64,000 nt of DNA, taken from the IMG/VR virus record IMGVR_UViG_3300036770_008730; one strand, given 5' to 3'. The notes under the pieces are model-generated. The model saw only the letters and a list, made by a program, of their open reading frames with translations. It did not search any database and had not been told where the DNA came from. How positions within the stretch are numbered: position 1 is the first letter of the stretch; each line of letters starts with the position of its first letter. Positions 1 through 64,000 of the stretch are shown one piece after another. Origin of the DNA: a virus (Duplodnaviria; Caudoviricetes). Both the position numbers and the translations under genes were made by a program.

Positions 1-714
1 TTAATTGATGATAATATTTCTAGTAAAGGATTAGTTTACTTAAATGACTATTCTGCTAACTTTACAACCTATTCACTTGTTACCAAAGGTTATGTTGATT
101 CTGTTTCTGTTGGTGGTAGTGGGACAAATAATTATGTTCCTTACTGGACTGGTACTAGTAGCTTATCTTCAACAAGCTCAATATTTGATAATGGTAAAGT
201 AGGTATTTTAACCACAAATCCATCAGCAAGTTTACATATTGTTGGTGATGGATCAAGTCCTGTATTAAAAGTAGATGGTAATTCAGGAGAATTATTCTCT
301 ATCAATGATTCACTTGTTGGTTCTTTATTTTCTGTTAATGATATATCCGGTCTTCCTATTTTAGAAGTATTTTCTGATAATACTTTGTTGATGGGTGATT
401 TTCAATCACGTGGATTATATACAACAAAAAAGACATCTGTTATTTCTGGTAATAATCCAATTTATTACTTTGCTACTGCTTCTTATGATGGTGCATTTGT
501 TGATTATACTGCATTTGATGGTTCGAATGCTAGAGCTGGAAGTTTGAATGCAATTTGGTTAGGAAATCAAATTCAATATACAGAAACTTCTACTTTAGAT
601 ATAGGTACAACATCGGGTTTAACTTTCTCCTTTGTTTTATCTGGAACATATGCTGTTCTTAGTGTAGATGCTACTTCAAATTGGACAGTTAAGTCTATAA
701 TTAGAAGTATATAA
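1..714 (+). CDS. Virion structural/tail-fibre-associated protein, 5'-truncated by the window (reading frame open from base 1)
   Basis: Frame 1 reads without stops from base 1 (LIDDNISSKGLVY...) into the listed 385..714 ORF; Gly/Ser/Thr-rich beta-type sequence with VGILTTNPSASLHIVG and LFSVNDISGLPILEVFSD motifs typical of phage fibre proteins. Confidence 0.6.
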   Translation, partial: LIDDNISSKGLVYLNDYSANFTTYSLVTKGYVDSVSVGGSGTNNYVPYWTGTSSLSSTSSIFDNGKVGILTTNPSASLHIVGDGSSPVLKVDGNSGELFSINDSLVGSLFSVNDISGLPILEVFSDNTLLMGDFQSRGLYTTKKTSVISGNNPIYYFATASYDGAFVDYTAFDGSNARAGSLNAIWLGNQIQYTETSTLDIGTTSGLTFSFVLSGTYAVLSVDATSNWTVKSIIRSI

Positions 715-788
715 TTTTTCAGACTATTTTATTTTAATATATAAGGTAACTTTTATTTTGGAGAGTGAAAAAATAAAATTATTTTATA

Positions 789-3700
789 ATGGCAAATGAA
801 TTTGTGACCAGAAAAGGTCTTATTTCTTTAGGTGGGATATCTTTTCCTTACACCCAAAAAACATCAGATTATATTGTAACCTCTGAGGACTACTATGTAG
901 ATTGTTCCGGAACTTTCTCCGTTACTCTACCAATATCTGACTCGACTAATGTTGGTCGACTTTATGTTATAAAAAATAGTGGTTCTAATCAGGTAACCGT
1001 TTTTGCGACCGCCTCGCAATTAATTGATGGTAGTGCTACAAAATCACTTATTCAATATGAAAGTCTTCAAATACAGAGTACTGGTAATAATTGGGTTGCA
1101 TTGTCAGCTGTGGCCGGTACAAGTGGAACTTCTGGATCTTCCGGTACAAGTGGAACTTCTGGATCTTCCGGTACAAGTGGAACTTCTGGATCTTCCGGTA
1201 CAAGTGGAACTTCCGGTACAAGTGGAACTTCTGGTTCATCTGGTACAAGTGGAACTTCTGGTTCATCTGGCACTAGTGGTGTTGATGGAACTTCTGGAAC
1301 CGGGTTTACTACAATTTCCAATACCGCTGATAATAGAGTATTAACTTCCGATGGTGCTACTAACTCAGCAAACGCTGAGTCTAATTTGACCTTTGATGGT
1401 AATTTACTCTCAGTTAGTGGTAAATTATCGGTTGGTCTGAATACAGTTGCTTCTGGTACATATTCTTTCGCATCTGGAAGATTCTCGGAATCAGCTGGTG
1501 ATGCTTCATCAGCATTTGGTAATTCTACTTTTGCTTACGGAACCAACTCTACTACATTCGGAGAAGAAACATTGGCGTATGGTCAATCACAAATGGTTGT
1601 AGGTAAATTCAACTCTGACTTAAACTATGATGATTTATTTGTCATAGGTAATGGATTAGATAACTCAAATAGAGCAGATTTAGCAAAATTTGGAACTAAT
1701 TCAATAACTTTCAACTCAAATCTAAGTCTATACTCTTTAGACTTTTCAACTCAATCAACAACATCTCAGGAGAGAAGACTTTATTGGGATGATAAAAATA
1801 AAACTTTAGCTTTAGGATTGGCTGGTGGTAATGTTAATTTACAAATAGGTCAGGAAGAGTTTTATTTAGCTTCAAATTATACAGGAGCAACACTATCTAA
1901 TGGAAAAGTAGTAGGTGCTGTTGGAGTTTCAGCTTCCGGTGATACAATTAATGCTGGTTATTACTTGGCAGATGGATCTACACCTGGTGAATTCGTAATG
2001 GGTATAGTTACCGAGGATATCGCTAATGGTGATAAAGGATACGTAACGGAATTTGGATTGGTAAGAGGAATAGATACCACAGGTAGTGAGTATAGTGAGT
2101 CCTGGCTAGAAGGAGATCTTCTTTACGCATCTCCTACAAATCCTGGAGGGTTGACTAAAGTAAAACCAACAGCTCCTAATTTGTCAATTTTGACAGCTAT
2201 TGTAATATCTGCAACATCTTCAGGTTCTATCTTTGTTAGGCCAACTTTCAATGGTCGATTAGATGATTTGGACAATGTTGAATTCTACGGTGTTACTCCA
2301 TCACAAGACGATATATTGCAGTATTCTGCAACATCCTCACTTTGGACAAGAAGAGAGTATAGTTATGGTGCATACGCTGCCGGTGTTATCAGTGGTGCTA
2401 CAGCTTGGTCACAATCAGGTAATGGTACAATAACACTACCAACTGTCACGGTTGCTCTTTATGATAATGAAAACTTCACACCACCTCTTAGGATTTATAC
2501 TTTAAGTGGAACAGTATCTGGTACTGGTACGACACCAGCTCTAGTTGATAATGATACTAATTACATTTCAATAGAGTATAACAATGGTTCACCTATATGG
2601 AATATAGACCAGACAGGCACAACTATAAATAACTCAAGTGTCATTAGATACATGATAGTTTATAGATTAGGAAACTTCATACACAATCTCGAGTTTGGAA
2701 ATCAAGGTTCAGGATTGGTTGAAAAGTTAAACGCTAGAATAATACAAACAGAGAGATTTGCTAGAGAGAGTGGTCTAACAATTGGATTAAGTGGATCTAC
2801 TGGTATTTTGACAATATCAGAAGGTGTCGCATGGAACGGACCATACAGACAAAGTTTAGCTAGTGTAAATTCAGCAGATGACTTTATATTTAAAAACTAT
2901 CATGTTTCTGGAAATTGGACATACTCTGTATCAACCCCATTCACATACTCAACAACATTAGACCTAATAAATAATGAATTTTATGATGATGGTACAGATT
3001 TAGTTTCAGCATCAGCTTCAAAGTATTTAGTAAACTGGTATTATAGAGGTCAAGAAATTAATGATCACATATATGAGGTCTTTGGAAATGACCAATATGA
3101 TACATTTGCTGAAGCTGAATTATCAGGAGAACCTTCGATACCTGAGTTAGTTCAATCACACGCAATTTTAGTTGGTAGAGTAATAGTTCAAGTTGGTACC
3201 TATTCAGGAGCGGCTCAGTCAGCATTTGTTTCGGTATTCCAATCCTCATCAGTAACATCACATAATGATCTATCTGGTTTACAAGGTGGAATAACCAATG
3301 AGTATTATCATCTTTCTCAAGCTGAATATAATAATAATGCATATAAAAACGTTGATAACCAATTTACGACAAATCAAACAGTAAATGGATATTTACTTAA
3401 TACAAATACTTGGACTGAAAGTAATATTCTTATTGCTGGAACCAATTCGGTAATAGGCTCTGGGGTAACAATAACAGATAGTCTAACATCATCTAATAAT
3501 TTGTGGACCTCTCAGAAGGTTTATGATTATTCTAATAGAGATACAATAGAAGGAAATAAAACCTTCTCAGGTGATATTTTAATTCAAGGAACTCTTTCAG
3601 TGTTAGATTCATTCACAGCTGGTACTCAATTTACAGTAAATACAAATTCAGTATTTAATGGTAATATACTACCTTCAATTGATGCTACTTATGACTTGGG

Positions 3701-6700
3701 TAGTCCTACATTCCAATGGGATAAACTATATGTTGCTTCACAATCACTATATGTTGGTGGCGTGACCATCTCATCTGACAACGATGCTATCAATATTCAA
3801 AGATTAAACTTAGGAACCGAAGCTAATCCTGTTATACTTTCTGCTTCTGGAAGTGAAATTTACATCAATAATTCCATATTCTCATCAGGAGATAGTAAAA
3901 CAATAATAGTGGCCAAAGATGGAGCTGATTTTACTTCAATTAAAACAGCTGTTGAGAGCATTACTGATGCGACGGCTTCAAATGTTTATACTGTTGAGGT
4001 TAGAGGTGGTGTTTATTATGAAGAACCATTCACTATACCATCCTATGTTGCGGTAGTTGGTGAGAGTTCAATTTCAACAATAATTGAAGCTACTTTCTCT
4101 AACCAAACACTAATAACACTTTCTGATCAGTCCGCTATATTTGATGCTCAAATTCAAGGATGTACAGGATCAGGAGTCGCTGCTATTGTTTATCAATCAT
4201 CTACTTCACCACAAGCTCAGGCAATTGCATACGTTGAGAATGTAAGATTTGGATCTAATTACACACATGTTAAAGTAATAGCTGATGGGGCAAACATTAT
4301 AGTTCAGTGTTCTAATGTAAAATATGGTGGATATCCATTTACAGAAGGATTTGTTGCTACAAACACAGGTTCTGGACAAGGTAGAATGCAGTTAAGAAAT
4401 GTGACATCCACTAATGGTGGAATAACAACAACAACAAATTTAGTTTTTGCTAGAGCTATTGCTAGTGGTTGTGGATTTATTGTACAAGGGTGTTTATTGA
4501 CAAAGGCTGTTGGTGCAGCAGCAGGAACCGGATTCTTAATAGAAAATGGTGGATTCCTAAGATTAACATCGGTTAATTTCCAAAGATGGTCTAAGGGTAT
4601 ATATGCACCAGCTGATGGTGGATCACCTAATATAGATGCTGTTGGATTGAACTTTGAGAATAATACAATAGATGTTCAAATTGATAATCCAAATGCAATT
4701 GGTAAAATACAAGGAACGGATAATTATTCTAAGACAATAATTAGTCCAACTGCATCACTTTATGTTGTATCAAAGGATGCTAGAAGAATACAGGTTGCTA
4801 AAAAAGGTGGAGATTTCTCAAGCATAAGAGATGCCGTTTTATCTATAACTGACTCTTCAGAGTCGAATAGGTACACTGTGGAAGTTGGACCTGGAGTATT
4901 TTATGAAGGTCTAATCGATCTTTCAACAAGACCATATGTCAGTATAGTTGGTTCAAACATACAAACTACACAAGTTTATGCATCGGCCTCTAATCAAAAC
5001 CTATTCAAAATGGGTATCGCAAATGAAATATCATTCTTATCAATTAATGATGTTGGTACTTTAGGAAGTGGATTTGCAGGAATAATAGCAGATGATAGTG
5101 GAGACTTCTCACAAGCTCATAAATTATCTTTCTACAATTGTGATATTGGTATAAAAGTATTATCAAGTACTCAAGAGACTATTTTCTATGGAGAGTATGT
5201 AGATTTCAATGGTACATTTTCACAGGCGGTTTGTGTTGATGCACAAGGAAGTTCATTTTCAGCATTTGCTAATATAGAAAACTTCTATACATTCCCAGGG
5301 TTAACTGGTAGTTTCGCAGGTTGCGTATATGACACAAATGCATCACTAAATGTAGCGGTTGCTACACTTGAGGGATTTGGAGATGATGTTGCTTTCTATG
5401 TTGAGAATGGTGGAAAACTTGATGTGAACGCAACTGATATTAATGGATATCAGACAGGACTTTGGATTCCAAATATTGGAACAGCAAGTAATTTCAACTT
5501 TAATGGTGTTGTAATTAATCAGGATGTAACAATACCAATAAAGATTGAACAACCAAATACGATTGGATTCTTTCAAGGTTCACTTTACAATCATCAATTA
5601 ATTGAAAATAATTCCCAGGACATCTACTGGAGTTTCTTGGATCAATTTGATGGTGAATTAAATATAACTAGAAAGGCGTCAGTTACATTTGCTGATGGAA
5701 CTACAACTGATTTGACAACATTAGTTTTCGAGACTGCTCCGATGGGTGTTATCAGTGGTGGTATTATTTCTACTTTTTCTGGATTAACTGTAAGTATTAG
5801 TGCTGGATACGGATATCTTGAAGTTTCATCCGGTGAAGTGCATAAAAGGATAGATTGGTCAATATCTACATTACAACTGCCGGACAATTCTTCTGAATAC
5901 ATATTTATCAATGAAAATGAAATTTTAACCAGTCAATCTGGGTTACCAAATATAGAAAATAATATACTTTTAGGAAGAGTAGTTACTTTTGGAGGAGATG
6001 TTTTATTTATCGATAATACAAGAGTTGACACCAAACATGCTGATAATAAGCTTAATCTATTTAATAGAAATGCAATTGGTGCAATTTATGAATCTGGATC
6101 TATTGTAAGTATAGGTAGTGGTTCTTATTCAATTGATGTTACCGCTGGTTCATACTGGTTTGGTGATTCTAATTTCACGCCTACTGGTGGTTCTACTGTT
6201 TCTTTCACTCAATTTTATAGAGATGGCTCAGGTGAATGGATTATTGGGTCTACCAACTCTATCACCTCTCAATATGATAGTGGAACAGGTGCTTTAATTA
6301 CAATGTCAGCTTCCTATTTTACTAAACATACATTGTATGTTGTTGGTGAGAGTGTAGACGAGAAATATCTACTTGTTGTTGGTCAGGTGCAGTATGAAAA
6401 TTTAGTAGATGCTGAGGCCGCTTCACTTGCAACACCACCTACATATTTTGAAGATGGAGTTTCTCCAATAGCCGCTATTTATGTTCAAGAAGGCGGAAAT
6501 TCAATACTACAAATAGAAGATATTAGGCCAGTATTAGGTTTCAAATCTTCTGGTGTGAATGCTACTTCTGATCATGGAAATCTGATAGGTCTATCTGATG
6601 ATGATCATCAACAATACCTTTTGATATCTGGTTCTAGAGCAATGACTGGAAATTTACAGATGGGTTCTAACTCAATAACTGGAGTTTTACAAGTTAATGG

Positions 6701-7511
6701 AGTTACAGTAGAATCACACGCCTCAAGACATTTACCTAATGGTGATGATCCAATTGCAACTGGAGCTCCGTCTACTATAGGTACTGCTAATTCAGAAGGA
6801 ACGGCGAATGCTTTTGCTAGACAAGATCACATTCACGCACATGGTAATCAATCAGGTGGTAGTTTACACGCTACCGCATCAACTTCAACTGCAGGATTTA
6901 TGTCTGCTGAAGATAAAACAACATTTGACGCAATTCCAACCACATACTTAAAACTCACAGGTGGTCAAATCTCAGGATATTTTGGAGTTACTGGATCTTT
7001 GGCATTTACATTTAGTAATGGATTACTAACTGATAGCTCAGTAAATGGATTCGGACTTAGATACACAACCGATTATAAAAATACATTTACATCTAGTTCA
7101 TTAGTATCTAAATCCTACGTTGATGAATTGATTACAGGTTCTGTTAGTAGACTATTAGGTGAAACTACGACTTTATCAAATAGAAGACAATTATTGGAAA
7201 TTACTACTACTGGTTCCACAACAACAATAGCTACGATATCAGTGCCTCAGAATACTACTTCTATCTACGAAGTATATGTTTCAGCAACTAGCTCTACTAC
7301 AGTTTGGGGAGCTTGGAAAAGAGAAATAGTAGTTACTAATCACACAGGAACTGCAAATATCGAGTTTGTAAATTCTCAACTAGATAAACAATCTGGATTA
7401 ATTCCTGCCAATCTATCATTTACATCTTCAACAAGTAACTTATTGATTAGAGTAACTGGTACATCAGGAACCAATGTCTATTGGACATCAAAACATGAAA
7501 GAATAATATAA
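789..7511 (+). CDS. Giant tail fibre/adhesin-like virion protein (2240 aa) with GTSGSS repeats, YadA-like head repeats and two beta-helix-like modules
   Basis: Long ORF behind an AATATATA motif; repeats ASGTYSFASG..AFG..TFAYG; two copies of VAKxGxDFxSIxxAVxSITD. Confidence 0.65.
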   Translation: MANEFVTRKGLISLGGISFPYTQKTSDYIVTSEDYYVDCSGTFSVTLPISDSTNVGRLYVIKNSGSNQVTVFATASQLIDGSATKSLIQYESLQIQSTGNNWVALSAVAGTSGTSGSSGTSGTSGSSGTSGTSGSSGTSGTSGTSGTSGSSGTSGTSGSSGTSGVDGTSGTGFTTISNTADNRVLTSDGATNSANAESNLTFDGNLLSVSGKLSVGLNTVASGTYSFASGRFSESAGDASSAFGNSTFAYGTNSTTFGEETLAYGQSQMVVGKFNSDLNYDDLFVIGNGLDNSNRADLAKFGTNSITFNSNLSLYSLDFSTQSTTSQERRLYWDDKNKTLALGLAGGNVNLQIGQEEFYLASNYTGATLSNGKVVGAVGVSASGDTINAGYYLADGSTPGEFVMGIVTEDIANGDKGYVTEFGLVRGIDTTGSEYSESWLEGDLLYASPTNPGGLTKVKPTAPNLSILTAIVISATSSGSIFVRPTFNGRLDDLDNVEFYGVTPSQDDILQYSATSSLWTRREYSYGAYAAGVISGATAWSQSGNGTITLPTVTVALYDNENFTPPLRIYTLSGTVSGTGTTPALVDNDTNYISIEYNNGSPIWNIDQTGTTINNSSVIRYMIVYRLGNFIHNLEFGNQGSGLVEKLNARIIQTERFARESGLTIGLSGSTGILTISEGVAWNGPYRQSLASVNSADDFIFKNYHVSGNWTYSVSTPFTYSTTLDLINNEFYDDGTDLVSASASKYLVNWYYRGQEINDHIYEVFGNDQYDTFAEAELSGEPSIPELVQSHAILVGRVIVQVGTYSGAAQSAFVSVFQSSSVTSHNDLSGLQGGITNEYYHLSQAEYNNNAYKNVDNQFTTNQTVNGYLLNTNTWTESNILIAGTNSVIGSGVTITDSLTSSNNLWTSQKVYDYSNRDTIEGNKTFSGDILIQGTLSVLDSFTAGTQFTVNTNSVFNGNILPSIDATYDLGSPTFQWDKLYVASQSLYVGGVTISSDNDAINIQRLNLGTEANPVILSASGSEIYINNSIFSSGDSKTIIVAKDGADFTSIKTAVESITDATASNVYTVEVRGGVYYEEPFTIPSYVAVVGESSISTIIEATFSNQTLITLSDQSAIFDAQIQGCTGSGVAAIVYQSSTSPQAQAIAYVENVRFGSNYTHVKVIADGANIIVQCSNVKYGGYPFTEGFVATNTGSGQGRMQLRNVTSTNGGITTTTNLVFARAIASGCGFIVQGCLLTKAVGAAAGTGFLIENGGFLRLTSVNFQRWSKGIYAPADGGSPNIDAVGLNFENNTIDVQIDNPNAIGKIQGTDNYSKTIISPTASLYVVSKDARRIQVAKKGGDFSSIRDAVLSITDSSESNRYTVEVGPGVFYEGLIDLSTRPYVSIVGSNIQTTQVYASASNQNLFKMGIANEISFLSINDVGTLGSGFAGIIADDSGDFSQAHKLSFYNCDIGIKVLSSTQETIFYGEYVDFNGTFSQAVCVDAQGSSFSAFANIENFYTFPGLTGSFAGCVYDTNASLNVAVATLEGFGDDVAFYVENGGKLDVNATDINGYQTGLWIPNIGTASNFNFNGVVINQDVTIPIKIEQPNTIGFFQGSLYNHQLIENNSQDIYWSFLDQFDGELNITRKASVTFADGTTTDLTTLVFETAPMGVISGGIISTFSGLTVSISAGYGYLEVSSGEVHKRIDWSISTLQLPDNSSEYIFINENEILTSQSGLPNIENNILLGRVVTFGGDVLFIDNTRVDTKHADNKLNLFNRNAIGAIYESGSIVSIGSGSYSIDVTAGSYWFGDSNFTPTGGSTVSFTQFYRDGSGEWIIGSTNSITSQYDSGTGALITMSASYFTKHTLYVVGESVDEKYLLVVGQVQYENLVDAEAASLATPPTYFEDGVSPIAAIYVQEGGNSILQIEDIRPVLGFKSSGVNATSDHGNLIGLSDDDHQQYLLISGSRAMTGNLQMGSNSITGVLQVNGVTVESHASRHLPNGDDPIATGAPSTIGTANSEGTANAFARQDHIHAHGNQSGGSLHATASTSTAGFMSAEDKTTFDAIPTTYLKLTGGQISGYFGVTGSLAFTFSNGLLTDSSVNGFGLRYTTDYKNTFTSSSLVSKSYVDELITGSVSRLLGETTTLSNRRQLLEITTTGSTTTIATISVPQNTTSIYEVYVSATSSTTVWGAWKREIVVTNHTGTANIEFVNSQLDKQSGLIPANLSFTSSTSNLLIRVTGTSGTNVYWTSKHERII
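1116..1280 (+). repeat. Tandem 27-bp/18-bp coding repeat (GGTACAAGTGGAACTTCTGGATCTTCC) encoding GTSGTSGSS
   Basis: Three exact 27-bp copies at 1116-1196, one 18-bp unit, then two variant 27-bp copies. Confidence 0.95.
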
Positions 7512-7512
7512 T

Positions 7513-8118
7513 ATGGCAACATCTAATCTGATAACTAAAAGTATTGGTAGTTCTGAACTACAAAGTGGACTAGGAACTCCAGACCATGTTTCACCTATAG
7601 GGTCTCTTTATGTTGACACCTCAACAGGAGCATTATATCAAAGTAAAAGTGGAACTGCTTCTCAATGGGAAGCATTTCAAACAGCAGGTTATGCAGAAGC
7701 GACTTATGTTGGAAATACCACCGCTACAACTATAGCATCAGCAAATACCTGGGTAATTGTTGGAAATACCTTTACACAAGGAACATCTCTTGGTTTTTCA
7801 GTTTCTACAAATTCGCTCGTGGTTGGTCCTGGTTTCAATGGATTTTATAGAGTAGAGGGAAATATGACTATCGTTTATCAAGCAGGAACAACAGTGGACA
7901 TAGAAGGTGGTGTTTCGATAAATGATGCAAATCCATCCGGTGGCGAATACAATGGTGCGACTGTAACTGCTACTACTTTGACTACACAGAATATAACTAG
8001 TAGCTTTGAAGCTTTCTTAAATGCTGGAGATACATTAAAATTAGCGGTAAGAAACTTAACATCAGCTAGTAATATATTAATAAGACATGGTCAAATACAT
8101 GTTTATAGAATCGGATAA
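7513..8118 (+). CDS. Virion structural protein (fibre-associated, hypothetical)
   Basis: 201-aa ORF coupled to the fibre gene; Thr/Gly/Ser-rich, beta-sandwich-like C-terminus. Confidence 0.5.
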   Translation: MATSNLITKSIGSSELQSGLGTPDHVSPIGSLYVDTSTGALYQSKSGTASQWEAFQTAGYAEATYVGNTTATTIASANTWVIVGNTFTQGTSLGFSVSTNSLVVGPGFNGFYRVEGNMTIVYQAGTTVDIEGGVSINDANPSGGEYNGATVTATTLTTQNITSSFEAFLNAGDTLKLAVRNLTSASNILIRHGQIHVYRIG

Positions 8119-8123
8119 ATAAT

Positions 8124-9401
8124 ATGGCAATACTAAATGAAATATCAGTAGGCAGTGTAGTTTATTACTTAGTGGACTCTCAGCCAAATTTTACAGCATC
8201 AACCGGTAGTGTAGCGATATCATTAGAACCTATATATCCCACTATGAATACACCACTAACAAAGTATTATATTTATAGATATGGTAGTTGGTCAAAATGT
8301 CTTAAAGGTGCTGCTTATGGTGAGAGCTACTTAGAGAATTTTACAACACTAAGAGACGCCGGAATAAATACATTCGCGGAAGTAATTTCACTAAACGCTG
8401 GAGTTTTAGATGGATTCACATTCTCCGCAACAGATAGATTAAGATATACCGGAAATAAGATGATAAGAGGGTTTACTTCTATGTCCATGACTATTAGAAG
8501 TGGAAGTGCACAATGGATGGATTTTGAAGCAGGAGTTTCAGGTAATATAATAGCGCCTACAGTATATCAAGGTGGAACTGGTCAAGATAACGCTGGGACA
8601 GTTCAAATAGACTCTCGAAAAATGTTCGATATATCATCAGGAACTGGATCGCCCGCAATCATAGGGGGTACCTATCCGAACAGATTTACTGTCGGACTTA
8701 GATACATCGCTAGAGAGGGTGGTGGTGGTCCTGCAGTTAGAGAACACATACCTAGACATCTTGCACTTACAGTGAACAAGATAGACGAGACAGATTTATT
8801 ATTTTTAGAAGATTGGAGCAGCGGTACTTCATCTACAAATGGATGGACTATTACAAACGATACAACTAACCAATGGTTTATTGGTAGTGCAGAAAATTTC
8901 GGAAGTGGAAATAATTCAATTTACATATCTAATAATAATGGAGTATCAGCTGGTTATACAATAACTACCACCCAAGTTTCTCATTTCTGGAGAGACTTTA
9001 CCTTTCCTAATACATCTGGTGATATATTTCTATCATTTGAGTGGAAATGTAATGGAGAAAATCAGGCGGGTAGTACAACAAACTATGACTATGGTCAAGT
9101 TTATGTGACTACCACCGCAACTACACCAGTGGCGGGTACTGAATTGACACCAACAACGCTAGCAACTACACTAAGTGGTGGTCCAACTGGAAACGGAAGG
9201 ATCGGAGCCAATACAACCACCAGCTTGGGAAAATTTAATTCTGGATATGGCGCAGCCGATAATATATGGAGGACAGAAGTAATAAAAATGAACAACTACA
9301 AGAATCAAACAAAAAGGTTAGTATTTACTTGGGTTAATGATACATCGATAGGAAACAATCCGCCATTTGTTGTTGATAACATTAGAATAGAATCATATTA
9401 A
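8124..9401 (+). CDS. Virion structural protein with a C-terminal adhesin-like beta-sandwich domain
   Basis: 425-aa ORF in the fibre operon; C-terminal WFIGSA..NNSIYISNNNG..YDYGQVY segment resembles Bacteroidota surface-protein domains. Confidence 0.5.
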   Translation: MAILNEISVGSVVYYLVDSQPNFTASTGSVAISLEPIYPTMNTPLTKYYIYRYGSWSKCLKGAAYGESYLENFTTLRDAGINTFAEVISLNAGVLDGFTFSATDRLRYTGNKMIRGFTSMSMTIRSGSAQWMDFEAGVSGNIIAPTVYQGGTGQDNAGTVQIDSRKMFDISSGTGSPAIIGGTYPNRFTVGLRYIAREGGGGPAVREHIPRHLALTVNKIDETDLLFLEDWSSGTSSTNGWTITNDTTNQWFIGSAENFGSGNNSIYISNNNGVSAGYTITTTQVSHFWRDFTFPNTSGDIFLSFEWKCNGENQAGSTTNYDYGQVYVTTTATTPVAGTELTPTTLATTLSGGPTGNGRIGANTTTSLGKFNSGYGAADNIWRTEVIKMNNYKNQTKRLVFTWVNDTSIGNNPPFVVDNIRIESY

Positions 9402-9418
9402 AAAATAATATATAGTTA

Positions 9419-10126
9419 ATGAGTTGGAAAATTGGAAAAATAAAAGTTCAAAGAACAACCTGTGTTCAACCAGGTGAGATAGTTGAACCATATATAGTTG
9501 TTACACAAGGAGACATTGATACCAATCTATATGAAGATATCACTTCAATTGAGAATTGGTTTGGTCTATCAGAATATGATTACAAATTTAAAAGGAGAAG
9601 AATTCAGGAATTAGTTCCATCTAATGATACTGATTGGTTAAATCTTACACAAAGTGAGAAATTTATTATCGCTTCGATAAAAGCCACAACTATTGAAAGA
9701 GTAAGAGATGTTTTGGGAAATGACATGAATTCCATCATGGTTAATTTTGATCAAAATTCTCAAAGATGTAGAGAATCCAGATTCAATTTTTGTAGATCTA
9801 TACTACTCAATAATGTTGAAAAATTTGACGCTTTATCAATTTTACAAATACTTGAACAGGATAATCTTTTAGATAGATACATTATTCAAGGTATAGAGGG
9901 AACAAATGATCAGGATTTGATAGAGGGTCTTTTCAACTTTATTGAATCTACTCCATTATCATCATATAATGGTCAAACACAAGATCCTTTTGGTAATAAC
10001 CTAGGAAGATATGAGAGTACTGGAATACTTGCTAGAAATATAAGCTTTTTACCAAACTCTCAGATTACAAATAAAAACGATCTTGTATCAGTTATTATGA
10101 ATTGCTTGAGAGAGGGTATCTATTAA
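9419..10126 (+). CDS. Hypothetical protein
   Basis: 235-aa ORF preceded by AATATATA at 9407. Confidence 0.6.
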   Translation: MSWKIGKIKVQRTTCVQPGEIVEPYIVVTQGDIDTNLYEDITSIENWFGLSEYDYKFKRRRIQELVPSNDTDWLNLTQSEKFIIASIKATTIERVRDVLGNDMNSIMVNFDQNSQRCRESRFNFCRSILLNNVEKFDALSILQILEQDNLLDRYIIQGIEGTNDQDLIEGLFNFIESTPLSSYNGQTQDPFGNNLGRYESTGILARNISFLPNSQITNKNDLVSVIMNCLREGIY

Positions 10127-10233
10127 TAGTTTCAGATAACTCTTCAACCTTTTCTATAATCATTTTAGATGTAATATTTTATTTTATTTCATGTCTAAAT
10201 ATAGGTTTTTCAATTTTAATATATACTTATACT

Positions 10234-10998
10234 ATGGTAATGTATAAATTTTATGAATTCAAATCTTCAGACTTTGATCCTATAAAATCTTTTTATCTTA
10301 AAGATGAGTTGAATCCAAAGTTGTGGGAAAATTTCAGATTGGATAAAGAAGTGAGAGAAAACTTACTTACAATCGCGCAGGATTTTTTCGAGAATGTTAA
10401 GATTGATGCTGAGGTTAAAGATATAGCACTTTGTGGATCATTATGTAATTATAATTGGTCTGAAAAGTATTCTGATTTTGACCTACACATAATAATTAAT
10501 TTTTCTGATGTTGATGAAAATTATGAACTGGTTGAAAATCTTTGTGATTATGCTAAGAAGATATGGAATGAACAACATGATATTAAAATAAAAGGATATG
10601 AAGTTGAAATTGCTATTCAAGATGAAGATGATTTGAAAAAGGGTATTTCTCAAGGTAGAATGGGTGGTGTTTTTTCACTTATGAATAATAAGTGGATAAA
10701 AAGGCCTGAAAAAGCTGACTTTGAACCAGATGAAAAGATGATAAAAGAAAAATCCAAATCTTTAATGATACAAATTGATGATATTGAAGATGAAGTGGAT
10801 GAGGATAAATATGAGTCTTTCAAAAATAAAATTGATAAAGTCTGGAAGAAAATAAAAGACTATAGACAGAGTGGTTTACTCAGTGAGAGTGGTGAGTATT
10901 CAGTTGGTAATTTAGTTTTTAAATTATTAAGACGTAATGGATACATTGGTAAGGTTATGGATCTTAAAAGATATGCTTATGATAAACAATTCAAATAA
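10234..10998 (+). CDS. Nucleotidyltransferase-fold protein (pol beta superfamily); start probably 10234 or 10240 rather than 10102
   Basis: GSLCNYNW..SDFDLHI (GS...DxD) motif plus a later acidic residue in VEIAIQD; ATG lies just after AATATATA at 10218. Confidence 0.65.
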   Translation: MVMYKFYEFKSSDFDPIKSFYLKDELNPKLWENFRLDKEVRENLLTIAQDFFENVKIDAEVKDIALCGSLCNYNWSEKYSDFDLHIIINFSDVDENYELVENLCDYAKKIWNEQHDIKIKGYEVEIAIQDEDDLKKGISQGRMGGVFSLMNNKWIKRPEKADFEPDEKMIKEKSKSLMIQIDDIEDEVDEDKYESFKNKIDKVWKKIKDYRQSGLLSESGEYSVGNLVFKLLRRNGYIGKVMDLKRYAYDKQFK

Positions 10999-11000
10999 TT

Positions 11001-11696
11001 ATGGATATTAAAATTCAGGAAATAGAACAAACATTCAAAGATATATTTGAAGAAGAAGACGGTGTAGTAAGCTCCGTAGACACTGTTTATGAAACACCTG
11101 AAGAAGGAGACTTTCTAAAGTTGATTATTTCTATACAAGGTCTATCGGTTCAAGATATCTCAATTATTCACACGAAATTCATTTTTAAAGTTGATACTGG
11201 TAAAAAGAATCTAATAGAGAATTCTTTTATTTATCTTTATGATATAAATTGCGTTTATCATAAAATTGAGTTTTCAAATATACTTGACTTAAAAAGTAAG
11301 ATAGAAGAGATTATAGAATCGAATAATTTCGGAGAGGATCTTCAAATTTTATCTGATTTCATAGAGGCACCTGCGATGTTTTTGAATTATTACATGAGAA
11401 GGGCTAATATAACTGAGTATTCTGTTTTTGATGTTGAGTATGAACCAAAGTTCAAAATACAACCTTGTGATAAAACTACTTTTGATTTTAAAATCAATAT
11501 TAATAATAATTATAATATAGAGTTGTCAATTAGTAAAGTTGATAGACAAGAGGAGGATGAGGTAGATTCATATAAATTTCAATTCAAATTTATGGATGAG
11601 ATTCAAACTGTTCAAACTGATACGCTTAAAAATGTTCACTTTTTTATAGGAAATAATATAGCCAAGCTTTTGGATAAAAAATTGAAAAATAAATAA
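11001..11696 (+). CDS. Hypothetical protein
   Basis: 231-aa ORF coupled to the upstream gene. Confidence 0.6.
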   Translation: MDIKIQEIEQTFKDIFEEEDGVVSSVDTVYETPEEGDFLKLIISIQGLSVQDISIIHTKFIFKVDTGKKNLIENSFIYLYDINCVYHKIEFSNILDLKSKIEEIIESNNFGEDLQILSDFIEAPAMFLNYYMRRANITEYSVFDVEYEPKFKIQPCDKTTFDFKININNNYNIELSISKVDRQEEDEVDSYKFQFKFMDEIQTVQTDTLKNVHFFIGNNIAKLLDKKLKNK

Positions 11697-11708
11697 AATA
11701 TATACTCT

Positions 11709-12107
11709 ATGATAAAGAAATGGAACGAATATAACGAAGAAGTCTCTTGGTTTTCGAAAAAAGAAGAAAAACCTTCTGACATAACTCCAAAGGGTATAAT
11801 GTCTACTGTTTATCCAGAAGGTGGTAAATTAACATCATATTCTGATGTAAAGGTAAATCCACCACAAAAAAATCCATTAGTTGATGATAAAGTTGATAAA
11901 TCTCTAATACAAGAAATATCTGATAGACTATATGGACCTGATTCGGAAGAATATATCGCAGCTATAAAAGAACTGAATAGTAAATTCAGAAGAGCTAATG
12001 TTTTAGTGGGTCATCAAATGAGAAATCAAGATACCGTGGAAAGAGAAAAACGTAGAGCTGAAGCTGAGCGTGAACTTGCTAACAAATATGGTAGAACTAA
12101 TCCATAA
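11709..12107 (+). CDS. Hypothetical protein with capsid-targeting-like N-terminus (MIKKWNEYNEE)
   Basis: 132-aa ORF 4 nt after AATATATA. Confidence 0.55.
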   Translation: MIKKWNEYNEEVSWFSKKEEKPSDITPKGIMSTVYPEGGKLTSYSDVKVNPPQKNPLVDDKVDKSLIQEISDRLYGPDSEEYIAAIKELNSKFRRANVLVGHQMRNQDTVEREKRRAEAERELANKYGRTNP

Positions 12108-12164
12108 TTCAATTTTAGGGACTATTCATTTTTAATATATAAATAAATTTTTATTTAAAAATAA

Positions 12165-13862
12165 ATGGCTTCTTATAATAACTTCAATAGCTCTTCAAAT
12201 ACCGGTGGTTTTATTCAAAATTCAGCTGTTGAAAACAAAGGTTTATTCAGTAGAATACTAAGAAATCTATCATCATATGGTATGAATTATGATGATATGA
12301 TTATTCGTAATCAAGTTGGTATTGGTGTTAATGAAGATCCATATGCTGCAAGAGGAAATTCAATGTATGATTTTTTTTCACAGAGAGCTGTAGCTTCTGT
12401 TTTGAATCGAAAATCAATTCCTTATTTAGATAAATCTTATGCTGATAAAAGAAGAATTTTAAGAGAGTATTCTATAAAAGATGAGATACGAGACTTTGTA
12501 AGTTCTCTTTCAGATGAATGTATTATTTACAATGATGAGAGAGATTTTTGTTTTCCAAAAAAAATATCAAATGAATATCCTCAGGAAATTCAAGATAAAT
12601 ATCAAGAATACTTTGAAAAAGTCTATATTAAGTATGGATTTAGTGATAATATCAGTGCTTGGAGTATGATGAAAGACTTCCTTATTGATGGTTATTTAGC
12701 AGTAGAGATAGTCTATGATGATAAAAAGAAAAATATTATTGCTTTCAATAGATTAAGACCTGAGACTTTAGTTCCAGCATATGAACCAAATGTTGGTCAT
12801 CTTTGGATTCAATTTCCAGAAGATCCACAATTAAGAAGAATATTTTTAGATTCTCAAATTGTTTTTATTTCTTACTCTTCTCAGAACGATTATAGTGAGA
12901 CTTCCTATGTTGAGGGTTTAATTAAACCATATAATCAGTTAAAGATTTTAGAACAAACTAGAATTATGTTTAACGTTATTAATGCTACTATGTATCAAAA
13001 GTTTACTATACCAATTAAAGGTATGTCAAGACAAAGAGCTGAAGAGCAAATTGGGCAATTGATACAGGATTACTCAGAGGAAGTAGAATGGGATGATACA
13101 CTTGGTACGTTAAGCATCAATGGTTCAAAACATTTACCTTATAATAAGCAGATTTGGTTTCCTGATGGTGATGCTGGTACACCTAATATGGAATTAGTTA
13201 GTCAAGAAGGTCATAACTTGAATGAACAGGATATGTTGACTTGGTTTTTTAATGCTCTTAAAAGAGCGTCGAGAATACCACTTCAAAGATTTGAAAAAGA
13301 AAGTGGTGGTGGTAATTTAATTACTGATGCTGCTGAGATGACAAGAGATGAGATTAAGTTTTATAATTTTATCAATAGAATAAGGGCTAATTTCAAAGAG
13401 TTAATAGTTAAGCCTCTTAAATTACAAATGTTAATTGAATTTCCAGAATTAAAAGATGATGAGGTTTTCATAAATCAAATAGACATTGGATTCAATACTA
13501 ATCAAGTTTTTGAAGAGTGGAAGAAACTGAATAATATGAGTAAGAAGGCCGAGATTTTTGGAACTTTAATTGGTATTATGAATGGTGAAAAGCCTTATTT
13601 CCATATCGAGTATTTAATTGATAATGTTTTCAAACTTACGGCTGAAGAAAAGGCTGAGAATCAAAAGTATTGGGCTAAGGATGCGGCCGCTGCTGGTGCC
13701 GCTGCTCCCGCTGAGGGTGGTGCTCCTGCTGAAGGTGGTGGTGAAGCTCCTCCTGCTGAGGGTGGTGAAGCTCCTCCTGCTGAGGGTGGTGGTGAAGCTC
13801 CTCCTGCTGAGGGTGGTGGTGAAGCTCCTCCTGCTGAAGGTGGTGGTGAATTTGAATTTTAA
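12165..13862 (+). CDS. gp20: Portal protein (T4 gp20-like) with a disordered repeat C-tail
   Basis: FLIDGYLAVEIVYD, RIMFNVINA, LTWFFNALKRASRIPLQRF and ITRDEIKF-like (MTRDEIKF) motifs of gp20 portals; upstream of protease and capsid genes. Confidence 0.85.
   Translation: MASYNNFNSSSNTGGFIQNSAVENKGLFSRILRNLSSYGMNYDDMIIRNQVGIGVNEDPYAARGNSMYDFFSQRAVASVLNRKSIPYLDKSYADKRRILREYSIKDEIRDFVSSLSDECIIYNDERDFCFPKKISNEYPQEIQDKYQEYFEKVYIKYGFSDNISAWSMMKDFLIDGYLAVEIVYDDKKKNIIAFNRLRPETLVPAYEPNVGHLWIQFPEDPQLRRIFLDSQIVFISYSSQNDYSETSYVEGLIKPYNQLKILEQTRIMFNVINATMYQKFTIPIKGMSRQRAEEQIGQLIQDYSEEVEWDDTLGTLSINGSKHLPYNKQIWFPDGDAGTPNMELVSQEGHNLNEQDMLTWFFNALKRASRIPLQRFEKESGGGNLITDAAEMTRDEIKFYNFINRIRANFKELIVKPLKLQMLIEFPELKDDEVFINQIDIGFNTNQVFEEWKKLNNMSKKAEIFGTLIGIMNGEKPYFHIEYLIDNVFKLTAEEKAENQKYWAKDAAAAGAAAPAEGGAPAEGGGEAPPAEGGEAPPAEGGGEAPPAEGGGEAPPAEGGGEFEF
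13710..13850 (+). repeat. GC-rich coding tandem repeat GCTGAGGGTGGT(GGT)GAAGCTCCTCCT encoding AEGG(G)EAPP
   Basis: About 5 copies directly visible at the portal 3' end. Confidence 0.9.
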
Positions 13863-13868
13863 TAGAAT

Positions 13869-13896
13869 AAAAAAACCTATCATTTTGATAGGTTTT
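13869..13896. terminator. Bidirectional intrinsic terminator
   Basis: AAAACCTATCA-TTT-TGATAGGTTTT between convergent genes. Confidence 0.8.
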
Positions 13897-14272
13897 ATTG
13901 TTTTCTGGATATATTATCAACTCCGTATTTCTCAATTAGAGTTGATTTCATTTTGTTCAAAACTTTTTTATTTTGTATTGGATAATCAACACCAAAGTTT
14001 TTTTGTAAGGTTTTTTTCCTCTTATACTCTGAACATCTTCTACATAAATACTCTCCCCATTTATTATCATATTTTATGTAATTTTTGAATATTACGGATT
14101 TTTCTATTCCACAGTTATCGCATTTGCAAACTATTTTATAATGAGAACCTTTTGACATTAATTCAATCGGAATGATAACTTCTTCTCCTATTGTTACGTC
14201 ATAACCTAAATCTTCGTAGTAGTGATAATTGGACTCACTTATTTTTATTGTTATTTCTCTTGTTAGAATCAT
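13895..14272 (-). CDS. Homing-endonuclease-derived zinc-ribbon DNA-binding protein without a nuclease domain
   Basis: CKCDNC..CRRC and FGVDYP/KYGVDNIS repeats of the type seen in ORF 48611; the ORF ends right after them. Confidence 0.55.
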   Translation of the reverse strand: MILTREITIKISESNYHYYEDLGYDVTIGEEVIIPIELMSKGSHYKIVCKCDNCGIEKSVIFKNYIKYDNKWGEYLCRRCSEYKRKKTLQKNFGVDYPIQNKKVLNKMKSTLIEKYGVDNISRKQ

Positions 14273-14355
14273 AAAAAACCACTTAATTTCTTTTATTTAT
14301 AAAAATATCTAATCTCTCTCTAAAACTTTAAGCTGTTTAATTTTTCAAATGACTG

Positions 14356-14402
14356 TAAAAAATCCACCATTGAAAAATATACGATTTTTGAGTCAATATA
14401 TA
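14356..14402 (+). promoter_or_regulatory. Head-gene promoter: TAAAAAATCCACC-N4-AAAAATA-N15-AATATATA
   Basis: Same architecture recurs at 16600-16647. Confidence 0.65.
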
Positions 14403-14429
14403 ATCTACCACAAAAAATAATTATTTTAA

Positions 14430-16595
14430 ATGAAACCGGTTCTAATCGTAGAAAATTCAACTTCTTCTCTTCTCAGAGAGAATAATAGTGGCAGAAAAGA
14501 TTATGTGTTAGGTGGTACTTTTACAGAGTTTGGTGTTAAAAACCGTAACGAAAGAGTATATACAGCAGATAAATTTCTTCCAGCATTAGATGAACTTAAT
14601 GAGAGAATGAAAACGCTTGGTGCAGTTTACGGAGAATTCGATCATCCAGATGTTTTTGATACATCTTTATCAAGAGCATCACACGTTATCACAAAGGCAG
14701 AATACTTAAAAGAATCCAATAAAGTTACTGGTGAAATCAGACTACTTAGTACATATTGGGGTAAAGAAGCTAAGTCTTTGGTAGATGATGGATGTCCTGT
14801 CTTCGTATCTTCAAGAGCGGCTGGTGTTACAGAGTCTGATGGTTCTGTTTCTCTAAAAAAATTGTTCACATATGACATCGTTGCTGACCCAGGTTTTGCT
14901 TCTGCAAAAATGAGTGTTAAAAGTCTTAACGAGTCACTTGGATACAACCCAAAATCTAACTTTAGGATATATGAAATGTCCGATGAGTCCAAAATAAATG
15001 AACTATTCAATATGAATAAAGATGAATTTGTAACAAAAAAACAATTAACTGATTACTCTAAATATTTAGTTAATGAATTAGCTTCTACAAAGAAAGAAGT
15101 TAAGAGTGCAATTTCAAAAGGGAATATGAATCCTAAGAAATTGGAGCAGTTACTTGAATACTACGAAGAATTAAATAAGACAAACGGTCAAGTTGTTAAA
15201 TACTTAGACTATTTGGCTGAGAAAGTACAAGTAATGGTAAATGAAAACAAGTCTTTAAAAGCGACTACTGATAAACTTATTAAACACAATGATTATTTAG
15301 CAGAGAATTTAGAAAAAGCGGTAAACTATTCTGAATACTTAGCAGAAAATCTTGACAAAAACATTGAGTATTCTGAATACTTAGCAGAAAACTTAGATAG
15401 AAATATTTCTTATTCTGAGTATATCGCTGAAAATTTAGATAAAAACATTTCTTATTCTGAATACTTAGCAGAAAACTTAGATAAGAATATTGCTTACTCT
15501 GAGTATATCGCAGAAAACTTAGATAAGAATATCGCTTATTCTGAGTATATCGCAGAAAACTTAGACAAAAACATTGGATATTCTGAATATTTAGCTGAGC
15601 ATGTTGACAATTCAATTGCTTATTCTGAATATTTAGCTGAGCATGTTGAAGGTAACATCGCTTACTCTGAATACATTGCTGAACATTTAGATGATAACAT
15701 TGCTTATTCTGAGTATATCGCAGAAAATCTTGATAAATCAATTTCTTATCAGTCACTAATTACTGAAAAATTAAATGGTACAAGATTAAACGAAAATAAT
15801 GATCATGACGCTTTACCTGGAGTAAATGTTGTTGGTATTGAAAATGTTGAAGATGCTGACAATGATGATAATTGTGGACCAGTTAAAAATAATGATGGAG
15901 ACGATGATGATGCTGACTTAGCTGGTATCAGTCATGGTAATCCAGAAAATAAATGGAATAAAGAAAATAATGATGGAGACGGTGATGCTGATGGAGATGC
16001 TGATGCTGATGCTGATGGAGACGGAGCTTATGGACATGATGGTGCACATAACAACGCTCACTTAGAAGGTAACTCTGATTCTGAATTATCAAAATCTATT
16101 AATAAATTAATTGAAGAAGCTAAAAAACGTAAAGTTTCTGAAACAACTGACTTGAATTTCTTAAAGTTCTTAAACAAGTCACAAGTTGATAGCTTTTATG
16201 CACTTACAGAGAGTGAACAAGAAACTGTTAAACTTCACATAAACGAAAGAAGTTATTTCACACAAAAAGAAGTATTGTCTCTAATTGCAGAAGCTTTGTC
16301 TACAAAGAATGAATCTATCGAAGAAAGAGTAATCAGATTGATGCCTGAAAACATTAAGCCAATCTGGAATCAGTTAAATGAGTCTTCTAAAAAATCAGTG
16401 CTTTCACAAGCTAGATTATATCCAGAAGATGTATTAAAAACTGAAAATCAAGTTGAACATTTCTGGTTAACCAGAAATCTCAAAAAAAATGAGTCTGTAA
16501 CTAAAAAGTTAGTAGCACACGAAAGTTTAATACAAGAAGATAAACTTTCAGATAAAGATGTGAAAGCTATTATGGAAAGATTCAAAACAATTTAA
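14430..16595 (+). CDS. gp21: Prohead protease (T4 gp21-like) fused to a scaffold-like coiled-coil region
   Basis: GVKNRNERVY, YGEFDHP, VFVSSRAAG, TYDIVADPGF protease motifs; followed by 14-aa YSEYLAENLDKNIx repeats. Confidence 0.85.
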   Translation: MKPVLIVENSTSSLLRENNSGRKDYVLGGTFTEFGVKNRNERVYTADKFLPALDELNERMKTLGAVYGEFDHPDVFDTSLSRASHVITKAEYLKESNKVTGEIRLLSTYWGKEAKSLVDDGCPVFVSSRAAGVTESDGSVSLKKLFTYDIVADPGFASAKMSVKSLNESLGYNPKSNFRIYEMSDESKINELFNMNKDEFVTKKQLTDYSKYLVNELASTKKEVKSAISKGNMNPKKLEQLLEYYEELNKTNGQVVKYLDYLAEKVQVMVNENKSLKATTDKLIKHNDYLAENLEKAVNYSEYLAENLDKNIEYSEYLAENLDRNISYSEYIAENLDKNISYSEYLAENLDKNIAYSEYIAENLDKNIAYSEYIAENLDKNIGYSEYLAEHVDNSIAYSEYLAEHVEGNIAYSEYIAEHLDDNIAYSEYIAENLDKSISYQSLITEKLNGTRLNENNDHDALPGVNVVGIENVEDADNDDNCGPVKNNDGDDDDADLAGISHGNPENKWNKENNDGDGDADGDADADADGDGAYGHDGAHNNAHLEGNSDSELSKSINKLIEEAKKRKVSETTDLNFLKFLNKSQVDSFYALTESEQETVKLHINERSYFTQKEVLSLIAEALSTKNESIEERVIRLMPENIKPIWNQLNESSKKSVLSQARLYPEDVLKTENQVEHFWLTRNLKKNESVTKKLVAHESLIQEDKLSDKDVKAIMERFKTI
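15290..15760 (+). repeat. 42-bp coding tandem repeat (14 aa, two heptads): 10 YSEY units plus degenerate flanks
   Basis: TATTCTGA(A/G)TA(C/T)(T/A)T..GC.GAAAA..T.GA.AA.AA.AT. units read directly. Confidence 0.9.
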
Positions 16596-16599
16596 TCTA

Positions 16600-16647
16600 T
16601 AAAAAATCCACCTTAGTAAAAATAAGACTTTCAGGTGATAATATATA
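16600..16647 (+). promoter_or_regulatory. Head-gene promoter: TAAAAAATCCACC-N5-AAAAATA-N15-AATATATA
   Basis: Matches the element upstream of the protease gene. Confidence 0.65.
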
Positions 16648-16673
16648 GATAACAAAAAAAAATAAAAAACAAT

Positions 16674-18368
16674 ATGTCACACATTAGAATAGACAAACAA
16701 AAAGCAGTTAAGAAATGGGCTCCAGTGTTGGAGAACATGGGTGTAACTGGTGAGAGAGTTGACTGGATGGCTGAATACGCTGAGTTCCACTCAATTAATG
16801 AAAATGCATACGTAAACGCTTCTAACGTAGCGGGTATGGGTGCTGTTTTTAATCCAACTGTAGGTACATTAGCTGGTAGCCCAACATTAGGTGGAGCACT
16901 TGCTGGTTCTGGAGATGTAGGTCAAAACTTACTTCCTGTAGCTATGAAAATTGCAGCTCAAACAATCGGTTTAGATTTAGTAGCTGTAAAACCTTCTCCA
17001 GGTCCAAAAATTGACTTACTTTATATCGATTTCCGTTATGACGATACTCGTGAAGGTAACTTAGATGAGAGACCACAAGTTTTCAAATTTAATCAAACTA
17101 CTTGGTTATCTGCTATTCAAGCAGCAATCAGAGCTGATTTAACTGTTGCTGGTGGTGCTCCTGCTGCTATTAGCGAATCAACTGGTGGTTTATCAAACGG
17201 TAGAGTATGGTATAATATCAATGATGGTAGTGTAACTTATACTGATCCAGGTTCTGGTTCAAAAGCTAACTTAGTTGAGTTCTTAGGTTTCTCTCGTATT
17301 GATGGTTATCCAATGTTCAGAGCTTACAGACAAAATAATACAGCTCATACAGCTACTAACCCAGCTGGTGGTTCTACATTATGGTCATTTGATGCTACTA
17401 GAAATACATTCAATGCAACACAGTCAATGACTGATCAAATCGTATTAATCGCTGGTGTTACTGCTTCGGGTGGTGCTGTTGAATTAGTATCTGCTCTTGA
17501 AGATCATATCCCAGGTTTCTCTGCAAACTGGACATCTGCATCTTCTGGAAGTGCTGCTGGTTCTTATCCAATGTCTCGTCAAGATGATGATGATACATAT
17601 GCAGGTGTTATTGGTCCTAAGATTTCTTCTAAAACTATCGCAGTTGGTACTATTGAAGTATCTTCAGCTTTAAGAAGAACTGAAATCGAAGATATCAAAG
17701 CTAACACAGGTATGGATATCGTTCAAAAAATGGAATCTATCTTAGTTAATGAATTATCTCAAACAATCTCTAAGCAAATTGTTGCTAAGATTTTTGAAAT
17801 GGGTGCGTTAAACAGATCTACTGCTCCTTTAAGAAGTGGTGCATCTATCTTTGACTTAGATACAAATTATGCATATGGTGCTTCTAGTCCGGGTGGTGAA
17901 ACTACACACGCGGTTCAACGTAAGTTAATCACTAAGATTGCTCACGCTTCTAACTATATCGCAACTGAAGGTCGTGTTGGTCCTGCTCAATACCTTATCA
18001 CAAACGGGGGTCTTGCAGCTGCTTTATCTGATATTGCTGGTTATACAATTAACCCTTTAAAATCTAAAATGAATACACAAGGTCAACTTTACCCAGTTGG
18101 TTCAATCGGTGATATTTCAATTTATGTTGACCCATATATGAAGTACAACGATAACAGAATCGTTTTAGGTCGTAAAAATAATCCTGACCAACCAGGTATC
18201 ATTTTCGTTCCTTACTTAATGGCTCAGTCTATTTCGGTTATCTCTGAAGCTACATTCGCTCCAAGAATGTTGTTAAGAAGCCGTTACGCTGTAGCAGAAG
18301 TAGGTTGGTTCCCACAAAAACAGTTCATGCAAATCAATGTAACTGATGGACAAGGATTTCTTAACTAA
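16674..18368 (+). CDS. gp23: Major capsid protein (T4 gp23-like)
   Basis: KWAPVLE, AQTIGLDLVAVKP, LVNELSQTISK, IYVDPY, PGIIFVPY, APRMLLRSRYA motifs; high-expression codon use; strong terminator. Confidence 0.9.
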   Translation: MSHIRIDKQKAVKKWAPVLENMGVTGERVDWMAEYAEFHSINENAYVNASNVAGMGAVFNPTVGTLAGSPTLGGALAGSGDVGQNLLPVAMKIAAQTIGLDLVAVKPSPGPKIDLLYIDFRYDDTREGNLDERPQVFKFNQTTWLSAIQAAIRADLTVAGGAPAAISESTGGLSNGRVWYNINDGSVTYTDPGSGSKANLVEFLGFSRIDGYPMFRAYRQNNTAHTATNPAGGSTLWSFDATRNTFNATQSMTDQIVLIAGVTASGGAVELVSALEDHIPGFSANWTSASSGSAAGSYPMSRQDDDDTYAGVIGPKISSKTIAVGTIEVSSALRRTEIEDIKANTGMDIVQKMESILVNELSQTISKQIVAKIFEMGALNRSTAPLRSGASIFDLDTNYAYGASSPGGETTHAVQRKLITKIAHASNYIATEGRVGPAQYLITNGGLAAALSDIAGYTINPLKSKMNTQGQLYPVGSIGDISIYVDPYMKYNDNRIVLGRKNNPDQPGIIFVPYLMAQSISVISEATFAPRMLLRSRYAVAEVGWFPQKQFMQINVTDGQGFLN

Positions 18369-18380
18369 TTCTTAATAATC

Positions 18381-18416
18381 AAAAGAAAAAGACCCTTAAT
18401 GGGTCTTTTTTCTTTT
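18381..18416 (+). terminator. Intrinsic terminator after the capsid gene
   Basis: AAAAGAAAAAGACCC-TTAAT-GGGTCTTTTTTCTTTT. Confidence 0.85.
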
Positions 18417-18435
18417 TAAAATTAATATATACTCT

Positions 18436-18852
18436 ATGAAGTATATCAAATATTTTGAAGGTAAAAAAGATAAATTTCCTAATCTTAAAAAGATTGAAAA
18501 GGATGAATTTGTAATATATGTAGGTGGTGATGCTAAATCTAATGACTATCTCACCTTCAATATGGCTAATGATGATGATATTTGGTTACATGCTATGGGT
18601 CTTCCAGGAAGTCATGTTGTTATCAAAATTAAAAGTTCCCAGAATATACAAGAAAAAACTTTACCTACAGATGTAGTCTTAAGATTTGCAGCTGAGTTGG
18701 CTAAAAAACACAGTAAAGCGCCTAAAGATCAACCCTGTGATGTTAGATGGTGCCAAAGAAAGTTTGTCTATAAAACACCAAATATGAATACAGGTGAAGT
18801 TGGAATAGAAAAGCAAATAGAAATGGATCCTACCAAAAAGATTACAATTTAA
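18436..18852 (+). CDS. Stand-alone NFACT RNA-binding (NFACT-R/DUF814) domain protein
   Basis: IYVGGDAKSNDYLT..DDIWLHAMGLPGSHVVIK..AAELA motif of the RqcH/FbpA C-terminal domain. Confidence 0.8.
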   Translation: MKYIKYFEGKKDKFPNLKKIEKDEFVIYVGGDAKSNDYLTFNMANDDDIWLHAMGLPGSHVVIKIKSSQNIQEKTLPTDVVLRFAAELAKKHSKAPKDQPCDVRWCQRKFVYKTPNMNTGEVGIEKQIEMDPTKKITI

Positions 18853-18871
18853 TTTAATATATACTATTATT

Positions 18872-20212
18872 ATGGCTGAAATTAAACCCATCTTCACAGA
18901 AGAATTACAAAAAATTCTAAAAGAATTAGAATCAGAAAATAACTATGTTGCTTTTGAGTTGATGTGGATGTCTGAACCAGATTCTAAATTTCATAACGGA
19001 TTAAGAATATCAAAAGTAGATGTTTCTAAGCAGGATTATTGCTTTGATGTTACTATTGATGGTAAAACACATCCAATGAAAATTGGAAAGTTTATAAGAT
19101 ACTTTTTAGCTAATATTATAAAGGATAATGAGGCTGTTGAATTTTCAAAACTTTATAATAATCTTAAAAAAGGTGAAAAGATACAATCCGGAACTCCTAT
19201 TACTATTGATAAGTTTTCTTACAATCCAAGAGATGTTAAAGCAACTTTTCTTTCTTTGGTTACAAAAACTTATCCTCATGGACATGAAGAAGAAGTATTA
19301 CAATTTTTACCGGGACTTAAAAAAGATCAATTTGGTAACTACTATAAAATAATAGGTAATATACAACCTCAAACTATGTTTACCTCGCATTTAGACACCG
19401 CAGATAGACAGCAAAAAGTTACAAAACTTTTTTCTATGGTTGAAGATGGTGAAGAATATATTTATACTGATGAAAGTACTATATTAGGCGCTGATGATAA
19501 GTCTGGTGTTGTGGTGATGTTATATATGATGACATATAATATACCAGGTCTTTATTATTTCTTTATTGGTGAAGAAAGAGGTGGAATCGGTTCTAATGCA
19601 TTGGCTTCTATTTTTGACCAAATTGATTATTTGAAGAATGTCAAAAGATGTATATCTTTTGATAGAAGAAACTATCACTCTGTTATCACAAGTCAATTAG
19701 GAAGAACTTGTTGTTCTAATGAGTTTGGAAATGCACTTTGTGATGAATATAATAGAAATGGATTAAGTTTATCTTTAGATAATACAGGTATTTACACAGA
19801 TTCTGCATCTTTTATGGATGATATTAGAGAATGTACTAATATATCTGTTGGTTATTTTAATGAACATACTGGAAAAGAATATCAAAATATAACTTACTTA
19901 AAGAATCTTTGTGAAGCTTCTGTTAAGGTTAATTGGAATTCTTTGCCTTCTGTTAGAAAGGCTGGATTAAATGAGGAAGTTATGAAAAAACACAGATTGC
20001 TTATCCAAGATATAAAAAAATCTGTTTTTGACTTAGAAACAAAAATAGTTGGTGAAGAAGGTAGAGTGTTTATCAGAGTTGATTTAGATGAGACTGACGT
20101 TGACGCTATTTCCAATGGCTTAAACATGGTTGATAGTATTCTTACTAAACATAAAATTAACAACAATGATGTAGTATTTACCAATACTTACATGAAAATA
20201 GAATTAAGATAA
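18872..20212 (+). CDS. Zinc aminopeptidase-like protein (M28/M20 clan MH)
   Basis: SHLDT, LGADDKSG, GEERG, SFDR, NEHT metal and catalytic motifs. Confidence 0.75.
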   Translation: MAEIKPIFTEELQKILKELESENNYVAFELMWMSEPDSKFHNGLRISKVDVSKQDYCFDVTIDGKTHPMKIGKFIRYFLANIIKDNEAVEFSKLYNNLKKGEKIQSGTPITIDKFSYNPRDVKATFLSLVTKTYPHGHEEEVLQFLPGLKKDQFGNYYKIIGNIQPQTMFTSHLDTADRQQKVTKLFSMVEDGEEYIYTDESTILGADDKSGVVVMLYMMTYNIPGLYYFFIGEERGGIGSNALASIFDQIDYLKNVKRCISFDRRNYHSVITSQLGRTCCSNEFGNALCDEYNRNGLSLSLDNTGIYTDSASFMDDIRECTNISVGYFNEHTGKEYQNITYLKNLCEASVKVNWNSLPSVRKAGLNEEVMKKHRLLIQDIKKSVFDLETKIVGEEGRVFIRVDLDETDVDAISNGLNMVDSILTKHKINNNDVVFTNTYMKIELR

Positions 20213-20213
20213 T

Positions 20214-20684
20214 ATGAATCTAAAAAAGTTTAATCAATTTGAAAAATACGAAAGTCCTTGGGATGAAGAAGATGAGTCATATTATAACGATGATCAATAT
20301 CTTTTTGGAAGACCATATCATTCAAATAAAGACAAAGGCAAATCTGAAGAAGAAGAGGAGGAAGATGAGTATGAAGATATAGATGATGATCAGAATGAGG
20401 ATATTCAACACTTGATGGATTTATTGAGAACCTATTTTGAAAACCAAGGTGTAGAAGTAGATATAGAAAATAAAGGATTAGATATCACAATATCAACTTA
20501 TCTTAATAAAGTAGAGAAATTAAAAAATATCATTAAAGTTTTTAACATAGTTAAAAAAGTTAAAAAAGATATTTTACCACAATATGAATCTGAGTTTGAA
20601 CTATGGGAAACAAAGGATAAAAGTCCTGTGCTTTATTTTAGTTTTTACTATGAAGGTGATTTCGATGATGAAAAACCATTCTAA
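20214..20684 (+). CDS. Acidic hypothetical protein with capsid-targeting-like N-terminus
   Basis: MNLKKFNQFEKYES start; poly-E/D tract. Confidence 0.55.
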   Translation: MNLKKFNQFEKYESPWDEEDESYYNDDQYLFGRPYHSNKDKGKSEEEEEEDEYEDIDDDQNEDIQHLMDLLRTYFENQGVEVDIENKGLDITISTYLNKVEKLKNIIKVFNIVKKVKKDILPQYESEFELWETKDKSPVLYFSFYYEGDFDDEKPF

Positions 20685-20718
20685 ACTTTTCTTAATTTTT
20701 TAATATTATATATACTTT

Positions 20719-21094
20719 GGGGAAGTGATAGAATAGATTCGCAGAGTGAGATCAATTATGCAGACATCGGTTGGTAAAATATCCGATTAATAAATTAGGT
20801 TACATCTGTCTTAAATGGCAAAACAAATGAAGTAGGAACCCGTGAAGATTTAGTAGCGGCTCTACAAAACAACCTGTTCTTGGTAGAAGAACTAGAGACA
20901 GCTTAACAAAGCATCTCTAAAAAATTCTCCAACTGAATCACAACAGTTCATAAAATAGTGAAACCTGAGTTGTTAGAATGGCGGGTAATTCAACTAACTA
21001 TTTTGTGAGTTTAGAAAAACTTTCTAAGTCTGTGAATGAATAGTTTATTTTAACTGAGGAAGACACCAGGGGCGGTTCCTGGTCTTCTCCACCA
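20719..21094 (+). ncRNA. ssrA: tmRNA (phage-encoded)
   Basis: 5' GGGGAAG pairs with 3' CTTCTCC-ACCA including G3:U; T-arm CCAGG-GGCGGTT-CCTGG; GCAGAC/GTCTGT helix; tag frame TAAAT-GGC...GCT-TAA at 20817-20906. Confidence 0.9.
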
Positions 21095-21098
21095 CATT

Positions 21099-21124
21099 AA
21101 AAGTCCACTTTGGTGGACTTTTTT
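21099..21124 (+). terminator. Intrinsic terminator after tmRNA
   Basis: AAAAGTCCAC-TTTG-GTGGACTTTTTT. Confidence 0.85.
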
Positions 21125-21145
21125 AGTTTAAAACATATAAATTAA

Positions 21146-21628
21146 ATGATAGATAAATTTGACGGTAAATACCGATTCTTAAGTAACTTTTATCCCTGTA
21201 AAATAGAACATCAGGGAATCACTTATCCAAGTGTGGAACATTATTATGTTGCAATGAAAGTCAATGATGAACAACTTATTAATGGTAAATATTACACTCC
21301 TGGTGATTTTAGAGAAATGATAAGTAGAGTAAAAGAAGCTGCCTTAGTTAAAAAAATTGGAAATAAAATTAAATTAAGATCTGACTGGGATAATAAAAAG
21401 TTAGATGTAATGAATTGGGCAATTAGAGAAAAATTCAAAGATGAGAATCTGAAGGAATTGTTACTTGGTACCGGTGATCAGGAACTTATTGAGGGAAATT
21501 TTTGGAAGGACTTTTTCTGGGGAGTTTGTAACGGTAGGGGCCAAAATCATTTAGGTAAAATCTTAATGATAGTTAGAGATGAGATAAGAGGAATCAAAAA
21601 GACTGGATTGGAAGAGTTTCTTAAATAG
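21146..21628 (+). CDS. NADAR (YbiA-like) family protein
   Basis: FLSNFYP..YPSVEHYY..LIEGNFWKDFFWG..GQNHLGKILM motifs. Confidence 0.85.
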   Translation: MIDKFDGKYRFLSNFYPCKIEHQGITYPSVEHYYVAMKVNDEQLINGKYYTPGDFREMISRVKEAALVKKIGNKIKLRSDWDNKKLDVMNWAIREKFKDENLKELLLGTGDQELIEGNFWKDFFWGVCNGRGQNHLGKILMIVRDEIRGIKKTGLEEFLK

Positions 21629-21677
21629 AAACTTTATTACTATTGTATGATATAAATAAAAATTAAAATTAAATAAA

Positions 21678-22622
21678 ATGGCGGCAATAAGTTATTTTGG
21701 AGGCAAAAGCTCAAATGTATTCATAGAATTCATTAATAAAAAAATACCTAAAACAGGAATAAAGACCTATTTAGAACCATTCTCTGGTTCAATGGGAACA
21801 TATATGGATGATGATAATCTTAAGTTTGATATTGTTATCTATAATGATAAAAATCGCCACCAGGTTAACCTATATAAGTGTTGTTCACAACCTGATAAGT
21901 TCTTACCTTATTTAGATAATCTAAAAAAGACATTATTATATACAACAGAAACAGATCCATTGAAAAAATGGGACTTCTACAAAAAAATTTATAAAGATTA
22001 TCAAAAGAATAATTTCCTAGATGATATGAATTTTGAAATTGGTGATTTTGAGAAAGCTTCAATTTATGCTTTTCTTATCACATCTGCTCATAATTCTGTT
22101 TATCCTCGTGGTGCGGGATTCAATGGGTATAAAAAAGATAAAGATAAACTTAAATTAGAAGTCCTTATTGATAAATTAAAGAAGAATAAATATACTTCAA
22201 AACTTCAGTCTATTACTGATTTCTTTAATGAAGATTTTGAATCTCTTATTAAGAGATATGATTCGGAAGATACTTACATATATTTAGATCCTCCGTATGC
22301 TAGATTTGATGATAAAAAGGGAGAAGATGATGCTAAAAGATTATTCTGGTATGGCGCTGATGCTGATGGTGTATTTGGACCAGCTTCTCATAGAAGACTT
22401 TTGGAGTTAATTAAAACAACAAAATCTCGTTGGTCACTTTCTTATTATTATTTTCCTTTATTGGAAGAATTATTACCGAAAGACAAATATATTTGGACTG
22501 AAAAAGAGGTATTTAGAAGTTCTGCTCAAGGTGGTAATAATGCTGATACCAAAAAAGAACAATCCAAAGGTGTTGAACTTTTAATTTTGAATTATGATCC
22601 ACAGACCGGTAAAAAATTATAA
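21678..22622 (+). CDS. DNA adenine methyltransferase (D12/Dam class)
   Basis: YFGGK, YLEPFSG and YLDPPY motifs; target sequence cannot be read from the sequence. Confidence 0.8.
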   Translation: MAAISYFGGKSSNVFIEFINKKIPKTGIKTYLEPFSGSMGTYMDDDNLKFDIVIYNDKNRHQVNLYKCCSQPDKFLPYLDNLKKTLLYTTETDPLKKWDFYKKIYKDYQKNNFLDDMNFEIGDFEKASIYAFLITSAHNSVYPRGAGFNGYKKDKDKLKLEVLIDKLKKNKYTSKLQSITDFFNEDFESLIKRYDSEDTYIYLDPPYARFDDKKGEDDAKRLFWYGADADGVFGPASHRRLLELIKTTKSRWSLSYYYFPLLEELLPKDKYIWTEKEVFRSSAQGGNNADTKKEQSKGVELLILNYDPQTGKKL

Positions 22623-22624
22623 TC

Positions 22625-22846
22625 ATGTCCTATAACACATTTCAAATAAATAATGGATCTGGTTCAAATTCATTGTCTGTTGATCCATCTGGTTTAGTAG
22701 TAATTTCGAATTTAGCTTTAATTGATGAAAAAACCGGTAATAAATGGTTAATTAAAATAGTTGATGGTGAATTGACTATTGTTCCAGTTGAGTTAGAAGA
22801 TAAAAGGAATTTTAAAATTAATTCATTGTTAAATGGTGGTATCTGA
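22625..22846 (+). CDS. Small hypothetical protein
   Basis: 73-aa ORF coupled between neighbours. Confidence 0.5.
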   Translation: MSYNTFQINNGSGSNSLSVDPSGLVVISNLALIDEKTGNKWLIKIVDGELTIVPVELEDKRNFKINSLLNGGI

Positions 22847-23216
22847 TAAACTTGATGAAATATTTAAATTGGGATTCTGGATTACTATAAATTGGAAAGA
22901 GGAATTTGGTATTTACTATAATGCTAATGATGTTTTTCCAGCTACGGCTTACTCAATTAGAATAATGGATTGTTCTTATTATACAAGTAAAACTAATCCT
23001 TATAGTTTTGAAAAAATGATTGAGGTTTGTTGTGATATGTTTTTCAATTGGTATAACAAAAATTTAAGTGTTATTAACGATTTTGACAAAAATTATAATA
23101 AGGACTCGATGTCTAAGTTAGAAGATGTTTGTTTAGGTGATGTTACTAAAGTTGTTGCTAGAGAACTTAATTTGGAAGATGTACTTAAAGTTATTATTCG
23201 TCACTATCCAGATTAA
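22833..23216 (+). CDS. Hypothetical protein
   Basis: 127-aa ORF overlapping the upstream stop. Confidence 0.5.
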   Translation: MVVSDKLDEIFKLGFWITINWKEEFGIYYNANDVFPATAYSIRIMDCSYYTSKTNPYSFEKMIEVCCDMFFNWYNKNLSVINDFDKNYNKDSMSKLEDVCLGDVTKVVARELNLEDVLKVIIRHYPD

Positions 23217-23220
23217 GAAT

Positions 23221-23898
23221 TTATAAATTTCTTCTTATTCTCATTATATGATTTTTGAGAGCATCATATTTACCATTAATATCTTTTTGAATATTGTATA
23301 GGTCTTCTAAAATAACTTTTTGCATTTCTTGATCTCTTTGCTTACTTGTTTCTATTTTAGTTTTCCAGATATCAAATAATTTTTTAGGATCATATTTATT
23401 TGTTGGATGTGCTGAAATGAGAAACTTTGGTAGCATATACATAGATATTTTATGTGCAAATATTATTTTTGATGCATCAAATTCCATAAGTGCATATTCA
23501 AATCCTATCGATTTTAATTCACTATACACCCCATCAAATGTTGCCTTTATAAAGTTATTTTTTTCATAATCCTTCTCTGATATAAACTTATCAAAGAATA
23601 GTATTCTTACTTCCAGTGGAATAAAATTAAGATTCACCCCAAAGAAAATAATTTTATCAGATACTTTTCTATAGTCAACTATAAATACCGGTGAGTTTCT
23701 CATCCAATTTGATTCATTAACACAGGTGAGGTGATAAAATCCTCCAGATTTAATATTTGCAATTCTCACATTTTGCACATCATCTGATGATTTTGAATAC
23801 ATTCCAACCAATTCAATTGAGTTTTTTTTGAAATTTTCTGCAAGTCCATCGCCATTAACAAGTAATTTCAAAGCTGTTTTTTCTATTAAATATCCCAT
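23221..23898 (-). CDS. DNA end protector-like protein (T4 gp2-like)
   Basis: FFGVNLNFIPLEVR resembles the gp2 GxNLHYLP..R motif; adjacent to the gp4-like gene. Confidence 0.5.
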   Translation of the reverse strand: MGYLIEKTALKLLVNGDGLAENFKKNSIELVGMYSKSSDDVQNVRIANIKSGGFYHLTCVNESNWMRNSPVFIVDYRKVSDKIIFFGVNLNFIPLEVRILFFDKFISEKDYEKNNFIKATFDGVYSELKSIGFEYALMEFDASKIIFAHKISMYMLPKFLISAHPTNKYDPKKLFDIWKTKIETSKQRDQEMQKVILEDLYNIQKDINGKYDALKNHIMRIRRNL

Positions 23899-23941
23899 AA
23901 ACTATATATTTAGAAAAACATTACAGATAAATATATAATCT

Positions 23942-24469
23942 ATGATAAACTCTAAGCCAAATAATTCAAATTACCATCAAGGTAATTATATACCAAAAAA
24001 TAAAGATAAAGTCATCAAATTAAATAATTATGGTGGTGTTCACTTCAGGTCTTCTTGGGAAAAGAAAATTATGACCTGGCTTGATTACAATACTTCTATC
24101 ACAAAATGGGGATCTGAATGTTTACGGATACCTTATCAAATGACACATTTTGATAATGGTGATACAAAAATTAAAGAACATTCTTATTATCCGGACTTTT
24201 ACTATGAGATGAGACTTCCGGATGGTAGTTTAAGACAGGTTGTAGTTGAGGTTAAGCCAATGAAAGAGTATAAAATGGTTCAGAGTCTAAATGAAGGTAG
24301 TTTACAAGTTCCTCAGAATGGTGCGAAAAAACTTAAGAACTTTGAATACGACTTAAAGATGGCTTATAAGAACAAGCAAAAATGGGAAACAATGATAAAC
24401 TGGTGTAATAAAAAGGGTTACGATTTTATCATCATAACAGAGGAACATCTTAAAAAGTTCAACTTATAA
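23942..24469 (+). CDS. gp4: Head completion nuclease (T4 gp4-like, TnsA-type)
   Basis: FRSSWE..WLD..KWGSE..IPY..YYPDF..VEVKP motifs. Confidence 0.8.
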   Translation: MINSKPNNSNYHQGNYIPKNKDKVIKLNNYGGVHFRSSWEKKIMTWLDYNTSITKWGSECLRIPYQMTHFDNGDTKIKEHSYYPDFYYEMRLPDGSLRQVVVEVKPMKEYKMVQSLNEGSLQVPQNGAKKLKNFEYDLKMAYKNKQKWETMINWCNKKGYDFIIITEEHLKKFNL

Positions 24470-24806
24470 TAAATTTTATAACAAAAATTGTTAGAATTAA
24501 TGCCGATGATATCAATGGTAAAAAGTTTTCGTAATAAATGAAAAACTTTCTACTAATGTGATAAATTGGAAATTGTAAAATTTTAATTAAAAATAAAATC
24601 CAGAAAAACAAGCTCATAGTTGAAAAAAGACCTATGATTATACTCAACCAATAGATAATTCGTATAAAATAAAAAAGTCTATCTATCTTGGTTAGTGACT
24701 CAATTGGTCTAAGTTTGAAATTAGAATCTAATTTTTTTTTGTTTTTTATATAATAGATTTCACTCCAGATAAAAACCAATAAAAATATATAAAATATTGA
24801 TGTCAT
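24459..24806 (-). CDS. Small membrane protein (about 3 TM segments)
   Basis: Hydrophobic segments at the N-terminus, middle and C-terminus. Confidence 0.5.
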   Translation of the reverse strand: MTSIFYIFLLVFIWSEIYYIKNKKKLDSNFKLRPIESLTKIDRLFYFIRIIYWLSIIIGLFSTMSLFFWILFLIKILQFPIYHISRKFFIYYENFLPLISSALILTIFVIKFIIS

Positions 24807-25114
24807 TTTGTTATTAGCTCTTCAAATTTTATTAAATTATTTAATTCTACTTGTGATAGTTTGATATTTTTTTCAACAATTAATTTTTGATAAACCTCAT
24901 CTTCAACAAATGCTTCTATAGACTGCCCCACTATTCTTTCGTAACGATCAGGTATTTCTTTTCCAATTCTTATACTATAAATATTTTCTATGTATTTATC
25001 TTTTTCAATGGAATCAATGTGAATTGTACATCCGTCTGGAATTGGATTACTTCCCTTAATTGATTCTTCCCAAAGTTGTAAGATGACTTTATTCATTTTT
25101 ATAATTTTATGCAT
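24803..25114 (-). CDS. Hypothetical protein
   Basis: 103-aa ORF with upstream AAACTTT-N12-ATATAA. Confidence 0.5.
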   Translation of the reverse strand: MHKIIKMNKVILQLWEESIKGSNPIPDGCTIHIDSIEKDKYIENIYSIRIGKEIPDRYERIVGQSIEAFVEDEVYQKLIVEKNIKLSQVELNNLIKFEELITK

Positions 25115-25174
25115 ATTTTATATTAATTTTTCAACAAAGTTTATTTCAATTTATAAAATAAAAAAAAACAACTT

Positions 25175-26311
25175 ATGAAAATTAAACTTGAATACATTTG
25201 GTTAGATGGATCTAATCCCCAACAATTGCGAAGCAAAACTAAAATAACAAATCAACAGCATGGATTGGATGCAACAAAATATGATATCTGGTCTTTTGAT
25301 GGTAGCTCAACAAATCAGGCTAAATCCGGTAAAGGAAAAAATACAGATTGTTTACTAAAACCAGTTTTTGTATCTGATGATCCATTCAGAGGAAGTCCAC
25401 ATAAATTGGTCCTTTGTGAGGTTCTTACTCCAGAAGGAAATCCACATCCTTCAAATCACAGAAGATCATTAGAAGCACTTTTAAACGAGTTGAATCTTGG
25501 AGGTGCAGATAAGTTTGCAGGAACTGATTGGTCAAATATATATGAATCCTTCAAAAAAGATTCGCCTTGGTTTGGATGGGAACAAGAATATACACTAACT
25601 CATAAACCAAATTCACCATTTTCGGCTGGTATTGGAATTCCTTTAGGATTCTCATCAGACTATCACAATCCTATTAAGACACCTCGTCCTCAAGGCGATT
25701 ATTATTGTGGTGTGGGTGCTGATACGGTTGTAGGTAGAGAAATCGTTGAGGAGCATATGGATAAATGTATAGAAATTGGTCTATGTATTTCTGGAATTAA
25801 TGCTGAGGTGTTATTAGGTCAATGGGAATATCAAATTGGACCGGTTACTGCATTGAACGGATCTGATCAATTATGGATATCTCGATATATTCTTCAGAGA
25901 GTCGCTGAAAAGCACAATATAAATGTGTCTTTGCATCCAAAACCAATTAAAGGAGATTGGAACGGAACTGGTTGTCATGTCAATTTCTCAACAAAAGAAA
26001 TGAGAGAAAAAGGTGGTTTATCTTTAATAAAAGAAACTATGGAAAAACTTAAAGAAAATCATAGAAATCATATCGAAGTTTATGGTCTACATAATGAAGA
26101 AAGATTGACTGGTGAACACGAGACCTCTGGTATTAATGATTTTAGCTTTGGATTTTCAACTCGTGATACTTCTATACGTATACCAGCTCAATCAATTATT
26201 GATGAAAGAGGATATTTTGAAGACAGGAGACCAGCCTCAAACTGCGATCCATATTTAGTTGCAGCTAGAATGTTAAAAACTGTTTACTCTGAAGTAAATC
26301 AAGAGGCTTAA
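25175..26311 (+). CDS. glnII: Glutamine synthetase type II
   Basis: KLEYIWLDG, WSFDGSST, WFGWEQEY, SGINAEV..QWEYQIGP, HPKP..WNGTGCH, ERLTGEHET, YFEDRRP. Confidence 0.9.
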   Translation: MKIKLEYIWLDGSNPQQLRSKTKITNQQHGLDATKYDIWSFDGSSTNQAKSGKGKNTDCLLKPVFVSDDPFRGSPHKLVLCEVLTPEGNPHPSNHRRSLEALLNELNLGGADKFAGTDWSNIYESFKKDSPWFGWEQEYTLTHKPNSPFSAGIGIPLGFSSDYHNPIKTPRPQGDYYCGVGADTVVGREIVEEHMDKCIEIGLCISGINAEVLLGQWEYQIGPVTALNGSDQLWISRYILQRVAEKHNINVSLHPKPIKGDWNGTGCHVNFSTKEMREKGGLSLIKETMEKLKENHRNHIEVYGLHNEERLTGEHETSGINDFSFGFSTRDTSIRIPAQSIIDERGYFEDRRPASNCDPYLVAARMLKTVYSEVNQEA

Positions 26312-26317
26312 AAAAAT

Positions 26318-26345
26318 AAACCCACTCAATTTGAGTGGGTTTTTT
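26318..26345. terminator. Bidirectional terminator
   Basis: AAACCCACTCAA-T-TTGAGTGGGTTTTTT between convergent genes. Confidence 0.8.
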
Positions 26346-26365
26346 AATATATTTTCTATTATTGA

Positions 26366-26731
26366 TTATAAAGAGTGAAGACCTTGTCCGTCATTACTTC
26401 CTTCTATTGATATCAACCTTATTAAGTGTTCATTGTCTCCTTTTTTCTTGTATATTTCGTTATATCCTTTAGCAATTCCTCTTTTGAAGACCTCGGTAAA
26501 ATAGGCAAAAGCATTTACTGATTTTTCCTCATTAAAATTATACCAATTTTGGAACATATCTAAAAGACCTGACTGGTAGCAATCTAACTTATCATCATTT
26601 GACCAGTATCTCATTTTTTTGATTGTTTTTTTAGCTAGTAATTCTAGCATTTTTTCTGCGTTTCTTGTAAGTTTTCCCTGTGCTTTAGACACTATGACCT
26701 CGACGTAGAGGTCCTTATTATTTAAGTAAAT
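26366..26731 (-). CDS. gp55: Late-transcription sigma factor (T4 gp55-like); likely true start upstream of the listed GTG, at a non-canonical codon near 26731
   Basis: FNEEKSVNAFAYFTEV matches gp55 NPFAYFTQI; in-frame upstream YLNNKDLY matches the gp55 YVNNKELY N-terminus. Confidence 0.75.
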   Translation of the reverse strand: MYLNNKDLYVEVIVSKAQGKLTRNAEKMLELLAKKTIKKMRYWSNDDKLDCYQSGLLDMFQNWYNFNEEKSVNAFAYFTEVFKRGIAKGYNEIYKKKGDNEHLIRLISIEGSNDGQGLHSL

Positions 26732-26834
26732 AGGCGTTGGATTATTTTTTGAATAAAAAACAATTTTTGTTTCATATTTTTAACTTTTAATTCGTTTCAT
26801 GTTATAGATTTTACTAATTAAAAAGTTTTAAAAT

Positions 26835-26860
26835 AAAAAACCCTCCAGTGGAGGGTTTTT
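26835..26860 (-). terminator. Intrinsic terminator after ORF 26864..28147
   Basis: AAAAACCCTCCA-G-TGGAGGGTTTTT. Confidence 0.75.
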
Positions 26861-26863
26861 AGA

Positions 26864-28147
26864 TTAGTATTTTATTCTTTCTTTGTATTGAAGTTCTTTA
26901 ATTGCTTTTAGTTCAGCATCTAAATTTGATTTTCTTTTCTCAAGATTACTCAGAGCTGTTTTTAATACATTTGATTCTCCAATCATTTGTATTGAACCTT
27001 TAACTTTTTCAATGTTGAATTCAACATCCTCAAGTTTCAAAGTTACTTCTCTTTCTTTATCTTCTAATTTTCTTTTCACGATTAATTCTTTTCCTAGTTT
27101 ATTTTCGTAGAAAAAAGTTAAGTCGTAATTCAATTCGTTTCTTACTTCATTAACCAATTCAATAGCTGATTCGTATTTGAAGAATGAGTTACCATATCTT
27201 TCATCACATCTATAAACAAAAGTGTTATTTTTGTAATTGAATGCAAAAACTTCTAAATAAGGATTTATAAGGTTGTTAACTTTTTTAACAACATCTAACT
27301 CAACAAACTTATCAATATTTTTATTAACTTCTAAAAGGATTGGATAAAAGTTCTTATTTACAATTGGAACAATTGGAGAAGAGAATAAACTTTCTAAAGT
27401 TGTTTCCTCATTCATTTCGTCATCATTTATGAAAATTGAACCTTTTTTGCTAACTGAAAGACCAATAGTCAAATATTCAGAAATTCTGAAATTTACTCTA
27501 TCTTCATTGATTGTTGCATATTTCATAGCTGACTCTAACATTCTCATCGTTCTTAAGTCTTCTTCAGATTTAATGTTATTTTCTAATAATGTTTTTTCTA
27601 TGATATTTTCAGTTAAAAGAAACCAAGAATCTTTCACTAAGGCGATGTGTCCATTTTCAACTTGCTCTACTATAGTAAAAACTGACTCACCTTTACCACC
27701 ACTTAATAGATTTGTTCTTTGTTCAGGTGATTTAGTTAGATTATGAACAAATAATTTTACCTCTGGAACCCAATCATAAATAGCTAATTCATTCAGAATC
27801 TTAGACATTCTGTCTTGGTCATTCTCTAAATTAATTGTCTGAAGTAATACATTTATTGGCTGTCTATATAATTCTCCTTGATTTTTGGTATTAAGAACGC
27901 TGTATAAATTCTTCAATTCATATAGAAGTTCGTAATTTTTCATATCATCATTCAAATTTTCCAACAGCTTTTTAACACTCTTATCATAAGAGTAAGCTTT
28001 TAATCTTTCATTAAGTGAACCGATAATTGCTTTTTCGGGTAATTCGTTGCAAGCATTCATATGTCCTTCAATTACATAAGCAATTTCTTCTTGTTCAAGA
28101 GACAGATTTTTCTTGAAATTATAGAGTTCAAGTTTAAGATTCTTCAT
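26864..28147 (-). CDS. Hypothetical coiled-coil protein (late gene)
   Basis: 427-aa ORF; AATATATA upstream at 28178-28185; C-terminal heptads. Confidence 0.6.
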   Translation of the reverse strand: MKNLKLELYNFKKNLSLEQEEIAYVIEGHMNACNELPEKAIIGSLNERLKAYSYDKSVKKLLENLNDDMKNYELLYELKNLYSVLNTKNQGELYRQPINVLLQTINLENDQDRMSKILNELAIYDWVPEVKLFVHNLTKSPEQRTNLLSGGKGESVFTIVEQVENGHIALVKDSWFLLTENIIEKTLLENNIKSEEDLRTMRMLESAMKYATINEDRVNFRISEYLTIGLSVSKKGSIFINDDEMNEETTLESLFSSPIVPIVNKNFYPILLEVNKNIDKFVELDVVKKVNNLINPYLEVFAFNYKNNTFVYRCDERYGNSFFKYESAIELVNEVRNELNYDLTFFYENKLGKELIVKRKLEDKEREVTLKLEDVEFNIEKVKGSIQMIGESNVLKTALSNLEKRKSNLDAELKAIKELQYKERIKY

Positions 28148-28213
28148 ATTTTTAAAGTAATTTTTTTTCTTATGGTATATATATTATTAAATAAAACTCA
28201 TTTTTTACCATTT

Positions 28214-29323
28214 TCATATTGTTGGTGATTCTCCATCATTTTGTGTGTTTGGATCTTGTGAGTTGGGGTTATTAATATTCCCAGAAGCTCTTTCACGAGC
28301 TCTAAGTATATTATTGAACCATCTTGTTCTCTTTGGAGACACTGATTGATACTCGTCATTTATAAATTGACCATACTGACTATTTGCTCCTACATTCTGA
28401 TTATCAAAGAATGATAATGAGTTTGTTCCAGAATTTTCAATTCCTCCTGTTGAAGAGAATTGACTTGGTATGTTGTTTTGATTTTGAGCGAGATTATCAT
28501 AACTTTGACCAATGTTCTGAGTAGTTAGATTTGCGGTTTGTGTGTTATAAGAATTTCCTGATAAATTCTGACTGCTTCCAGGTATAATAACATCGTTATT
28601 AAAGAAAGATGAAAACCCACCTGTCATCGTATGACCGTTTGAATCTTTCATACCACTTCCGAATGGTCTTGGATATCCAGTTTGAACAACTCTATCTCTT
28701 CTAAACGAAGGGTAATAAGTTTCTACGGTAAATGAGCACTTTAATTTTATATTATTGTCACTGGTGAGATTTTTTTCTCTTGACATTTCTATACTATTTG
28801 TATCTGGCATCAGAATTACAGCATCGATATTCATAAAATTATGCTCAAAATACATATATTTGTAAATCCACATAGTATCCATAAGAGCTTGGCTACATTT
28901 AAAAGTATCAATTTCGTTATTTAGTAATATATCTAGTTCGTAGTTTACTGTTATTGGAATCGCTCTTACTCTCGCTAGAACTTTTCTAATCTCTATTTCA
29001 TTTTCAACAACCATTCTGAGCCAAACATTTGGATTTGCAAATTCATCTGATTTTATATTAAATCCAGTCATAGTTAGATGACCTCTAGGTATTTGATCTG
29101 TATTTAGTTCTATAAATCTATTTTCCGAAACTATATCATCCGAAAATGAGTCTAGAAGAAATCTTTCGTCTCCGGTTAGTGAATAATAAAAAGGAACCTG
29201 AACAAACCTATCTCCTGATGAAAATCTGTTTATCCATTTGACTTGCCCTTCTAATGTGTCTAAAACACAAACCGTTAAATCTCTGAAAAATACGTCCTCA
29301 AAATTAAATCTTTCTCCAATCAT
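28214..29323 (-). CDS. gp15: Tail sheath stabiliser/terminator (T4 gp15-like)
   Basis: SGDRFVQVPFYY resembles gp15 SGDKFIRVPITY; PITVNYELDIL strand. Confidence 0.6.
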   Translation of the reverse strand: MIGERFNFEDVFFRDLTVCVLDTLEGQVKWINRFSSGDRFVQVPFYYSLTGDERFLLDSFSDDIVSENRFIELNTDQIPRGHLTMTGFNIKSDEFANPNVWLRMVVENEIEIRKVLARVRAIPITVNYELDILLNNEIDTFKCSQALMDTMWIYKYMYFEHNFMNIDAVILMPDTNSIEMSREKNLTSDNNIKLKCSFTVETYYPSFRRDRVVQTGYPRPFGSGMKDSNGHTMTGGFSSFFNNDVIIPGSSQNLSGNSYNTQTANLTTQNIGQSYDNLAQNQNNIPSQFSSTGGIENSGTNSLSFFDNQNVGANSQYGQFINDEYQSVSPKRTRWFNNILRARERASGNINNPNSQDPNTQNDGESPTI

Positions 29324-29385
29324 GCAATTATATATTAAATAAACTTTCTCTCAAAGAGAGATATAAAAAATGTAAAAACAAATCT

Positions 29386-30348
29386 ATGTCAGTAAAGTCA
29401 TTATTACTTTGGGAAAAATGGAGACCAAAAAAATTCGAAGATATTATTCTTATTCCGAGAATAAGAAAGCAATTTGAGTCTGGGATATCTCAACACTATA
29501 TTTTCTATGGACACTACGGGTCTGGCAAAACATCATTGGCTAGAATATTAATAGGTAAGTATAGTAAAGATACACCTTATTTGGAACTTAATTGTTCTAT
29601 GGATACATCTATAGATGTTTTGAGGTCTGAGATAGATACTTTTTGTAAAGTTAGACCTATGATGGATGTTGAATCTGAAATTAAATACGTTTTTCTGGAT
29701 GAATTCGAAAGAGTTTCTCCACAATTTCAAGATGCATTCAAAGCCTTTATCGAAAAGTATAATAACAAAGTTAGATTCATAATCTGTACTAATCACATAA
29801 ACAAAATTTCTGAAGGAATAAAATCCAGGATAAAATCAATAAACTTTGATTGTATCGATTTATCAGAAGAAAAATTTATAAAAATTGAACTTTTTAAGAG
29901 AATTTCTAATTTGATATTACCATCTGAGAAAAAACAAATATCAAAAGAAAATTTAATTAGTATAATAAATAAAACTTTCCCCGATTTTCGAGGAGTTTTA
30001 GTAGAGGTTCAGAATTTTTTAGAAACTGGTGATAATAATATTAATAGTAGTAATATTTCAAATTCTCTAAAATTTGAACTTTTTAATTTAGTTTTTTCAA
30101 AGTCAAATTATAATGAAACGTATCAGTTTGTTTTGAAAAATTTTGGTCCAGATAAAGTTGACATTTTGATGAAACAACTAGGAAAACCTTTTATCGATTT
30201 TTGTATCGAAAATAATAAATCTATTGATAAACTCTTTGAATGTAATTTTATTTTAGCAGACTACTCTGATAAACTTGACACAAACACTGACCCTATTGTT
30301 TTGGCAATGACAATCATAGGTAAATTTCAATTATTACTATCCGAATAG
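29386..30348 (+). CDS. gp44: Clamp loader subunit (T4 gp44/RFC small subunit)
   Basis: LWEKWRPKKFEDII, GHYGSGKTS, VFLDEFE, FIICTN. Confidence 0.85.
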   Translation: MSVKSLLLWEKWRPKKFEDIILIPRIRKQFESGISQHYIFYGHYGSGKTSLARILIGKYSKDTPYLELNCSMDTSIDVLRSEIDTFCKVRPMMDVESEIKYVFLDEFERVSPQFQDAFKAFIEKYNNKVRFIICTNHINKISEGIKSRIKSINFDCIDLSEEKFIKIELFKRISNLILPSEKKQISKENLISIINKTFPDFRGVLVEVQNFLETGDNNINSSNISNSLKFELFNLVFSKSNYNETYQFVLKNFGPDKVDILMKQLGKPFIDFCIENNKSIDKLFECNFILADYSDKLDTNTDPIVLAMTIIGKFQLLLSE

Positions 30349-30369
30349 TTATATTTTTATATATAGTTT

Positions 30370-30744
30370 ATGGATTTAAACTTCATAGATTTTTATATTC
30401 TTTATCCTGGTCATCCAGGTTATTCCTCAATTGAATTAATAGAGGATGATTTAACTAAAGTAATAGTTCAAAAATACCAAATGATTATCTTTACAAATAA
30501 AGGAGATGTTTTTGGTTTACCAGACTTGGGTGCGAATCTACTTGAATTATTACATGATACTAGCTATTCCGCCCAGACTGTTGAGGAAGATTTAAATAAT
30601 CAGATTAGATTGTATATTCCTGAACTACAGAATCTTGAGTACGATATAAAAGTTAGCTTTTTTCAACATCCTGAAAGATTTGAAGAATTTATGGTTATAG
30701 ATTTTAGTTTTAATGGTATGTTAGTCTCTACAATAGTTCAATAA
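30370..30744 (+). CDS. gp25: Baseplate wedge subunit (gp25-like)
   Basis: FTNKGDVFGLPDLGANL..IRLYIPEL motif. Confidence 0.65.
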   Translation: MDLNFIDFYILYPGHPGYSSIELIEDDLTKVIVQKYQMIIFTNKGDVFGLPDLGANLLELLHDTSYSAQTVEEDLNNQIRLYIPELQNLEYDIKVSFFQHPERFEEFMVIDFSFNGMLVSTIVQ

Positions 30745-30928
30745 AGTCTTTGAAATTTAATACCGATTCTTTCATCATTTTTTTAAAAATACCCATTGTA
30801 TAAGCCCAATTATCTCTTTTACCTTTTCTTTCCTTAGATAGTTTTTTTGCCTTCTGCCATCTTTCTTCTACTTCCGATATTTTCATCTTTTTTTTCTTTG
30901 CTAATTTTTTCACATAACTTGTTGGCAT
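30728..30928 (-). CDS. Small basic hypothetical protein
   Basis: 66-aa Lys-rich ORF with AATATATA upstream (30949-30956). Confidence 0.55.
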   Translation of the reverse strand: MPTSYVKKLAKKKKMKISEVEERWQKAKKLSKERKGKRDNWAYTMGIFKKMMKESVLNFKDFIELL

Positions 30929-30979
30929 AAAATCAATTTACTTTTTCATATATATTATTTTTTAATATATAAAACTTCA

Positions 30980-32071
30980 ATGAAATATTTAGTTAAGTTT
31001 AAATTATTTGAGGAAATAAATTATAGAGATATCTCTGAAATTGTAACAGGGTTTGATGATTACTTTACCGTATCTTTTGAATTTGAAATCGAAACTGAAA
31101 GTCAAGATGATATAAAATTAAACTTTGAAGATTTAGATGATGAGATTGCTGAGGACATCATTGCCATAATTTTTAAAGATTTAGAAGTAAGAGGTAGAAC
31201 TAATAAAAAGTTTGTTAGAGATTTAGTTTATTCACTTTTAGACTATGTAGATAATGATGTTATTGATATAGAAACATATAATTCGATGTTTTCTGATGGA
31301 GTCGCTTCAAATAGCGAACAGATAAATATACTTAGACATGCAAAGGCTGTAATATCTAGTTTTATCGGCATTGAGGATTTGACACATCTTAAAAAGATGG
31401 TAAAATTACATTTATCTGACTTTTATAGAAAATGGTACAGAAGGATTGATTTTATTGGTGATGCTACCTTAGATAGGGGTATAGAAATTAAACCTAAAAC
31501 ATATCTAAAAAGTATTTCTGAATCTATTGAAATGTTGAACGACTTTTTTACAAATATGAAATCTCAGGATTATTGGGTTTTTTCGGAAAGAACTGGACTA
31601 CATATAAATGTTGGAACAAATAAAAAAAGTGAGTGGAATTCGATTAAAGGTCTATTGATTTTAAATGATATTTCAAAATCTGGAACACCTCTAGTATTTA
31701 AAGATATGACCTGGCGAATGAATAATAACTTTTGTGGATCACTTATATCTCAAATAAATAATATGAGTGATATTGAAAAATTAGATTTAAAATCTAAGAT
31801 TGATTTAAATAATGTCAACTCAGCAGAAGATATACTAAATCAATTTTTAGTAGAAAGAATAAAACTATGGGGTGTCAAAAACTTTGGATTTAATATAACA
31901 AAACTAGATCAGAATTATGTTGAATTTCGATATGTTGGTGGTATTATAAATTCAGAAGTTGTAATTGAAAAGCTTAAATATTTCTGTTTTTTGGTTTATT
32001 GTATGACAAATAAAGAATATAAAAGAAAAGAATATTTAGGTAAATTGTATAAGTTTGTTGATAATCTTTAA
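30980..32071 (+). CDS. Putative amidoligase (COOH-NH2 ligase, glutamine-synthetase fold) with capsid-targeting-like N-terminus
   Basis: SFEFEIE, DATL..GIEI, TGLHINVG, YVEFRYVGG motifs. Confidence 0.65.
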   Translation: MKYLVKFKLFEEINYRDISEIVTGFDDYFTVSFEFEIETESQDDIKLNFEDLDDEIAEDIIAIIFKDLEVRGRTNKKFVRDLVYSLLDYVDNDVIDIETYNSMFSDGVASNSEQINILRHAKAVISSFIGIEDLTHLKKMVKLHLSDFYRKWYRRIDFIGDATLDRGIEIKPKTYLKSISESIEMLNDFFTNMKSQDYWVFSERTGLHINVGTNKKSEWNSIKGLLILNDISKSGTPLVFKDMTWRMNNNFCGSLISQINNMSDIEKLDLKSKIDLNNVNSAEDILNQFLVERIKLWGVKNFGFNITKLDQNYVEFRYVGGIINSEVVIEKLKYFCFLVYCMTNKEYKRKEYLGKLYKFVDNL

Positions 32072-32722
32072 CTACTTAATTGGACAGTGATTTGCGCTGT
32101 AAATATATTTCCAATTTCTTTTAATATTCACACCTATTTTTTCAGCGGTTGTTATTATATCCTCTAAACATTCAGAATCAGAACCACCAACAATAATAAC
32201 TTCTTTTCCTTTCATACTTAGAAGAAGTTTATATAGTTTTATAGGAACATGAAACCACCTATGATTATTTCCTATGTAAACAATTAATGTTCCTTCTTTT
32301 GTTTCAAAACATTCTCCCTTTTGAAGTGTTCCGTCTAATTCTTTGCTTTTGATTAGTTTGTAGGTTTTCTCATCCAAAATACCCTTATTACCATCACTAT
32401 TTTTCATTTTTGTATTATAGAAGTCAGAATCAACATCATAGTTGTATCTCTTTTCAATTAAATCCTTTTGATTTGGAAAATGATATAAGTCATCGTGTAT
32501 TGGTATCTCTGGATTTTCATCATATAAGTATTGTTTGTCTACATCTTTGCCATCAACATGATTATCAAATATTTGATAGACATGTTGAAAAGTCTCACAG
32601 TATTTTTTCAATTCATTCAAATACATTTCTGAAAAGTACTTTCTAAAGGATTTCTGAACATCAACTACAATAAGAGTATCTCCTATCTGTTCAAAGTCTT
32701 CATATAGTTTAAGGTATCTCAT
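32072..32722 (-). CDS. Isochorismatase/nicotinamidase-like cysteine hydrolase with capsid-targeting-like N-terminus
   Basis: LIVVDVQ (Asp), LIEKRY (Lys), VIIVGG..SECL (Cys) triad-like motifs. Confidence 0.55.
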   Translation of the reverse strand: MRYLKLYEDFEQIGDTLIVVDVQKSFRKYFSEMYLNELKKYCETFQHVYQIFDNHVDGKDVDKQYLYDENPEIPIHDDLYHFPNQKDLIEKRYNYDVDSDFYNTKMKNSDGNKGILDEKTYKLIKSKELDGTLQKGECFETKEGTLIVYIGNNHRWFHVPIKLYKLLLSMKGKEVIIVGGSDSECLEDIITTAEKIGVNIKRNWKYIYSANHCPIK

Positions 32723-32738
32723 TAATTATATATTAAAT

Positions 32739-32764
32739 AAAAAACCCATCATTTCTGATGGGTC
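32739..32764 (-). terminator. Intrinsic terminator
   Basis: AAAAACCCATCA-TTTC-TGATGGGT; T-run on the minus strand. Confidence 0.7.
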
Positions 32765-32784
32765 GATGATAATATATTTTAAGA

Positions 32785-33432
32785 TTATTCTTCTGGAAGT
32801 TTTTCTTCTCCCTCTTCTTGTCCTTCCTCTTTCTCTTCTTGTCCTTCCTCTTTCTCTTCTTGTCCTTCCTCTTTCTCTTCTTGTCCTTCCTCTTTCTCTT
32901 CTTGTCCTTCCTCTTTCTCTTCTTGTCCTTGACCTTGTCCCTGTGGTTCTTCAAATTCTTCTTCTTTTTGTCCTTGGCCTTGAGTTTGTCCTTGGCCTTG
33001 AGTTTGTCCTTGACCTTGAGTTTGTCCTTGACCTTGAGTTTGTCCTTGACCTTGAGTTTGTCCTTGAGCTTGTGGTTGAGTTTCCGCTTGAGCTTGTGGT
33101 TGAGTTTCTGTTTGAACTTGAGTTTGACCTTGTCCTTGTGTCTGAGTCTGACCACCCATTATCGCACCTCCTGGAATTTTCTCAACATCTAAGAAATTCA
33201 TATTAATATACTTAACAATTTCTTCAGCGATATCAACATCTCCAAAAAACTGACGAAGATTCTTACCAGTTGTATCTTTAACTTTTTTAACATAAGCATT
33301 AATCAAAGATTGAGGAATATCAATCATAGTTTTAACCTTATATATGTCGTTTACTTGAAGAACTGATTCTTTGATAATCTCTTCTCTGTTCTTCTTAACA
33401 CGATATTTTTCGAATGTTCTAATATGCTTCAT
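32785..33432 (-). CDS. Hypothetical protein: capsid-targeting-like N-terminus, small folded domain, QG and acidic repeat tail
   Basis: MKHIRTFEKY start behind AATATATA; (QGQGQT)n and (EEKEEGQ)n. Confidence 0.7.
   Translation of the reverse strand: MKHIRTFEKYRVKKNREEIIKESVLQVNDIYKVKTMIDIPQSLINAYVKKVKDTTGKNLRQFFGDVDIAEEIVKYINMNFLDVEKIPGGAIMGGQTQTQGQGQTQVQTETQPQAQAETQPQAQGQTQGQGQTQGQGQTQGQGQTQGQGQTQGQGQKEEEFEEPQGQGQGQEEKEEGQEEKEEGQEEKEEGQEEKEEGQEEKEEGQEEGEEKLPEE
32815..33070 (-). repeat. Two coding tandem arrays: 21-bp (EEKEEGQ) x ~5 and 18-bp (QGQGQT) x ~5
   Basis: TTGTCCTTCCTCTTTCTCTTC and TTGTCCTTG(A/G)CCTTGAGT units on the + strand. Confidence 0.9.
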
Positions 33433-33489
33433 TTTTTTTAAGTATATTTTTTATAGGTTATATATTAACTCTAAAAAGTCATTTTTTTC

Positions 33490-33981
33490 TCATGGTTTCA
33501 ATATTGTTGCTGTCACAAATCCGACTACTAAACCAATTCCTCCTCCAATTAAAATTTTACCTTTTGTTCTTTTTATTTTATTAAGATGTAAGTCAATTTC
33601 CTTATTTTTATTCTCAATTTCCTTCTTGTACGTTTCTTCTGTTATTTTATAATTTGAAACTTGTAAATTAAGATTATTGATTTCTTTATCTTTACCTATT
33701 ATCAAACTATTTTTATTTTTTATCAATTTATCTTGAGAGTTGATTGTTTTATCCTTTTCCTCTATTGTTCTTATACAAGAAGAATCCACATTATTAATTT
33801 GAGTTGACATTTTTTCATAAAGTGGTAATAGATCTGTTTTATTGTCTAATGCCTGAGCTTGTTCGAGTGTTAGAACAACAAGTTTTGTTCCTACAGAATC
33901 CACTGTGAATAATGGATATTCAATCTGTGCAAAGATTTTTGATGATAAAATCATCATTAGTATTATTAAAATATGTTTCAT
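33490..33981 (-). CDS. Exported coiled-coil protein with C-terminal TM (spanin-like partner)
   Basis: Signal peptide ending IFA|Q, heptad region, C-terminal GGGIGLVVGFVTATIL. Confidence 0.45.
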   Translation of the reverse strand: MKHILIILMMILSSKIFAQIEYPLFTVDSVGTKLVVLTLEQAQALDNKTDLLPLYEKMSTQINNVDSSCIRTIEEKDKTINSQDKLIKNKNSLIIGKDKEINNLNLQVSNYKITEETYKKEIENKNKEIDLHLNKIKRTKGKILIGGGIGLVVGFVTATILKP

Positions 33982-34394
33982 TTTTTTGATTTAGATTTTA
34001 GTGAGTTTAATAAATCGTTTCCATCTCTATTTGCTGGATGTTTTTTTATTTCCTCTATTTTGATTTTAGTTTCCTCTAATTCTTTTCTTAACTTATCCAA
34101 TTCTTGTCTAGATAGGTTTGCTTTATTTTTTTGGTCTTTAACCTCTTTTTCTAATACATTAGATCTATAGATTAGAGAGTCGTTATGTTTTCTTACAACT
34201 GTCAGGTCTAATTCTAATTTTTCTCTCTCTTTTAAGAGAGAGTCTCTTTTTTGTTGTATCATTTTATTTTCCTCTCTTAGTTTTTCGAGTTCTTTTTTAT
34301 ATTGTTTATCTCCTTCATATAGACTTTTCCACACAAAAACACAACAAATTAGTGTTAATACTAGTATCAAAATTGTTTTTAAATCTATTTTCAT
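33978..34394 (-). CDS. N-terminal TM plus coiled-coil protein (i-spanin-like)
   Basis: N-terminal hydrophobic helix followed by long heptads; 4-nt overlap with the partner gene. Confidence 0.45.
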   Translation of the reverse strand: MKIDLKTILILVLTLICCVFVWKSLYEGDKQYKKELEKLREENKMIQQKRDSLLKEREKLELDLTVVRKHNDSLIYRSNVLEKEVKDQKNKANLSRQELDKLRKELEETKIKIEEIKKHPANRDGNDLLNSLKSKSKK

Positions 34395-34528
34395 ATTATT
34401 TTCTATTTTCGATATATATAAAAATTATTTTATCTTTCAATTGAAATTTATTATCTTTGAGAAAATAGATTATCAAACAAATAAAATTATAAATATATAA
34501 TATATACTTAAACATAAAATTTCAAATT

Positions 34529-34813
34529 ATGGCAACAATCACAAAAAAGAAGACACAGTCTAAAGCTGACGAAATACTCTCTAAGCCTTATCGATTGATA
34601 CTTCACAATGATGATTATAATACCTTTGATTGGGTAATCACTTGTCTTATGAAGGTTTGTAACCATGAGTTCGAACAGGCCTCACAATGTGCACATATTG
34701 TCCATTATAAAGGCAAATGTGATGTGAAGTATGGAGACTTAGAAATCATTTCTGAAATGAAGAATAAACTTGCTAGTGCTGGTCTTAGTGTTACTATGGA
34801 AGTAAACAGTTAA
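34529..34813 (+). CDS. clpS: ATP-dependent Clp protease adaptor ClpS
   Basis: LILHNDDYNTFDWV..L..AHIVHYKGKCDVKYG. Confidence 0.85.
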   Translation: MATITKKKTQSKADEILSKPYRLILHNDDYNTFDWVITCLMKVCNHEFEQASQCAHIVHYKGKCDVKYGDLEIISEMKNKLASAGLSVTMEVNS

Positions 34814-36948
34814 ATGTTTTTACCAAACCAATCAATGTTTCTTGAGTTTGGATTTTTCCTTTGATTCTGTTTTCTCAATCTTAATACTTGTCCATAATCT
34901 AGTGATTCAACATGATCCATCTGATTAAGACAATTATTTACGTAACTTACAAAGTCTTTTGGTAAAAATTTATTAAACCACTCTTCCACCATCTCTTTAT
35001 ATTCATATTTTTGAATAATTGAAGTCATGTTGACTACGGTCATTACGGTGTCATCATGTCCAACATCGGCAGCATATCTTATGTTACCAGAGGATGTTAT
35101 GTGTTTAACAAATGTGGTTATCTCTCTTATGTTCTCTTCATTTGTTATTATAATGCTTTTTGATTGTAGAAGACCTTGATAATCTTTGACTAACAGGTTT
35201 TTATTTTCCCCTACTTTAAGACCCATTTTTTCCTCGGTTGAGTCAATTCTGTGTTTGTATCTAACAAACACAGAGGAACCATAGTTGTTTCTTCCTTCAA
35301 AAACATGTGGTAGTTCAGCAAAAAGAGCATTTCCATAGTTGTTTAACTCGACAACGACTTTTACATTTTCAGGATTTAGATATTCAAATACTATCATATA
35401 AAGTAATTCAGCAAGCTGTTTAACCGAAACCAAATTACTTCTGTAAATGCCTATCTGTTCTAATCTAAAGAAATCAACTATAGAAGTATATGATAATTTT
35501 TGAATTTCTATTAATTCAGTTGGTTTTGGAGAAATCTTAAAAATGTTTATAACAGAGTAATCTTGACCTAATCCCTCGGATATATCGACCGAAATAACTA
35601 CTTTGTAATCTTTTCTCCTAAGAGGTATGAATATCTCATCATCATCAATCCATTTTAATTCGTTATAACTGAACTTAAGTCTTGAATCAAATTCTGGTAT
35701 TTCTTCAAATAAAAAATTCTTTTTACCCTTTAATAATTCATCAATTATTGACTCACTTAATAATGATTTACTTGAATTGATAAATCTTAATCCATATTCT
35801 TGATTAAAGGCATCTTCTCCTCCTATATCTTTAATTGCTTCTTCTTTCCAAGTGGTCGTCTCCGCAATCATTCTTATAGGAACCTCATGTCCTTTTTTGT
35901 CAATGAATGTCATAGATTTAACCTCTTCATCCGAACACATCTCATTATTATAAACATAGATTATATCTTTTTGTATATCAATATTGTATATCATCTCAAC
36001 TTTTGTTTTACCTTCCCATCTTTCTTTCATCAGTTGTAGAATGTCTTCTTTTGTTACTCCATGTTCATATAATTTATGATTATTTAATCTTATGTAAGTT
36101 AGGAATCTACCTGGTACTTGATACCAGTATACCCTCATTGGTTTATAGTTATTTTTTTGAGGATCACCATCAGGCCTTTCAGCATCGGTTAGTAATCTAT
36201 GAAATAAATTCATACCATTTGGGGTTGATGTGATAATAATCTTAGAGTTTTGAACAGCTGATACAGTCGGAAATGCTGCCGTATAGTATGGTTCTATGAT
36301 ATTAGATGGGATGTGTGCAAACTCATCTAAATAAAGAACATCAATGGTAAAACCAATTGCTGGTGTTTTAGTTCTTGCTGATGTTTTTATTCTACATCCA
36401 TTTTCAAATGTTAACGACTTTTGATTCCAGGTTTTTATACCAGGTTTGAGAAAGAAAGGAAGTAGTGAGTAGATTGACTTTATTTTATCTACAATTTCTA
36501 TTGCTGTATCACCCTTATTTGCTACAATCATTATGTTCTTATCATTGTTAAATAAGATGGTATGTAACATGAAAATTGATGATGATATAGTTTTACCAAC
36601 CTGTCTTGACGCCATCAAGATATTAAATCTACTATTCATAAAATTATCAAGTATCTGTTTCTGATACTCTCTTAGTTTGATATTATTAATAGATCCATCT
36701 TCTGTTTTAACTTTACAATACTTCTCTGTGAAATAATGAACATCAAGTGCACATCTAACATATTCTTGTTGTTCATCTGGTGTCATTTTAAATGTAACAC
36801 CTGATCTTCTTAGACCGACTTCACTTTTTAGCCAAGGATTTTGAAATTTCTTTACAACAACACCATCATTTATCTTGTCTGTTGCCTCATCTACTAATTT
36901 AGTAGTGAAAATCATTTGTTTTTCTATGGGTTGTTTACCAAAGGACAT
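34810..36948 (-). CDS. gp17: Terminase large subunit (T4 gp17-like)
   Basis: LREYQ, ASRQVGKT (Walker A), LYLDEFA (Walker B), ITSTPNG, VISVDISEG, HDDTVM nuclease motifs. Confidence 0.9.
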   Translation of the reverse strand: MSFGKQPIEKQMIFTTKLVDEATDKINDGVVVKKFQNPWLKSEVGLRRSGVTFKMTPDEQQEYVRCALDVHYFTEKYCKVKTEDGSINNIKLREYQKQILDNFMNSRFNILMASRQVGKTISSSIFMLHTILFNNDKNIMIVANKGDTAIEIVDKIKSIYSLLPFFLKPGIKTWNQKSLTFENGCRIKTSARTKTPAIGFTIDVLYLDEFAHIPSNIIEPYYTAAFPTVSAVQNSKIIITSTPNGMNLFHRLLTDAERPDGDPQKNNYKPMRVYWYQVPGRFLTYIRLNNHKLYEHGVTKEDILQLMKERWEGKTKVEMIYNIDIQKDIIYVYNNEMCSDEEVKSMTFIDKKGHEVPIRMIAETTTWKEEAIKDIGGEDAFNQEYGLRFINSSKSLLSESIIDELLKGKKNFLFEEIPEFDSRLKFSYNELKWIDDDEIFIPLRRKDYKVVISVDISEGLGQDYSVINIFKISPKPTELIEIQKLSYTSIVDFFRLEQIGIYRSNLVSVKQLAELLYMIVFEYLNPENVKVVVELNNYGNALFAELPHVFEGRNNYGSSVFVRYKHRIDSTEEKMGLKVGENKNLLVKDYQGLLQSKSIIITNEENIREITTFVKHITSSGNIRYAADVGHDDTVMTVVNMTSIIQKYEYKEMVEEWFNKFLPKDFVSYVNNCLNQMDHVESLDYGQVLRLRKQNQRKNPNSRNIDWFGKNI

Positions 36949-36996
36949 AAGGGATGATAATACTTTTTAATATATATTGTAAAAAACCACTCTTCT

Positions 36997-37623
36997 ATGT
37001 CAAAAACAGAGAATGAAAGAAATAGACTTCAAGATGAATTTGAACAAATACAATCACAGAGTAATGATTTTGATATATCTAAACATCTTGCTAAGCCTGA
37101 GGATTTACCTGAATTAGGAGAAATTCAGATTTATGACTATGAGTCAGATATGGATGTTTCTGGTCAGCAATCACTTGATGTATTGGAGTCACTTGTTGAT
37201 TTATATTTAAGTGATGTTCCTCAATTAAAAGAACATCCGTATATCAAAAATAAAATGAAGGAGGATGCTCAAGTTTATGCTGAGGCTATTTTTCTTACAA
37301 AGATGACAAGAAAGAACTTTTTGAATCAATTAAAACAAGTTGATAATGGTGATAACTCTGCTAGAATGCACGAAGTCGTTAATCAAACAATTGGTCAAAT
37401 TAGAGAAAATGCAAAGTTTCTTTCTAATCAAAGGACGGATTTAGAGAAGTTTTATAAAACACTCAGAAGTGATATGGGTCTTAACAACATTGAGAATCCT
37501 GAGGTAATAAAGGCACAGGCTGCTACTCAAGTGGAGTCTAATCAAGAGGGTGATATAATGAATAATAGACAACTTAATGATTTAATCAAAAATGCTATGA
37601 TTAATAGAGATAGTAATAAGTGA
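36997..37623 (+). CDS. Probable terminase small subunit (gp16-like)
   Basis: NSARMHEVV resembles the gp16 PRAYEV motif; helical; divergent from the large subunit; late motif at 36969. Confidence 0.45.
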   Translation: MSKTENERNRLQDEFEQIQSQSNDFDISKHLAKPEDLPELGEIQIYDYESDMDVSGQQSLDVLESLVDLYLSDVPQLKEHPYIKNKMKEDAQVYAEAIFLTKMTRKNFLNQLKQVDNGDNSARMHEVVNQTIGQIRENAKFLSNQRTDLEKFYKTLRSDMGLNNIENPEVIKAQAATQVESNQEGDIMNNRQLNDLIKNAMINRDSNK

Positions 37624-37625
37624 GT

Positions 37626-38483
37626 TTAATATTTAAATCTTGACCAAGAAAACGATTCAAATGTTTTGAAGAGATTGGGTAACTTTATATAAGTCGTAGT
37701 TTTTACAAATCTATTCAATTTATTTGGAGTTATAAGATTCACATATAATATTTTCTCTGTTTTCTTCAATTTATCTTTAATTTGTTCCATAATTTCTTTT
37801 TCGGTATTCGATAAGATAAATTGCAATATTTCTGTTGACTTTTTTGCCATTTCAACCGTATTTACTTCATCTTCGTAAAAGTTTATCTCATCATATTCTG
37901 TTAGTTCTTGATTAGTAAATTTATTAATATCGGTTTTAAATCCAACTATATGTTGAATCAAAAGTCTAATTTTTTTATGAGAAATTTCATCTTCATCACG
38001 ATTATAGAAAGTTTCAGAAATAAAATAGTATTTTTTAATTTTTAACCCATTCTCTTCTAATTTAGACTCTAACTTTTCTATGAAATATTCATAGTTATTT
38101 TTATTGTTTTTAGAACATATGATATAGATATCGTCAGTTGTGTTTTTTAGATGAATAATGTTATCTAAATTAATTTTATGGTCTAAATTTTCTATTAATT
38201 CTTTATTGAAGAACTCTTGCATTGAAAAGGATAAATTTGATATGTTTGTTTTAGAATTTTTACATTTTATTTTAATATCATTCATCAAATATTCTGGTAG
38301 AAAATACTCTTCTCCTGAAAATTTTATTTTGAATCCATTATTTCTAAAAATACCTTTTTTAATCAAATTAAAATCCGATTTAGTTATTTTGATAATTGGT
38401 ACATTAGGATACATCTTGTCCACCAACCAAACTTTAGATTCTGTTTTAATAAGTGTATCTATGTCAAAGAAATGAGACTTCAT
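37626..38483 (-). CDS. Hypothetical protein, possible HAD-like fold
   Basis: N-terminal HFFDIDTL resembles HAD motif I; weak evidence. Confidence 0.4.
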   Translation of the reverse strand: MKSHFFDIDTLIKTESKVWLVDKMYPNVPIIKITKSDFNLIKKGIFRNNGFKIKFSGEEYFLPEYLMNDIKIKCKNSKTNISNLSFSMQEFFNKELIENLDHKINLDNIIHLKNTTDDIYIICSKNNKNNYEYFIEKLESKLEENGLKIKKYYFISETFYNRDEDEISHKKIRLLIQHIVGFKTDINKFTNQELTEYDEINFYEDEVNTVEMAKKSTEILQFILSNTEKEIMEQIKDKLKKTEKILYVNLITPNKLNRFVKTTTYIKLPNLFKTFESFSWSRFKY

Positions 38484-38764
38484 ATTCTGAAATTAGTTAC
38501 TTTATATTTTATTTGATGTGCTGTGCCGTCGAATCTTGGACCATCATAAACCTTATCTTTCCATTCTACACCACCGCTAAGTTGAGTATTAAAACTTTTA
38601 CACTTTGGACACTCACTGGGTATTTCCATACTTTGTTCCTTTCCAATAACTTTATTTTTACTATCAATCATTTCCTTTATAACGATCATATCCATTTCAC
38701 TATATTCAAATAAAGCTTTGCACCAAGGATTTTTACAAACAGTTTTTTTTGCCTCCATATACAC
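38480..38764 (-). CDS. Small zinc-ribbon protein
   Basis: CKNPWC..CPKC. Confidence 0.55.
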   Translation of the reverse strand: MYMEAKKTVCKNPWCKALFEYSEMDMIVIKEMIDSKNKVIGKEQSMEIPSECPKCKSFNTQLSGGVEWKDKVYDGPRFDGTAHQIKYKVTNFRI

Positions 38765-38776
38765 TATATATAAAAT

Positions 38777-38808
38777 AAAAAACCCATCGTTTGATGGGTT
38801 TCTTTTTT
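38777..38808. terminator. Intrinsic terminator
   Basis: AAAAAACCCATC-GTTT-GATGGGTTTCTTTTTT. Confidence 0.7.
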
Positions 38809-39262
38809 ATCCTAACATATTTTTACTTATTGCAAAATCATATAATGTCGGTAGATTTAAAAATCTCATAAATTTATCTCTTACGTCTTTTAATGTTTTT
38901 GATTTTTTTATAATATTCACTATTAACATGCCAAATTCTTCTTGAAAATCTAAATAATATTCACTCCATGGTTTATTATAGTGCTCTAAACTTTGCCATT
39001 CATCGTATCCTCCAGTTAACCAATATAAGGACTTCTCAGGTGAGATATCTTCCGTCACTATGTCCTTAATTTCCAAGTTCCAAATTTCAGAGTTCCAATC
39101 AATTTTCCTCATTAAGATTGATACTGCTTCTGCAATATCATTTGTAAGTTGATTTCCTATTTCAAAGAAATATTCTTCATTCTCTTTGCTTATGTTAATA
39201 AACTCACTTGAGTAAACTATCTTAGAACCTTTTGATTTGATTTCAACTTTTCTTTTTTTCAT
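38807..39262 (-). CDS. Hypothetical protein
   Basis: 151-aa ORF. Confidence 0.55.
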   Translation of the reverse strand: MKKRKVEIKSKGSKIVYSSEFINISKENEEYFFEIGNQLTNDIAEAVSILMRKIDWNSEIWNLEIKDIVTEDISPEKSLYWLTGGYDEWQSLEHYNKPWSEYYLDFQEEFGMLIVNIIKKSKTLKDVRDKFMRFLNLPTLYDFAISKNMLG

Positions 39263-39295
39263 GATTTCTATTGTTTTTTTTATATCTATACTAGA

Positions 39296-39580
39296 TTACA
39301 TTTTAATGCCACTTTGCCATTTTCCTGCGAAATTACCGTTTTCCCATATTCCATTTTTCCAATTGCCGTAAAATTTACCGTCTTTGAATATTCCATATTC
39401 CCAGTTACCTGAGAAAAAATCCCCGTTATTCCAAATAAGCGTGTTTTTTTCTATTTCGATGTCTGCATTTTCTAGCTCTGAATCTATGAGCCAGTAGAAC
39501 TTTAAATCCTTAAGAATCTGATTGATATCCTTTTGAGATTTATAGGTTTTATCCTTGTATTTTAGTTGAACAAATTTCAT
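39296..39580 (-). CDS. Small protein with W-x-x-G repeats
   Basis: WNNGDF.SGNWEYGIFKDGKFYGNWKNGIWENG; AATATATA upstream. Confidence 0.55.
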   Translation of the reverse strand: MKFVQLKYKDKTYKSQKDINQILKDLKFYWLIDSELENADIEIEKNTLIWNNGDFFSGNWEYGIFKDGKFYGNWKNGIWENGNFAGKWQSGIKM

Positions 39581-39691
39581 ATTATAAAATATGATTTAAT
39601 GTAGTATATATTCTTATTTTTTTTTAATTAAAAACTGACTTTAAAAAACCACCTAAAAAATGAATTAAAAAAATAAAAAATAATTTAAAAT

Positions 39692-39720
39692 AAAAAAACC
39701 GACTTTTTGGTCGGTTTTTT
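39692..39720 (-). terminator. Intrinsic terminator after the paralog pair
   Basis: AAAAAAACCGAC-TTTTTG-GTCGGTTTTTT. Confidence 0.8.
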
Positions 39721-39742
39721 ACATTTAGTGAAAAAATAGATT

Positions 39743-40174
39743 TTATTTGAAGTTTTTTAGAAAATTTAATTCATCTTTAGAAAGCGAATCTAAACCTGTT
39801 TCATTAATTTTATCAAGTATTTTATCGAGATCTAAAACTATTGAAACTACTTTTTTAGATTTATCTTTTGATTTCTTATCTTTACTTTTTGGAGTTTTAA
39901 TTGGTTTAATTTTCAAAAGTTTTTGAGCTTCTTTCTTTGTTATTGGACAATATTTTTCGCAGATATACATTTGTTCAGGTCTATCTTCATCTATTGCTGC
40001 AATAACCCAATCACCCGCTGATTCTACCCATATCTTTATTACTCCTTTATTTTTTAGTTCTAAAAGAGATTCTAATGAAAGAACATAGGAATCAGCTATG
40101 TTATTTAACTGTTGTTCATTGTGTGACTTGAGGTTTATACAAATCACCTTTTCGATGTTGAATTTGAGTGCCAT
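39743..40174 (-). CDS. Paralog B with C-terminal DUF6576-like motif
   Basis: LDLDKILDKINETGLDSLSKDELNFLK; clear paralog of 40178..40669. Confidence 0.6.
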   Translation of the reverse strand: MALKFNIEKVICINLKSHNEQQLNNIADSYVLSLESLLELKNKGVIKIWVESAGDWVIAAIDEDRPEQMYICEKYCPITKKEAQKLLKIKPIKTPKSKDKKSKDKSKKVVSIVLDLDKILDKINETGLDSLSKDELNFLKNFK

Positions 40175-40177
40175 ATA

Positions 40178-40669
40178 TTATTTATAATTTTTAAGAAAAT
40201 CTAATTCTTCTTTACATAAAGAAGACATACCTGATATATTTATTTTATCTAAAATTGCATCTAATTCAAGTATAACTTTTACTTTAGATTTGATAACTGG
40301 TTTAGTATCTGTCTTTACAATATCACTAGCATTTTTAACAACTTTTGGAATATTATTTTCAACGATCTTTTGAGTTGGTTTTTTCAACTTAGGTGTAGAA
40401 ACTGGTTTGATGTTTTTAACAGACTCTCTTTCTTTTTTAGTCATAGGACAAAATCTTTCACAGATATAAAAATCATCAGGATTTGAAGTCTCTAAGGCAG
40501 CTATGGCATAGTCACCACCTGGCTCAATCCATATTTTGTAAGTGCCTCTTTGTTTACTTCTAAGTAATGCATCATAAGAAAGACGATAAACTTCAGAGAT
40601 ACTTCTCAATTGGTCTTCGTTGTGAGATTTTAGATTGATACAGATAACTTTGTTTATGTTGAATTTCAT
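40178..40669 (-). CDS. Paralog A with C-terminal DUF6576-like motif
   Basis: LELDAILDKINISGMSSLCKEELDFLK; shares FNIxKVICINLKSHNE with paralog B. Confidence 0.6.
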   Translation of the reverse strand: MKFNINKVICINLKSHNEDQLRSISEVYRLSYDALLRSKQRGTYKIWIEPGGDYAIAALETSNPDDFYICERFCPMTKKERESVKNIKPVSTPKLKKPTQKIVENNIPKVVKNASDIVKTDTKPVIKSKVKVILELDAILDKINISGMSSLCKEELDFLKNYK

Positions 40670-40688
40670 ATGTTATTTATTTATAATA

Positions 40689-40718
40689 CAAATATAAGGA
40701 TTATTTCTGAATTATCAA
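40689..40718 (-). promoter_or_regulatory. Bacteroidota-type primary-sigma promoter (TTG-N19-TATATTTG)
   Basis: Minus strand: TTG at 40718-40716, 19-nt spacer, TATATTTG at 40696-40689; fits the published TTG-N19-TAnnTTTG consensus. Confidence 0.75.
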
Positions 40719-40825
40719 GTAATTATTTTTATTTTATTATTTATCACATGTAAATATACAAAAAATTTATAAAATTACGGGGATTTCAATTTAATATATA
40801 CAAAAAATAAAATGCTTTCTAGTCT

Positions 40826-43800
40826 ATGAAGTATGTAAAGAAGAGAGATAGTTTCCTAACGGGAATAAAAGAATATAAAGAAACCGACAGTTATAAAAAC
40901 TTAGAACTAATACAGGAAGACGGTGGTCCCCTCCATAATGCTGTTGAATTTGGAGATTCTTGGGTGGGTAGATGGATCCATAATATAATGAGAGCTGCTA
41001 AAGAAAAAGTAGACAAAATGAGAATCGCTGGTCAAATCAGAAGGTTAAAAATGGCATTAGATGACATAATTCAGAATGATGAGGCTGTTAAAATGGAGAT
41101 TATAAAAGTAAGTAAAAAGGATCCTGGTCAAGAGACAACAGATCCTCTTAAAGGAGATGACCTACACGATAAGTTTCTAAAACTTCAATTGCATGTTTTT
41201 TTAGATGAATTAAATGCAGCTGTCGAGAAGGGACACAAAGTGAGTATTATAAAATCTCTTACTGATAATGCTATAGAAGAAGTAGAGAAAACTCCTGAGT
41301 TTGAGGGAAAGAAAGAATTATTGGAACAACTTAAAAAATTCAAAGAGTTCTTAAAAGACTTTGATGATGATGAGGGTAAAGAAGATCCTGACTTCAAACA
41401 AGAAAAGGGAGAAGGAGACGATGATGAAGAGGGAGATGAAGAAGATGAAGAAAAAGAAAGTGGAGATAATGAAGCTAAAAAGCTCTTCACTATGATAGAA
41501 TCTTTGAAGTATTTAGCTCTTATAATAGAAACATACAAAAGAGTTAAGATTGAGAGTAAGGCTACTCAAAAGGAAGTTTATACTTACATAACTAAACCTG
41601 GTGATACAGTTGAAAAGATTCAAAAAAGTCAAGAAATTAATAAAAAGAAATTACAAATAGCAGATATTCGTAGCAAAAATGAAAAGACACTAAAAAAATA
41701 TGCTAAAGATAATCAAACTTTGGCTCCTAACTTGAAATTAGTTATGGAAAATGTAGAAGTTCTTTTCGAGGATGAAGACTGTTTTTATATTTTGAATGGT
41801 GAAGATTATATAATTTTAGAAAAAGAAACATTCGGAACTGGTGGAAGCGCTGATAGACAAACTATCAAAACTTCTAATCAGAAAGGTGAGCCATTAAAAC
41901 AAGGAGAAGACCATTTGACTCAAGCTTTTGCTAAACTTAAAAAAGATATCGAAGTTTTAGAATCTGATAAAGAAAAGGGAATAGGTATAACTCCTAAGTT
42001 TATTAATGATATAGTGGCTGTTTATAAAGAGACTGAAAATAGAACTATAATTCGATCATTATATTCTGAAATCAATAGGTATTTAGTAGGTGATAAAAAA
42101 GCTACTATACAGGAAAAAGATCCGCTTTACAAAGAAAGTATTGAAGTAATTAAAAACCTACCTAAAAGAGTAGTTGTTGCTGAGAAAATAGCAAGATTTA
42201 CAAAAAGAGCTATTCAGTTTGATGGTGAGAATCTTTATGGGGGTCTTGGTGATTTAGGTAAAAATCTCAAAGGATACGTTGAGTCTATGAAAAAAATTAT
42301 GACTTATAAAATTGGTGAATCTAAAGAAAAGGGAGAAACTAAGTTTAAAGTTGGTGATTTAGTTACTTGGACTAATAAAGAAGGTAAAACAATCACTAAG
42401 AAAATTGAAAAAATTGAAAATGGTAAATATGTCTTTAAAAAAGAAAGTGGTGAAGAATATACCAAAAAAGAGGACACTTTGAAAAAGGCAGAGCCTAAAA
42501 AAGAAGAGGAACCTAAAAAAGAAGAAGAAGCAAAGAAAGAATCAAGACTATTAAGATATGACAACTATTATAGACTTATAACAGAGGCTGACGATAAAGA
42601 GGGAGTTCTTTCTGAAGTTAGTAGAAAGATTTTAGAGTTTTGGAGAGCAAACGTAGAAGTAAAAGCATATATTTTAAATAAAGAAGAGTTTGAAAAACTA
42701 TTAAAAGAATTAGAAGATGCTGAACTTAATCAAGAGGTAGAGATGCCGGTTTCCGAGGGTGATCCTAAGGCTGACAAATTGCCTGAACCTAAGAAAAAGA
42801 AAGTCAAGTTAGACGGTCTTGCATTTACTATCGATCCAGTTCTTCGTATTGTGAAGGCATTCAACAAAGCTTATAAATTACATACTACAGAAGTTATTCC
42901 TTCTGGTAGAACAAGTGGTGCGGTGTCTAATAGAATCTTTAGACAGTATACCTCTCTCGGTAGTGGTAGTCCAGATAGTGCTGGTAAATCTGGTGGTCCT
43001 TATAGAAATAATGCTGTATTTAATAAGTGGGAAGAAGCTGTATTGGATGTAATGGGTGAGAGTAAATATCAAAAGATTTTTTCACCATCTACCGTTCTAT
43101 TGAGAGGAGAAGATTTAGTGGAAAAGGCTGGTGCTAACTTAAGATTATTCATGTCAGATCTTTTGGATGGCGATAAACTTTATAAAGGAAGTGGTAGTTC
43201 TGGTGAAAAAGGAGCTCAATCTCAATTTTTAGATAAGTATTTTGGTTGGAAAGGAGATGATAAGGTTCTTTATGATGGTGGATCGAATGAGCAAAAAGAA
43301 ACAGGTGCTGTAGCGACAGAAGTTGATAAAAAGACCAATGAACAAATTGTGTCATTTACAAAAGATGATATCAAATTTACACAAGTTTCTGAGTTAGTTG
43401 GTACTATGTTCAAATTAGAAGATGCTGATGGTGATAAGTCTTATTATTTCTATATACACGAGGTATCTGGTGATTATTTCTATGTGACTTATACTAGAGG
43501 TTATAAATTCTATCATGATTTGATTCATAAAGAAGGTAAATATGGATTTCCAGATCTTTCTAAAATAAAAGGTGATGGTAAAACACCTAATGATAGCTAC
43601 AGTTCGGGTGATGGTGAGTGGGTTATTAGAGCAACAAAGATTGCGACTAGAAATTTTGATACTAAGACTGGAAAATTGAAACCAGCGACTTATGAGTCTG
43701 TTTATATTAGAAAGAAGGATAAAAAGCCTTTTACAAATAAGCAGGATGAAGTTGAAAAGTCATCGGAAAAAGACAAATTAACAGCAAAGGCGGGTAAAAT

Positions 43801-43954
43801 ATTTATATTGTCAGTTAAAAAGGATAAAGATGATAAAGAACCTAAGTTTGCTACTATTGAGAAAAAAGATAATCTTAAGGAAAAAGGTATATTCCCCGCT
43901 ATAAAGAACACTAAAGGTATTGGTGATAGCGATGTGATTTTCAAAATTCAATAA
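40826..43954 (+). CDS. Large charged protein (1042 aa) with LysM-like and KOW/SH3-like modules; probable internal virion protein
   Basis: YTYITKPGDTVEKI (LysM-like), KFKVGDLVTW (KOW-like); late motif at 40793. Confidence 0.55.
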   Translation: MKYVKKRDSFLTGIKEYKETDSYKNLELIQEDGGPLHNAVEFGDSWVGRWIHNIMRAAKEKVDKMRIAGQIRRLKMALDDIIQNDEAVKMEIIKVSKKDPGQETTDPLKGDDLHDKFLKLQLHVFLDELNAAVEKGHKVSIIKSLTDNAIEEVEKTPEFEGKKELLEQLKKFKEFLKDFDDDEGKEDPDFKQEKGEGDDDEEGDEEDEEKESGDNEAKKLFTMIESLKYLALIIETYKRVKIESKATQKEVYTYITKPGDTVEKIQKSQEINKKKLQIADIRSKNEKTLKKYAKDNQTLAPNLKLVMENVEVLFEDEDCFYILNGEDYIILEKETFGTGGSADRQTIKTSNQKGEPLKQGEDHLTQAFAKLKKDIEVLESDKEKGIGITPKFINDIVAVYKETENRTIIRSLYSEINRYLVGDKKATIQEKDPLYKESIEVIKNLPKRVVVAEKIARFTKRAIQFDGENLYGGLGDLGKNLKGYVESMKKIMTYKIGESKEKGETKFKVGDLVTWTNKEGKTITKKIEKIENGKYVFKKESGEEYTKKEDTLKKAEPKKEEEPKKEEEAKKESRLLRYDNYYRLITEADDKEGVLSEVSRKILEFWRANVEVKAYILNKEEFEKLLKELEDAELNQEVEMPVSEGDPKADKLPEPKKKKVKLDGLAFTIDPVLRIVKAFNKAYKLHTTEVIPSGRTSGAVSNRIFRQYTSLGSGSPDSAGKSGGPYRNNAVFNKWEEAVLDVMGESKYQKIFSPSTVLLRGEDLVEKAGANLRLFMSDLLDGDKLYKGSGSSGEKGAQSQFLDKYFGWKGDDKVLYDGGSNEQKETGAVATEVDKKTNEQIVSFTKDDIKFTQVSELVGTMFKLEDADGDKSYYFYIHEVSGDYFYVTYTRGYKFYHDLIHKEGKYGFPDLSKIKGDGKTPNDSYSSGDGEWVIRATKIATRNFDTKTGKLKPATYESVYIRKKDKKPFTNKQDEVEKSSEKDKLTAKAGKIFILSVKKDKDDKEPKFATIEKKDNLKEKGIFPAIKNTKGIGDSDVIFKIQ

Positions 43955-43955
43955 T

Positions 43956-44510
43956 ATGAAACATTTACTAACTTTTGGTCTTTTTTTAGAAAAGGTGGAT
44001 ATTAAAGATACTGATCCAGCTCATATTAGACTTGCTAAAGACAAATTAAATTCAACTGAAGATTATTTGACTCAATACCCTAATTTAAAGGCAAAGATAG
44101 ATAGTATCTATAAAGCTAATAAAGATAAACCTGAGTCAGAGGTTTATAAACAAGTTTTGGATTCTTTGGGTAAAGATGCTAAGTTAAGAAATCCCTTCGC
44201 TGTAACTTATGCTGAAGTAGCAAAATTAGAAATAGAAATTAAAAAAATGACAGATAGTATTTTAGTTGATGATACTGGAATGAAATTATCTTCTCAAAAT
44301 CTTTCATTGGCAACTTCTGAAGATACTAAGAAAAAAATGCAAACAGATTTGATTCAAATGAAGAAAAATCTTGATACAAAAAAGAAAAAACTCGAAGATA
44401 GTTTAAAACAAGTAGATAAGTCAAAGCAGCAAGTAAATACTGAAATCACGAAAACACAGAAAGAAATTGCTGAGGCTTCTAAAAAATTAGCCGAAAAGGA
44501 GAAAAAATAG
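43956..44510 (+). CDS. Coiled-coil protein with capsid-targeting-like N-terminus
   Basis: MKHLLTFGLFLEK start; C-terminal heptads. Confidence 0.55.
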   Translation: MKHLLTFGLFLEKVDIKDTDPAHIRLAKDKLNSTEDYLTQYPNLKAKIDSIYKANKDKPESEVYKQVLDSLGKDAKLRNPFAVTYAEVAKLEIEIKKMTDSILVDDTGMKLSSQNLSLATSEDTKKKMQTDLIQMKKNLDTKKKKLEDSLKQVDKSKQQVNTEITKTQKEIAEASKKLAEKEKK

Positions 44511-44571
44511 AAAAAATATGATTTTTTAGATTTTATATATACTTCATAACATAAAAAATTAAAACAAAAAT

Positions 44572-47500
44572 ATGGCAATTCAAATTGGAAAATACAAAAG
44601 ACCAGGAATCTTCATAGAAGAATTTGACAATTCAGTTATCTCTTCTCCTATTGTAGAAGGAATAACTAACATGGTTATCGGGGTTTCTAAAAAGGGTCCT
44701 GTTAATACTCCTATTAGATTGACTACAACCGGAGATTTAGAAGCGGTTTTTGGTCAACTTGACAGAGGGCTAGAAAGAAAAGGTTCTTATTTCCACAGAA
44801 CTATTACTAAGATGTTGGAAACAAGTCCTATATTTGCTATCAATCTTTTATTAACAGATGATACATTAGATGTGATTGAGTATAAATCTCTTTCATCATC
44901 TTCTGGATATATGAATGATATAAAAAGAGAAGGTCCTTATAGAAGATTTTTTGATACAACTGGTTTCTGGAAGAGAGACACTGAGTCTTTTATCAATTTA
45001 ACAAAAAACAACACTGGTTATACAGAGAGAGCATTCAATATAACAAATTTATCTGATAAGACTATTTCAGTTTTTATTATCAAGTCTCCTATTTCTGGTT
45101 TTGATAGAACGTTAATTGAATGGTATGGAACTATTGATAAAATGCCTCCTTATGTTAATCAAAATGATTTTGCATCTGACTATTTAGTAGATGTGGTTGT
45201 TGTTGGTGGTGACTGGTCAAACTACCAAGAGCTAGCTGTTGATAACAGATGGAGTGCTTACTTCAACGCTTCTGGTTTGAGAAAAGACCAATTAAGAAAT
45301 TTTGCCAATGATAGAAATGTTTCGCTTTTAGCTTATTATGAAGGTCTTTCTTTAATTCCTTATTTCAGAGATGGAAATGGAAGAAATATATTTATTGAGA
45401 CTACAATTAATAGAGATACTGATAGAACTGGATTATTCTGTTCATTTAACACAGATTTAGTTGAAAAAGACTACTATACTGGTATGTTAGATTTACTTGG
45501 TAATACTATTGTTGATCAATCTGAAACTGATATAGATTTTCTTTCTTACAAAGAAACAATCGCTGAGTCAGTTATGTTTGAGGCTGTTCCTCTAGATTTA
45601 CCAGGTAATGTTACTGCTATGTTAAGTAGTGCAACATTTGGATATAATGGTGGTTATTCCTCACCAACAGGTCACGCTTTTGAATCAGCTCTTAGTAATC
45701 CACAAACATCTGGTGTATTAGTAAATGAGAATAATAGAACACCTTGGTTCGCTGAGGGTTATGTTCATAATGTTGAAAGAGCTTCTTCTGTGGCTTCTTC
45801 AACCTCTTCTATAACTGTTACTTATAATGTTTCAGCAGAAGCTTATTGTGTTATAGGTGATACATATATACCTGTTTCAGCGACAACTTCTCTAACAATT
45901 GATTCATTAGACTATCCTGTTTCTGCTTCAACTCAGGTTTATTTCTCAGCATTTGTTTTAGATGCATCTGGAGAAATTAGTGAAGTAAAAACAACAACTG
46001 CAAATACAAGACCAACTGTTGATCCAAGTGATATCGTTTTAGGATATGCTACATTTTCAGTTGCATCTGGTCAATTTGTAGGTAGTCCTTTTGTTAAAAA
46101 TGTTAGTGTTAATACAAGTGGATTTAATGATTTCGTATTTGGAACAAATTCTGCAACTGATGATTTCTTTGTTACAAATTTAGGTAGTGGTTCTATTAAA
46201 ATTGAATTTATTGGAACAAGTGCAAAAGCTTCTACCGCTAATTATGAGCAATATAGAAGAATTAAACAATTCAATAGAATGATTGATCTTATTGATAGTC
46301 CAAATAAAAATAAAATGAGTCTTTTATTAGGTCCTTCTTCTGGATATAGAAAGGTTAGTATGAGTACAATGACTATTTCAAATATCGTTACATCAAATGT
46401 TCTTAATAAATCCTTTACTATTAATACAGGACTTACTACAGCTGAGTTAGTTGATGTTCTACAGGGTTATCTTGTTTTCTATACAGAGGATAATGAAATG
46501 CTAATTGGTTCTTTAGGTATGGATACAACTGAACAAGTTCATGGTGGAACTTATGGTGTTGTTGGTAAGTATTCTAAATTTTATGGAAGATTTTTTGATG
46601 GTATTATTAGCACAAAAGATTTCTTTTATGATAATAGATTATATGTTTATTCAGATGGGGATGCTAATACAATAGCAACTCTTGGTAAATCAGTTAACAT
46701 TACATTTGTTGATGGTGAGACTGTAACAAGTGCTACATCTTCTTACGCTGGTTATGATTACATTGTATTCGAGTATGATTCTAGTAATTTTGATACACAA
46801 ATAGAGTTAGAAACATTTGAACAACTTGTATTTCCGGATTCAGATTTGAATAAAGGTTCTTTTACAATAGTGACAAATACTGTTGAGCCTTTAGATTCTC
46901 CTTCGGCATTAGCTTCTAACTTGGGATTCGTTAATACTGCTACTCAGTTTTATTTCGCTTACCAAGTAAATGAAGAGGTAAACTATGAATATTTAACAGA
47001 AGTAACTACTGTTCAAGATTACTTAACTAAACATTACTTAAAAATGTATTTAGAGAATAATGGTGATTTGAATGTTAGATTTACAGATGTTTTATTAGAA
47101 TCAGATGAACCAGCAGACTTTGTTGCAAATGCTAAGTTTATGGTACAATCTGAAAAGAGTAATCTTAAACAAACAATCGAAGTTGAACTTCCATCTGGAT
47201 ATACTAGAGTTCCTAACAAAGTTTTGATAAATGGTACTCGTTATACTGAAGTAAAAGTAGGTGACTTCTTAGAAGCTTATGTTGATACAACATTACTTCA
47301 ACCAGGAGAAGCTCCTAGAAAACTTACAAGAATTTTAAGTAAGAGACAATATGCGGGTGACCCAACTCTTACAGAAGTTACTTGTGATGCTAGAATTAAC
47401 ACTTATAGTTTTGATGGTGATTTACAAACTACTAGATTTGTATCAGTTGATCAATATGCTACTACTTATAAAGCAATATCACTTAAAGGATTTAGAATTA

Positions 47501-48513
47501 GACAAGCTTCTCTTCCTGATGGAACTGAAGAAAGACAAAATCAAATATTGAATCTTGTCGCTAAAGGAACTCCTTTATTCAAAGCGATTACAAATAAAGA
47601 GGCTATTGACTTCAGATATTTAATTGATTCTTTTGGATTAGGTTTAACTGAAAGATCTAAACAACAATTGGTTGACATTTGTGGTGATAGATTAGACGCA
47701 TTTGGTTTCATCAATATGCCATCAATGAGACAATTCAAAAACTCAAGTGGTCCATCTTTCGTAAATGCTGAGGGTGTATTACAACTTGAATTTGTAGCTA
47801 AAGGTGGTGACCCAGAAAGTAATCCTCCATTCTTATATTCATTCGGTGATGGTGCAGGAAGCACTTGTGTAGGGTACTTTATGCCTTATGTGATTGGTAA
47901 TGATAATGGTAGACCAGTTGAACTTCCACCAGCAATGCATGTGGCGACAACTTATATGAGAAAACATATCTCTAATGTTACATCTATCACACCTTGGACA
48001 ATCGCAGCGGGTGTTACAAATGGTAGAGTTACTAATATTCCAAGTACTGAATTGGATTTCACACTTTCTGATATTGAATATATCAATCAGGCACAGATGA
48101 ATCCTATAGTATTCAAAAGAAATAGAGGATATGTAATCGAGACTGAAAACACAGCTCAAACTCTTTATAGGTCAGCTCTTTCTTACATACATGTTAGAGA
48201 GGTGTTGATTGAACTTGAAAGAGAATTATCAAGAATGTTATTAGATTTCCAATGGAAATTCAATACTCCTGATATCAGAGCTGAAATTAAGTTAAGAGCA
48301 GATGTAATCTGTGAAACTTATGTAAGTAAAAACGGTCTTTACAACTACTTCAACAAAATGGATGAAGAAAACAATACAAATGAGATTATCGATAATCAAA
48401 TCGGTGTTCTTGATACCTATGTGGAACCAATTAAGGGTATGGGTATTATTGTTAATAACATTACCATCCTTAGAACTGGTGCTATCAGTGCGGGTGGATT
48501 CATCAATCCATAA
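44572..48513 (+). CDS. gp18: Tail sheath protein (gp18-like), enlarged to 1313 aa
   Basis: N-terminal KRPGIFIEEFD..GVSKKGPVNTP; C-terminal PWTIAAG..NG, ALSYIHVREVLI, DEENNTNEIIDN..VEP motifs. Confidence 0.85.
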   Translation: MAIQIGKYKRPGIFIEEFDNSVISSPIVEGITNMVIGVSKKGPVNTPIRLTTTGDLEAVFGQLDRGLERKGSYFHRTITKMLETSPIFAINLLLTDDTLDVIEYKSLSSSSGYMNDIKREGPYRRFFDTTGFWKRDTESFINLTKNNTGYTERAFNITNLSDKTISVFIIKSPISGFDRTLIEWYGTIDKMPPYVNQNDFASDYLVDVVVVGGDWSNYQELAVDNRWSAYFNASGLRKDQLRNFANDRNVSLLAYYEGLSLIPYFRDGNGRNIFIETTINRDTDRTGLFCSFNTDLVEKDYYTGMLDLLGNTIVDQSETDIDFLSYKETIAESVMFEAVPLDLPGNVTAMLSSATFGYNGGYSSPTGHAFESALSNPQTSGVLVNENNRTPWFAEGYVHNVERASSVASSTSSITVTYNVSAEAYCVIGDTYIPVSATTSLTIDSLDYPVSASTQVYFSAFVLDASGEISEVKTTTANTRPTVDPSDIVLGYATFSVASGQFVGSPFVKNVSVNTSGFNDFVFGTNSATDDFFVTNLGSGSIKIEFIGTSAKASTANYEQYRRIKQFNRMIDLIDSPNKNKMSLLLGPSSGYRKVSMSTMTISNIVTSNVLNKSFTINTGLTTAELVDVLQGYLVFYTEDNEMLIGSLGMDTTEQVHGGTYGVVGKYSKFYGRFFDGIISTKDFFYDNRLYVYSDGDANTIATLGKSVNITFVDGETVTSATSSYAGYDYIVFEYDSSNFDTQIELETFEQLVFPDSDLNKGSFTIVTNTVEPLDSPSALASNLGFVNTATQFYFAYQVNEEVNYEYLTEVTTVQDYLTKHYLKMYLENNGDLNVRFTDVLLESDEPADFVANAKFMVQSEKSNLKQTIEVELPSGYTRVPNKVLINGTRYTEVKVGDFLEAYVDTTLLQPGEAPRKLTRILSKRQYAGDPTLTEVTCDARINTYSFDGDLQTTRFVSVDQYATTYKAISLKGFRIRQASLPDGTEERQNQILNLVAKGTPLFKAITNKEAIDFRYLIDSFGLGLTERSKQQLVDICGDRLDAFGFINMPSMRQFKNSSGPSFVNAEGVLQLEFVAKGGDPESNPPFLYSFGDGAGSTCVGYFMPYVIGNDNGRPVELPPAMHVATTYMRKHISNVTSITPWTIAAGVTNGRVTNIPSTELDFTLSDIEYINQAQMNPIVFKRNRGYVIETENTAQTLYRSALSYIHVREVLIELERELSRMLLDFQWKFNTPDIRAEIKLRADVICETYVSKNGLYNYFNKMDEENNTNEIIDNQIGVLDTYVEPIKGMGIIVNNITILRTGAISAGGFINP

Positions 48514-48534
48514 ATTGAAATTAAATTCAATAAT

Positions 48535-48561
48535 AAAAAAGAGGGTTATCCCTCTTTTTTT
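48535..48561 (+). terminator. Intrinsic terminator after the sheath gene
   Basis: AAAAAAGAGGG-TTAT-CCCTCTTTTTT. Confidence 0.85.
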
Positions 48562-48610
48562 ATTCAACATAGATAGGTGTGTTTAATATATATCTAAAAA
48601 GGTATGTAAT

Positions 48611-50317
48611 ATGAATTTTGAGATTTTTAAAAGTCCAGATCCTTCAGGAAGGTTATCAAAAGAATCTTTTATTTCTAATAATTATCCAGAAGAATATATT
48701 TATATTATAGACTTTTGTAGTAAAAATGGAATGAATGATTTACCATTCAAAGAAAAAGTTTATTTAAGTGTTAATAAAATTAACAGATTACCAGTTTGTA
48801 AAAATCCTAATTGTAGTAGTTTGGTTTCTTTTAGAAATTCTACATTGGGTTATCGAGAATATTGTTCTACTAAATGTTTGAGCTCGGATCCGGATATTAA
48901 AAAAATAAAACAACAAAAATCTATACAAAAGTATGGCACAAACACACCCGCTCAATCTCAGGTTATCAAAAATAAAATTATTAAAACTAATTTAGAGAAA
49001 TGGGGAGCTAATTCACCAATGTGTGATGATGGCGTTCGAAAAAAATCTAAAGAAACTCTAATTAAAAATTGGGGAGTTGACAATCCTTCAAAATCTGAAG
49101 AACTTATTGAAAAAAGAATTGAATCTTTTAAACTAAGTGATTTCAAACAAAACTTCAAAAAAACATCTATTGAGAAATATGGAGTAGAACATCCTTGGAT
49201 GAATGAAGATATACACAATAAAACAATCGATTTCTTTTATCAAAACTATAGACAAAGAATTGAATCAAAGATAGATGGTGATTATAAGTTTGTCGGATTT
49301 GCCAAAGGAACGTCTACCTATTTAAACTTCTATTGTAAAAAGTGCGAATCAGATTTTGATATACTGACTTATCAGTTTTACTATCGAATTAATTCTAAGA
49401 TAAGTATATGTACAAAGTGTTTCCCTATTTCTGAAAGTTCATCAGTATCTCAAATTGAACTTTATAATTTTATTAAAGAGAATTATGATGGTGAAATACT
49501 TTTAAATACTAAAGATTTTATTAATCCTTATGAGATAGACATTTATTTGCCCGAACTTAATATAGGATTTGAATTTAATGGTGTTTGGTGGCACAGTAAT
49601 AAATTCAAAAAACAGAATTATCATCAAAGTAAAATACAAATAGCTGAAGATAAAGGAATAAAACTAGTAATGATTTGGGAAGATGATTGGCAAATTAAAA
49701 GAGAAATTTGTAAATCTTTTATTTTAAATAAATTAGGAAAAACAAAAAGTAGAATTTTCGCAAGAAAATGTTTAATACAAGAAGTCAATTATATGGAATC
49801 AAAAAAGTTCTTAGATGAGAACCATTTACAGGGAGATTGTAAGTCATCTATTAGAATTGGATTATTCTTCAATGATGAGATTGTTAGTCTAATGACTTTT
49901 TCAAAACTTAGATTACCTCTTCAAAGATTTGAAAAAAATAGAAATAGAAAAGATCATTTTGAATTAACAAGATTCTGTAATAGAATTGATAGTAATGTAA
50001 TTGGGGGAGCTTCTAAAATGATTAAATATTTTATAGAAAAGAATAATCCAAAACAAATAGAAACCTATTCTGATAATTTAATATCCTCTGGTCACTTATA
50101 TGAGAAAATAGGATTCGAATATACACATACATCAAACCCTGGATATTGGTATGTTGTAAATGGAATAAGACAGCATAGGTTTAACTGGCGAAAACAAAAG
50201 TTAATTAAAATGGGACATGATCCAAGTAAATCAGAGGAGGAGATTATGAATGAATTAGGATATTGGAGAATATATAATGCTGGTAATAAAAAGTGGATAC
50301 TAAATCTCGAAAAATAA
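48611..50317 (+). mobile_element. Free-standing homing endonuclease (PD-(D/E)xK-type, Hef-like C-terminus)
   Basis: Zinc ribbons, KYGxxxP repeats, YEIDIYLPELNIGFEFNGVWWHS, then FARKC..FLDENHLQG..ELTRFC..LYEKIGF. Confidence 0.7.
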
Positions 50318-50396
50318 TAAACTATTAATAAAATAATTCTATAATACAGAGGACTTAATAGATCTCAATATATAATAAAAAATAATCAAAAAAACA

Positions 50397-51353
50397 ATGT
50401 CGAAGAATAATAAAAATGAAATGTCAGAAGAAGATTACTTAAAAAGACATCTTAATGATATAGATGGAAATAAAAGGAATAGTTCTTTTGATATGAATAG
50501 TGATATACCACATGTTCAACCTCAAGTCGAACAAAATAAGGTATCTGATATGCAGTATTTTAATTTTGATATAAAAGAATTACCTTGTGGTCAGTTTTAT
50601 CCAACTGGTACTCTATTTATGATAAGACCAGCTCAAGTAAAAGAAATTCAAGCCTATTCAATGGTTGATGATAACAATTTTTATGACATTGTTGAAAAGA
50701 TGAATGATATGATGCAGGCTTGTATCAGGATAAAATATCCAGATGGTAGAATCGGTTCTTATCTTGAAATAAAAGACCAGGATCGATTATTTTTAATATT
50801 CATGATTCGTGAGTTAACTTTTCAACAAGGAAATTACTTAGCTACTAAGAAAAGTTGCACCTGCGGTGCGGAAACATCTTTAGAGTTAAAGAGAGGAAAT
50901 TTTGAATATCACCCTATTGATGATAAATTAGGAAAATATTTCAATCTATCTACTAAATCATTCAATTTTAGAACAGTTAATGGTAAAGAATTTGAATTAA
51001 CCCCACCAAATATTGGATTACAAAAAGCTTTTTCTGAATATATCTTAAAAGAAAATAACGAAAAAAGAACTCCTAATTTGGCCTTCTTAAAAATTATTCC
51101 ATTTATGATGAGTGGAAAAACATCAATTAGTTATGATGGTATCAAAGCTAAATTGAAAGATTTTGAAGAAATCGATGACATTTCTTTTCAATTCTTAAAT
51201 GCAGCTGTTAGTAAAATGACATTTGGTATTAAAGAACTAAAGAAGAATTGTGGTGCTTGCGGCGAGGAGGTCCGTGCAGAAATGCAATTTCCCAACGGAG
51301 CGTCAGGTATTTTCGTTGTTCATGATGCCTTTGAAGCATATATTAAAGAATAA
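50397..51353 (+). CDS. Baseplate hub/tail assembly protein (gp26-like)
   Basis: LPCGQFYP..IRPAQVKEI, CxC and CGAC zinc motifs; next to the tail tube gene. Confidence 0.6.
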   Translation: MSKNNKNEMSEEDYLKRHLNDIDGNKRNSSFDMNSDIPHVQPQVEQNKVSDMQYFNFDIKELPCGQFYPTGTLFMIRPAQVKEIQAYSMVDDNNFYDIVEKMNDMMQACIRIKYPDGRIGSYLEIKDQDRLFLIFMIRELTFQQGNYLATKKSCTCGAETSLELKRGNFEYHPIDDKLGKYFNLSTKSFNFRTVNGKEFELTPPNIGLQKAFSEYILKENNEKRTPNLAFLKIIPFMMSGKTSISYDGIKAKLKDFEEIDDISFQFLNAAVSKMTFGIKELKKNCGACGEEVRAEMQFPNGASGIFVVHDAFEAYIKE

Positions 51354-51576
51354 ACTTCTTTTACAAAAACACTTTCATCTTCAGGAATGGGCCATGGATC
51401 AATGGCCATTCTGGATGTTCGAAGAGAATATTAATCTTGTTAACGAAATTCAAGAAGAAGAAGAAACTAAGCGTAAAAAAGATGAAGAGGCACAACAAAA
51501 AGGTATGCCAAACTTCGATGCTAACGGTATGATGAAGAGTGCATCCAATATGACAAATAACATACCAAAATACTAA
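51322..51576 (+). CDS. Baseplate hub assembly catalyst/tail chaperone (gp51-like); likely start 51322
   Basis: LLLQKHFHLQEWAMDQWPFW..VNEIQEEE resembles the short gp51-like F.LM.HH.YS..EIE.M.PWER motif. Confidence 0.5.
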   Translation: MMPLKHILKNKLLLQKHFHLQEWAMDQWPFWMFEENINLVNEIQEEEETKRKKDEEAQQKGMPNFDANGMMKSASNMTNNIPKY

Positions 51577-51590
51577 TTATTGAATAAAAT

Positions 51591-51618
51591 AAAAAAACCC
51601 ATCAATTGATGGGTTTTT
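51591..51618. terminator. Bidirectional terminator
   Basis: AAAAAAACCCATCA-AT-TGATGGGTTTTT between convergent genes. Confidence 0.85.
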
Positions 51619-51637
51619 AGTTTTAAATATTTTACTA

Positions 51638-52258
51638 TTAGTATCCGGAAACTAAAGGTGGATTAATTGTAAAGTTTTGGTCGATATACTCATCAATGAA
51701 GTAATCATATAAGAAATCAGCTTGTGAGTTCTCAATGATGTTATTACCTGACCAATCAAGATCATAACCTTGTAATTTGGTAATTTGAACATTTTGATAT
51801 GTAACCCTTCTTAATACAACACCCTTTTTATCATGTTGATTTACAATGATAGTTCCGATGATATCACTCTTGTAATGTAATGATCCATTTTGAGAGTTAA
51901 ATACTAAGTCATACCAAGCTTTCATAGTGTTCCAAGTTTCCATAGAACCTTGATTATTAACATTCACCTGAATAGGAATAGAAAGTGTACCATCAGTTTT
52001 TGTAGGAGTTGATAAAAACATTCTTGTTGAATACTTGAATCTTTGAGTTTTTGCTGCAACGTCAAATTCAGTAGTCTGCATACCTATCTTTGTTGCATTT
52101 TGTAACAACAAAATTGGATCTCTTCCTTGTGCTTGTAAGATAACTGGTAAAATAAAAGTTATCTCAAATAAGTTTAAGTAAACTACTTCATCTGGTAGTG
52201 TACCTGGTCCCCCAGGGGAACCTGAATTTATGACCTGGGTAAAATGAGGTAATGGCAT
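51638..52258 (-). CDS. gp19: Tail tube protein (gp19-like)
   Basis: LNLFEITF, WYDLVFN, YKSDIIGTIIVNQHD..G, LDWSG. Confidence 0.75.
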   Translation of the reverse strand: MPLPHFTQVINSGSPGGPGTLPDEVVYLNLFEITFILPVILQAQGRDPILLLQNATKIGMQTTEFDVAAKTQRFKYSTRMFLSTPTKTDGTLSIPIQVNVNNQGSMETWNTMKAWYDLVFNSQNGSLHYKSDIIGTIIVNQHDKKGVVLRRVTYQNVQITKLQGYDLDWSGNNIIENSQADFLYDYFIDEYIDQNFTINPPLVSGY

Positions 52259-52378
52259 ATATTTTTTAATTATTTTTTATAATTTATATATTTTCTCCGT
52301 TATTATCTTTAGCTGTTTTCACACATAATATGTTGTAAATAATGCCTTTTCCACTTTTTAGACTTAATAGATACCACT

Positions 52379-52714
52379 ATGAACTGTAACTATAGGTATT
52401 GTGGTAAAGATATAAGATATGGTAGACCAGATCGTAGATTTTGTAATAAAGACTGTAAATCTAAAGAAAAGTCTATAATTAAAGAGTTAAAAGCGCTTAA
52501 TAGAAAATCTAAAAAGAGTAGAGATTTTATACAAAAATCAAGAAAGAAACATAAAAATAGATATAACTATGATTTAGTATTGTATGAAAATTGCAGAACT
52601 AAAGTTAAAATAATTTGTCCAGTGCATGGTGTCTTTGAACAAACACCAGACGCTCATCTTTATTCAGGTAGAGGTTGTGAAAAATGTGCCAGAGAGGCAA
52701 GAAGAAAAGATTAA
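52379..52714 (+). CDS. Homing-endonuclease-derived zinc-binding protein without a nuclease domain
   Basis: C..C..RRFC..DC and KVKIICPVHGVFEQTPDAHLYSGRGCEKC repeat unit; no catalytic domain follows. Confidence 0.6.
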   Translation: MNCNYRYCGKDIRYGRPDRRFCNKDCKSKEKSIIKELKALNRKSKKSRDFIQKSRKKHKNRYNYDLVLYENCRTKVKIICPVHGVFEQTPDAHLYSGRGCEKCAREARRKD

Positions 52715-52748
52715 TTCAACCATACTGAATTTTACAATATAATACTAT

Positions 52749-53888
52749 ATGAGTAAAATTTACATGATCGGAGATAGTCACATTGGACTTGGATTTCCAA
52801 ATAGCGTAGATAAATGGTTTAAAGTTCATAAAGAGTATTTTAGTGAATTTTTGATACCTTTATTAAAAAGAGAAGTTAAATCGGGTGATATAATTGTTCA
52901 TTTGGGTGATTTGTTCGACAATAGAAATGTGATTCCTATCAATTTACTTAACTATGGAATGGATATTGTAGAAGAAATATCTAAAATTGCACCATTTCAT
53001 ATTATAGTTGGTAATCATGATCTTTGGTCTAAAAGTGCAAGTGAAGTTAATAGTATTCGTCCATTCAAATGGATTCCAAATGTTTTTGTACATGATACTG
53101 TTACAAAGATAGATTATAATGGTTTGAAACTTTTATTGATGCCTTATGTTGAGAAGAGAGTCGAACAGATTAAATGGATACAAGATAATAGAGATTGTCA
53201 CTATCTTTTTTGCCACTCTGATTTAAATGGTGCTAAAATGCATTTAACATCTGTTGCTCATAAAAATCCTGATAAAATTGATGTCGAGGAGTTTTCAGCA
53301 TTTAAAAAGGTTTACAGTGGTCATATTCACATTGTCTCTGATAACAGTCAGAAAAACTTCAAATTTGTTGGTTCCATTTTTCAAATGGATAGAAATGACA
53401 CCGGAGACCAAAAAGGTATTTTTGTTTTAGATACTGATACCGGTGAAGAAACATTCTTCCCAAATAAGATATCTCCTATTTTTAAGAAATTTAGAGTTGT
53501 TAAAGAAGAAGATGTGGATAGATTAGATGAGATAAAAGATACCAAAGACTATGTTGACTTACAAATTTCTAATAATCTTTTAATTAGTAACAGAAAGCTT
53601 CGTAGAAAACTTGAAGTGATGTTAGAAAAAGGTAACTTTGCCTCTGTTGAATATATTGATGATATTACAAAAGAGTTAGTTGATGGTGAAGAAGTGAATG
53701 AATCTTCAACAGTCGAAGTTGATGAGAATGGAATTGAAATCTCAGTTCAATTAGAATATGAAGACTATATAAAAGAGTATATTCTTAAACAGAAATACGA
53801 CAATGATAAATTTAAATCAGGTGTTATTTCTGAATTTGATGAAGTGATAAAAATTTACACTGACAATTACAAGTCTTCAACAGATTAA
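52749..53888 (+). CDS. gp47: Recombination endonuclease subunit (T4 gp47/SbcD/Mre11-like)
   Basis: IGDSHIG, HLGDLFDNR, VGNHD, SGHIH metallophosphoesterase motifs. Confidence 0.85.
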   Translation: MSKIYMIGDSHIGLGFPNSVDKWFKVHKEYFSEFLIPLLKREVKSGDIIVHLGDLFDNRNVIPINLLNYGMDIVEEISKIAPFHIIVGNHDLWSKSASEVNSIRPFKWIPNVFVHDTVTKIDYNGLKLLLMPYVEKRVEQIKWIQDNRDCHYLFCHSDLNGAKMHLTSVAHKNPDKIDVEEFSAFKKVYSGHIHIVSDNSQKNFKFVGSIFQMDRNDTGDQKGIFVLDTDTGEETFFPNKISPIFKKFRVVKEEDVDRLDEIKDTKDYVDLQISNNLLISNRKLRRKLEVMLEKGNFASVEYIDDITKELVDGEEVNESSTVEVDENGIEISVQLEYEDYIKEYILKQKYDNDKFKSGVISEFDEVIKIYTDNYKSSTD

Positions 53889-54826
53889 AATTTCAATTCA
53901 CTCACATCTTTTGCTCTACCTGTAGAAGGATCTCTTGAATTAATAATTTTATTCGGATTGATTCCTGGTCTAGTTGTTAGATAAAAACCATTTTCTAATT
54001 CTCCCTTTACACCTAGTAGATTTAGTATTTCTTTAGGACTATTGTGCTTTGAACTAATCAACATTTGCTCAACATTTTCAGCCGTATACATCTTATTATC
54101 TAAATCCGGTTTGTCTGTAGCTTGAAACCATCTGCAATACTGATACATTCCAGAATCCTCATTATTAACATCTATTCGTTCGGATTTATTTTCACTATTT
54201 ACTCTACTATCAATATTTTTCAGATACCAATCTAATGGTGTGAATATTAGATAATCTTCGATATTACCAAACACTTTGAATTCTTTTATTCCTGTATCTA
54301 CATCATCAAATACTATCGTTTTGGCTTTCGAAAAGTAAGCAACCCATGCCATTCCAAATCTTCTACCATCATGGCCATCTTTTTGTTTGCTTTTTGCTTT
54401 TGGATCTGGATCAGTTAAATATCCTATATGTGGTCTTATTTCTTCATATTTCTTTTTTTCCTCATCAGAAGCAATTTCTTGCCATTTTTTGAAATCGTCT
54501 TTGTAGATTTCTATCAACCAAGGATTATCTTTAAAGCTATTAGCAGAAAGTTTGGCTAATTCAGGCAAACCATTTTCTGATATCATCTCCATTAATTTTT
54601 GAAAAATTAAATCGTTGCCTTGAAAATTATCTGTACCTGTTAAGACCTTATCTGCCTCTGGATTTTGATACCAATGGACAATTTTAGTTGGCGCTAAACT
54701 TTTTGAATCGGTTGCTAAATAAGTTTTACCAGAAGCGCTTGGTCCAGATAGCAAAATAAACTTTTTACCTTCAACTCCTTCTTTTAGTAGTTTAATAAAA
54801 CTTTCGTATAACTTTAAGTATTTCAT
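53885..54826 (-). CDS. P-loop kinase-like protein with capsid-targeting-like N-terminus
   Basis: MKYLKLYESF start; LLSGPSASGKT Walker A; IVFDD. Confidence 0.6.
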   Translation of the reverse strand: MKYLKLYESFIKLLKEGVEGKKFILLSGPSASGKTYLATDSKSLAPTKIVHWYQNPEADKVLTGTDNFQGNDLIFQKLMEMISENGLPELAKLSANSFKDNPWLIEIYKDDFKKWQEIASDEEKKKYEEIRPHIGYLTDPDPKAKSKQKDGHDGRRFGMAWVAYFSKAKTIVFDDVDTGIKEFKVFGNIEDYLIFTPLDWYLKNIDSRVNSENKSERIDVNNEDSGMYQYCRWFQATDKPDLDNKMYTAENVEQMLISSKHNSPKEILNLLGVKGELENGFYLTTRPGINPNKIINSRDPSTGRAKDVSELKF

Positions 54827-54895
54827 AGTTTTGTTTTTTTTTTTCTGTATTATATATTAATTTTTATCCTATAAATTTTTCTAAATATACCAAAC

Positions 54896-55615
54896 CTAAC
54901 TTATTACTTCGATTCCTTCCTGGCCGAAGACGAAGACTTCTCGACCCCTGAAGATGATAGCAGTGTCTTCCGAGATGCCCAATCCTATCTTCCCAGAAGT
55001 AAGACCGACTGCTATCTTCAGGCGAGAGATTCTACCTCTTTCTCTAAAATGAGTGTCTACTACGATGTCTGGCAACATAGATAGACCCTTTTTCATGAGG
55101 GGTATACTTTTGCCACCTGCTATCATCTCTCCGGATAGGGCCATAGCACCAGCAGAAGTACCTACCACAGCCATTCCTTCTGAAAATCGTTGCTTCATTC
55201 TACTCAGGAAGGAAGTTCCCAGGTAACATTCAGTTATTCTCGATTGATCTCCTCCCACGAAGAAAATTGTATCAGCAACATCTAGCTTTTTCAAGTTCTC
55301 TTCGGTGTCAACCTCGGAGGCAGTTGAAGTGTGTAGAAAAGTTGTGATGCATCCCAATCGGTTAAAAATAGGGAGGTATTTTCTTTCAGCATCTTCTTTG
55401 TGGGCAGTGGCTGTAGTCACGACCAAAAGATTAGCAGAACCCAGTCCATTGATAACAAGCTCTAAGCACTTCTCGGATTCAGATCCACCCACTAGAGCAA
55501 ATGTCTGACCATTTCTCAAGTACGGTGCGATCATGTCTTCGTACTTCAGGTTGAAGCTCTCCACCAACCAGTCACCAAAGTTTTTAATAAGCATTCTTGA
55601 GGTCTTTCTTTTCAT
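54896..55615 (-). CDS. cphB: Cyanophycinase-like peptidase (S51 family); alternative start 55594
   Basis: LVGGSE, IFFVGGDQ, GTSAGA (Ser), VDTHFRERGRISRL (His), GISEDTA (Glu). Confidence 0.8.
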   Translation of the reverse strand: MKRKTSRMLIKNFGDWLVESFNLKYEDMIAPYLRNGQTFALVGGSESEKCLELVINGLGSANLLVVTTATAHKEDAERKYLPIFNRLGCITTFLHTSTASEVDTEENLKKLDVADTIFFVGGDQSRITECYLGTSFLSRMKQRFSEGMAVVGTSAGAMALSGEMIAGGKSIPLMKKGLSMLPDIVVDTHFRERGRISRLKIAVGLTSGKIGLGISEDTAIIFRGREVFVFGQEGIEVIS

Positions 55616-55638
55616 GTTCTATATCGTACCTTTTGTGT

Positions 55639-55677
55639 CTAAAACCTGATTGTGTCAAATAGTTTTAAGTACCTCAT
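55639..55677 (-). other. 12-codon mini-ORF MRYLKLFDTIRF (isolated capsid-targeting-like peptide or gene remnant)
   Basis: ATG overlaps the upstream TGA (ATGA coupling); stops at TAG 55641-55639. Confidence 0.45.
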
Positions 55678-55934
55678 AACTTCTGTAATTTTATTTTCAA
55701 ATCACCGGTTCCTTTTATTAGTCTATGATAAATACCCATTGGTATAAAAACTTCTCCCCTTATTTGTTTAGGTAATTCATTATCAATTTGAATCATCCAA
55801 TCTGTTTCACCGATAGATTCAATTATACGATTTTCAAAATCTCGATGCCACATAAATTCACCAGAATCTGTATCTTGTTTGAACTCTCTGATAAATGTAT
55901 TATCACTTAATTTAGTTTCTTTAAATGGTAACAT
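55674..55934 (-). CDS. Small cupin-fold protein
   Basis: FMWHRD..IP.GIYHRLIKG cupin-like His motifs. Confidence 0.6.
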   Translation of the reverse strand: MLPFKETKLSDNTFIREFKQDTDSGEFMWHRDFENRIIESIGETDWMIQIDNELPKQIRGEVFIPMGIYHRLIKGTGDLKIKLQKL

Positions 55935-55938
55935 ATTT

Positions 55939-56727
55939 TTATTTATTATATAAACCTAGATAGTATTTTAATTTCTGAGGAAATTCCGTTCCCGCTGCTT
56001 TTATCTTTTGATACAATTCATCAGACATATCTTTATGTCTTTTACGAAACTCATCAGGAGACATAAACCATAAATATAAATTCAATTTTTCTTTGGATCT
56101 TTCTACCATGTCTATTTCACGAAGTTTTTTCAAATCCATTTTGGTTTCTCCTGGGTATTTTTTTGAGTATAAATAAGCGAATTGTTTTGCATGAGAATCT
56201 ACTTCCTTTTTTGATGCTAAGTATGAATATCCTTCATCTTCACCTGATTTAAATCCTTCTTTTTCTATATTTGCAATATGTTGAACCTCATGTTGTAAAC
56301 TCGATTTTAGGGCATCTACTGGATAATTAAATAATTTAGTAGTTCCTATTTCAATGCCTTCGGTTCTTATAGGATCATTTTTTGATTTTATTGCAGCTCC
56401 TTCACTCTTTGGTATCAAACGTATAAAGAAATCTTTTTGCAGAGATTTAAATGATTTCTTAATAATTGGATCAATCTGGTCAAAATCAGTTAATAAAGTA
56501 GCTGGCTCTGATGATAATCTTATATTTTGATAAGGTTTATAATGTTTTTTTATAAACTCACTTATACTTAAATTTCCTGGATTTTTTTGATAATAAATTG
56601 AAATTTGAGACTTGAAATCTAAAAGCACATCTCTAAGGAATTTATAAATCAATTTTATAGATTTATTTTCATCTTCACTTAAATATTCAGCATTTTCGAA
56701 TAGACTGTATGTTTTTAGATACTTCAT
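55939..56727 (-). CDS. HExxH zinc-metallopeptidase-like protein with capsid-targeting-like N-terminus (start probably 56727)
   Basis: MKYLKTYSLFEN; LQHEVQHIA plus downstream YLASKKEVDSHA. Confidence 0.55.
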   Translation of the reverse strand: MKYLKTYSLFENAEYLSEDENKSIKLIYKFLRDVLLDFKSQISIYYQKNPGNLSISEFIKKHYKPYQNIRLSSEPATLLTDFDQIDPIIKKSFKSLQKDFFIRLIPKSEGAAIKSKNDPIRTEGIEIGTTKLFNYPVDALKSSLQHEVQHIANIEKEGFKSGEDEGYSYLASKKEVDSHAKQFAYLYSKKYPGETKMDLKKLREIDMVERSKEKLNLYLWFMSPDEFRKRHKDMSDELYQKIKAAGTEFPQKLKYYLGLYNK

Positions 56728-56741
56728 AACCAATTTATTTT

Positions 56742-57701
56742 TTACCAGAATCCCGGATAAGTTTTTCCGCCCCACAAATGTCCATATTTATTTATGCGAC
56801 ATGCCCAGTATCCAGCCTTTGTCTTATCCTTCTTTGTAGAACATTTATGACGAGCAGCAAATGACTTTCTTGCCTTAGGATTGCTCACCTTAGCAGTTAA
56901 TCCACCGTGAACATCACCAAAAGAAATCTTTTTAACCTTACCAGTTTTAGGATTCTTTACATAAACTTGATATTTTTTAGTACCACCACGCATTGGATAA
57001 TTTAACTTAACTTTTTTACCCTTATATTCCGCCTCATTTACTTCTTCTATATTTTCCATAGGTAAATCCAAAGGAACCTTTTTCCCATTAAAATAACCAA
57101 AGTTACCTATCTCGGTCTCTCTGTATAATGATTCATCAATACTACAAAGTTTTATTTTACCAGAATCATATAATCTTCTAGCTTCTGTTAAAACATTAAA
57201 GAAAGATTTTGAACCAGGTCTAAAAATACTTTCTGTTATTGGTTTGTTGTTGGTTAAGTGCCATTTTAAGTTCTCCGATACTTCAGGCATTGAGACAAAT
57301 TGAACTTGTAAGTCACCACACTGACAGTCATCACATCCACAATCACACTCAGAGTCTCCTGTGCAATCATCACAACAACCACATCCTTCACCTTCTTCAT
57401 ATTCTGATTCAAATTCATCATCATCATCATCATCTTCATATTCACCGATTTCAAATTCGTTTTCACATTCCATATTTTCAACATTATCAATATTGATGGT
57501 TATGAATGATTCAAATTTTTCAACTTTATTTTTCTTAAGATTATTTAATTCTTTTTCATCGTGTTCAACAGGTTCAGTTTTGATACCTAATCCCATGATT
57601 TCTTCTTTCTCATTTTCTAAAGATTTAGCTGAGAATCCAAAGTCTTCTTCTTTAACTTTTTTTTCTTTCTTCTTTTCGTTGAATTTTCTGAGATGTTTCA
57701 T
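56742..57701 (-). CDS. Hypothetical modular protein: capsid-targeting-like N-terminus, acidic Cys-rich tract, basic C-terminal domain
   Basis: MKHLRKFNEK; GCGCCDDC..CDCGCDDCQC; YVKNPKTGKVKKISFGD..ARKSFAARHKC..AGYWAC. Confidence 0.6.
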   Translation of the reverse strand: MKHLRKFNEKKKEKKVKEEDFGFSAKSLENEKEEIMGLGIKTEPVEHDEKELNNLKKNKVEKFESFITINIDNVENMECENEFEIGEYEDDDDDDEFESEYEEGEGCGCCDDCTGDSECDCGCDDCQCGDLQVQFVSMPEVSENLKWHLTNNKPITESIFRPGSKSFFNVLTEARRLYDSGKIKLCSIDESLYRETEIGNFGYFNGKKVPLDLPMENIEEVNEAEYKGKKVKLNYPMRGGTKKYQVYVKNPKTGKVKKISFGDVHGGLTAKVSNPKARKSFAARHKCSTKKDKTKAGYWACRINKYGHLWGGKTYPGFW

Positions 57702-57703
57702 AG

Positions 57704-59062
57704 TTATTTTTTAGTTTTTATAAGATATTTCTTTATAAGTAGTTTCCAAACAGGTTCTTCTCTATCACCAATTCTCATTATTTCTTCGTTTCCAGCTCTT
57801 AAGTTTATTGAGTGAATTAGAGTTCTGATGTTGAGGTCAAATTTCACCGGATAGTTATCAGTAACATAAATTAGGTATTCTAAAGCTTCTTCTTTTAGTT
57901 TCATATCTAATTCTGGTGATATTCTTGACATAATCTCTTTCATTCTTGAAATGATTTCTTCTTTGTTAAGATTTACATCAACATGTAGAGACCTAGAAAG
58001 AATTGCGTCATCGAATTTCTCTTCTGCTAAATTAGAAATGAAAATCACCTGACCTGAAAATTCGAATCTGTTAGGTAACATTCTTCCCTCTTTTTCTTCA
58101 TATTCTTGTTGAATTTCTAAATCACTCATACCTGTTGAGTCAAAAGTGTTACCTTTTGTCAGTTTAGATAGTTCTCTTACTGGATAAGTATCTAAAGCTC
58201 CTTTAAGTAAGTTTACTGAATCGGCATCTTTTAGAACAGCATCACAATCATCAAAGATGATTAACTTATTTCTGTGTTTGAATAGGACTTCAAATAGACC
58301 AGCTGTTGTAATGGTGCCTGTTGATTTATAATAGTGAACATCTGGTTGCATTCCAATAGATCTTAGCGTGTCTGTTACAACTGAAGTTTTACCAACACCC
58401 GCTTGTCCACTTACAATTAGAGAATTACTTTTACCTCTTGCAACTTGTATTGTGTATAATTCAATAGCTTTGAAAATATCAATTTTAAGATCTTGAACAG
58501 TTATTTTATCTGATTCTTTTTCAGCCTTTTCTGTGGTTGCAACAATTGCTCTTAGTTGTTCAATTCTTCTTTCAATTTTTTCAACGCTAGTTGGAGACTT
58601 TGCTCTTTTTCTTTTCTTTTCCCACTCTTGGAGCTCTTCTTTTGGATCATAAGTTTCTTGTAGTTCTGTTTCTTCTACCTTTTGAATCATTGATTCCGGA
58701 TTATTGAAGAAGTCTACTACAAAAGGTAAATGTTTAACAATTGATTCATCTTTAGGTATAAAGAGAGTAAATTCTGGATTCTTCTCAAATTCAAAATTCA
58801 ACCATAAATCTATTGAATGTATTACATTTCTAATGTCATCTTCTTTCCAATTTATTCTAATGGCCTTTGTTGTTTTAAGAGAAATAAATAATTGACCTCT
58901 TAGAAAGTCCATTCCTTTTTGAATAAAGAATATTTCGTTATATGGATATAAATCATTTCCAGTCTTTCTTTCGATAAATTCTGTTATTTTTTGTATAGCA
59001 TCTTCTTTATCCTTGGATAGAAATGCCTCTAAAAATAGTTCGTATTTTTTTAAGATTTTCAT
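57704..59062 (-). CDS. AAA+ ATPase with capsid-targeting-like N-terminus
   Basis: MKILKKYELFLEA; SGQAGVGKTS, LIIFDDCD, AILSRSL (Arg finger). Confidence 0.75.
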   Translation of the reverse strand: MKILKKYELFLEAFLSKDKEDAIQKITEFIERKTGNDLYPYNEIFFIQKGMDFLRGQLFISLKTTKAIRINWKEDDIRNVIHSIDLWLNFEFEKNPEFTLFIPKDESIVKHLPFVVDFFNNPESMIQKVEETELQETYDPKEELQEWEKKRKRAKSPTSVEKIERRIEQLRAIVATTEKAEKESDKITVQDLKIDIFKAIELYTIQVARGKSNSLIVSGQAGVGKTSVVTDTLRSIGMQPDVHYYKSTGTITTAGLFEVLFKHRNKLIIFDDCDAVLKDADSVNLLKGALDTYPVRELSKLTKGNTFDSTGMSDLEIQQEYEEKEGRMLPNRFEFSGQVIFISNLAEEKFDDAILSRSLHVDVNLNKEEIISRMKEIMSRISPELDMKLKEEALEYLIYVTDNYPVKFDLNIRTLIHSINLRAGNEEIMRIGDREEPVWKLLIKKYLIKTKK

Positions 59063-59136
59063 ATGTTCATATATATTAATTTTGTGGACTAAGAAATGTA
59101 AAATTAATATATAATGAAAACTTGTAGATTAATTAG

Positions 59137-62100
59137 ATGTCTAACCATAAAAACCTTGTATTCTTTAACAAAGAAGGAGATTACTTAAATTTCAATTATA
59201 GTGAAGCTAATGATAGATTTGAAGGTGATATTCTCTTTCATGAAAGTTCATCAGACACATACAAAACTGCTGGACTTTATATGCTTGAAAGCGTTCCTTC
59301 TATTGATTATGAAGTTCCGGGTGAATTAGGATTATTAAAATTTCAATTATTTAATGAATATGGATTGCATTTTTATGCAGCAAAATCTTTCACACAGTCG
59401 ATTACAAAAATTGAACCAATCAACAATGACTCTTCTTTTTATTCTAAATGGATTTATGGTATTGATTTTGAATCAAAATTTCCTATAGGAAGTATCATCA
59501 AATTTGATTCTGTTTATTTAGAGTTCACCGACCTCAACAAAACTTATTGTGTAGTTGGTTCAAAGAAAAATGCTATCATGATTATCAGTGAAATTGATAA
59601 TGCTAGCTTTGAAAGTTTATATTATACTACATATACTGATGTGACTACTTATGTTAATAAAACCATTTCAGGTGCTAATTTAGTCGGTGTTTATAATTAT
59701 ATTGATAATTCCTTTAATAATAATTTATCTGGATGGTCTGAACCTGATTTTTATGATAAGTATTATATTGGGAAAAAATTAAATATAGTTGGTAGTGAAA
59801 ACAATGATGGAATTGTTACTGTTACAAATGTCGATGTTACTGACCAAGTTCATTTTGAATATTTTGTGTCGGATTCTAGCTTGCCAATTGGAACTGACAT
59901 ATTGATAGAAGTTATCACTAAAACCGATCTTCCTAAAATTTATGAGTCTGGAATTACAATTACTGGTGATAATAAGATAAAGTTTGACACTGCTTATCTT
60001 TTTCCAAGAATTCTCAAACCAGGAACCGAATTTAAAATTACAGGATCTGTATTCAATGATATCTTTTTTACGGTTTCTGATGTGACTGTATTTGAATCAG
60101 TAAATGTTACCAAATTCTATAGCTTAGGTGAACAGGTTTATTATAATAATTTACTTTTTCAATGTATTCAGGCTTATACACACAGTCATTCTTCTGACCA
60201 GACAAGAAATGTTACTCCTTATAATACAAATTATTGGAGTAAACCGGATTATGTAACTGTTGACCAGTCAACAACCTCTGAAACAATACTTAATGGTCAA
60301 GTTTATCTTACATCCGATAGATATTATTTTGCATATGGTTACACATATAGTCAATCGGTTACTTTGGCTTCTGCTGCTGAAAAGTTCAAAAATGATTTAT
60401 TAGCTTTCAATATAGATTTATTTTATTTAAATGGAAAATTAAAGGCAGACTTAAAGTATCCATCAAAATATAGTGAGGTTAATTTTTATCATACCCAAAA
60501 AGGCCCAACTTATTCGATTGGTGGTTATTTTCAAACTAACGAAAGAATGGTTCAGGTTAGAGAAAATTTAAATTATGAATTAAACTATAATTACAGTAGT
60601 AATTTTAAATACAACATAGTTTTCACAGATATAGATGAGTTTGGTATAAAACTTATATTGAATAAACAAGTTTATGAGGAAGAAATCTCTTATGTTTATA
60701 CTGGATTAGTAATTGATATGCCAAGAACTATAGATAGGACTTTGAGAAATTGGCTATCTAGAAATTATATCAGGTTATATGTTCTCGGAATAGAAGCTGA
60801 ACTGGCTTATATTGGTAGTTTTTATTCGCCTTTTTATAATGCTATAAAATTAAAAACAACCTATCCTAATGTTCCTCTAAATATCAATAATGTGTTGGTT
60901 GGATCAACCGCTGATTATCATATTGAACACTCAAGAGTTATGTTTTATGATTTGGGACCTTATCTCAATCTTAACATAAACGGAGATGATTATGGTATAT
61001 CTACGGTTTATGGTACTGGGTCTATTCCAGATGTTTCCTCAACTCTTACTAATTGGGTAAATGAACATGGTGAAATACTTGCTGAGTATAAAATTATAGT
61101 TAAAAACTATAATAATCTTTTGAAGTTTGATGTAAAAGAAATGGATAGAAGATTAGATTATACAATCAGTACTGGTAAATTGAAAATTCCTGGAATCAAT
61201 GATTATGTAATTACTGATAAATTACCAGGTAGTCTTGGTATGTTAATATCTTCTAATCAGATTACATTGACAGGTACTGGAGACTCATCTTTTGAACTAG
61301 ATGGATTTGCAACTGGTATGGTGGTTACTATTAATAATACTTTTTATCCTTATAATAATCAACAATATAATATTCAATTTTTAGATCCTCTTGTTATGGA
61401 TTTGAGCTATGAGGGTCCTTTTTGGTCAATTGGTGATGCAATTTGTAACTCATCAGCTTTTGTTACTTTGGCTTTCAATTTAGGATTTGGTCAAACTGGT
61501 TGTCAACCCATAGTTGGTCCAACTGGTGGTACTGGTTCTGGAGGACCTTTTGATCCGACTATGTTTAGTCTTTCAATGTTTAGTTTGAGTTATAATCCAA
61601 ATGTTTATACACTAAATACTTATAATTTGAATGCTTATCCGGGTGTTACAGGATTGGTTGATATAATCTATATTCAGTTATCTGAGTCAATTTATGGATT
61701 TGGAGACAATGTTGTTGTACTAGATTCGTATAGTGGTGATTATATAACGACTGTAAATCTTCCAGGAAATACACAAAGTATAGAAATAGAATTTAACACT
61801 GTAAATAATTATTTGTATTGTCTATCTGAACAACAAATAAATGTTGTGGATCCATTACTCAATACTTTAGTTACTACTATTTCTCTTACAAGTTCTAATC
61901 CATCAGCTCAAGCATTTGATATGTTGGTCAATCCATTGAATGGTGATGTTTATGTTACATATAAGAATTGGGCTAGAGTAGATATTTTTGCATCTAATAA
62001 CCTAACTAGTTCTCCATCGGATTTTCTTTCTACATCCTCTGTTAACTTTCCTGTATCCGCGACTCGAACCGGTAAGATGGTTTACAATGAGTTTGAAGTT

Positions 62101-64000
62101 GATATTTATATTACTACGGATGTTGATACTGTTTTGAGAGTCAATGGTGGTGGTGTTAGTAATGGAACAAATAGAACTATACAGACTACGTTTGGTATAC
62201 CTGGATTAACACATTCTATTTTTTATGAGCCTGTGAATGAATCAATCTATGTTTATGGTGGTTCTAGTTTATGGAAAATTGATAATGGTGTCACACAATC
62301 TATACCTTCTATATCTACTTATGGTTTTAATGATATACTTTTCAACAATCTAACAGGTGTGATGAATGTGTCTGATACATCTACTAACTTTTCTAGATTA
62401 GACCTTAATACTAATGTTGCTAATCAAACATCGGTCTCAAATTATGGTTACATAGAGTTGAATCAGTTTGATGGTGATGTTTATTTATCATCTCAATCTT
62501 TAAATAACATCATTGTTGTAAAATCTACTGATGGTACTGTAATTCAAACACTACCAATGGCCGCACAAACAACAAGATTAGTTTATAATCCTGATAGAAA
62601 ATCAATATGGGCTATTCAACCATCATTAAATAGTGTTATTGAGGTTCAAGTTCAGTTGAACAGTTTGATTAATATTTTGCCTGCTACTTATTCACAGCTT
62701 GAGGATAATCAATATGGTACATTATCTCCGGATTATGTTCCTAGACAAAATCTTTGGTTGAAAACCGATGAGTATCTTAGAAGACCGAGAGAAAACTTTG
62801 AAGGGGAAGTTTCTGTTAAATACTATTATAAATGGTTATCTGATAATATTCCTATGTTTTTCCTTTATGATATAAGTGGAGAACAATTGCCAACTACAGG
62901 ACCTTATGCGTATACTGGTCAGAAACCGCTCGAAAATCCATCACTTAATAGATTGCCTAATAAAGATGTTGAGAAAACTGGTGATTCAGAGTATCAACAA
63001 ACAATTTTTGATAAAGTTGAGTATACTTTAAGTTATCTTGATGATGAAGATGATGTTACTATTGAAGTAACACCTATAGAGACTTTTATTGGGTTTAAAT
63101 CAGATGAGGAAGGAGCTTTTAGATCGATTCTTCAATTATATAAAAAAGAGGATATTGAAATAAGTTTTACTGCTAGCGCTACTACTTATTTAAAGTTTGA
63201 AACGGTTGATATAGAAAATTTAACCGGTGATAAAAAAGGAATTATCACTTTGGTTTCTGATTCAGAGACTTTTACTGGTAAGGGACTTAAAAACGGTCAG
63301 TGGATTGCTATCTATGTTAAAGATACGATTAATGTAAAAAATCAATATATTTCTGAAAATAATGGTATTTTAGTAAAAATACGTGAGATATATACAAAGT
63401 ATATTATAATAGATTTTTTCAACAACTCTGTTGATTTTCTTGTTAGTGAAAATACTAGAGTTTTGGATTATCCATCTATATCAAATACTACGTATTTGAT
63501 TACGACAATTAAAGTTATTGATAAGGAAATAGGTAGATTCTTCACTTATGGACAGACAGAGATAGAAGATCCTAGATTTAAAATTGAGCTATCAAATGTT
63601 GGTAAATTAATCGCTCCAAATGAAGTATTTATTTTCAAAGATTATGATATATTTGAAGGTGCTACTGACTGGACTTTCTTAAATGCTAAAAGAAAAGAGA
63701 TGTTGATGATGAAAAATTTAATTTTTCCATATATCGGCGCTTACAAATCTCTTATAAATTCTATAAACTATTTTGGATATAATGATCTTCAATTAAATGA
63801 GTATTATAGAGATATAAATACAAGTTCTCCAAATTTTGGTAAGTTATTTAAGGTTGAAATTCCAGATATCTTTGATAATACTGTTGAAGGTTGGAAAGAG
63901 ACCGATTTCATAAAAGGATTCTCAACAGATAACTATGAAGTTACTAATTCATTCAACCTAACTTATTTTATAACTGATAAGGACGGTAATAATATATTGA
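59137..64000 (+). CDS. Giant baseplate-wedge-like virion protein (>1620 aa), 3'-truncated by the window and absent from the ORF track
   Basis: ATG at 59137 after AATATATA (59106); frame is open at all lines spot-checked and still open at 64000; beta-propeller-like repeats; FPYIGAYKSLINSINYFGY motif. Confidence 0.65.
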   Translation, partial: MSNHKNLVFFNKEGDYLNFNYSEANDRFEGDILFHESSSDTYKTAGLYMLESVPSIDYEVPGELGLLKFQLFNEYGLHFYAAKSFTQSITKIEPINNDSSFYSKWIYGIDFESKFPIGSIIKFDSVYLEFTDLNKTYCVVGSKKNAIMIISEIDNASFESLYYTTYTDVTTYVNKTISGANLVGVYNYIDNSFNNNLSGWSEPDFYDKYYIGKKLNIVGSENNDGIVTVTNVDVTDQVHFEYFVSDSSLPIGTDILIEVITKTDLPKIYESGITITGDNKIKFDTAYLFPRILKPGTEFKITGSVFNDIFFTVSDVTVFESVNVTKFYSLGEQVYYNNLLFQCIQAYTHSHSSDQTRNVTPYNTNYWSKPDYVTVDQSTTSETILNGQVYLTSDRYYFAYGYTYSQSVTLASAAEKFKNDLLAFNIDLFYLNGKLKADLKYPSKYSEVNFYHTQKGPTYSIGGYFQTNERMVQVRENLNYELNYNYSSNFKYNIVFTDIDEFGIKLILNKQVYEEEISYVYTGLVIDMPRTIDRTLRNWLSRNYIRLYVLGIEAELAYIGSFYSPFYNAIKLKTTYPNVPLNINNVLVGSTADYHIEHSRVMFYDLGPYLNLNINGDDYGISTVYGTGSIPDVSSTLTNWVNEHGEILAEYKIIVKNYNNLLKFDVKEMDRRLDYTISTGKLKIPGINDYVITDKLPGSLGMLISSNQITLTGTGDSSFELDGFATGMVVTINNTFYPYNNQQYNIQFLDPLVMDLSYEGPFWSIGDAICNSSAFVTLAFNLGFGQTGCQPIVGPTGGTGSGGPFDPTMFSLSMFSLSYNPNVYTLNTYNLNAYPGVTGLVDIIYIQLSESIYGFGDNVVVLDSYSGDYITTVNLPGNTQSIEIEFNTVNNYLYCLSEQQINVVDPLLNTLVTTISLTSSNPSAQAFDMLVNPLNGDVYVTYKNWARVDIFASNNLTSSPSDFLSTSSVNFPVSATRTGKMVYNEFEVDIYITTDVDTVLRVNGGGVSNGTNRTIQTTFGIPGLTHSIFYEPVNESIYVYGGSSLWKIDNGVTQSIPSISTYGFNDILFNNLTGVMNVSDTSTNFSRLDLNTNVANQTSVSNYGYIELNQFDGDVYLSSQSLNNIIVVKSTDGTVIQTLPMAAQTTRLVYNPDRKSIWAIQPSLNSVIEVQVQLNSLINILPATYSQLEDNQYGTLSPDYVPRQNLWLKTDEYLRRPRENFEGEVSVKYYYKWLSDNIPMFFLYDISGEQLPTTGPYAYTGQKPLENPSLNRLPNKDVEKTGDSEYQQTIFDKVEYTLSYLDDEDDVTIEVTPIETFIGFKSDEEGAFRSILQLYKKEDIEISFTASATTYLKFETVDIENLTGDKKGIITLVSDSETFTGKGLKNGQWIAIYVKDTINVKNQYISENNGILVKIREIYTKYIIIDFFNNSVDFLVSENTRVLDYPSISNTTYLITTIKVIDKEIGRFFTYGQTEIEDPRFKIELSNVGKLIAPNEVFIFKDYDIFEGATDWTFLNAKRKEMLMMKNLIFPYIGAYKSLINSINYFGYNDLQLNEYYRDINTSSPNFGKLFKVEIPDIFDNTVEGWKETDFIKGFSTDNYEVTNSFNLTYFITDKDGNNIL

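What the first reader, a model, noticed from the sequence alone, without database searches (positions are those of the whole stretch)
10234..59062. Candidate virion cargo system: about 14 unrelated proteins share a T4-like capsid-targeting N-terminal peptide
Seen: starts M(VM)YKFYEF (10234), MIKKWNEYNEE (11709), MKYIKYFEG (18436), MNLKKFNQFE (20214), MKYLVKFKLFEE (30980), MRYLKLYEDFE (32722), MKHIRTFEKY (33432), MKYVKKRDSFL (40826), MKHLLTFGLFLE (43956), MKYLKLYESF (54826), MLIKNFGDWLVES (55594), MKYLKTYSLFEN (56727), MKHLRKFNEK (57701) and MKILKKYELFLE (59062). The consensus is about MK(Y/H)(L/I)Kx(F/Y)xx(F/Y)..E. Structural and replication genes lack it. Most carriers, or the first genes of their operons, follow the AATATATA motif. 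Established: T4 internal proteins carry an N-terminal CTS (MKTYQEFIAE) that routes them into the prohead and is cut off by gp21 after Glu. Inference: this phage packages and injects an enzyme kit (nucleotidyltransferase, NFACT-R, amidoligase, cysteine hydrolase, kinase, cyanophycinase, metallopeptidase, AAA+) that acts before phage transcription starts. Late expression of such enzymes makes most sense if they work in the next cell.
Basis: partly seen in the sequence, partly recalled or inferred. Interest (0 to 1): 0.88.

Follow-up and report, generated by a model that had tools for sequence, protein, structure and literature searches.

The report
Shared N-terminal tag, huge phage
About a dozen unrelated proteins in this stretch of an uncultivated ~600-kb phage, and about one gene in six in a related phage, start with the same 9-12 amino acids; the tag resembles the phage T4 signal that loads proteins into the capsid, but no experiment has tested what it does.

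Summary
Of the 14 starts listed, 10 carry the tag clearly, 2 are borderline (11709, 43956) and 2 fail (10234, 55594).

The window comes from a Mahaphage-type huge phage, on a contig of about 598 kb. It holds a T4-like head module: a gp20 portal, a gp21-family protease fused to a repeat scaffold, and a gp23 capsid protein.

In the relative LR756502, 147 of 922 genes (16%) start with M-K/R-H/Y-L/I-K-x-Y/F...E-S/N. The motif is rare at internal positions (53 of 147,026). Synonymous codons vary at the conserved positions, so selection acts on the peptide. The carriers fall into 135 unrelated sequence groups, and the tag is gained and lost between orthologues. An AlphaFold2 model of one carrier predicts the tag as disordered.

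Carriers sit behind the same AATATATA promoter motif as the head genes. The tag places hydrophobic residues at positions 4 and 7, which are the T4 targeting positions. It ends in Glu-Ser/Asn, like conserved hydrophobic-x-Glu sites in this phage's capsid protein, protease and scaffold repeats.

A T4-like capsid-loading propeptide is therefore the best reading (about 50%). Packaging, cleavage and timing are all untested. The "enzyme kit" idea is only partly supported, because most carriers have no recognisable domain. This scan had already noted the same tag on other DNA (e1-5208597).

The parts
18436..18852 (+). Carrier: NFACT-R domain protein, tag MKYIKYFEG. It lies directly after the capsid gene's terminator, with AATATATA 4 nt before the ATG.
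   Evidence: Pfam NFACT-R_1 E 3.5e-14, domain from residue 21. Tag HMM p 0.00025. Promoter spacing.
20214..20684 (+). Carrier, one residue shorter than usual: acidic 156-aa protein, MNLKKFNQFEK. Orthologues start MKLKKYKDIFEK and MKINKYKKFLEK.
   Evidence: p 0.00035.
30980..32071 (+). Carrier, 363 aa, no Pfam domain, tag MKYLVKFKLFEE. The LR756502 orthologue starts MKHIIKFSLFEE.
32072..32722 (-). Carrier, 216 aa, nicotinamidase/isochorismatase-like fold, tag MRYLKLYEDFE. The family has more than 1,100 metagenomic homologues that keep the tag.
   Evidence: AF2 mean pLDDT 84; residues 1-12 have pLDDT <50 and are coil. In 113 homologues: E8 in 111, F/Y7 in 113.
32785..33432 (-). Carrier, 215 aa, tag MKHIRTFEKY. 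The orthologue starts MKHIRQFESY.
40826..43954 (+). Probable carrier variant, 1042 aa, MKYVKKRDSFL (Arg instead of an aromatic at position 7). First gene of the operon that holds the sheath gene. The LR756502 homologue starts MRYLKQREEF.
   Evidence: 8.2; p 0.00025.
43956..44510 (+). Borderline carrier, 184 aa, MKHLLTFGLFLE.
   Evidence: Leave-one-out PSSM score 17.0, but independent HMM p 0.0012.
11709..12107 (+). Borderline carrier, 132 aa, MIKKWNEYNEE. The LR745206 homologue lacks the peptide.
   Evidence: p 0.0016.
53885..54826 (-). Carrier, 313 aa, with a P-loop-like stretch (LLSGPSASGKT) seen by eye and no Pfam match. Tag MKYLKLYESF.
55939..56727 (-). Carrier, 262 aa, tag MKYLKTYSLFEN (inner Met of the listed ORF).
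   Evidence: best score, 22.2.
56742..57701 (-). Carrier, 319 aa, tag MKHLRKFNEK.
57704..59062 (-). Carrier, 452 aa, weak AAA-type hits, tag MKILKKYELFLE. The orthologue starts MKIKKYQAFYE.
53885..57701 (-). Variable islet: three carriers, the untagged S51 peptidase gene and an 86-aa gene, with no counterpart in LR756502. The same slot there holds a different 109-aa carrier.
55639..55677 (-). 12-codon relic ORF MRYLKLFDTIRF*, upstream of the S51 peptidase gene and out of frame with it.
54896..55615 (-). S51 (cyanophycinase-family) peptidase. Its listed start at 55594 is NOT a supported tag.
   Evidence: Pfam E 2.5e-17. Tag HMM p 0.06.
10234..10998 (+). Weak nucleotidyltransferase-like protein. 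The listed peptide MVMYKFYEF is NOT a supported tag.
12165..13862 (+). T4 gp20-type portal, no tag.
   Evidence: Pfam Portal_T4 E 1.7e-54.
14430..14936 (+). gp21-family prohead protease domain (residues 1-169). The N-terminus MKPVLIVE|N follows the tag layout. His72 and Ser127 align with T4 gp21 His85 and Ser140. The domain ends at a conserved LNE|S that aligns with T4 gp21 ITE|S.
15285..15746 (+). Scaffold-like array of 11 tandem 14-aa repeats (NIxYSEY-I/L-AE-N/H-LDK) in the same 721-aa protein. Each repeat holds an (I/L)-A-E site.
   Evidence: This protein has the highest density of such sites in the LR756502 proteome (12 versus 2 or fewer elsewhere).
16674..18368 (+). gp23-type major capsid protein. 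Its N-terminal region aligns with the T4 gp23 propeptide. S-I-N-E43|N-A holds the last Glu before the conserved fold and is kept in 5 relatives.
9407..59113 (.). AATATATA promoter-like motifs. 29 of 32 are intergenic and point at a gene start 4-8 nt or 18-30 nt away. They precede the head genes, TerL and 9 of the 12 carriers.
   Evidence: Genome-wide in LR756502.

Best explanation
The tag is a portable N-terminal address peptide of Mahaphage-type huge phages. It most likely works like the T4 capsid-targeting sequence (CTS).

Proposed steps:
1. Carriers are made together with the head proteins from the shared AATATATA promoter.
2. Residues 1-7 (M-K-H/Y-L/I-K-x-Y/F) dock the carrier onto the protease-scaffold core while the prohead forms.
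3. The gp21-family protease then cuts after the conserved Glu at position 8, 9 or 11, before Ser, Asn or Gly.
4. The released protein stays inside the head and can leave with the DNA at the next infection.

Shown here:
- The tag exists, is specific to N-termini and is under peptide-level selection.
- It sits on unrelated proteins and is gained and lost between orthologues.
- It is predicted to be disordered.
- It shares a promoter motif with the head genes.
- The phage has a T4-type head module with an apparently active protease.
- The same Glu-centred motif recurs at conserved sites in the capsid protein, protease and scaffold.

Inferred, not shown: docking, cleavage, packaging, injection and late timing.
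For: 1. Reality and position. In LR756502, 139 of 922 first-ATG N-termini score 5 or more, plus 8 through alternative Met codons. This compares with 53 of 147,026 internal positions and 3 of 2,997 internal Met.

2. Peptide-level selection. Conserved positions use synonymous codons at about genome frequencies: His CAC/CAT 52/48; Leu TTA/CTA/CTT/TTG; Ser both TCN and AGY.

3. Portability. The 147 carriers form 135 BLAST groups, 124 of them singletons. The window carriers are unrelated to each other. An Rnl1-type RNA ligase has tag plus linker in LR756502, but its LR756501 orthologue starts at the domain. A protein with a GSFxPxHxGH motif, read by eye as a PPAT-like nucleotidyltransferase and not checked against Pfam, shows the reverse pattern.

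4. Detached from the fold. In the AF2 model, residues 1-12 have pLDDT <50 and are coil, and strand 1 starts at residue 16. Pfam domains start after the tag.

5. T4-like head. Portal E 1.7e-54 and capsid protein E 5.8e-28. The protease domain is 27% identical to T4 gp21, with His85 and Ser140 aligned.

6. Layout like the T4 CTS. MKTYQEFIAE occurs twice in T4. In T4, targeting depends on residues 4 and 7 and processing on residues 8 and 10, and gp21 cuts after L/I-x-E (PMC9026906). Here, position 4 is L/I in 111 of the 114 LR756502 starts picked by a first-pass pattern. That pattern already required I/L/V/F at position 4 and F/Y/W at position 7, so these counts mainly show which residues dominate. 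Less circular: the relaxed pattern (hydrophobic 4, aromatic 7, aromatic 10) is about 53-fold more frequent at N-termini than at internal positions, and F/Y7 is kept in 113 of 113 homologues of one carrier family. Glu sits at position 9 or 11 in 91 of 147 carriers and mostly at position 8 in the rest.

7. The same motif at independent conserved sites. Capsid protein S-I-N-E43|N-A, which holds the last Glu before the fold; T4 cuts gp23 at L-T-E65|A. LNE|S at the end of the protease domain, aligned with T4 gp21 ITE|S. (I/L)-A-E in each of 11 scaffold repeats. LNEN and LNES further on in the same protein. The protease's own start, MKPVLIVE|N.

8. Co-regulation. AATATATA lies within 80 nt upstream of 51% of carriers versus 16% of other genes (Fisher 5e-18). 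126 of 147 carriers versus 235 of 775 other genes lie in operons headed by it. It also precedes portal, protease, capsid protein and TerL.

9. Accessory, fast-turnover genes, like the T4 internal-protein loci. 9 of 147 carriers versus 181 of 775 other genes have a homologue in LR756501 (Fisher 3e-7). The window also has a variable islet.

10. Virus-only. At least 120 IMG/VR stretches match the tag pattern, versus 7 hits in 596 Gb of prokaryote genomes.
Against: - There are no protein-level data. The phage is uncultivated.
- The closest cultured relative, Tenacibaculum phage PTm1, has the same head module and similar INE|N and LNES motifs but no tag. The tag is therefore not needed for head assembly, and no published virion proteome can test it.
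- One gene in six is far beyond any known packaged repertoire.
- Carriers are net acidic (-0.036 versus -0.013 charge per residue), unlike the basic T4 internal proteins.
- In type-A tags (E8), the residue two places before the Glu is often Thr or Lys, so the T4 L/I-x-E rule is not met.
- The cleavage sites in capsid protein, protease and scaffold are inferred from conservation and alignment, and were chosen after the fact.
- Carriers mostly use the 3-10 nt promoter spacing (64 short, 7 long), while the head genes use the 16-32 nt spacing. They may therefore form a separate expression class.
- AATATATA also precedes non-structural genes such as ClpS and a TnsA-like nuclease.
- LR756501 has the same head genes but only about 27 relaxed tags.
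Confidence: 0.5

Rival explanations
1. The tag is an address or docking peptide for another partner, not the capsid interior. Candidates are a phage chaperone, a tail or baseplate assembly, or some other phage-made structure in the cell. It may or may not be cleaved.
For: - It is N-terminal, portable and disordered, as any docking tag would be.
- Carriers form their own promoter-spacing class, distinct from the head genes.
- Two carriers (40826, 43956) head the sheath operon.
- The huge number of carriers and their acidity fit capsid loading poorly.
- PTm1 builds the same head without the tag.
Against: - No candidate receptor was identified.
- The match to the T4 CTS layout, and to the Glu sites of this phage's own head proteins, would then be coincidence.
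Confidence: 0.22
2. The tag is an expression or stability element. In this reading it is a nascent N-terminal peptide, or its codons, that favours translation of leaderless late mRNAs or protects the protein from degradation. It would have no sorting role.
For: - 64 of the 72 promoter-bearing carriers have AATATATA only 3-10 nt before the ATG, which implies leaderless or nearly leaderless mRNAs.
- The second codon is AAA in 82% of cases, against 61% genome-wide.
- A ClpS homologue is encoded nearby.
Against: - 61 carriers lie inside operons within 30 nt of the upstream gene and still carry the tag.
- 56 non-carriers have the short spacing without the tag.
- Beyond codon 2, synonymous codons vary freely, while aromatic-7, Glu-8 and aromatic-10 are nearly invariant across 113 homologues. 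This is more specific than any known translation effect.
- Met-Lys is not an N-degron (own knowledge).
Confidence: 0.12
3. The promoter-plus-tag module is mainly a recombination joint that lets gene cassettes be swapped. The conserved peptide would then be a by-product with little protein-level function.
For: - The variable islet at 53885-57701, with a different carrier in the same slot in LR756502.
- The relic mini-ORF MRYLKLFDTIRF* in front of an untagged gene.
- Tag gain and loss between orthologues.
- Carriers are poorly conserved.
Against: - Nucleotide identity across tags is low because synonymous sites vary, so they make poor substrates for homologous recombination.
- Conservation is at the amino-acid level and persists across more than 100 homologues of one family.
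- This role could also exist alongside a sorting function, as proposed for the T4 internal-protein loci (own knowledge).
Confidence: 0.06

Closest known systems
Phage T4 capsid-targeting sequence (CTS; MKTYQEFIAE of IPII and IPIII), removed by the gp21 prohead protease
   Same: - About 10 residues at the extreme N-terminus, with an MK start.
- Hydrophobic or aromatic residues at positions 4 and 7.
- Glu near positions 8-11, followed by a small residue.
- Found on otherwise unrelated, fast-evolving proteins, each often with its own late-type promoter.
- The phage encodes gp20, gp21 and gp23 homologues.
   Different: - No detectable sequence homology; the peptide is too short to show any.
- Lys at position 5 and His or Tyr at position 3 are specific to this clade.
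- Three length variants exist, with Glu at position 8, 9 or 11.
- About 150 carriers per genome, against a handful in T4.
- Carriers are acidic, not basic.
- The protease is fused to a repeat scaffold.
- Packaging and cleavage are untested.
Propeptides of phiKZ, 201phi2-1 and SPN3US head and ejection proteins, cut after Glu by gp21-like proteases
   Same: - Giant phages with many (19 or more) processed head proteins.
- Cleavage after Glu with few other determinants.
- A large internal protein load (PMC9026906; abstract of PMC7411985).
   Different: - Those propeptides are long and share no short common N-terminal tag.
- Their cleavage motif is S/A-x-E.
- Here there is a uniform 9-12-residue tag, and its cleavage is only inferred.
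Cargo-loading peptides of encapsulins, and encapsulation peptides of bacterial microcompartments
   Same: A short terminal peptide plus linker directs diverse enzymes into a protein shell. Encapsulin shells have the phage-capsid (HK97) fold (own knowledge).
   Different: - Encapsulin tags are usually C-terminal and are not cleaved.
- No encapsulin or microcompartment shell gene was found in the window.
- The shell here would be a DNA-filled virion.

Membership tests
T4-type capsid-targeting propeptide (CTS) | Short peptide (about 10 aa) at the extreme N-terminus only | tested here: met
   N-terminal rate 15-16%, against 0.036% of internal positions. The top window hits all lie on start codons.
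T4-type capsid-targeting propeptide (CTS) | Carried by otherwise unrelated proteins | tested here: met
   135 BLAST groups for 147 carriers. No similarity among the window carriers. Varied Pfam domains or none.
T4-type capsid-targeting propeptide (CTS) | Targeting determinants at residues 4 and 7 (T4: Tyr4, Phe7; PMC9026906) | tested here: met
   Position 4 is L/I in 111 of the 114 starts picked by a pattern that itself required I/L/V/F at position 4 and F/Y/W at position 7. Independent support: I/L4 in 112 and F/Y7 in 113 of 113 homologues of one family. The relaxed tag of LR756501 keeps only these positions plus an aromatic at 10. What is met is the layout; the function was not tested.
T4-type capsid-targeting propeptide (CTS) | Ends in a gp21-type site, L/I-x-Glu followed by a small residue | tested here: inconclusive
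   91 of 147 carriers have Glu at position 9 or 11, usually preceded by Tyr/Phe-Asn or Ile-Phe. Most of the other 56 have Glu8, with Thr, Lys or Leu two places before it. Glu8 is 98% conserved in one family.
T4-type capsid-targeting propeptide (CTS) | The phage encodes a gp21-family prohead protease with its catalytic residues | tested here: met
   Pfam Peptidase_S77 E 2.9e-5 (below the family cut-off). BLASTP to T4 gp21 E 7e-7, with His85 and Ser140 aligned to His72 and Ser127. The numbering of the catalytic residues is own knowledge.
T4-type capsid-targeting propeptide (CTS) | Carriers are made late, together with the head proteins | tested here: inconclusive
   They share the AATATATA motif with portal, protease, capsid protein and TerL, but mostly in a different spacing class. 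RNA contigs show the head genes transcribed in freshwater samples but cannot give timing.
T4-type capsid-targeting propeptide (CTS) | Carriers are physically inside the prohead or virion and the tag is removed | not testable with these tools
   The phage is uncultivated. The cultured relative PTm1 lacks the tag.
Sec, Tat or lipoprotein signal peptide | Hydrophobic core of 10 or more residues after a basic N-region, followed by a signal peptidase site | tested here: not met
   The tag is amphipathic and charged, 9-12 aa long, and is followed by an acidic stretch (20% Asp+Glu). Only 3 of 147 carriers have any crude transmembrane-like segment.
Encapsulin or microcompartment cargo tag | A dedicated shell protein gene next to the cargo genes | tested here: not met
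   No encapsulin or BMC shell family was found among the window proteins scanned against Pfam. The only shell protein is the gp23-type capsid protein.

The most novel reading that the evidence does not exclude
Mahaphage-type huge phages use one universal tag of about 10 residues to load more than a hundred different, rapidly turning-over proteins into the capsid, and inject them with the DNA. This would be a pre-made counter-defence and takeover proteome an order of magnitude larger than in any studied phage. It would also provide a ready-made packaging signal for cargo delivery.
Probability: 0.4. Interest if true: 0.9.

Novelty: new variant of a known kind. Interest (0 to 1): 0.78.

Why it matters
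If the tag is a capsid-loading signal, it labels most of the packaged and injected proteome of the largest known phages from sequence alone. That would mean about 150 proteins per genome, most of them without any known domain.

This would turn an unannotatable sixth of these genomes into a defined functional class: proteins that act at the moment of entry. It would point to many candidate anti-defence proteins.

It would extend the T4 CTS principle from a handful of proteins to a system-level sorting code, and would give a short portable tag for loading cargo into large capsids.

Even if the destination is not the capsid, a virus-only sorting peptide on 16% of genes is an undescribed feature of phage cell biology. 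I found no paper describing it.

Tried and rejected
- Complex prediction, protease domain (residues 1-215) with the first 40 residues of carrier 56727: no answer, score 0.00. This is not evidence either way.
- Cultured relative as a proxy for virion proteomics. The PTm1 genome was fetched and scanned. It has no tag, either strict or relaxed, so its proteome cannot test the idea.
- Do all tag-bearing IMG/VR contigs hold a gp21, gp23 and gp20 module? Two of five large contigs do, with a protease 89-90% identical. The three others (281-330 kb, with 20-63 strict tags each) showed no portal or protease and only scraps of gp23. They may be fragments of larger genomes, so this is inconclusive.
- A distinct MxNLNxY tag variant in LR756501: only 2 hits, so rejected. 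That genome has a relaxed form of the same tag instead.
- PDB sequence search with the protease-scaffold protein: no hit. The PDB search with the capsid protein aligned only the C-terminal half, so the N-terminal alignment to T4 gp23 was made with MAFFT.
- Nucleotide-level motif as the explanation: rejected by codon variation.
- Paralogous family as the explanation: rejected by clustering.
- A simple frameshift joining the relic MRYLKLFD mini-ORF to the S51 gene: rejected. The S51 frame has a stop just upstream of its ATG (read by eye).
- tRNA and Rfam search of the transcribed gap 20685-21145: nothing.
- My simple ORF caller takes the first ATG and resolves overlaps greedily. Gene counts (922, 963) and some starts are therefore approximate.

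Full report
**What the window is.** The DNA is about 30% G+C. Its nearest public relatives are the uncultured huge-phage records LR745206 (635 kb), LR756502 (642 kb), LR756504 (636 kb) and LR756501/3 (735 kb). By my own knowledge these are the Mahaphage genomes of Al-Shayeb et al. 2020. The window's own contig is about 598 kb. No whole genome is held for it.

Pfam finds a T4-like head module:
- portal gp20 (12165-13862, E 1.7e-54);
- a 721-aa protein with an N-terminal Peptidase_S77 (T4 gp21) domain (14430-16595);
- capsid protein gp23 (16674-18368, E 5.8e-28).

The window also holds a sheath gene, a T4-type TerL, ClpS, Dam methyltransferase, NADAR, a glutamine-synthetase-like gene, a clamp-loader-like AAA gene and a metallophosphoesterase.

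A PSSM from nine clear cases, each scored with itself left out, gives 9.2-18.2. Start 40826 scores 8.2 and every other gene start scores 2.8 or less. Among about 60,000 six-frame 12-mers, the nine top hits all sit on start codons of long ORFs, and the best other hit scores 11.5.

An HMM built only from the relative LR756502 and calibrated on 20,000 decoys supports ten starts at p <= 0.00035. It leaves 43956 and 11709 borderline and does not support 10234 or 55594.

A 12-codon ORF, MRYLKLFDTIRF*, lies just upstream of the S51 peptidase gene in another frame. It looks like the relic of a tag. Without their first 16 residues, the 14 proteins share no similarity.

**Scale in relatives.** I fetched all of LR756502 and called 922 genes with a simple ORF caller.
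- N-terminal tag scores are bimodal. 139 first-ATG starts score 5 or more, and 8 more do so through nearby Met codons, giving 147 carriers (16%). Only 53 of 147,026 internal positions reach that score.
- The consensus is M-K/R-H/Y-L/I-K-x-Y/F, followed by one of three endings: F-E-S-F (Glu8), Y-N-E-S (Glu9) or Y-K-I-F-E-S (Glu11).
- Synonymous codons at the conserved positions follow genome usage, so selection acts on the peptide, not the DNA.
- After trimming, the carriers form 135 BLAST groups, 124 of them singletons.
- Of the 20 largest carriers, 18 have no Pfam domain. One is a T4 Rnl1-type RNA ligase and one a phage lysozyme.

A strict DNA pattern for the tag gives 57, 53, 33 and 0 hits in LR756502, LR745206, LR756504 and LR756501, with controls at 0-2. 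The whole LR756501 genome has a relaxed form, M-x-x-L/I/V-x-x-F/Y-x-x-F/Y, in 27 of 963 genes. That is 12.7 times the internal rate, against 53 times in LR756502.

The tag pattern occurs in at least 120 IMG/VR stretches, often in arrays. It occurs only 7 times in 596 Gb of prokaryote genomes, all of them metagenome-assembled (MAG) records.

**The tag is an add-on.**
- Pfam domains start after it; NFACT-R starts at residue 21.
- The family of window gene 32072-32722 has more than 1,100 metagenomic homologues. In 113 of them in register, I/L4 is kept in 112, K/R5 in 110, F/Y7 in 113, Glu8 in 111, S/N9 in 106 and an aromatic at position 10 in 113. Positions 11-14 vary.
- Its AlphaFold2 model has mean pLDDT 84. 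Residues 1-12 are below 50 and coil, and strand 1 begins at residue 16. The best PDB fold matches are nicotinamidases and isochorismatase-family hydrolases, but weakly (E 0.02, TM 0.42).
- Orthologue pairs show gain and loss. The RNA ligase has tag plus linker in LR756502, but its LR756501 orthologue starts at the domain. A protein with a GSFxPxHxGH motif, which I read by eye as a PPAT-like nucleotidyltransferase, shows the reverse.
- In LR756502 the NFACT-R orthologue has gained a 100-aa N-terminal domain that buries the old tag.
- Carriers are poorly conserved. 9 of 147 have a homologue in LR756501, against 181 of 775 other genes (Fisher 3e-7).
- The window block 53885-57701 has no counterpart in LR756502, where the same slot holds a different carrier.

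**Expression context.** AATATATA occurs 32 times in the window. 29 copies are intergenic and point at the next start, 4-8 nt or 18-30 nt away. It precedes portal, protease-scaffold, capsid protein, TerL and the giant ORFs, as well as nine of the twelve accepted carriers. It is absent before Dam, NADAR, the glutamine-synthetase-like gene, the clamp-loader-like gene and the metallophosphoesterase.

In LR756502 the motif lies within 80 nt upstream of 51% of carriers, against 16% of other genes (Fisher 5e-18). 126 of 147 carriers, against 235 of 775 other genes, sit in operons headed by it.

Carriers, however, use the short spacing (64 short, 7 long), which suggests leaderless mRNAs. Non-carriers split 56 to 61, and the head genes all use the long spacing.

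Contigs from four freshwater metatranscriptomes lie mainly on the protease-scaffold and capsid genes, with some on 18072-19405. These data cannot show timing or transcript ends.

**Link to head maturation.** This is what the present window adds. The protease domain is 27% identical to T4 gp21 (E 7e-7), with T4 His85 and Ser140 aligned to His72 and Ser127.

According to PMC9026906:
- gp21 cuts after L/I-x-Glu;
- the CTS is the first 10 residues of IPIII;
- targeting depends on residues 4 and 7, and processing on residues 8 and 10;
- gp21 has a site-like LIE9 near its own N-terminus and is processed at its C-terminus.

T4 indeed encodes MKTYQEFIAE twice. Its gp23 is cut at L-T-E65|A66, since the mature chain is 456 residues out of 521.

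In this phage and four relatives, which are 46-84% identical to the window over these head proteins:
- The capsid protein's N-terminal region aligns with the T4 gp23 propeptide (KKWxPxLE). The last Glu before the conserved fold lies in S-I-N-E43|N-A, and this is kept as I/M-N/H-E-N in all five.
- The protease domain ends at a conserved S/V/T-L/I-N-E|S, which aligns with T4 gp21 I-T-E|S.
- The rest of the 721-aa protein holds 11 tandem 14-residue repeats, NIxYSEY-I/L-AE-N/H-LDK. Each has an I/L-A-E site. LNEN and LNES sites follow.
- This protein has by far the highest density of such motifs in the LR756502 proteome: 12, against 2 or fewer elsewhere.
- The protease's own start, MKPVLIVE|N, has the layout of a type-A tag.

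So the ending of the tag (Y/F-N-E-S, I-F-E-S/N, F-E-S) resembles the sites where, by analogy with T4, this phage's head proteins should be cut. These sites are inferred, not measured, and were picked after looking. Type-A tags often lack the hydrophobic residue two places before the Glu.

**Interpretation.** The best-supported mechanism is a T4-CTS-like propeptide. Residues 1-7 would dock the carrier to the protease-scaffold core, the protease would cut after the Glu, and the mature protein would stay in the head. I put this at about 0.5.

Against it:
- There are no protein data.
- The cultured relative PTm1 has the same head module and similar INE|N and LNES motifs but no tag.
- One gene in six carries the tag.
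- Carriers are acidic.
- Carriers use a separate promoter-spacing class.

On capacity, T4 holds about 1,000 internal protein molecules (PMC3012670) and SPN3US more than 40 MDa of ejection proteins (abstract of PMC7411985). A 600-kb capsid could therefore hold many species at low copy number. This last step is my inference.

Rivals are a docking tag for another destination (0.22), an expression or stability element tied to leaderless mRNAs (0.12), and a recombination joint (0.06).

**Known or new.** The principle is the T4 CTS. The closest parallels in giant phages are the Glu-specific processing of many head proteins in phiKZ, 201phi2-1 and SPN3US, which lack a common short tag. Six literature searches and two full-text look-ups found no description of a shared N-terminal tag in huge phages.

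Earlier notes of this same scan report the same tag on another fragment (e1-5208597) and analogous tags in other huge phages. These are not independent evidence. I re-derived the counts here and added the head-module comparison.

I class this as a new variant of a known kind, with high interest because of its scale and because it is directly testable.

Noticed in passing
window 14430-16595: The prohead protease is fused to a scaffold-like region of 11 tandem 14-aa repeats (NIxYSEY-I/L-AE-N/H-LDK), an acidic low-complexity stretch and a conserved C-terminal domain. The same architecture is found in LR745206, LR756502, LR756504 and LR756501. Tenacibaculum phage PTm1 has a looser form.
   Followed up: partly
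window, 32 AATATATA sites; LR756502 genome-wide: The promoter-like motif has two sharp spacing classes to the ATG: 3-10 nt (probably leaderless mRNAs) and 16-32 nt. Tagged genes use the short class (64 versus 7), while the head genes use the long class.
   Followed up: partly
window 20685-21145: A 460-nt gap without an ORF. Contigs from three or four freshwater metatranscriptomes lie on about 20775-21075. ARAGORN and Rfam find nothing convincing. It could be an unannotated small RNA or a long leader.
   Followed up: partly
window 34529-34813 (+) and 34810-36948 (-): A phage ClpS homologue (Pfam E 2e-19) with its own AATATATA motifs overlaps the 3' end of the converging T4-type terminase large-subunit gene by 4 nt. 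A phage-encoded N-degron adaptor is unusual, and I did not examine it further.
   Followed up: no
window 32072-32722 (-): This family has no Pfam match but more than 1,100 metagenomic homologues at about 65-75% identity. It has a nicotinamidase/isochorismatase-like fold, and its invariant residues include D21, K113, K162 and C185. It may be an NAD-salvage or amidohydrolase enzyme of huge phages.
   Followed up: partly
window 39743-40174 (-) and 40178-40669 (-): Two adjacent paralogues, MALKFNIEKVICINLKSHNE and MKFNINKVICINLKSHNE, each with a C-terminal DUF6576 match. LR756502 has no homologue.
   Followed up: no
window 13895-14272 (-) and 48611-50317 (+): Two DUF7487 proteins. The small one sits on the opposite strand between the portal and protease genes and is conserved there in LR756502 and LR745206.
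   Followed up: no
LR756502 229253-229942 (L005): The orthologue of the NFACT-R carrier has gained about 100 N-terminal residues (MKKYILVADD...). The former tag (KIIKFDKFNEG) is now internal, so a tag has been buried by domain accretion.
   Followed up: partly
window 12165-20684, public runs: Near-identical DNA is present in subsurface, freshwater and lagoon metagenomes from several studies. Transcripts of the capsid and scaffold genes, from this phage or strains 90-99% alike, occur in freshwater metatranscriptomes. The phage lineage is therefore active in nature.
   Followed up: partly

Follow-up and report, generated by a model that had tools for sequence, protein, structure and literature searches.

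The accessory cassette behind the capsid gene

The window analysed here, 64 kb of DNA in total, originates from a megaphage of the Mahaphage clade, and its DNA is ~73% identical to that of LR745206 and LR756502. These megaphages probably infect Bacteroidota. A preliminary description of the window had noted an NFACT-R gene, a peptidase gene, a tmRNA, and a clpS gene, and all four are found where it had placed them. The features are listed below.

12165-13862, upstream of the capsid gene: portal gene (Portal_T4)
14430-16595, upstream of the capsid gene: T4-type prohead protease gene (Peptidase_S77)
16674..18368, + strand: gp23-type major capsid protein gene, anchor of the cassette (Pfam Gp23, 5.8e-28)
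18385..18411, + strand: intrinsic-terminator-like hairpin 3' of the capsid gene (11-bp stem, then a T run), upstream boundary of the cassette
18436..18852, + strand: stand-alone NFACT-R protein, 138 aa (Pfam, family profile, predicted fold)
18872..20212, + strand: putative clan-MH (M20/M28-like) dinuclear metallo-exopeptidase, 446 aa (phrog_4191, metal motifs)
20214..20684, + strand: small acidic protein (disordered acidic N-half, C-terminal alpha/beta domain, conserved C-terminal PF)
20719..21094, + strand: divergent tmRNA gene, 376 nt (covariation, acceptor stem, tag frame)
20817..20906, + strand: tag reading frame of the tmRNA (resume codon GGC after UAAAU, 29 codons and TAA), encoding (A)GKTNEVGTREDLVAALQNNLFLVEELETA
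21065..21083, + strand: T-arm of the tmRNA, 6-bp stem and non-canonical 7-nt loop GGCGGTT (three of the stem pairs have compensatory changes)
21099..21122, + strand: intrinsic terminator directly 3' of the tmRNA, downstream boundary of the cassette
21146..21628, + strand: NADAR-domain protein; its synteny with the tmRNA holds in all relatives
34529..34813, + strand: ClpS adaptor homologue, 94 aa (Pfam ClpS, 2e-19)
34810..36948, - strand: terminase large subunit (TerL), adjacent to clpS here as well as in LR745206 and LR756502

The cassette is probably a late, terminator-bounded accessory unit just 3' of the capsid gene. Terminators are present at its two ends, and internal ones were not found. 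The NFACT-R ORF starts 68 nt past the stop of the capsid gene, with a stop and the terminator directly upstream. The order capsid, NFACT-R, peptidase, acidic protein, tmRNA, NADAR, and Dam is kept in LR745206, LR756502, and four IMG/VR lineages, and it is also seen in two more metagenome lineages whose NFACT-R proteins are 55-59% identical. In lineage L005, the peptidase and acidic protein genes are inverted and positioned 3' of the tmRNA, and neither NFACT-R nor the capsid gene was found within 3.4 kb on its upstream side. The NADAR protein is probably not part of ribosome rescue.

RNA contigs from four libraries of four metatranscriptome studies map to positions 20730-21075 of the tmRNA gene and not to the genes beside it; these are assembled contigs that do not show transcript ends and may include DNA carry-over. 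One RNA run also has contigs on the 3' part of the capsid gene, and the three protein genes between the capsid gene and the tmRNA have almost no RNA-contig cover.

The second gene of the cassette had been described as a zinc peptidase. Its assignment as a peptidase stands on the match to phrog_4191 "peptidase" (2.6e-67, catalytic core at residues ~127-421) and on its metal motifs, while Pfam M28 stays under the cut-off (0.0066, 16.6 bits, cut-off 21.3). The protein aligns to PepT/tripeptidase across the motifs TSHxDT, GADDKSG, and GEExG, and SFDRR and NEHT, read by eye, are candidates for the last two metal ligands. It shares the catalytic core and the His, Asp, and Glu-Glu metal motifs with the M28/M20-like phage peptidases of phrog_4191. 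It differs from them in an extra N-terminal domain of ~150 aa, in a C-terminal extension, and in the presence of several paralogues per megaphage genome (five places in LR745206). The family is found in 396 phage records, mostly ~43-kb podophages without tmRNA. The fold of the small acidic protein resembles tail-terminator/neck proteins at a borderline level (Z 7-8.5). Neither the peptidase nor the acidic protein has a demonstrated link to rescue.

A divergent tmRNA and its probable partner SmpB

ARAGORN reports no tmRNA gene in the window, relaxed settings included, and Rfam RF00023 has no match at its gathering score; the best match, at the 3' end, reaches 9.6 of the required 47 bits. The tmRNA is nevertheless genuine, yet very divergent and missed by the standard detectors, because it shows covariation, an invariant G3:U, a covarying acceptor stem and T-arm, and a conserved tag frame. 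The preliminary description was thus right to place a tmRNA near the NFACT-R gene.

The acceptor stem is formed by 7 bp between 20719-20725 and 21084-21090 (GGGGAAG/CUUCUCC, followed by ACCA). Position 21091 holds the discriminator A, followed at 21092-21094 by a CCA that is encoded in the window only; relatives have CAA or CTA. The G3:U (G3:U70) pair is invariant in all eight lineages, and positions 5 and 6 covary (A-U, G-C, G-U; U-A, A-U). Across the lineages, the T-loop reads GGCRGUN and lacks the T-Psi-C/TTCRA consensus. The consensus structure of the eight lineages has 65 pairs with 96.9% of cells paired, and 21 of the pairs show compensatory changes; controls with slid partners give 37-49% paired and two to seven compensatory pairs. 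The covariation term of RNAalifold is -5.84, and the P2 helix covaries. The structure model is composed of nested helices only, with hairpins sitting at the positions of PK1 and PK2-4.

The 29-codon tag frame is open in all eight lineages with no indels, and the remaining two frames are closed. Its variable columns number 11, 13, and 18 at the first, second, and third codon positions, a weak third-position bias. The conserved part of the tag is internal, EV..[RK]E[DE][LI]V.ALQNN, and its ends are variable and not LAA (ETA, ATV, AVA, AMV, VEA, and SLV). LR756504 has a tmRNA recognised by Rfam (65 bits), whose tag starts with DNVN-, similar to the DNVS- of LR756502. The tmRNA of LR756504 is a bridge from the divergent RNA to the recognised tmRNAs. 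A second tmRNA was not found in LR745206 and LR756502.

Compared with bacterial and phage SsrA (RF00023), the phage RNA retains the 5' GGGG of the acceptor, G3:U70, the discriminator A, CCA, and the stacking of the T-arm on the acceptor stem. It also has a UAGAUUCGCAG segment that resembles a D-loop, a long helix P2, an internal frame whose resume codon follows UAAAU and which closes with UAA, and hairpins on the 3' side; its relatives encode SmpB. The differences are the 6-bp T-stem, the GGCRGUN loop instead of T-Psi-C, the 29-residue tag, which is conserved inside and variable at its non-LAA end, and the location of the gene in the head-gene module, not near tRNAs. The occurrence of tmRNA and SmpB in huge phages is already known (Al-Shayeb et al. 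2020, PMC7162821). ARAGORN was the tool of that paper; the RNA described here is invisible to it and stays at 9.6 bits against a gathering score of 47.

SmpB is absent from the 64-kb window, but a search of complete relatives recovers canonical SmpB at 167-181 bits in LR745206, LR756502, LR756504, LR756501, and a 483-kb IMG/VR genome. Every complete relative with this type of tmRNA encodes it, at a spacing of ~128-130 kb from the tmRNA. An investment of the phage lineage in trans-translation is thereby supported. The divergent tmRNA and the phage-encoded SmpB, known from complete relatives, would constitute the megaphages' own trans-translation system. AlaRS would charge the tmRNA via G3:U70, SmpB would bring the charged tmRNA into stalled ribosomes, and translation would resume at GGC, appending the phage-specific 29-residue tag.

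The stand-alone NFACT-R protein

The presence of an NFACT-R-only gene after the capsid gene is confirmed by Pfam NFACT-R_1 (PF05670; 3.5e-14, 53.7 bits, cut-off 29.8). The family profile matches the NFACT-R domain of Bacillus subtilis RqcH at 2.9e-23 and CCDC25 at 8e-12. The structure model (pLDDT 87.7) retrieves FBPS, RqcH, and CCDC25 with Foldseek E-values of 3e-9 to 1e-6, and the Foldseek probability is 1.00 for these three and NEMF. D48, W50, H52, G58, S59, and H60, which form the motif DxWxH...PGSH, are invariant in 21 sequences, with H52 in the context DIWLH. More than 100 homologues exist, each of 123-159 aa, and the family is phage-specific.

The phage protein shares the sequence and the fold of the NFACT-R domain and the DxWxH...PGSH motif with RqcH/NEMF/Rqc2. 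It differs from them in being a solo NFACT-R of 138 aa and in having a conserved basic N-terminal segment (E8, K10, K13, F14, and P15) with a leader similar to the T4 CTS. NFACT-N, HhH, and CC-M are not found in the ORF, and the protein is therefore incapable of the alanine tailing and tRNA-Ala selection of RqcH. The solo architecture is shared with Jlp2 and CCDC25 (fold match TM 0.62-0.67). Unlike these, the phage protein is viral, lacks a C-terminal coiled coil, is closer in sequence to bacterial RqcH, and has only a putative release activity. The invariant H52 and H60 are 8 residues apart, as are H44 and H52 of Jlp2. We take H52 of the phage protein to be the putative counterpart of Jlp2 H44, based on the motif spacing and the CCDC25 sequence rather than an alignment.

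The DWH motif is needed by RqcH for binding to the 50S subunit (bioRxiv 10.1101/2020.09.03.281279). Most likely, the phage protein binds 50S or peptidyl-tRNA complexes via DxWxH, the motif by which RqcH docks at the 50S A-site finger. Jlp2, a solo NFACT-R protein, is a His44-dependent peptidyl-tRNA release factor (bioRxiv 10.1101/2025.09.04.673968), and the phage protein may serve as a similar release factor. In ThiI fusions, NFACT-R serves as a tRNA-binding module (PMC4075521), and in CCDC25 it binds DNA (PDB 7EOF, 8WOH). These other roles leave some room for a neutral accessory hot-spot, in which NFACT-R, the peptidase, NADAR, and Dam are unrelated cargo using strong late transcription, tmRNA is the sole rescue part, and NFACT-R handles tRNA or binds DNA. 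The neighbouring genes have mixed functions (they encode NADAR, a Dam methylase, a nuclease similar to TnsA, and a GlnA-like protein), as such a hot-spot would predict. The DWH motif points instead to the ribosome-bound domain of RqcH, as does the closest similarity, and the order from NFACT-R to tmRNA persists down to ~55% protein identity. We consider the hot-spot possible rather than probable.

The N-terminus MKYIKYFE of the NFACT-R protein points to possible loading into the capsid. The leader pattern M[KR][YHI][LIV][KRLV].[FY] starts nine ORFs of the window and occurs internally at none of 370 Met positions; E8 is invariant across the 21 family members. It can be speculated that NFACT-R is an effector made late from the capsid operon, packaged in the capsid and injected along with the DNA, whose leader is cut after E8 by the prohead protease. 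At the start of infection, it would occupy the A-site-finger site of the host 50S or release peptidyl-tRNA, independently of the phage tmRNA. The NFACT-R gene is always directly 3' of the capsid gene and a prohead protease of the T4 type has its gene upstream, both as expected for such an effector. However, the AT-richness of the genome would partly account for N-termini rich in Lys and Tyr, and the adjoining peptidase lacks the CTS-like tag. The injected effector is accordingly proposed with caution, as a tentative alternative. The tie between NFACT-R and tmRNA is adjacency within one clade, and nothing else.

ClpS, gene distribution, and the extent of the proposed rescue system

The clpS gene had been reported ~13 kb away, and it indeed lies 13.4 kb from the tmRNA. 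Its product matches ClpS (PF02617; 2e-19, 69.6 bits, cut-off 23) and the NCBIfam ClpS core. It is a genuine ClpS homologue. Alignment to Escherichia coli ClpS recovers the NDD and HYxGK motifs (N27, D28, D29, and H59). ClpS is known in jumbo phages (Iyer et al. 2021, PMC7824862; Atu_ph07 gp708, PMC6102473). The window protein shares with the E. coli and jumbo-phage proteins the core, the equivalents of N34, D35, D36, and H66, and an N-terminal extension of ~20 residues. Its pocket differs, with T38 and M40 of E. coli replaced by N and F. A further difference is the candidate partner, which may be the phage Hsp100 with no Clp_N detected. LR745206, LR756502, and LR756504 each have an AAA_2 Hsp100 (666-719 aa), and a Clp_N domain was not found in these three genomes, their Hsp100 included. 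In the ClpS-bearing relatives, an Hsp100 of ~710 aa is accompanied by two homologues of ClpP. Within the phage collection, this type of ClpS is limited to three Mahaphage genomes.

The clpS gene is convergent with the TerL gene and overlaps its stop. Relative to the capsid cassette, the block of clpS and TerL has undergone inversion and transposition in LR745206 and LR756502. ClpS is most likely an independent gene beside TerL that would serve a phage Clp machine.

The distribution of the genes among relatives is nested, in the order tmRNA > SmpB > ClpS > NFACT-R. LR756504 has ClpS and lacks NFACT-R; LR756501 has tmRNA and SmpB and lacks ClpS; LR756500 has a canonical tmRNA and lacks SmpB, ClpS, and NFACT-R. 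Common descent therefore accounts for this distribution as well as function does. The co-occurrence equals a single clade and thus corresponds to one evolutionary event per gene. In the comparison of ssrA, NFACT-R, and clpS proposed in the preliminary description, the genes are not strictly linked, and their distribution is not distinguishable from common descent.

The same description had joined tmRNA, NFACT-R, and ClpS, here considered together with the peptidase, in one module that may rewire the quality control of translation; the phage could, for instance, survive abortive infection that cleaves tRNA or mRNA and spare its own proteins. Its components, the tmRNA, the DWH-bearing NFACT-R, ClpS, and the SmpB of relatives, hold. 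All parts co-occur in every NFACT-R genome (the window, LR745206, LR756502, and the 483-kb IMG/VR genome), which also have two ClpP and Hsp100. ClpAP degrades SsrA-tagged proteins and ClpS blocks this degradation, as Dougan et al. 2002 is cited in PMC6102473, and such a block would suit a module. Physical distance is no objection; SmpB and tmRNA are an obligate pair ~128 kb apart, so distance is weak evidence either way. The union into one module is not supported, in view of the rearranged clpS block, the nested distribution in which LR756504, LR756501, and LR756500 each carry only some of the parts, an NFACT-R incapable of alanine tailing, and a peptidase family that is common in small phages without tmRNA. 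We regard the single module as unlikely. The parts share a clade and are not a demonstrable module. Regarding the claim that the phage touches both rescue routes, the tmRNA/SmpB route stands, and that of the host RqcH is doubtful because both NFACT-R and ClpS are missing from B. thetaiotaomicron, the one Bacteroidota genome that served as a control.

The locus probably holds two separate things, an accessory cassette with the divergent tmRNA as its core and NFACT-R as its first gene, and an independent ClpS by the terminase. A more speculative extension, to which we give a low probability, considers the solo NFACT-R as a viral counterpart of Jlp2, that is, a His-dependent, GGQ-independent peptidyl-tRNA release factor. 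It would be made with the capsid, possibly be packaged via the CTS-like leader, and act on the obstructed host 50S. The tmRNA invisible to detectors would rescue the 70S and add a long tag that is not a degron and that phage factors read. If this extension is true, the largest phages known would possess a private ribosome-rescue system with two arms.

The tmRNA gene and its tag

All four genes named in the preliminary description (NFACT-R, peptidase, tmRNA and ClpS) are indeed present. Together with their neighbours and the genes of a T4-like head module, they occupy the following positions.

Features of the window
12165-13862, portal gene (head module)
14430-16595, prohead protease gene (head module)
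16674-18368, gp23-type capsid gene (head module)
18385-18411, terminator-like hairpin just after the capsid gene
18436-18852, solo NFACT-R, 138 aa (Pfam NFACT-R_1, 3.5e-14)
18872-20212, probable clan-MH peptidase (phrog_4191 'peptidase', 2.6e-67; Pfam M28 below threshold)
20214-20684, small acidic protein, 156 aa, with an invariant Pro-Phe C-terminus
20719-21094, plus strand, tmRNA
21099-21122, terminator-like hairpin, five bases past the tmRNA CCA
21146-21628, NADAR-domain protein (phrog_1017)
21678-22622, Dam-type N6-adenine methyltransferase
34529-34813, ClpS (Pfam ClpS, 2e-19)
34810-36948, minus strand, terminase large subunit, TerL (head module)

The tmRNA lies within a gap of 462 nt that separates the acidic protein gene (end, 20684) from the NADAR gene (start, 21146). 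In the window, ARAGORN reports zero tmRNA, as it does in the homologous loci, and Rfam reports nothing at its gathering score. Rfam on the isolated intergenic stretch gives 9.6 bits only, for a local alignment with the 3' end of tmRNA. The two ends pair with each other, 5'-GGGGAAG with CUUCUCC-ACCA-3', including a G3:U pair, and the acceptor stem has a hairpin stacked immediately against it. The segment UAGAUUCGCAG resembles the D-loop region of known tmRNAs, and an open frame begins after UAAAU.

The window sequence was compared with homologues from LR745206 and LR756502, four IMG/VR lineages, and two further metagenome lineages. The acceptor stem covaries among them (GGGGAUG/CAUCUCC and GGGGGUG/CACCUCC) while G3:U is invariant, and three pairs of the T-stem show compensatory changes. 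Among the relatives, CAA is also seen in place of the encoded 3' CCA. RNAalifold predicts 87 pairs from six sequences, 26 of them with compensatory changes. In the eight-sequence alignment, the 65 consensus pairs are 96.9% paired and 21 are compensatory; in a control where the 3' partners were slid by 1-3 columns, 37-49% are paired and compensatory pairs number 2-7. In each of the eight lineages the tag frame runs open from GGC (20817) to TAA (20904-20906), with zero indels and the stop in one shared column. The two remaining frames of this region are full of stops.

The tags of the eight lineages are GKTNEVGTREDLVAALQNNLFLVEELETA (window), GNVNEVVTREDLVAALQNNMLLVEEPATV, DNVSEVGTREDIVSALQNNMISVGDLAVA, GNVNEVGTREDLVAALQNNMLLVEEPAMV, GNVTEVASKEDLVFALQNNLLNVGELETA, GNVTEVASKEDLVFALQNNLLNVGELVEA, GKTNEVASREELVAALQNNMLKVEEPSLV, and GKTNEVATREDLVAALQNNMLLVEEPATV. 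The tag has 29 residues and no terminal -LAA. Its interior is conserved and its C-terminal end is variable, which is the opposite of ordinary SsrA tags. The T-loop is the 7-nt GGCRGUN, in contrast to T-Psi-C in canonical tmRNAs, and the T-stem has six pairs, likewise a departure from the canonical form. These two departures are why the detectors miss the gene. Set against known tmRNAs, that of the window is a novel variant, invisible to the detectors and equipped with an atypical tag. No promoter of the sigma-70 type is conspicuous upstream of it (29 sites against 31.6 expected).

Twenty public runs contain the region 18436-21200 or part of it. Three runs of the source subsurface metagenome contain 100% of the sampled words of this region. 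Six are metatranscriptomes, freshwater ones among them, each with only 6-11% of the sampled words. Compared with 18000-21700, the contigs of four RNA runs, each of a different study, fall on 20730-21075, that is, on the tmRNA; one run also has contigs over the capsid gene's 3' portion. The cover of the NFACT-R, peptidase, acidic protein and NADAR genes is essentially nil and uninformative on the expression of the first three. Several of the contigs represent relatives, alike in the conserved core of the tag and divergent to either side of it. This pattern is as expected from an abundant stable RNA. It is supportive rather than proof, since the contigs fix no transcript ends and cannot strictly exclude DNA.

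Other huge phages carry tmRNAs, or a tmRNA candidate, of different kinds. LR756504 has a tmRNA at 280507-280863 on the minus strand, significant in Rfam (65 bits) and missed by ARAGORN. Its 24-residue tag, DNVNSFEQSILNELFAPVEMAVAA, ends in AVAA and begins similarly to the tag of LR756502. This tmRNA links the window type to accepted tmRNAs. LR756501 has a weak candidate at 718388-718731 on the minus strand (21 bits), also missed by ARAGORN, with a 33-residue frame ending in LVLA. LR756500 (462 kb) has a canonical tmRNA (95 bits) with the tag GNNAEMRMAA. An nhmmer profile used to search for relatives of the window tmRNA does not reach that of LR756504, and reaches the LR756501 candidate at E 1.9e-4 only. 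LR745206 and LR756502 contain no tmRNA candidate besides the window type. Long tags are also seen in further Mahaphage genomes no smaller than 634 kb (LR756504 and the LR756501 candidate).

Conservation of the region downstream of the capsid gene

The segment 16674-22622 matches LR745206 (634,780 bp) and LR756502 (642,428 bp), with ~73% identity in DNA across 80-93% of the segment. Both are complete genomes of uncultured phages. With the capsid genes of LR756504, LR756501 and LR756503 the segment has weaker matches. These are the genomes of 634 kb or more in the Mahaphage clade, for which Bacteroidetes are the predicted hosts (Al-Shayeb et al. 2020, PMC7162821).

The order capsid gene, NFACT-R, peptidase, acidic protein, tmRNA, NADAR, and Dam is kept in LR745206, LR756502, and the IMG/VR lineages. 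The same order from capsid to Dam is seen in two further metagenome lineages, one of them on a 527-kb contig, where NFACT-R is 55-59% identical to that of the window. In one related lineage (L005), the peptidase and acidic protein genes are inverted and lie downstream of the tmRNA. NADAR follows the tmRNA, and Dam follows both, in every case. The spacing is tight: 19 nt between NFACT-R and peptidase, 1 nt between peptidase and the acidic ORF, and 34 nt from the acidic ORF to the tmRNA. No further terminator-like hairpin is found on the plus strand between the hairpins at 18385-18411 and 21099-21122. Such sites number five in 6 kb, against 1.4 expected. NADAR enzymes undo ADP-ribosylation of nucleic-acid bases, and the NADAR gene may therefore be a counter-defence gene.

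The peptidase aligns with PepT/tripeptidase over the His, Asp, and Glu-Glu metal motifs. Its core is present in 396 phage records, mostly ~43-kb podophages of Klebsiella, Pectobacterium, and Vibrio, and Thermus phages. The core is so common in other phages that its position here is no evidence of a role in rescue. tblastn finds this peptidase at five places in LR745206, and further clan-MH paralogues lie 10-20 kb downstream in the loci of the two close relatives (46229-46411 in L001, from LR745206; 36320-37057 in L002, from LR756502). The window encodes a second exopeptidase, a homologue of peptidase family S51 (dipeptidase E/cyanophycinase type), at 54896-55615 on the minus strand.

The acidic ORF was considered as a divergent SmpB for its size and position, and was rejected. 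Its acidic N-terminal half is disordered, the predicted fold is alpha-beta-beta-alpha-beta-beta, and there is no match in Pfam, PHROG, or NCBIfam. In fold it comes closest to tail-terminator/neck proteins and to ribosomal protein S6, with Z of 7-8.5, which is within search noise. Based on the predicted fold, the protein may be structural rather than rescue-related.

The solo NFACT-R protein

The phage NFACT-R protein aligns with the NFACT-R domains of Bacillus subtilis RqcH and Streptococcus suis FBPS via DDIWLH..PGSHVVI. A profile built from 21 family members finds RqcH residues 445-554 at 2.9e-23 and CCDC25 at 8e-12. Foldseek with the AlphaFold model (pLDDT 87.7) gives significant matches to FBPS, RqcH, CCDC25, NEMF, and Rqc2, and to nothing else. 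D48, W50, H52, G58, S59, and H60 are invariant in the phage family.

In RqcH, the NFACT-R domain touches the 50S A-site finger, and mutation of DWH abolishes 50S binding (bioRxiv 10.1101/2020.09.03.281279). Jlp2, a yeast solo NFACT-R protein, is reported to be a peptidyl-tRNA-hydrolysing release factor that needs His44 (bioRxiv 10.1101/2025.09.04.673968). The phage protein has two histidines spaced as in Jlp2, which suggests that the residues are equivalent. A ribosome-directed role is plausible. The protein most likely binds 50S or peptidyl-tRNA complexes, and possibly has release activity as well. It cannot perform alanine tailing because NFACT-N and CC-M are absent. The preliminary description considered that the phage might intervene in the host RqcH route. 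Competition with host RqcH is doubtful, since the one Bacteroidota control genome has no NFACT-R.

As a solo protein of a virus, this NFACT-R represents a novel form of a known domain. It has no PHROG match, and no paper describing a phage NFACT-R was found in the literature. In the phage collection it is seen in LR745206 and LR756502 only, RqcH-like bacterial-looking records aside. NFACT-R matches in Listeria, Staphylococcus, and Enterococcus phage records are probably bacterial DNA. MT835503.1, an 'UNVERIFIED Bacteriophage sp.' record, was rejected as a solo form, its ORF at 2529-4235 being 568 aa, the full size of RqcH; this record, too, resembles bacterial DNA. Metagenomic homologues (123-159 aa) number more than 100, and both of the two inspected for context are likewise linked to a capsid gene. 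When 185,579 species genomes are scanned with the profile, four distant RqcH-like matches (38-39% identity) emerge in Clostridia and Coatesbacteria and none in Bacteroidota, an absence that is weak evidence as the scan is pattern-seeded.

The protein begins with MKYIKYFE, of which E8 is invariant across the family. This leader, M[KR][YHI][LIV][KRLV].[FY], opens nine otherwise unrelated ORFs of the window (e.g., MKYLKLYE), starting at 18436, 30980, 32722(-), 33432(-), 43956, 54826(-), ~56727(-), 57701(-), and 59062(-). It has zero internal occurrences among 370 methionines. The leader is similar to the T4 capsid-targeting sequence. By this resemblance, the nine ORFs may encode capsid cargo proteins, and NFACT-R may be packaged and injected. 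If so, it would act at the onset of infection, independently of the late tmRNA.

ClpS, SmpB, and the question of a common module

ClpS keeps the NDD and HYxGK pocket residues of Escherichia coli ClpS, while N and F stand at the positions of T38 and M40. Its gene keeps TerL as a neighbour in the window, LR745206, and LR756502. The block from o225 to TerL (22833-36948, about 23.2-37 kb) comprises TnsA-like, GlnA-like, clamp loader, ClpS, and TerL genes. In the two relatives the capsid gene has this block on its other flank, in inverted orientation (1055-11937 in L001 and 199-13746 in L002). Thus, clpS is not positionally tied to the tmRNA and NFACT-R genes. A glutamine-synthetase-like protein (378 aa; Gln-synt_N and Gln-synt_C) is encoded at 25175-26311 and is kept in both relatives.

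tblastn detects ClpS-like sequences in three of 50,697 phage records, all Mahaphages. ClpS of other jumbo phages has already been described (PMC7824862, PMC6102473), and its presence alone adds little. The relatives with ClpS encode a pair of ClpP homologues with high scores (184-261 bits), together with an AAA_2 Hsp100 (666-719 aa) in which no Clp_N domain is detectable. Loci of this set in LR745206 are 75197-75721, 123568-124089, and 424469-424990, and the same kinds of gene are seen in LR756502 and LR756504. LR756502 has three ClpP-family matches, two at 234-260 bits and one weaker. The ClpP homologues and Hsp100 may constitute a phage-own Clp protease.

Distribution of rescue and Clp components (+, found; -, not found)
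Window: tmRNA of this type; SmpB and ClpP not found within 64 kb; ClpS +; NFACT-R +
LR745206: tmRNA of window type; SmpB + (~128 kb from tmRNA); ClpS +; NFACT-R +; two ClpP, Hsp100 of ~710 aa
LR756502: tmRNA of window type; SmpB + (~136 kb from tmRNA); ClpS +; NFACT-R +; Hsp100 of ~710 aa
483-kb IMG/VR genome: tmRNA of window type; SmpB +; ClpS +; NFACT-R + (by synteny); Hsp100
LR756504: Rfam-detectable tmRNA; SmpB +; ClpS +; NFACT-R -; ClpP, Hsp100
LR756501: weak tmRNA candidate; SmpB +; ClpS -; NFACT-R -; 752-aa Hsp100 with Clp_N, ClpP -
LR756500: canonical tmRNA; SmpB -; ClpS -; NFACT-R -; ClpP-family matches

A search for smpB, proposed in the preliminary description, finds none in the 64-kb window and finds it in five of the relatives. 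It is not found in LR756500 despite the canonical tmRNA. A private phage trans-translation system is well supported, by the tmRNA and by SmpB in the relatives. The wider proposal, in which tmRNA, NFACT-R, and ClpS form one rescue and proteolysis module, fares differently: the available evidence lends no support to a three-way module that takes in ClpS and the peptidase, which would be the less probable reading. The gene order around the tmRNA recurs among relatives, but clpS is separate from it and the distribution is nested. Because one gain per gene on the tree can explain the whole nested distribution, co-occurrence cannot separate function from descent. Clustering is uninformative in these genomes, as even SmpB and tmRNA lie far apart. 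ClpS, SmpB, and the peptidase are of known kinds.

The tmRNA annotation of the largest phage genomes was made with ARAGORN (PMC7162821). As both ARAGORN and Rfam miss the window type, these phages are left with an SmpB for which no partner RNA is apparent. This gap in the annotation of the largest phages would be closed by a covariance model based on the tmRNA alignment. The 29-residue tag without -LAA is a natural case for asking whether phages favour ribosome release, tagging, or another fate of the tagged products. The authors of the Jlp2 study, a preprint of 2025-26, raise the question of whether NFACT-R domains with the histidine form a general release-factor class (bioRxiv 10.1101/2025.09.04.673968). 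The compact 138-aa viral solo NFACT-R, with its motif invariant, is a convenient object for testing this question.

Follow-up and report, generated by a model that had tools for sequence, protein, structure and literature searches.

The window analyzed here is a stretch of 64,000 nucleotides from the IMG/VR virus record IMGVR_UViG_3300036770_008730 (Caudoviricetes). Downstream of the major capsid gene it contains a gene for a protein made of one NFACT-R domain (Table 1). This open reading frame is a real gene, with chance excluded, and it belongs to the single-copy core of a clade of huge phages rather than being a sporadic pick-up. Taken as a whole, the data are best explained, tentatively and with somewhat less than even confidence, by a captured NFACT-R domain that promotes the release of nascent chains on obstructed large ribosomal subunits.

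Several independent methods agree on the identity of the domain. The translated frame has the N-terminus MKYIKYFEGKKDKFP (first residues MKYIKYFEGKK), and the start MKYIKYFE reported in the initial annotation was thus seen in the translation. The Pfam family NFACT-R_1 (PF05670) matched residues 21-125 with an E-value of 3.5e-14 (53.7 bits, with a cut-off of 29.8). No second domain was found in the Pfam search of this frame, and the protein ends 13 residues past the NFACT-R domain. An AlphaFold2 model, for which 29 relatives served as input, had a pLDDT of 89.5 and a pTM of 0.82. All 14 Foldseek matches to PDB with E-values of at most 1e-3 were NFACT-R domains, namely those of RqcH/FBPS, CCDC25, NEMF, and Rqc2, and the Foldseek probability was 1.0 for 5H3W, 7AQC, 7EOE, 9GY4, and 8AAF. 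The comparison with RqcH structures that had been proposed earlier therefore returned an NFACT-R fold, with RqcH, CCDC25, and NEMF among the best matches, and the assignment of the protein as the RNA-binding domain of RqcH alone was confirmed by Pfam, AlphaFold2, and Foldseek together.

The family profile aligned with residues 444-554 of Bacillus subtilis RqcH (E-value 1.8e-23, 85.8 bits, beginning at the phage residues KFP), as compared with 48.8 bits for CCDC25. The protein, with a pI of 9.0, begins with a tag of 8 residues, and a short basic arm, GKKDKFP, leads from this tag to the single NFACT-R domain. [quoted passage not shown] No family for this protein was found in PHROGs or PADLOC. 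Among NCBIfam models, only the C-terminal parts of the RqcH/EfbA models matched, far under their cut-offs.

Table 1. Features of the window around the NFACT-R gene. Fractions of 80 refer to the related loci kept.
Feature	Position	Strand	Evidence and remarks
T4-type portal gene	12165..13862	+	Pfam Portal_T4, E 1.7e-54
Prohead protease (S77/gp21-like) fused to a repeat-rich scaffold-like region	14430..16595	+	PHROG 207, E 2e-30; Peptidase_S77, E 2.9e-5; 78/80
gp23-like major capsid protein gene	16674..18368	+	Pfam Gp23, E 5.8e-28; 78% identical to LR745206; 80/80
Intrinsic terminator after the capsid gene	18385..18421	+	11-bp stem, T run
Promoter-like box TTAATATATA	18422..18431	+	ends 4 nt before ATG
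Stand-alone NFACT-R protein gene	18436..18852	+	138 aa; Pfam, profile alignment, AlphaFold2, Foldseek; 80/80
N-terminal tag MKYIKYFE (residues 1-8), T4-CTS-like	18436..18459	+	disordered; ends in invariant Glu
D48-I-W50-L-H52, the DWH (DxxxH) motif	18577..18591	+	invariant in 54/54 family domains; aligned to RqcH DIWLH
P57-G-S-H60 motif with the second conserved His	18604..18615	+	invariant in 54/54; aligned to RqcH PGSH
PepT/M28-like metallopeptidase, downstream neighbour	18872..20212	+	PHROG 4191, E 2.6e-67; 75/80
Acidic 156-aa protein, tag MNLKKFNQFE, conserved neighbour	20214..20684	+	73/80
Divergent tmRNA-like gene (predicted)	20719..21094	+	alignment and covariation; 376 nt
NADAR-domain gene, end of the conserved block	21146..21628	+	Pfam NADAR, E 7.8e-26; 61/80
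Dam methylase gene, after NADAR	21678-22622		Pfam MethyltransfD12, E 5e-14; 48/80

Conservation within the family is concentrated in the motifs by which RqcH is recognized. Residues S35-D37, D48, W50, H52, P57-H60, and S93 are invariant in all 54 distinct family domains. The signature of the NFACT-R domain in NFACT proteins is a DxxxH motif on strand 3 together with a conserved Ser in helix 2 (Burroughs and Aravind, 2014, PMC4075521). Both parts are present in the phage protein, where S93 aligns with the SKA motif of RqcH, and the model has a strand at residues 49-53 and a helix at residues 79-91. In B. subtilis RqcH, NFACT-R is located at the A-site finger, and mutation of DWH abolishes 50S binding, which also needs the coiled-coil contact; it is NFACT-N and HhH, rather than NFACT-R, that hold the tRNA (bioRxiv 10.1101/2020.09.03.281279). 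Since the DWH motif needed by RqcH for 50S binding is invariant in the phage family, 50S subunits or peptidyl-tRNA are a reasonable target, and it is probable, to a modest degree, that the protein acts on one or the other.

A possible activity is suggested by Jlp2, a solo NFACT-R protein of yeast, which according to a preprint releases peptides from ribosome-bound peptidyl-tRNA (bioRxiv 10.1101/2025.09.04.673968). In that study, H44 of Jlp2 is essential for release and dispensable for ribosome binding, the catalytic His is given as H44 in Jlp2 and H41 in CCDC25, bacterial Pth is cited for the peptidyl-tRNA hydrolysis step, and the authors raise the question whether other NFACT-R domains bearing this His are release factors. 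In the phage protein, 8 residues separate H52 from H60, the same distance as between H44 and H52 in Jlp2, and by motif position and spacing the phage H52 would be the equivalent of Jlp2 H44. By this analogy the phage protein might be a release factor, a proposal that we regard as less likely than not. Two observations weigh against release: bacterial RqcH has the same DWH motif without known peptidyl-tRNA hydrolysis, and the Jlp2 evidence comes from a preprint, on a protein whose C-terminal helical part, also present in CCDC25, is missing in the phage protein.

The genomic setting is that of a T4-like head module. PHROG 207, to which the protease belongs, comprises head maturation proteases. 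The capsid protein is 76-78% identical to those of LR745206 and LR756502, two uncultured phages of 634-642 kb, and 29% identical to those of Lak phages. Genomes larger than 634 kb were placed in the Mahaphage clade, with Bacteroidetes as predicted hosts (Al-Shayeb et al., 2020, PMC7162821). The window, with a G+C content of 30.8%, comes from a Mahaphage-type huge phage whose predicted host belongs to Bacteroidota.

In all 80 loci kept, the NFACT-R gene lies directly 3' of the capsid gene and is the first gene after its terminator. The conserved order is protease-scaffold, capsid, NFACT-R, PepT/M28-like peptidase, acidic protein, NADAR, and Dam methylase, with the frequencies given in Table 1. 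No family was found for the acidic protein among Pfam and NCBIfam profiles. Exactly one NFACT-R copy was found in each of four relatives of 385-635 kb, three of which are 95-98% complete by CheckV, and NFACT-N (PF05833) was absent from all four.

About 150 proteins of 75-242 aa with 50-96% identity to the window protein were found. A scan of IMG/VR gave 117 confirmed loci, with 45-58% identity among the 80 loci kept. Neither of two pattern scans over the species genomes of cellular organisms (185,579 genomes) returned a close relative, which, the scans being limited by their patterns, is weak evidence of absence. The scan based on the single protein gave no match. The cellular matches of the alignment-based scan came only from Clostridia and Coatesbacteria, at 34-39% identity, and the one match that was checked (G001) lies in a frame of 598 aa. 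Absence from cells is also supported by the nearest ESM-Atlas clusters, which are 94-100% viral. By tblastn of phage records, at least 80% of the query was covered only in two uncultured huge phages, other matches being weaker and partial. An exhaustive HMMER search yielded 30 representatives with E-values of at most 1e-30, followed by a continuum into RqcH proteins of about 500 aa. In a FastTree phylogeny of the domains, computed without support values, solo and fused viral forms make up one clade with no full-length RqcH inside. On these searches the family appears to be exclusively viral.

The best full-length cellular match, P0156, is a 543-aa NFACT protein from a Rhodothermaceae MAG that is 42% identical over the domain and has mostly Bacteroidota among its Atlas neighbours. 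It has in common with the phage family the residues C106, F110, and M117, which are family-specific and missing from B. subtilis RqcH. The most likely origin is a single old capture from the C-terminal domain of a Bacteroidota-type RqcH. Evidence on RqcH in the host phylum consists of this one Rhodothermaceae protein, the taxa in the Atlas, and a control genome, that of Bacteroides thetaiotaomicron, in which neither NFACT-N nor NFACT-R was found. The existence of a Bacteroidota-type RqcH such as P0156 means that competition with a host RqcH is possible, which speaks against nascent-chain release as the main role.

No relevant paper on NFACT-R in phages came up in a search of the literature, and none of the three NFACT-R contexts described by Burroughs and Aravind (2014, PMC4075521) is viral. 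Automatic annotation at JGI already calls relatives of the window protein RQC-family proteins. In the Atlas, a cluster of NFACT-R proteins 129 aa long has mostly Nucleocytoviricota members.

A terminator and a promoter-like box lie between the capsid gene and the NFACT-R gene. A hairpin with a T run, as in the terminator of the window, is visible at the same site in most of the listed relatives. Within the promoter-like box, AATATATA occupies positions 18424-18431 and is followed by CTCT and the ATG at 18436, exactly the 4-nt gap that the initial annotation had pointed out; among 56 distinct upstream regions from relatives, 49 have the same spacing. The window has 44 copies of the motif [AT]ATATATA: 33 are located no more than 45 nt 5' of a start on the same strand, and 3 are in coding sequence. 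The spacings to the start cluster at 4-8 nt and 18-30 nt. The motif precedes the portal gene (23 nt upstream), the protease and capsid genes, and the putative tmRNA, whose mature 5' G would lie 4 nt past its box. No sigma-70-type promoters above chance were found in the window. Transcription probably starts about 5 nt past the box, and the NFACT-R mRNA would then be leaderless. Co-regulation of the gene with the head genes is plausible. The suggestion of late expression holds in so far as the gene has its own box of the type that precedes the portal, protease, and capsid genes; as a statement on timing it is weakened, because nearly every transcription unit in the window has such a box.

The N-terminal tag is a feature of its own. 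In the AlphaFold2 model, residues 1-3 and 5-9 have pLDDT values below 50, and the tag lies outside the part aligned with RqcH, which starts at KFP. Across the 54 distinct family domains, 43 different tags of 8-13 aa were found; every one ends in Glu, the following residues are (S/G)KK.KFP, and the P3 residue is mostly Phe, Tyr, Leu, or Ile. N-termini of this type are present on 9 of 59 window genes and at none of 300 internal Met sites, the pattern having been written after the sequences were seen. In several relatives (L062, P0142/P0143, and the L043 group), extra domains are located between the tag and NFACT-R or 5' of an internal copy of the tag, and the junctions there read I-N-E/S or I-T-E/G. 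The capsid protein of the window keeps I-N-E/N at the place where T4 gp23 is cut, and by this analogy the motif is probably a cleavage site in this capsid protein too. The phage SmpB proteins of clade relatives are without the tag, and hence the tag does not mark translation factors in general.

Two simpler accounts of the tag were rejected. A mere trace of leaderless translation does not agree with the tagged genes, which have both long and short box spacings, and is also countered by untagged genes with spacings of 4-8 nt. Membership of the fold is contradicted by the low pLDDT, the position outside the RqcH alignment, and the domains inserted between tag and fold in L062 and P0142. The earlier claim that the protein carries a cargo peptide was upheld in the sense that it has the genome-wide T4-CTS-like N-terminus, which is common to the nine window genes. 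Tag-directed loading into the prohead, with a cut after Glu8, is a coherent hypothesis by analogy with T4, and packaging of the NFACT-R protein itself is possible, with a chance a little below even. A gene placed in the head module, with a tagged product, could also indicate a virion- or DNA-related role, an observation that stands against nascent-chain release as the whole explanation.

The RNA in the gap 1.9 kb downstream of the NFACT-R gene, within one conserved block, is identified by alignment and covariation as a putative divergent tmRNA. Its acceptor stem comprises 7 bp (20719-20725 with 21084-21090) with an invariant G3-U pair, and a T-arm of 6 bp (21065-21083) is stacked on it. The tag ORF (20817-20903) starts about 97 nt into the RNA and ends with the stop codon TAA at 20904-20906; its length of 27-29 codons is conserved, and its end is unlike the usual LAA. 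In an alignment of 12 clade members, the 13 tmRNA pairs were paired in 99.4% of cases (slid controls, 37-59%), and at 5 of them both partners vary. ARAGORN and Rfam made no tmRNA call on the 461-nt gap (20685-21145), the best Rfam score being 9.6 bits. SmpB was found to be encoded by all four relatives checked (E-values of 1e-52 to 1e-54). An RF-1-domain ORF of 178 aa was found in LR745206, and an S4 match of the RqcP/Hsp15 type in one of the four relatives only. Pth was absent from all four.

The next gene downstream of NFACT-R encodes the peptidase, whose NCBIfam PepT-like match (E-value 1.1e-10) is under the cut-off. In one 629-kb contig (P0130), NFACT-R is fused to a peptidase that is 46% identical to that of the window. 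This fusion is treated as a lead only, being a single sequence for which an error in gene calling or an alternative genetic code might account.

We propose the following mechanism. The DWH/PGSH face would dock at the A-site finger of large subunits still bearing peptidyl-tRNA, as NFACT-R of RqcH does. A protein without NFACT-N, HhH, and the coiled coil could not recruit tRNA-Ala or make Ala tails. Most likely, the stuck nascent chain would be released as by Jlp2, by means of the corresponding His, and the subunits would be recycled for phage translation beside the tmRNA-SmpB system of the phage. Chains set free in this way may be degraded by the neighbouring peptidase. Some copies of the protein may be loaded into the prohead via the T4-CTS-like tag and cut after Glu8.

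The initial annotation had read the protein as an injected decoy or dominant-negative that binds tRNA or 50S-peptidyl-tRNA and blocks host RqcH. This reading is partly supported: its 50S or peptidyl-tRNA target is reasonable, given the invariant DWH motif. As a dominant-negative, the solo domain would fill the RqcH site at the A-site finger and stop Ala-tailing by the host, and this would fit a protein in which the motif required for 50S binding is invariant, every other part of RqcH is missing, and the closest cellular domain belongs to a Bacteroidota-type RqcH, so that such hosts can have RqcH. What the phage would gain from blocking Ala-tailing is not evident, however, and a lone domain without the second, coiled-coil contact of RqcH with 50S should compete poorly (bioRxiv 10.1101/2020.09.03.281279); moreover, the B. 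thetaiotaomicron control has no NFACT domain to be blocked, and the block shared with a phage tmRNA, with SmpB encoded by the phages, points to rescue over blockade. We consider such a decoy unlikely. The company of tmRNA, SmpB, and peptidase favours rescue. Given a gene that belongs to the core and has a tmRNA in its block, relatives that encode SmpB, and a His that would correspond to H44 of Jlp2, we rate rescue or release no lower in probability than a block of RqcH. Another reading is that of an adaptor: NFACT-R, itself no hydrolase, would recognise peptidyl-tRNA or obstructed subunits and feed the PepT-like peptidase with the nascent chain or with one tagged by tmRNA. In favour of it, the peptidase gene is the neighbour of the NFACT-R gene in 75 of 80 loci, a fused form exists in P0130, and the tmRNA tag is unusual in having 27-29 residues and not ending in LAA. 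Still, the fusion is found in one sequence, neighbouring positions in a block of head genes could be due to nothing more than common timing, and the peptidase is untagged and has no known link to the ribosome. We regard this alternative as very unlikely.

Two further readings place the protein on other nucleic acids. As an internal head protein, it would use the NFACT-R fold as a general nucleic-acid binder, bind the packaged DNA, and be injected along with it. The location right after the capsid gene in the head module, the T4-CTS-like tag, the pI of 9.0, and the structures of CCDC25 bound to DNA (PDB 7EOF and 8WOH, dsDNA binding reported) agree with such a role. Yet the internal proteins of T4 are diverse and have only the CTS in common (PMC3012670), whereas the phage family keeps an enzyme-like invariant set of polar residues, as in RqcH, and its protein is just mildly basic in net charge; this reading, too, is given a low probability, close to that of the adaptor. 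The last, a shield that binds free tRNA against host anticodon nucleases, could appeal to the NFACT-R domain fused to ThiI, a predicted tRNA binder. That version is without the DxxxH and Ser signature kept by the phage protein (PMC4075521), and RqcH holds tRNA with NFACT-N and HhH (bioRxiv 10.1101/2020.09.03.281279). The tRNA-shielding role put forward in the initial annotation thus has no specific support and is extremely improbable.

Nascent-chain release, if true, would make the phage protein the first release factor of the NFACT-R type outside eukaryotes and, if it is packaged, the first packaged translation-rescue enzyme; NFACT-R has hitherto been regarded as a passive docking domain of RqcH and NEMF. 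In its boldest form, which we think distinctly unlikely, the proposal describes a minimal bacterial-type NFACT-R release factor that depends on His52 and is partly delivered by the virion, and that together with tmRNA-SmpB and the peptidase would constitute a phage-owned ribosome quality-control kit that frees the host's obstructed large subunits, starting in the first minutes of infection. The family is a natural test case in any event: a bacterial-type solo NFACT-R of 130 aa with invariant motif residues, fixed in a whole clade of the largest known phages and encoded beside a putative tmRNA. It could reveal whether a lone domain binds 50S, whether it is catalytic, and how huge phages handle stalled host ribosomes. 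The protein is also a concrete cargo candidate for the proposed T4-like head-loading tag.

Among known systems, the closest is RqcH (B. subtilis YloA, PDB 7AQC/7AS8; Streptococcus suis FBPS, 5H3W), which has the same fold and the DIWLH, PGSH, and SKA motifs. The phage protein differs from it in being viral and tagged, in having C106, F110, and M117, and in being without NFACT-N, HhH, and the coiled-coil/M domain. Yeast Jlp2 and human CCDC25 (PDB 7EOE) are likewise stand-alone NFACT-R proteins, with a DxxxH His and a second His 8 residues on that probably correspond to those of the phage protein. The phage protein is not their orthologue, is nearer to bacterial RqcH, and is without their C-terminal coiled-coil part; D46 of Jlp2 is not conserved, being M54 in the phage protein. 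The NFACT-R domain fused to ThiI, predicted to act in a tRNA 4-thiouridylation pathway, belongs to the same superfamily outside NFACT proteins and has no DxxxH and Ser signature (PMC4075521), in contrast to the phage protein, which keeps both and is without the PP-loop domain. The fold also occurs in small solo proteins (105-171 aa) of giant eukaryotic viruses (BFVD M1ICD2, M1HME1, M1HE72, and others; Foldseek E-values of 9e-11 to 5e-7). These are 20-33% identical and belong to another virus realm and to hosts of another domain. The tag resembles the CTS of T4 IPI-III and Alt in being a short N-terminal peptide that starts with MK, has spaced aromatic or aliphatic residues, ends in Glu, and is found on unrelated proteins. 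It is not identical in sequence to the T4 CTS, MKTYQEFIAE, and its P3 residue is mostly Phe, Tyr, or Leu as compared with Leu or Ile in T4. The likeness to T4 extends to the genome of the tagged phage, which encodes a T4-type portal, a gp21-like protease, and a gp23-like capsid protein.

The divergent tmRNA-like gene of the conserved block received no call from ARAGORN or Rfam. Its acceptor stem contains an invariant G3-U pair, while its T-arm shows compensatory changes as well as an unusual 7-nt loop. The tag ORF is conserved, comprises 27-29 codons and ends with TAA; in the window it reads GKTNEV...EELETA. A promoter-like box of its own precedes the gene by 4 nt, and a terminator follows it at about 21100-21125.

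Full SmpB is encoded in all four relatives of 385-635 kb (E about 1e-52 to 1e-54). The SmpB ORFs read in three related IMG/VR loci (L089, L090, and L092) have an ordinary N-terminus, and no tag was found there in any of the three. An RF-1/GGQ-domain ORF, possibly ArfB-like, was found in the uncultured sister huge phage LR745206 and in none of the 3 other relatives checked.

Several types of NFACT-R fusion were found among the relatives. In 13 contigs, the domain is fused to a 200-aa unknown domain. Other fusions include a ~100-aa acidic domain in one or two copies, with a tag-like peptide before each copy, or a 150-aa part containing a hydrophobic helix. NFACT-R joined to the downstream PepT-like peptidase was found in one case only.

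In 13 window genes the distance from the end of the promoter-like [AT]ATATATA box to the ATG is 4-8 nt; in 19 others it is 18-30 nt. Shine-Dalgarno-like sequences are absent from the window. Together, the box spacing and this absence suggest, at the level of sequence, that many of the window mRNAs are leaderless.

In the head module, one gene product combines the prohead protease domain with a D/G-rich acidic stretch and a tandem array of a 13-aa repeat, YSEY[IL]AENLDKNI[AS], in about eleven copies; judged from its sequence, it looks like a protease-scaffold fusion. The DUF7487-like ORF and the TnsA-like endonuclease gene may be mobile nuclease insertions in this module. The NADAR protein has a further match, to the PADLOC candidate PDC-M42C (E 1.2e-10).

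Table. Locations of features in the window and in related phages
Feature	Location	Strand	Remark
Small DUF7487-like ORF	13895-14272	-	Between portal and protease genes, opposite strand
Prohead protease with tandem repeats	14430-16595	+	
tmRNA-like gene	20719-21094	+	Acceptor stem, T-arm, tag ORF
NADAR-domain gene	21146-21628	+	Near end of conserved block
Dam (D12) methylase gene	21678-22622	+	Closes block with NADAR gene
TnsA-like endonuclease gene	23942-24469	+	
Box, examples	9407, 11697, 18424, 23903(-), 23930, 30358, 32727(-)		Window-wide
SmpB ORFs	L089:190-687, L090:270-707, L092:290-724		Relatives
RF-1/GGQ-domain ORF	LR745206.1 48139-48459	-	Sister phage; only 178 aa
NFACT-R fusions	P0130; P0142/P0143; P0126; L062:5521-6354; L043:5680-6384		Homologous proteins (P) and related loci (L)

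The NFACT-R fold also occurs in small proteins of the viral structure library BFVD (M1ICD2, M1HME1, M1HE72, A0A0P0YM59, and V5LR89; 105-171 aa), which probably originate from giant viruses of eukaryotes. The ESM-Atlas contains one cluster of 129-aa NFACT-R proteins, whose members belong mostly to Nucleocytoviricota. Solo NFACT-R may have been acquired by viruses recurrently.

Follow-up and report, generated by a model that had tools for sequence, protein, structure and literature searches.

The window, that is the whole stretch of 64,000 nucleotides of viral DNA that was analysed, very probably contains a genuine tmRNA gene at positions 20719-21094. The original prediction of a tmRNA at this place is borne out by 52 homologues with covariation and by a call of ARAGORN under relaxed settings. 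Our preferred reading, held with moderate confidence and drawn from comparison of sequences, is that a Mahaphage-type megaphage here carries a functional tmRNA of very divergent sequence, and that its tag is a degradation signal of altered specificity.

Detection, relatives and structure of the gene

The gene is housed in a 461-nt gap (20685-21145) between two open reading frames of the plus strand. ARAGORN with default settings made no tmRNA call on the window, nor on two relatives, and the window gave no match to Rfam at gathering thresholds. With permissive settings the match to the Rfam tmRNA model (RF00023) was confined to the last 26 nt (21069-21094) and scored 9.6 bits, for a cut-off of 47 bits. 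ARAGORN or Infernal had been proposed at the outset as a check on the tag: default ARAGORN and Rfam were blank, and ARAGORN called the gene only at a threshold of 70%, then with exactly the tag that had been read, GKTNEVGTREDLVAALQNNLFLVEELETA. Since the default detectors are silent and the Rfam score is weak, the identification as a tmRNA needed independent support.

This support was sought in relatives. A blastn search against GenBank phages retrieved two unannotated genomes, LR756502 (642 kb) and LR745206 (635 kb), at 73-75% identity. Al-Shayeb et al. (2020) assigned genomes of more than 634 kb to the Mahaphage clade, with Bacteroidetes as predicted hosts, and LR756502 and LR745206 presumably belong to their Mahaphage-clade genomes. 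The family was gathered by pattern scans of IMG/VR and JGI metagenomes, then by nhmmer. It comprises 73 full-length copies (52 distinct sequences, 361-386 nt), carried by viral contigs whose length reaches 492 kb. Almost identical DNA was met in metagenomes from the subsurface, the probable source, as well as in others from freshwater, lagoon and sediment. The features of the gene in the window are as follows.

20719-21094, plus strand: tmRNA gene, 376 nt including the encoded CCA (relaxed ARAGORN, 52 homologues, covariation)
20719-20725, plus strand: 5' strand of the acceptor stem, GGGGAAG, pairing with 21084-21090 and containing G3 of G3:U70
20738-20765, plus strand: 5' strand of helix 2, with its partner at 21028-21060 (RNAalifold)
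20766-20803, plus strand: pseudoknot PK1, hairpin AUCGG/CCGAU, whose loop GUNA pairs with UNAC
20804-20816, plus strand: single-stranded spacer that contains UAAAU, the resume determinant (U-5 at 20812, A-4 at 20813)
20817-20906, plus strand: tag reading frame, 29 sense codons (GGC...GCT) at 20817-20903 and TAA at 20904-20906
20832-20865, plus strand: hairpin with covariation at codons 6-17 of the tag frame, whose 12-nt loop, GAAGAUUUAGUA, is invariant
20876-20892, plus strand: another hairpin with covariation, at codons 21-26 of the tag frame
20894-20918, plus strand: helix 5 (H5), around the stop codon
20931-20961, plus strand: PK2, with S1 97% and S2 99% paired and compensatory changes
20967-20995, plus strand: PK3-like hairpin, weakly supported (69-85% paired, poorly aligned)
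21005-21027, plus strand: PK4, with S1 93% paired and double changes at 5/5 pairs
21065-21083, plus strand: T arm, with a 6-bp stem and a non-canonical 7-nt loop, GGCGGUU (21071-21077)
21084-21094, plus strand: 3' strand of the acceptor stem, CUUCUCC, followed by the discriminator A and CCA
21099-21122, plus strand: intrinsic terminator hairpin and T run, beginning 5 nt past the tmRNA 3' end

Each helix was evaluated by its pairing in the 52 distinct sequences, compared with the pairing obtained when the 3' partner was slid by one or two columns. The proposed helices are 90-100% paired versus 3-72% in these register-shifted controls, and most of them show compensatory double changes (n = 52). 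Covariation backs the acceptor stem, helix 2, both stems of PK1, PK2, the first stem of PK4, H5 and the T stem. The acceptor stem is 97.8% paired (n = 52), with compensatory changes at 5:68 and 6:67; the alanine identity pair G3:U70 is present in 51 of the 52 sequences and the discriminator A is unpaired. A long helix 2 replaces the anticodon arm, and its segments H2a, H2b and H2c are 91-100% paired versus 25-70% with a slid partner. In PK1, S1 is 100% paired and S2 90%, with CG/UA/AU switches; S2 of PK4 (UUA/UAA) is conserved without covariation. Both hairpins inside the tag frame covary as well, the first being 93.6% paired with double changes at 6/9 pairs, the second 90.9% with double changes at 3/4 pairs. 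The stop codon is enclosed in all 52 sequences by a hairpin of at least 3 bp whose stem sequences differ, which is the canonical H5 arrangement.

The T arm lies directly 5' of the acceptor 3' strand and its stem is 98% paired, with four pair types. The universal T loop is UUCRANY. The consensus of the family is GGCAGUA, with GGCGGUU in the window, and UUCRA is never found (n = 52); C56 and R57 are retained and positions 54, 55 and 58 are altered. We attribute the failure of the standard tools to this loop, which is GGCAGUA and never UUCRANY. Because of the 9.6 bits against 47, the blank result of default ARAGORN and the T loop GGCAGUA, the lineage is a divergent tmRNA outside the current Rfam and ARAGORN models, not a member by those models. 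The 3' end is also peculiar: the window is the sole member of the 52 to encode CCA (21092-21094), the others having ACA (41/52) or ACT. As CCA is not encoded in the other 51 members, the family depends on a CCA-adding enzyme.

An aberrant T loop, a CCA absent in 51/52 and detectors that fail would also be expected of a gene that is no longer an active tmRNA, either a decaying copy or a tRNA-like decoy titrating host SmpB. A role of SmpB-titrating decoy was proposed for the TLD-only RNA of mycobacteriophage DS6A (PMC4131195). We find this explanation highly improbable for the present family, in which compensatory change has kept every domain in 52 lineages, the open frame, H5 and the pseudoknots among them. 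It also agrees poorly with the presence of a partner. Three near-complete relatives were examined for partners, namely LR756502, LR745206 and a 98%-complete 483-kb IMG/VR genome, and each encodes a full-length SmpB equivalog with a basic C-terminal tail; no other tmRNA (RF00023) was found in these three genomes.

Metatranscriptomes give a weak hint that the tmRNA is expressed. Contigs from four metatranscriptome libraries (four studies) map to 20730-21075, several of them at 100% identity, and other metatranscriptome contigs correspond to other members of the family, with the same resume context. The RNA contigs do not cover the flanking protein genes (20214-20684 and 21146-21628), a missing cover that is not counted as evidence. 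In two RNA libraries contigs pass into Illumina adapter sequence at 21069, immediately ahead of the T loop, and at 21075, within it; the cause may be the end of a fragment, or a modified base that stopped reverse transcription.

The surroundings of the gene were also considered. The region 14430-18368 is a T4-type head module, which includes a Gp23-type major capsid protein (PF07068, E = 6e-28) and a 721-aa protein with a weak match to prohead protease S77 (E = 3e-5, below the cut-off). Beside the major capsid gene, from 18436 to 21628, are found in this order NFACT-R, an M28/M20-like peptidase (446 aa), ORF156, the tmRNA and NADAR (PF08719, E = 8e-26). The NFACT-R protein stands alone (18436-18852; PF05670, E = 3.5e-14). 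ORF156 (20214-20684) has no Pfam match, and the ESM Atlas returns viral hypothetical proteins only. The order major capsid protein, NFACT-R, M28-like peptidase, ORF156, tmRNA and NADAR is conserved in most of 72 related loci; an order shared among related phages is no proof of a functional link.

Resume site and tag peptide

The resume codon had been predicted to be the GGC that follows UAAAU. In E. coli the resume codon lies 12 nt past PK1, SmpB contacts U-5, and preference for particular bases is strongest at -4 and +1 (PMC3022190). The family has U-5 in 51/52 sequences and both A-4 and G+1 in 52/52, and the spacer from PK1 measures 12-13 nt. As far as sequence can tell, this context matches the published E. 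coli determinants, and the invariant or near-invariant bases and the distance from PK1 support the choice of GGC. The frame that follows UAAAU in the window translates to GKTNEVGTREDLVAALQNNLFLVEELETA; a tag of 29 aa without an LAA end, as first read, is upheld by the sequence and by ARAGORN at 70%.

The frame behaves as a translated one. In each of the 52 sequences it stays open for 27-29 codons from the resume position, and the +1 and +2 frames meet stops after 2-6 codons, at non-conserved places. Two members carry a 6-nt in-frame deletion. The pooled pN/pS is 0.49 in the tag frame versus 0.71 and 0.89 in the shifted frames. In 39/52 sequences there is no upstream ATG, GTG or TTG in frame, none is conserved, and nine sequences have none throughout the frame. 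With start codons missing or non-conserved, ordinary initiation cannot explain the frame. We are confident, on this comparative evidence, that the tag is as read, GKTNEVGTREDLVAALQNNLFLVEELETA.

The original prediction had itself raised the possibility of another resume codon, further downstream or in another frame, that would yield a short or canonical tag. The silence of default ARAGORN and the hairpin directly after codon 5, unusual in an mRNA-like region, would both suit such a displacement. An ending of LAA type was sought in all frames of the mRNA-like region and none was found, and frames +1 and +2 close after 2-6 codons. The combination of U-5/A-4/G+1 with a distance of 12-13 nt from PK1 is unique to 20817, and any downstream in-frame start would still finish in -ETA. 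We give a displaced resume codon hardly any credence.

In the tag family a conserved core, G[KN][TV]NEVGTREDLVAAL, precedes a variable half whose end is [ED][LP]xx[VA]. The 16 N-terminal residues are conserved and the C-terminal halves diverge into types A and B, the frame being open in both. The last residue is Val in 29 of the 52 tags (GTN, all four codons), Ala in 22 (GCN, all four codons) and Ser in one. Position -5 is Leu or Pro, encoded by seven codons, and position -6 is Glu or Asp. A Val/Ala end in 51/52 across all synonymous codons places the C-terminus under selection at the level of the peptide. As judged from these sequences, a C-terminus held at Val/Ala, with -5 and -6 constrained, argues that it is read by something. 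The net charge is -4 in the window, with a median of -4 and a range of -1 to -5 in the family. The ending ETA of the window is among the most polar of the family (3/52).

Codons 8/9 covary with codons 14/15 by base pairing and the amino-acid changes follow; the loop that encodes EDLV is invariant even at third codon positions. It follows from the covarying hairpins and the invariant EDLV loop that part of the conservation of the peptide is at the RNA level. The conservation of the loop GAAGAUUUAGUA is inseparable from selection on the peptide EDLV. This loop, identical at all 12 nt in 52/52 sequences, could be an RNA ligand site or a tertiary contact.

The same observations can be pushed further, to a frame that is translated but whose peptide is irrelevant, the core then being two hairpins and a ligand-binding loop. 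Covariation in both hairpins, the changes at codons 8, 9, 14 and 15 that track base pairing, and the invariance of GAAGAUUUAGUA including its third codon positions are what such a purely RNA-level conservation would produce. It would not produce the synonymous variety seen at the unpaired codons 1, 3, 4, 7, 11 and 19 and at the last codon, nor a frame kept open through the divergent C-terminal halves of types A and B and through an in-frame indel. We regard this explanation as improbable, and we retain a tag selected in part as a peptide.

Two motifs of the tag had been singled out in the original prediction, and neither was retained. The internal LVAA had been seen as a buried degron-like motif. 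As a vestigial degron it is rejected, since it is present in only 19/52 tags and sits in a covarying RNA hairpin. The 14 residues that follow it hold 4/6 of the acidic residues of the window tag, with a net charge of -4. LVE had been noted as fitting an (I/L)xE site of prohead-protease type; such sites are found in 22/52 tags versus 42% of shuffled tags, and this candidate was also discarded.

Fate of tagged proteins and the Clp genes of the relatives

A degron of ClpXP type ends in (A)-[LM]-A-A, in a tag of about 8-14 aa; the tag of the window ends in -LETA, at 29 aa. None of the 52 tags ends in LAA, the nearest being one -QAA. Two outcomes had been put forward for the tagged product: that it escapes degradation, or that it is sent to a different protease, possibly of the phage. 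The second has fared better, on circumstantial grounds provided by the Clp genes, and the first appears less likely in view of the Val/Ala end and of the constraint at -5 and -6.

In our preferred reading, Ala-tmRNA would enter stalled ribosomes together with phage SmpB during infection. Translation would resume at GGC (20817), Ala plus GKTNEVGTREDLVAALQNNLFLVEELETA would be appended to the nascent protein, and the ribosome would be freed at the UAA inside H5. The tag would most likely work as a C-terminal degradation signal, with a specificity unlike that of the host-type -[LM]AA read by ClpX. Its most plausible reader would be an AAA+ protease of ClpA/ClpC type, possibly the phage's own. Judging from the tag sequences, the tag probably directs rescued proteins to some protease that is not the usual ClpXP of the host. 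ClpXP still degrades an -AAV variant of the E. coli tag, only more slowly, and ClpA reads ssrA tags too.

The Clp genes were examined in the three near-complete relatives. Each of them encodes two to three ClpP, a ClpS and a two-ring Clp AAA+ protein of 704-719 aa. In the 483-kb IMG/VR relative the latter lies at L198:253-2364 (704 aa), with equivalents in LR756502 and LR745206. It lacks a recognisable Clp_N domain, its middle region is short and UVR-like, D2 contains a VGF loop, and it scores under both the ClpA and ClpB equivalog cut-offs. The VGF loop occupies what we take to be the place of the ClpP-docking loop of ClpA/ClpC. This AAA+ protein could possibly be partnered with the phage ClpP and ClpS. 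No Lon, Tsp/S41, ClpX zinc finger or SspB was found in the three genomes. When SmpB, ClpP and Clp AAA+ of the relatives were searched by tblastn against the 64-kb window, no match was obtained. The window contains one gene of this group:

34529-34813, plus strand: ClpS adaptor gene (Pfam PF02617, E = 2e-19)

This ClpS is possibly part of a phage Clp system. Its gene adjoins the T4-type large terminase gene (34810-36948, minus strand).

Delivery to a different protease is a better reading than escape, because the relatives encode SmpB, ClpP paralogues, ClpS and a ClpA/C-like unfoldase, and no other tmRNA. Escape would mean that the tag serves rescue only: the ribosomes are freed, the long acidic tag is no degron and the products persist. 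A lytic phage may need ribosomes above quality control, and in M. pneumoniae viability requires the ribosome recycling of tmRNA, not proteolysis (PMC8403727). The missing LAA ending, the polar -ETA of the window and the net charge of -4 point the same way. A meaningless tail would drift or shorten, yet the Val/Ala end is kept through all synonymous codons with -5 and -6 constrained, and the length has stayed at 27-29 aa in 52 lineages. Rescue without degradation is in our view unlikely.

A phage-encoded Clp as the reader of the tag is an attractive possibility, which we put forward tentatively. An extended version, in which megaphages run a private, orthogonal quality-control circuit consisting of their own SmpB, a tmRNA with an altered T loop, a phage degron and a phage ClpA/C-like protein with ClpP, and not host ClpXP, is conceivable and speculative. 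The phage-specific degron of such a circuit might, still speculatively, combine the conserved GKTNEVGTREDLVAAL core with the [ED][LP]xx[VA] end. Were this private circuit true, the recycling of ribosomes and the salvage of amino acids would be under phage control, without dependence on the host.

To our knowledge, phage tmRNAs are known but essentially unstudied. Here at least 52 megaphage tmRNAs are brought together as a family that standard detectors miss. Surveys made with default ARAGORN, the method of Al-Shayeb et al. (2020), probably undercount such tmRNAs, even where SmpB is visible. The peptide-selected, non-host-type tag and the phage Clp set make a testable case for a virus-owned pathway of trans-translation and proteolysis. 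The tag might also supply an orthogonal degradation tag, comparable to the mf-Lon system in synthetic biology, and the non-canonical T loop offers a natural experiment on the demands that SmpB, EF-Tu and the ribosome make on the tRNA-like domain.

Comparison with known tmRNAs and tags

The family shares with canonical tmRNA (SsrA, RF00023) the acceptor stem with G3:U70, the discriminator A, the T arm and the long helix 2. It also shares a PK1 placed 12-13 nt before the resume codon, the U-5/A-4/G+1 context, a frame without start codon, a stop inside H5, downstream pseudoknots (PK2 and the first stem of PK4 being well supported, PK3 weakly) and, as seen in the three near-complete relatives, a dedicated SmpB in the same genome. 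It differs from canonical tmRNA by its T loop, GGCAGUA instead of UUCRANY, and by its Rfam score of 9.6 versus 47 bits.

For comparison, tags were measured from five FCB-group genomes, chosen because their SmpB is closest to the phage SmpB (42-53% identity). They are 9 aa long and read GNNNYALAA, GESNYAMAA, GESTYAMAA and ADYGYMAAA. The first three agree with the earlier statement that Bacteroidota tags are short and end in [LM]AA. By comparison the window has 29 aa and two extra covarying hairpins in the frame, and the family ends in [ED][LP]xx[VA] instead of Y-A-[LM]-A-A. A search with the nhmmer profile of the family found no similarity in the five FCB tmRNAs, nor in those of phages Bxz1 and G.

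The mycobacteriophage Bxz1 group and Bacillus phage G are known to carry tmRNAs (Hudson et al. 2014, PMC4131195). The Bxz1 tag is acidic, has 25 aa and ends in -EEAAALV; that of phage G has 13 aa and ends in -ELQVA. Like the family, these are phage-encoded tmRNAs with tags departing from -LAA, and several family members end in -VEEPALV or -PELV, in a manner close to Bxz1. Unlike the family, Bxz1 (74 bits) and phage G (68 bits) pass Rfam and default ARAGORN. They belong to a different phage lineage, with hosts in Actinomycetota and Bacillota as opposed to the Bacteroidota predicted for the family, and unlike them the family has its tmRNA co-occurring with phage SmpB, ClpP, ClpS and Clp AAA+.

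A likeness in length is found in Mollicutes, where long ssrA tags are read by Lon (27 aa in M. pneumoniae; AANKNEENTNEVPTFMLNAGQANYAFA in Mesoplasma florum). The original prediction was right that tags usually have about 10 aa, but tags of 25-27 aa are documented in Bxz1 and Mollicutes. Mollicute and phage tags are similar in size (about 27-29 aa), and specificity has been switched away from ClpX in Mollicutes. The phage KTNEVGT (20817-20834) shares TNEV.T with the ...NTNEVPT... of Mesoplasma florum, a common motif that may be due to chance. Mollicute tags have an aromatic NYAFA end, whereas the phage tags are acidic, end in V/A and have no aromatics near the end; unlike Mollicutes, the three near-complete phage relatives have no Lon. 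Bxz1, phage G and Mollicutes thus provide precedents for this tag, unusual as it is; the novelty lies in a large lineage missed by detectors, and in its Clp/SmpB context.
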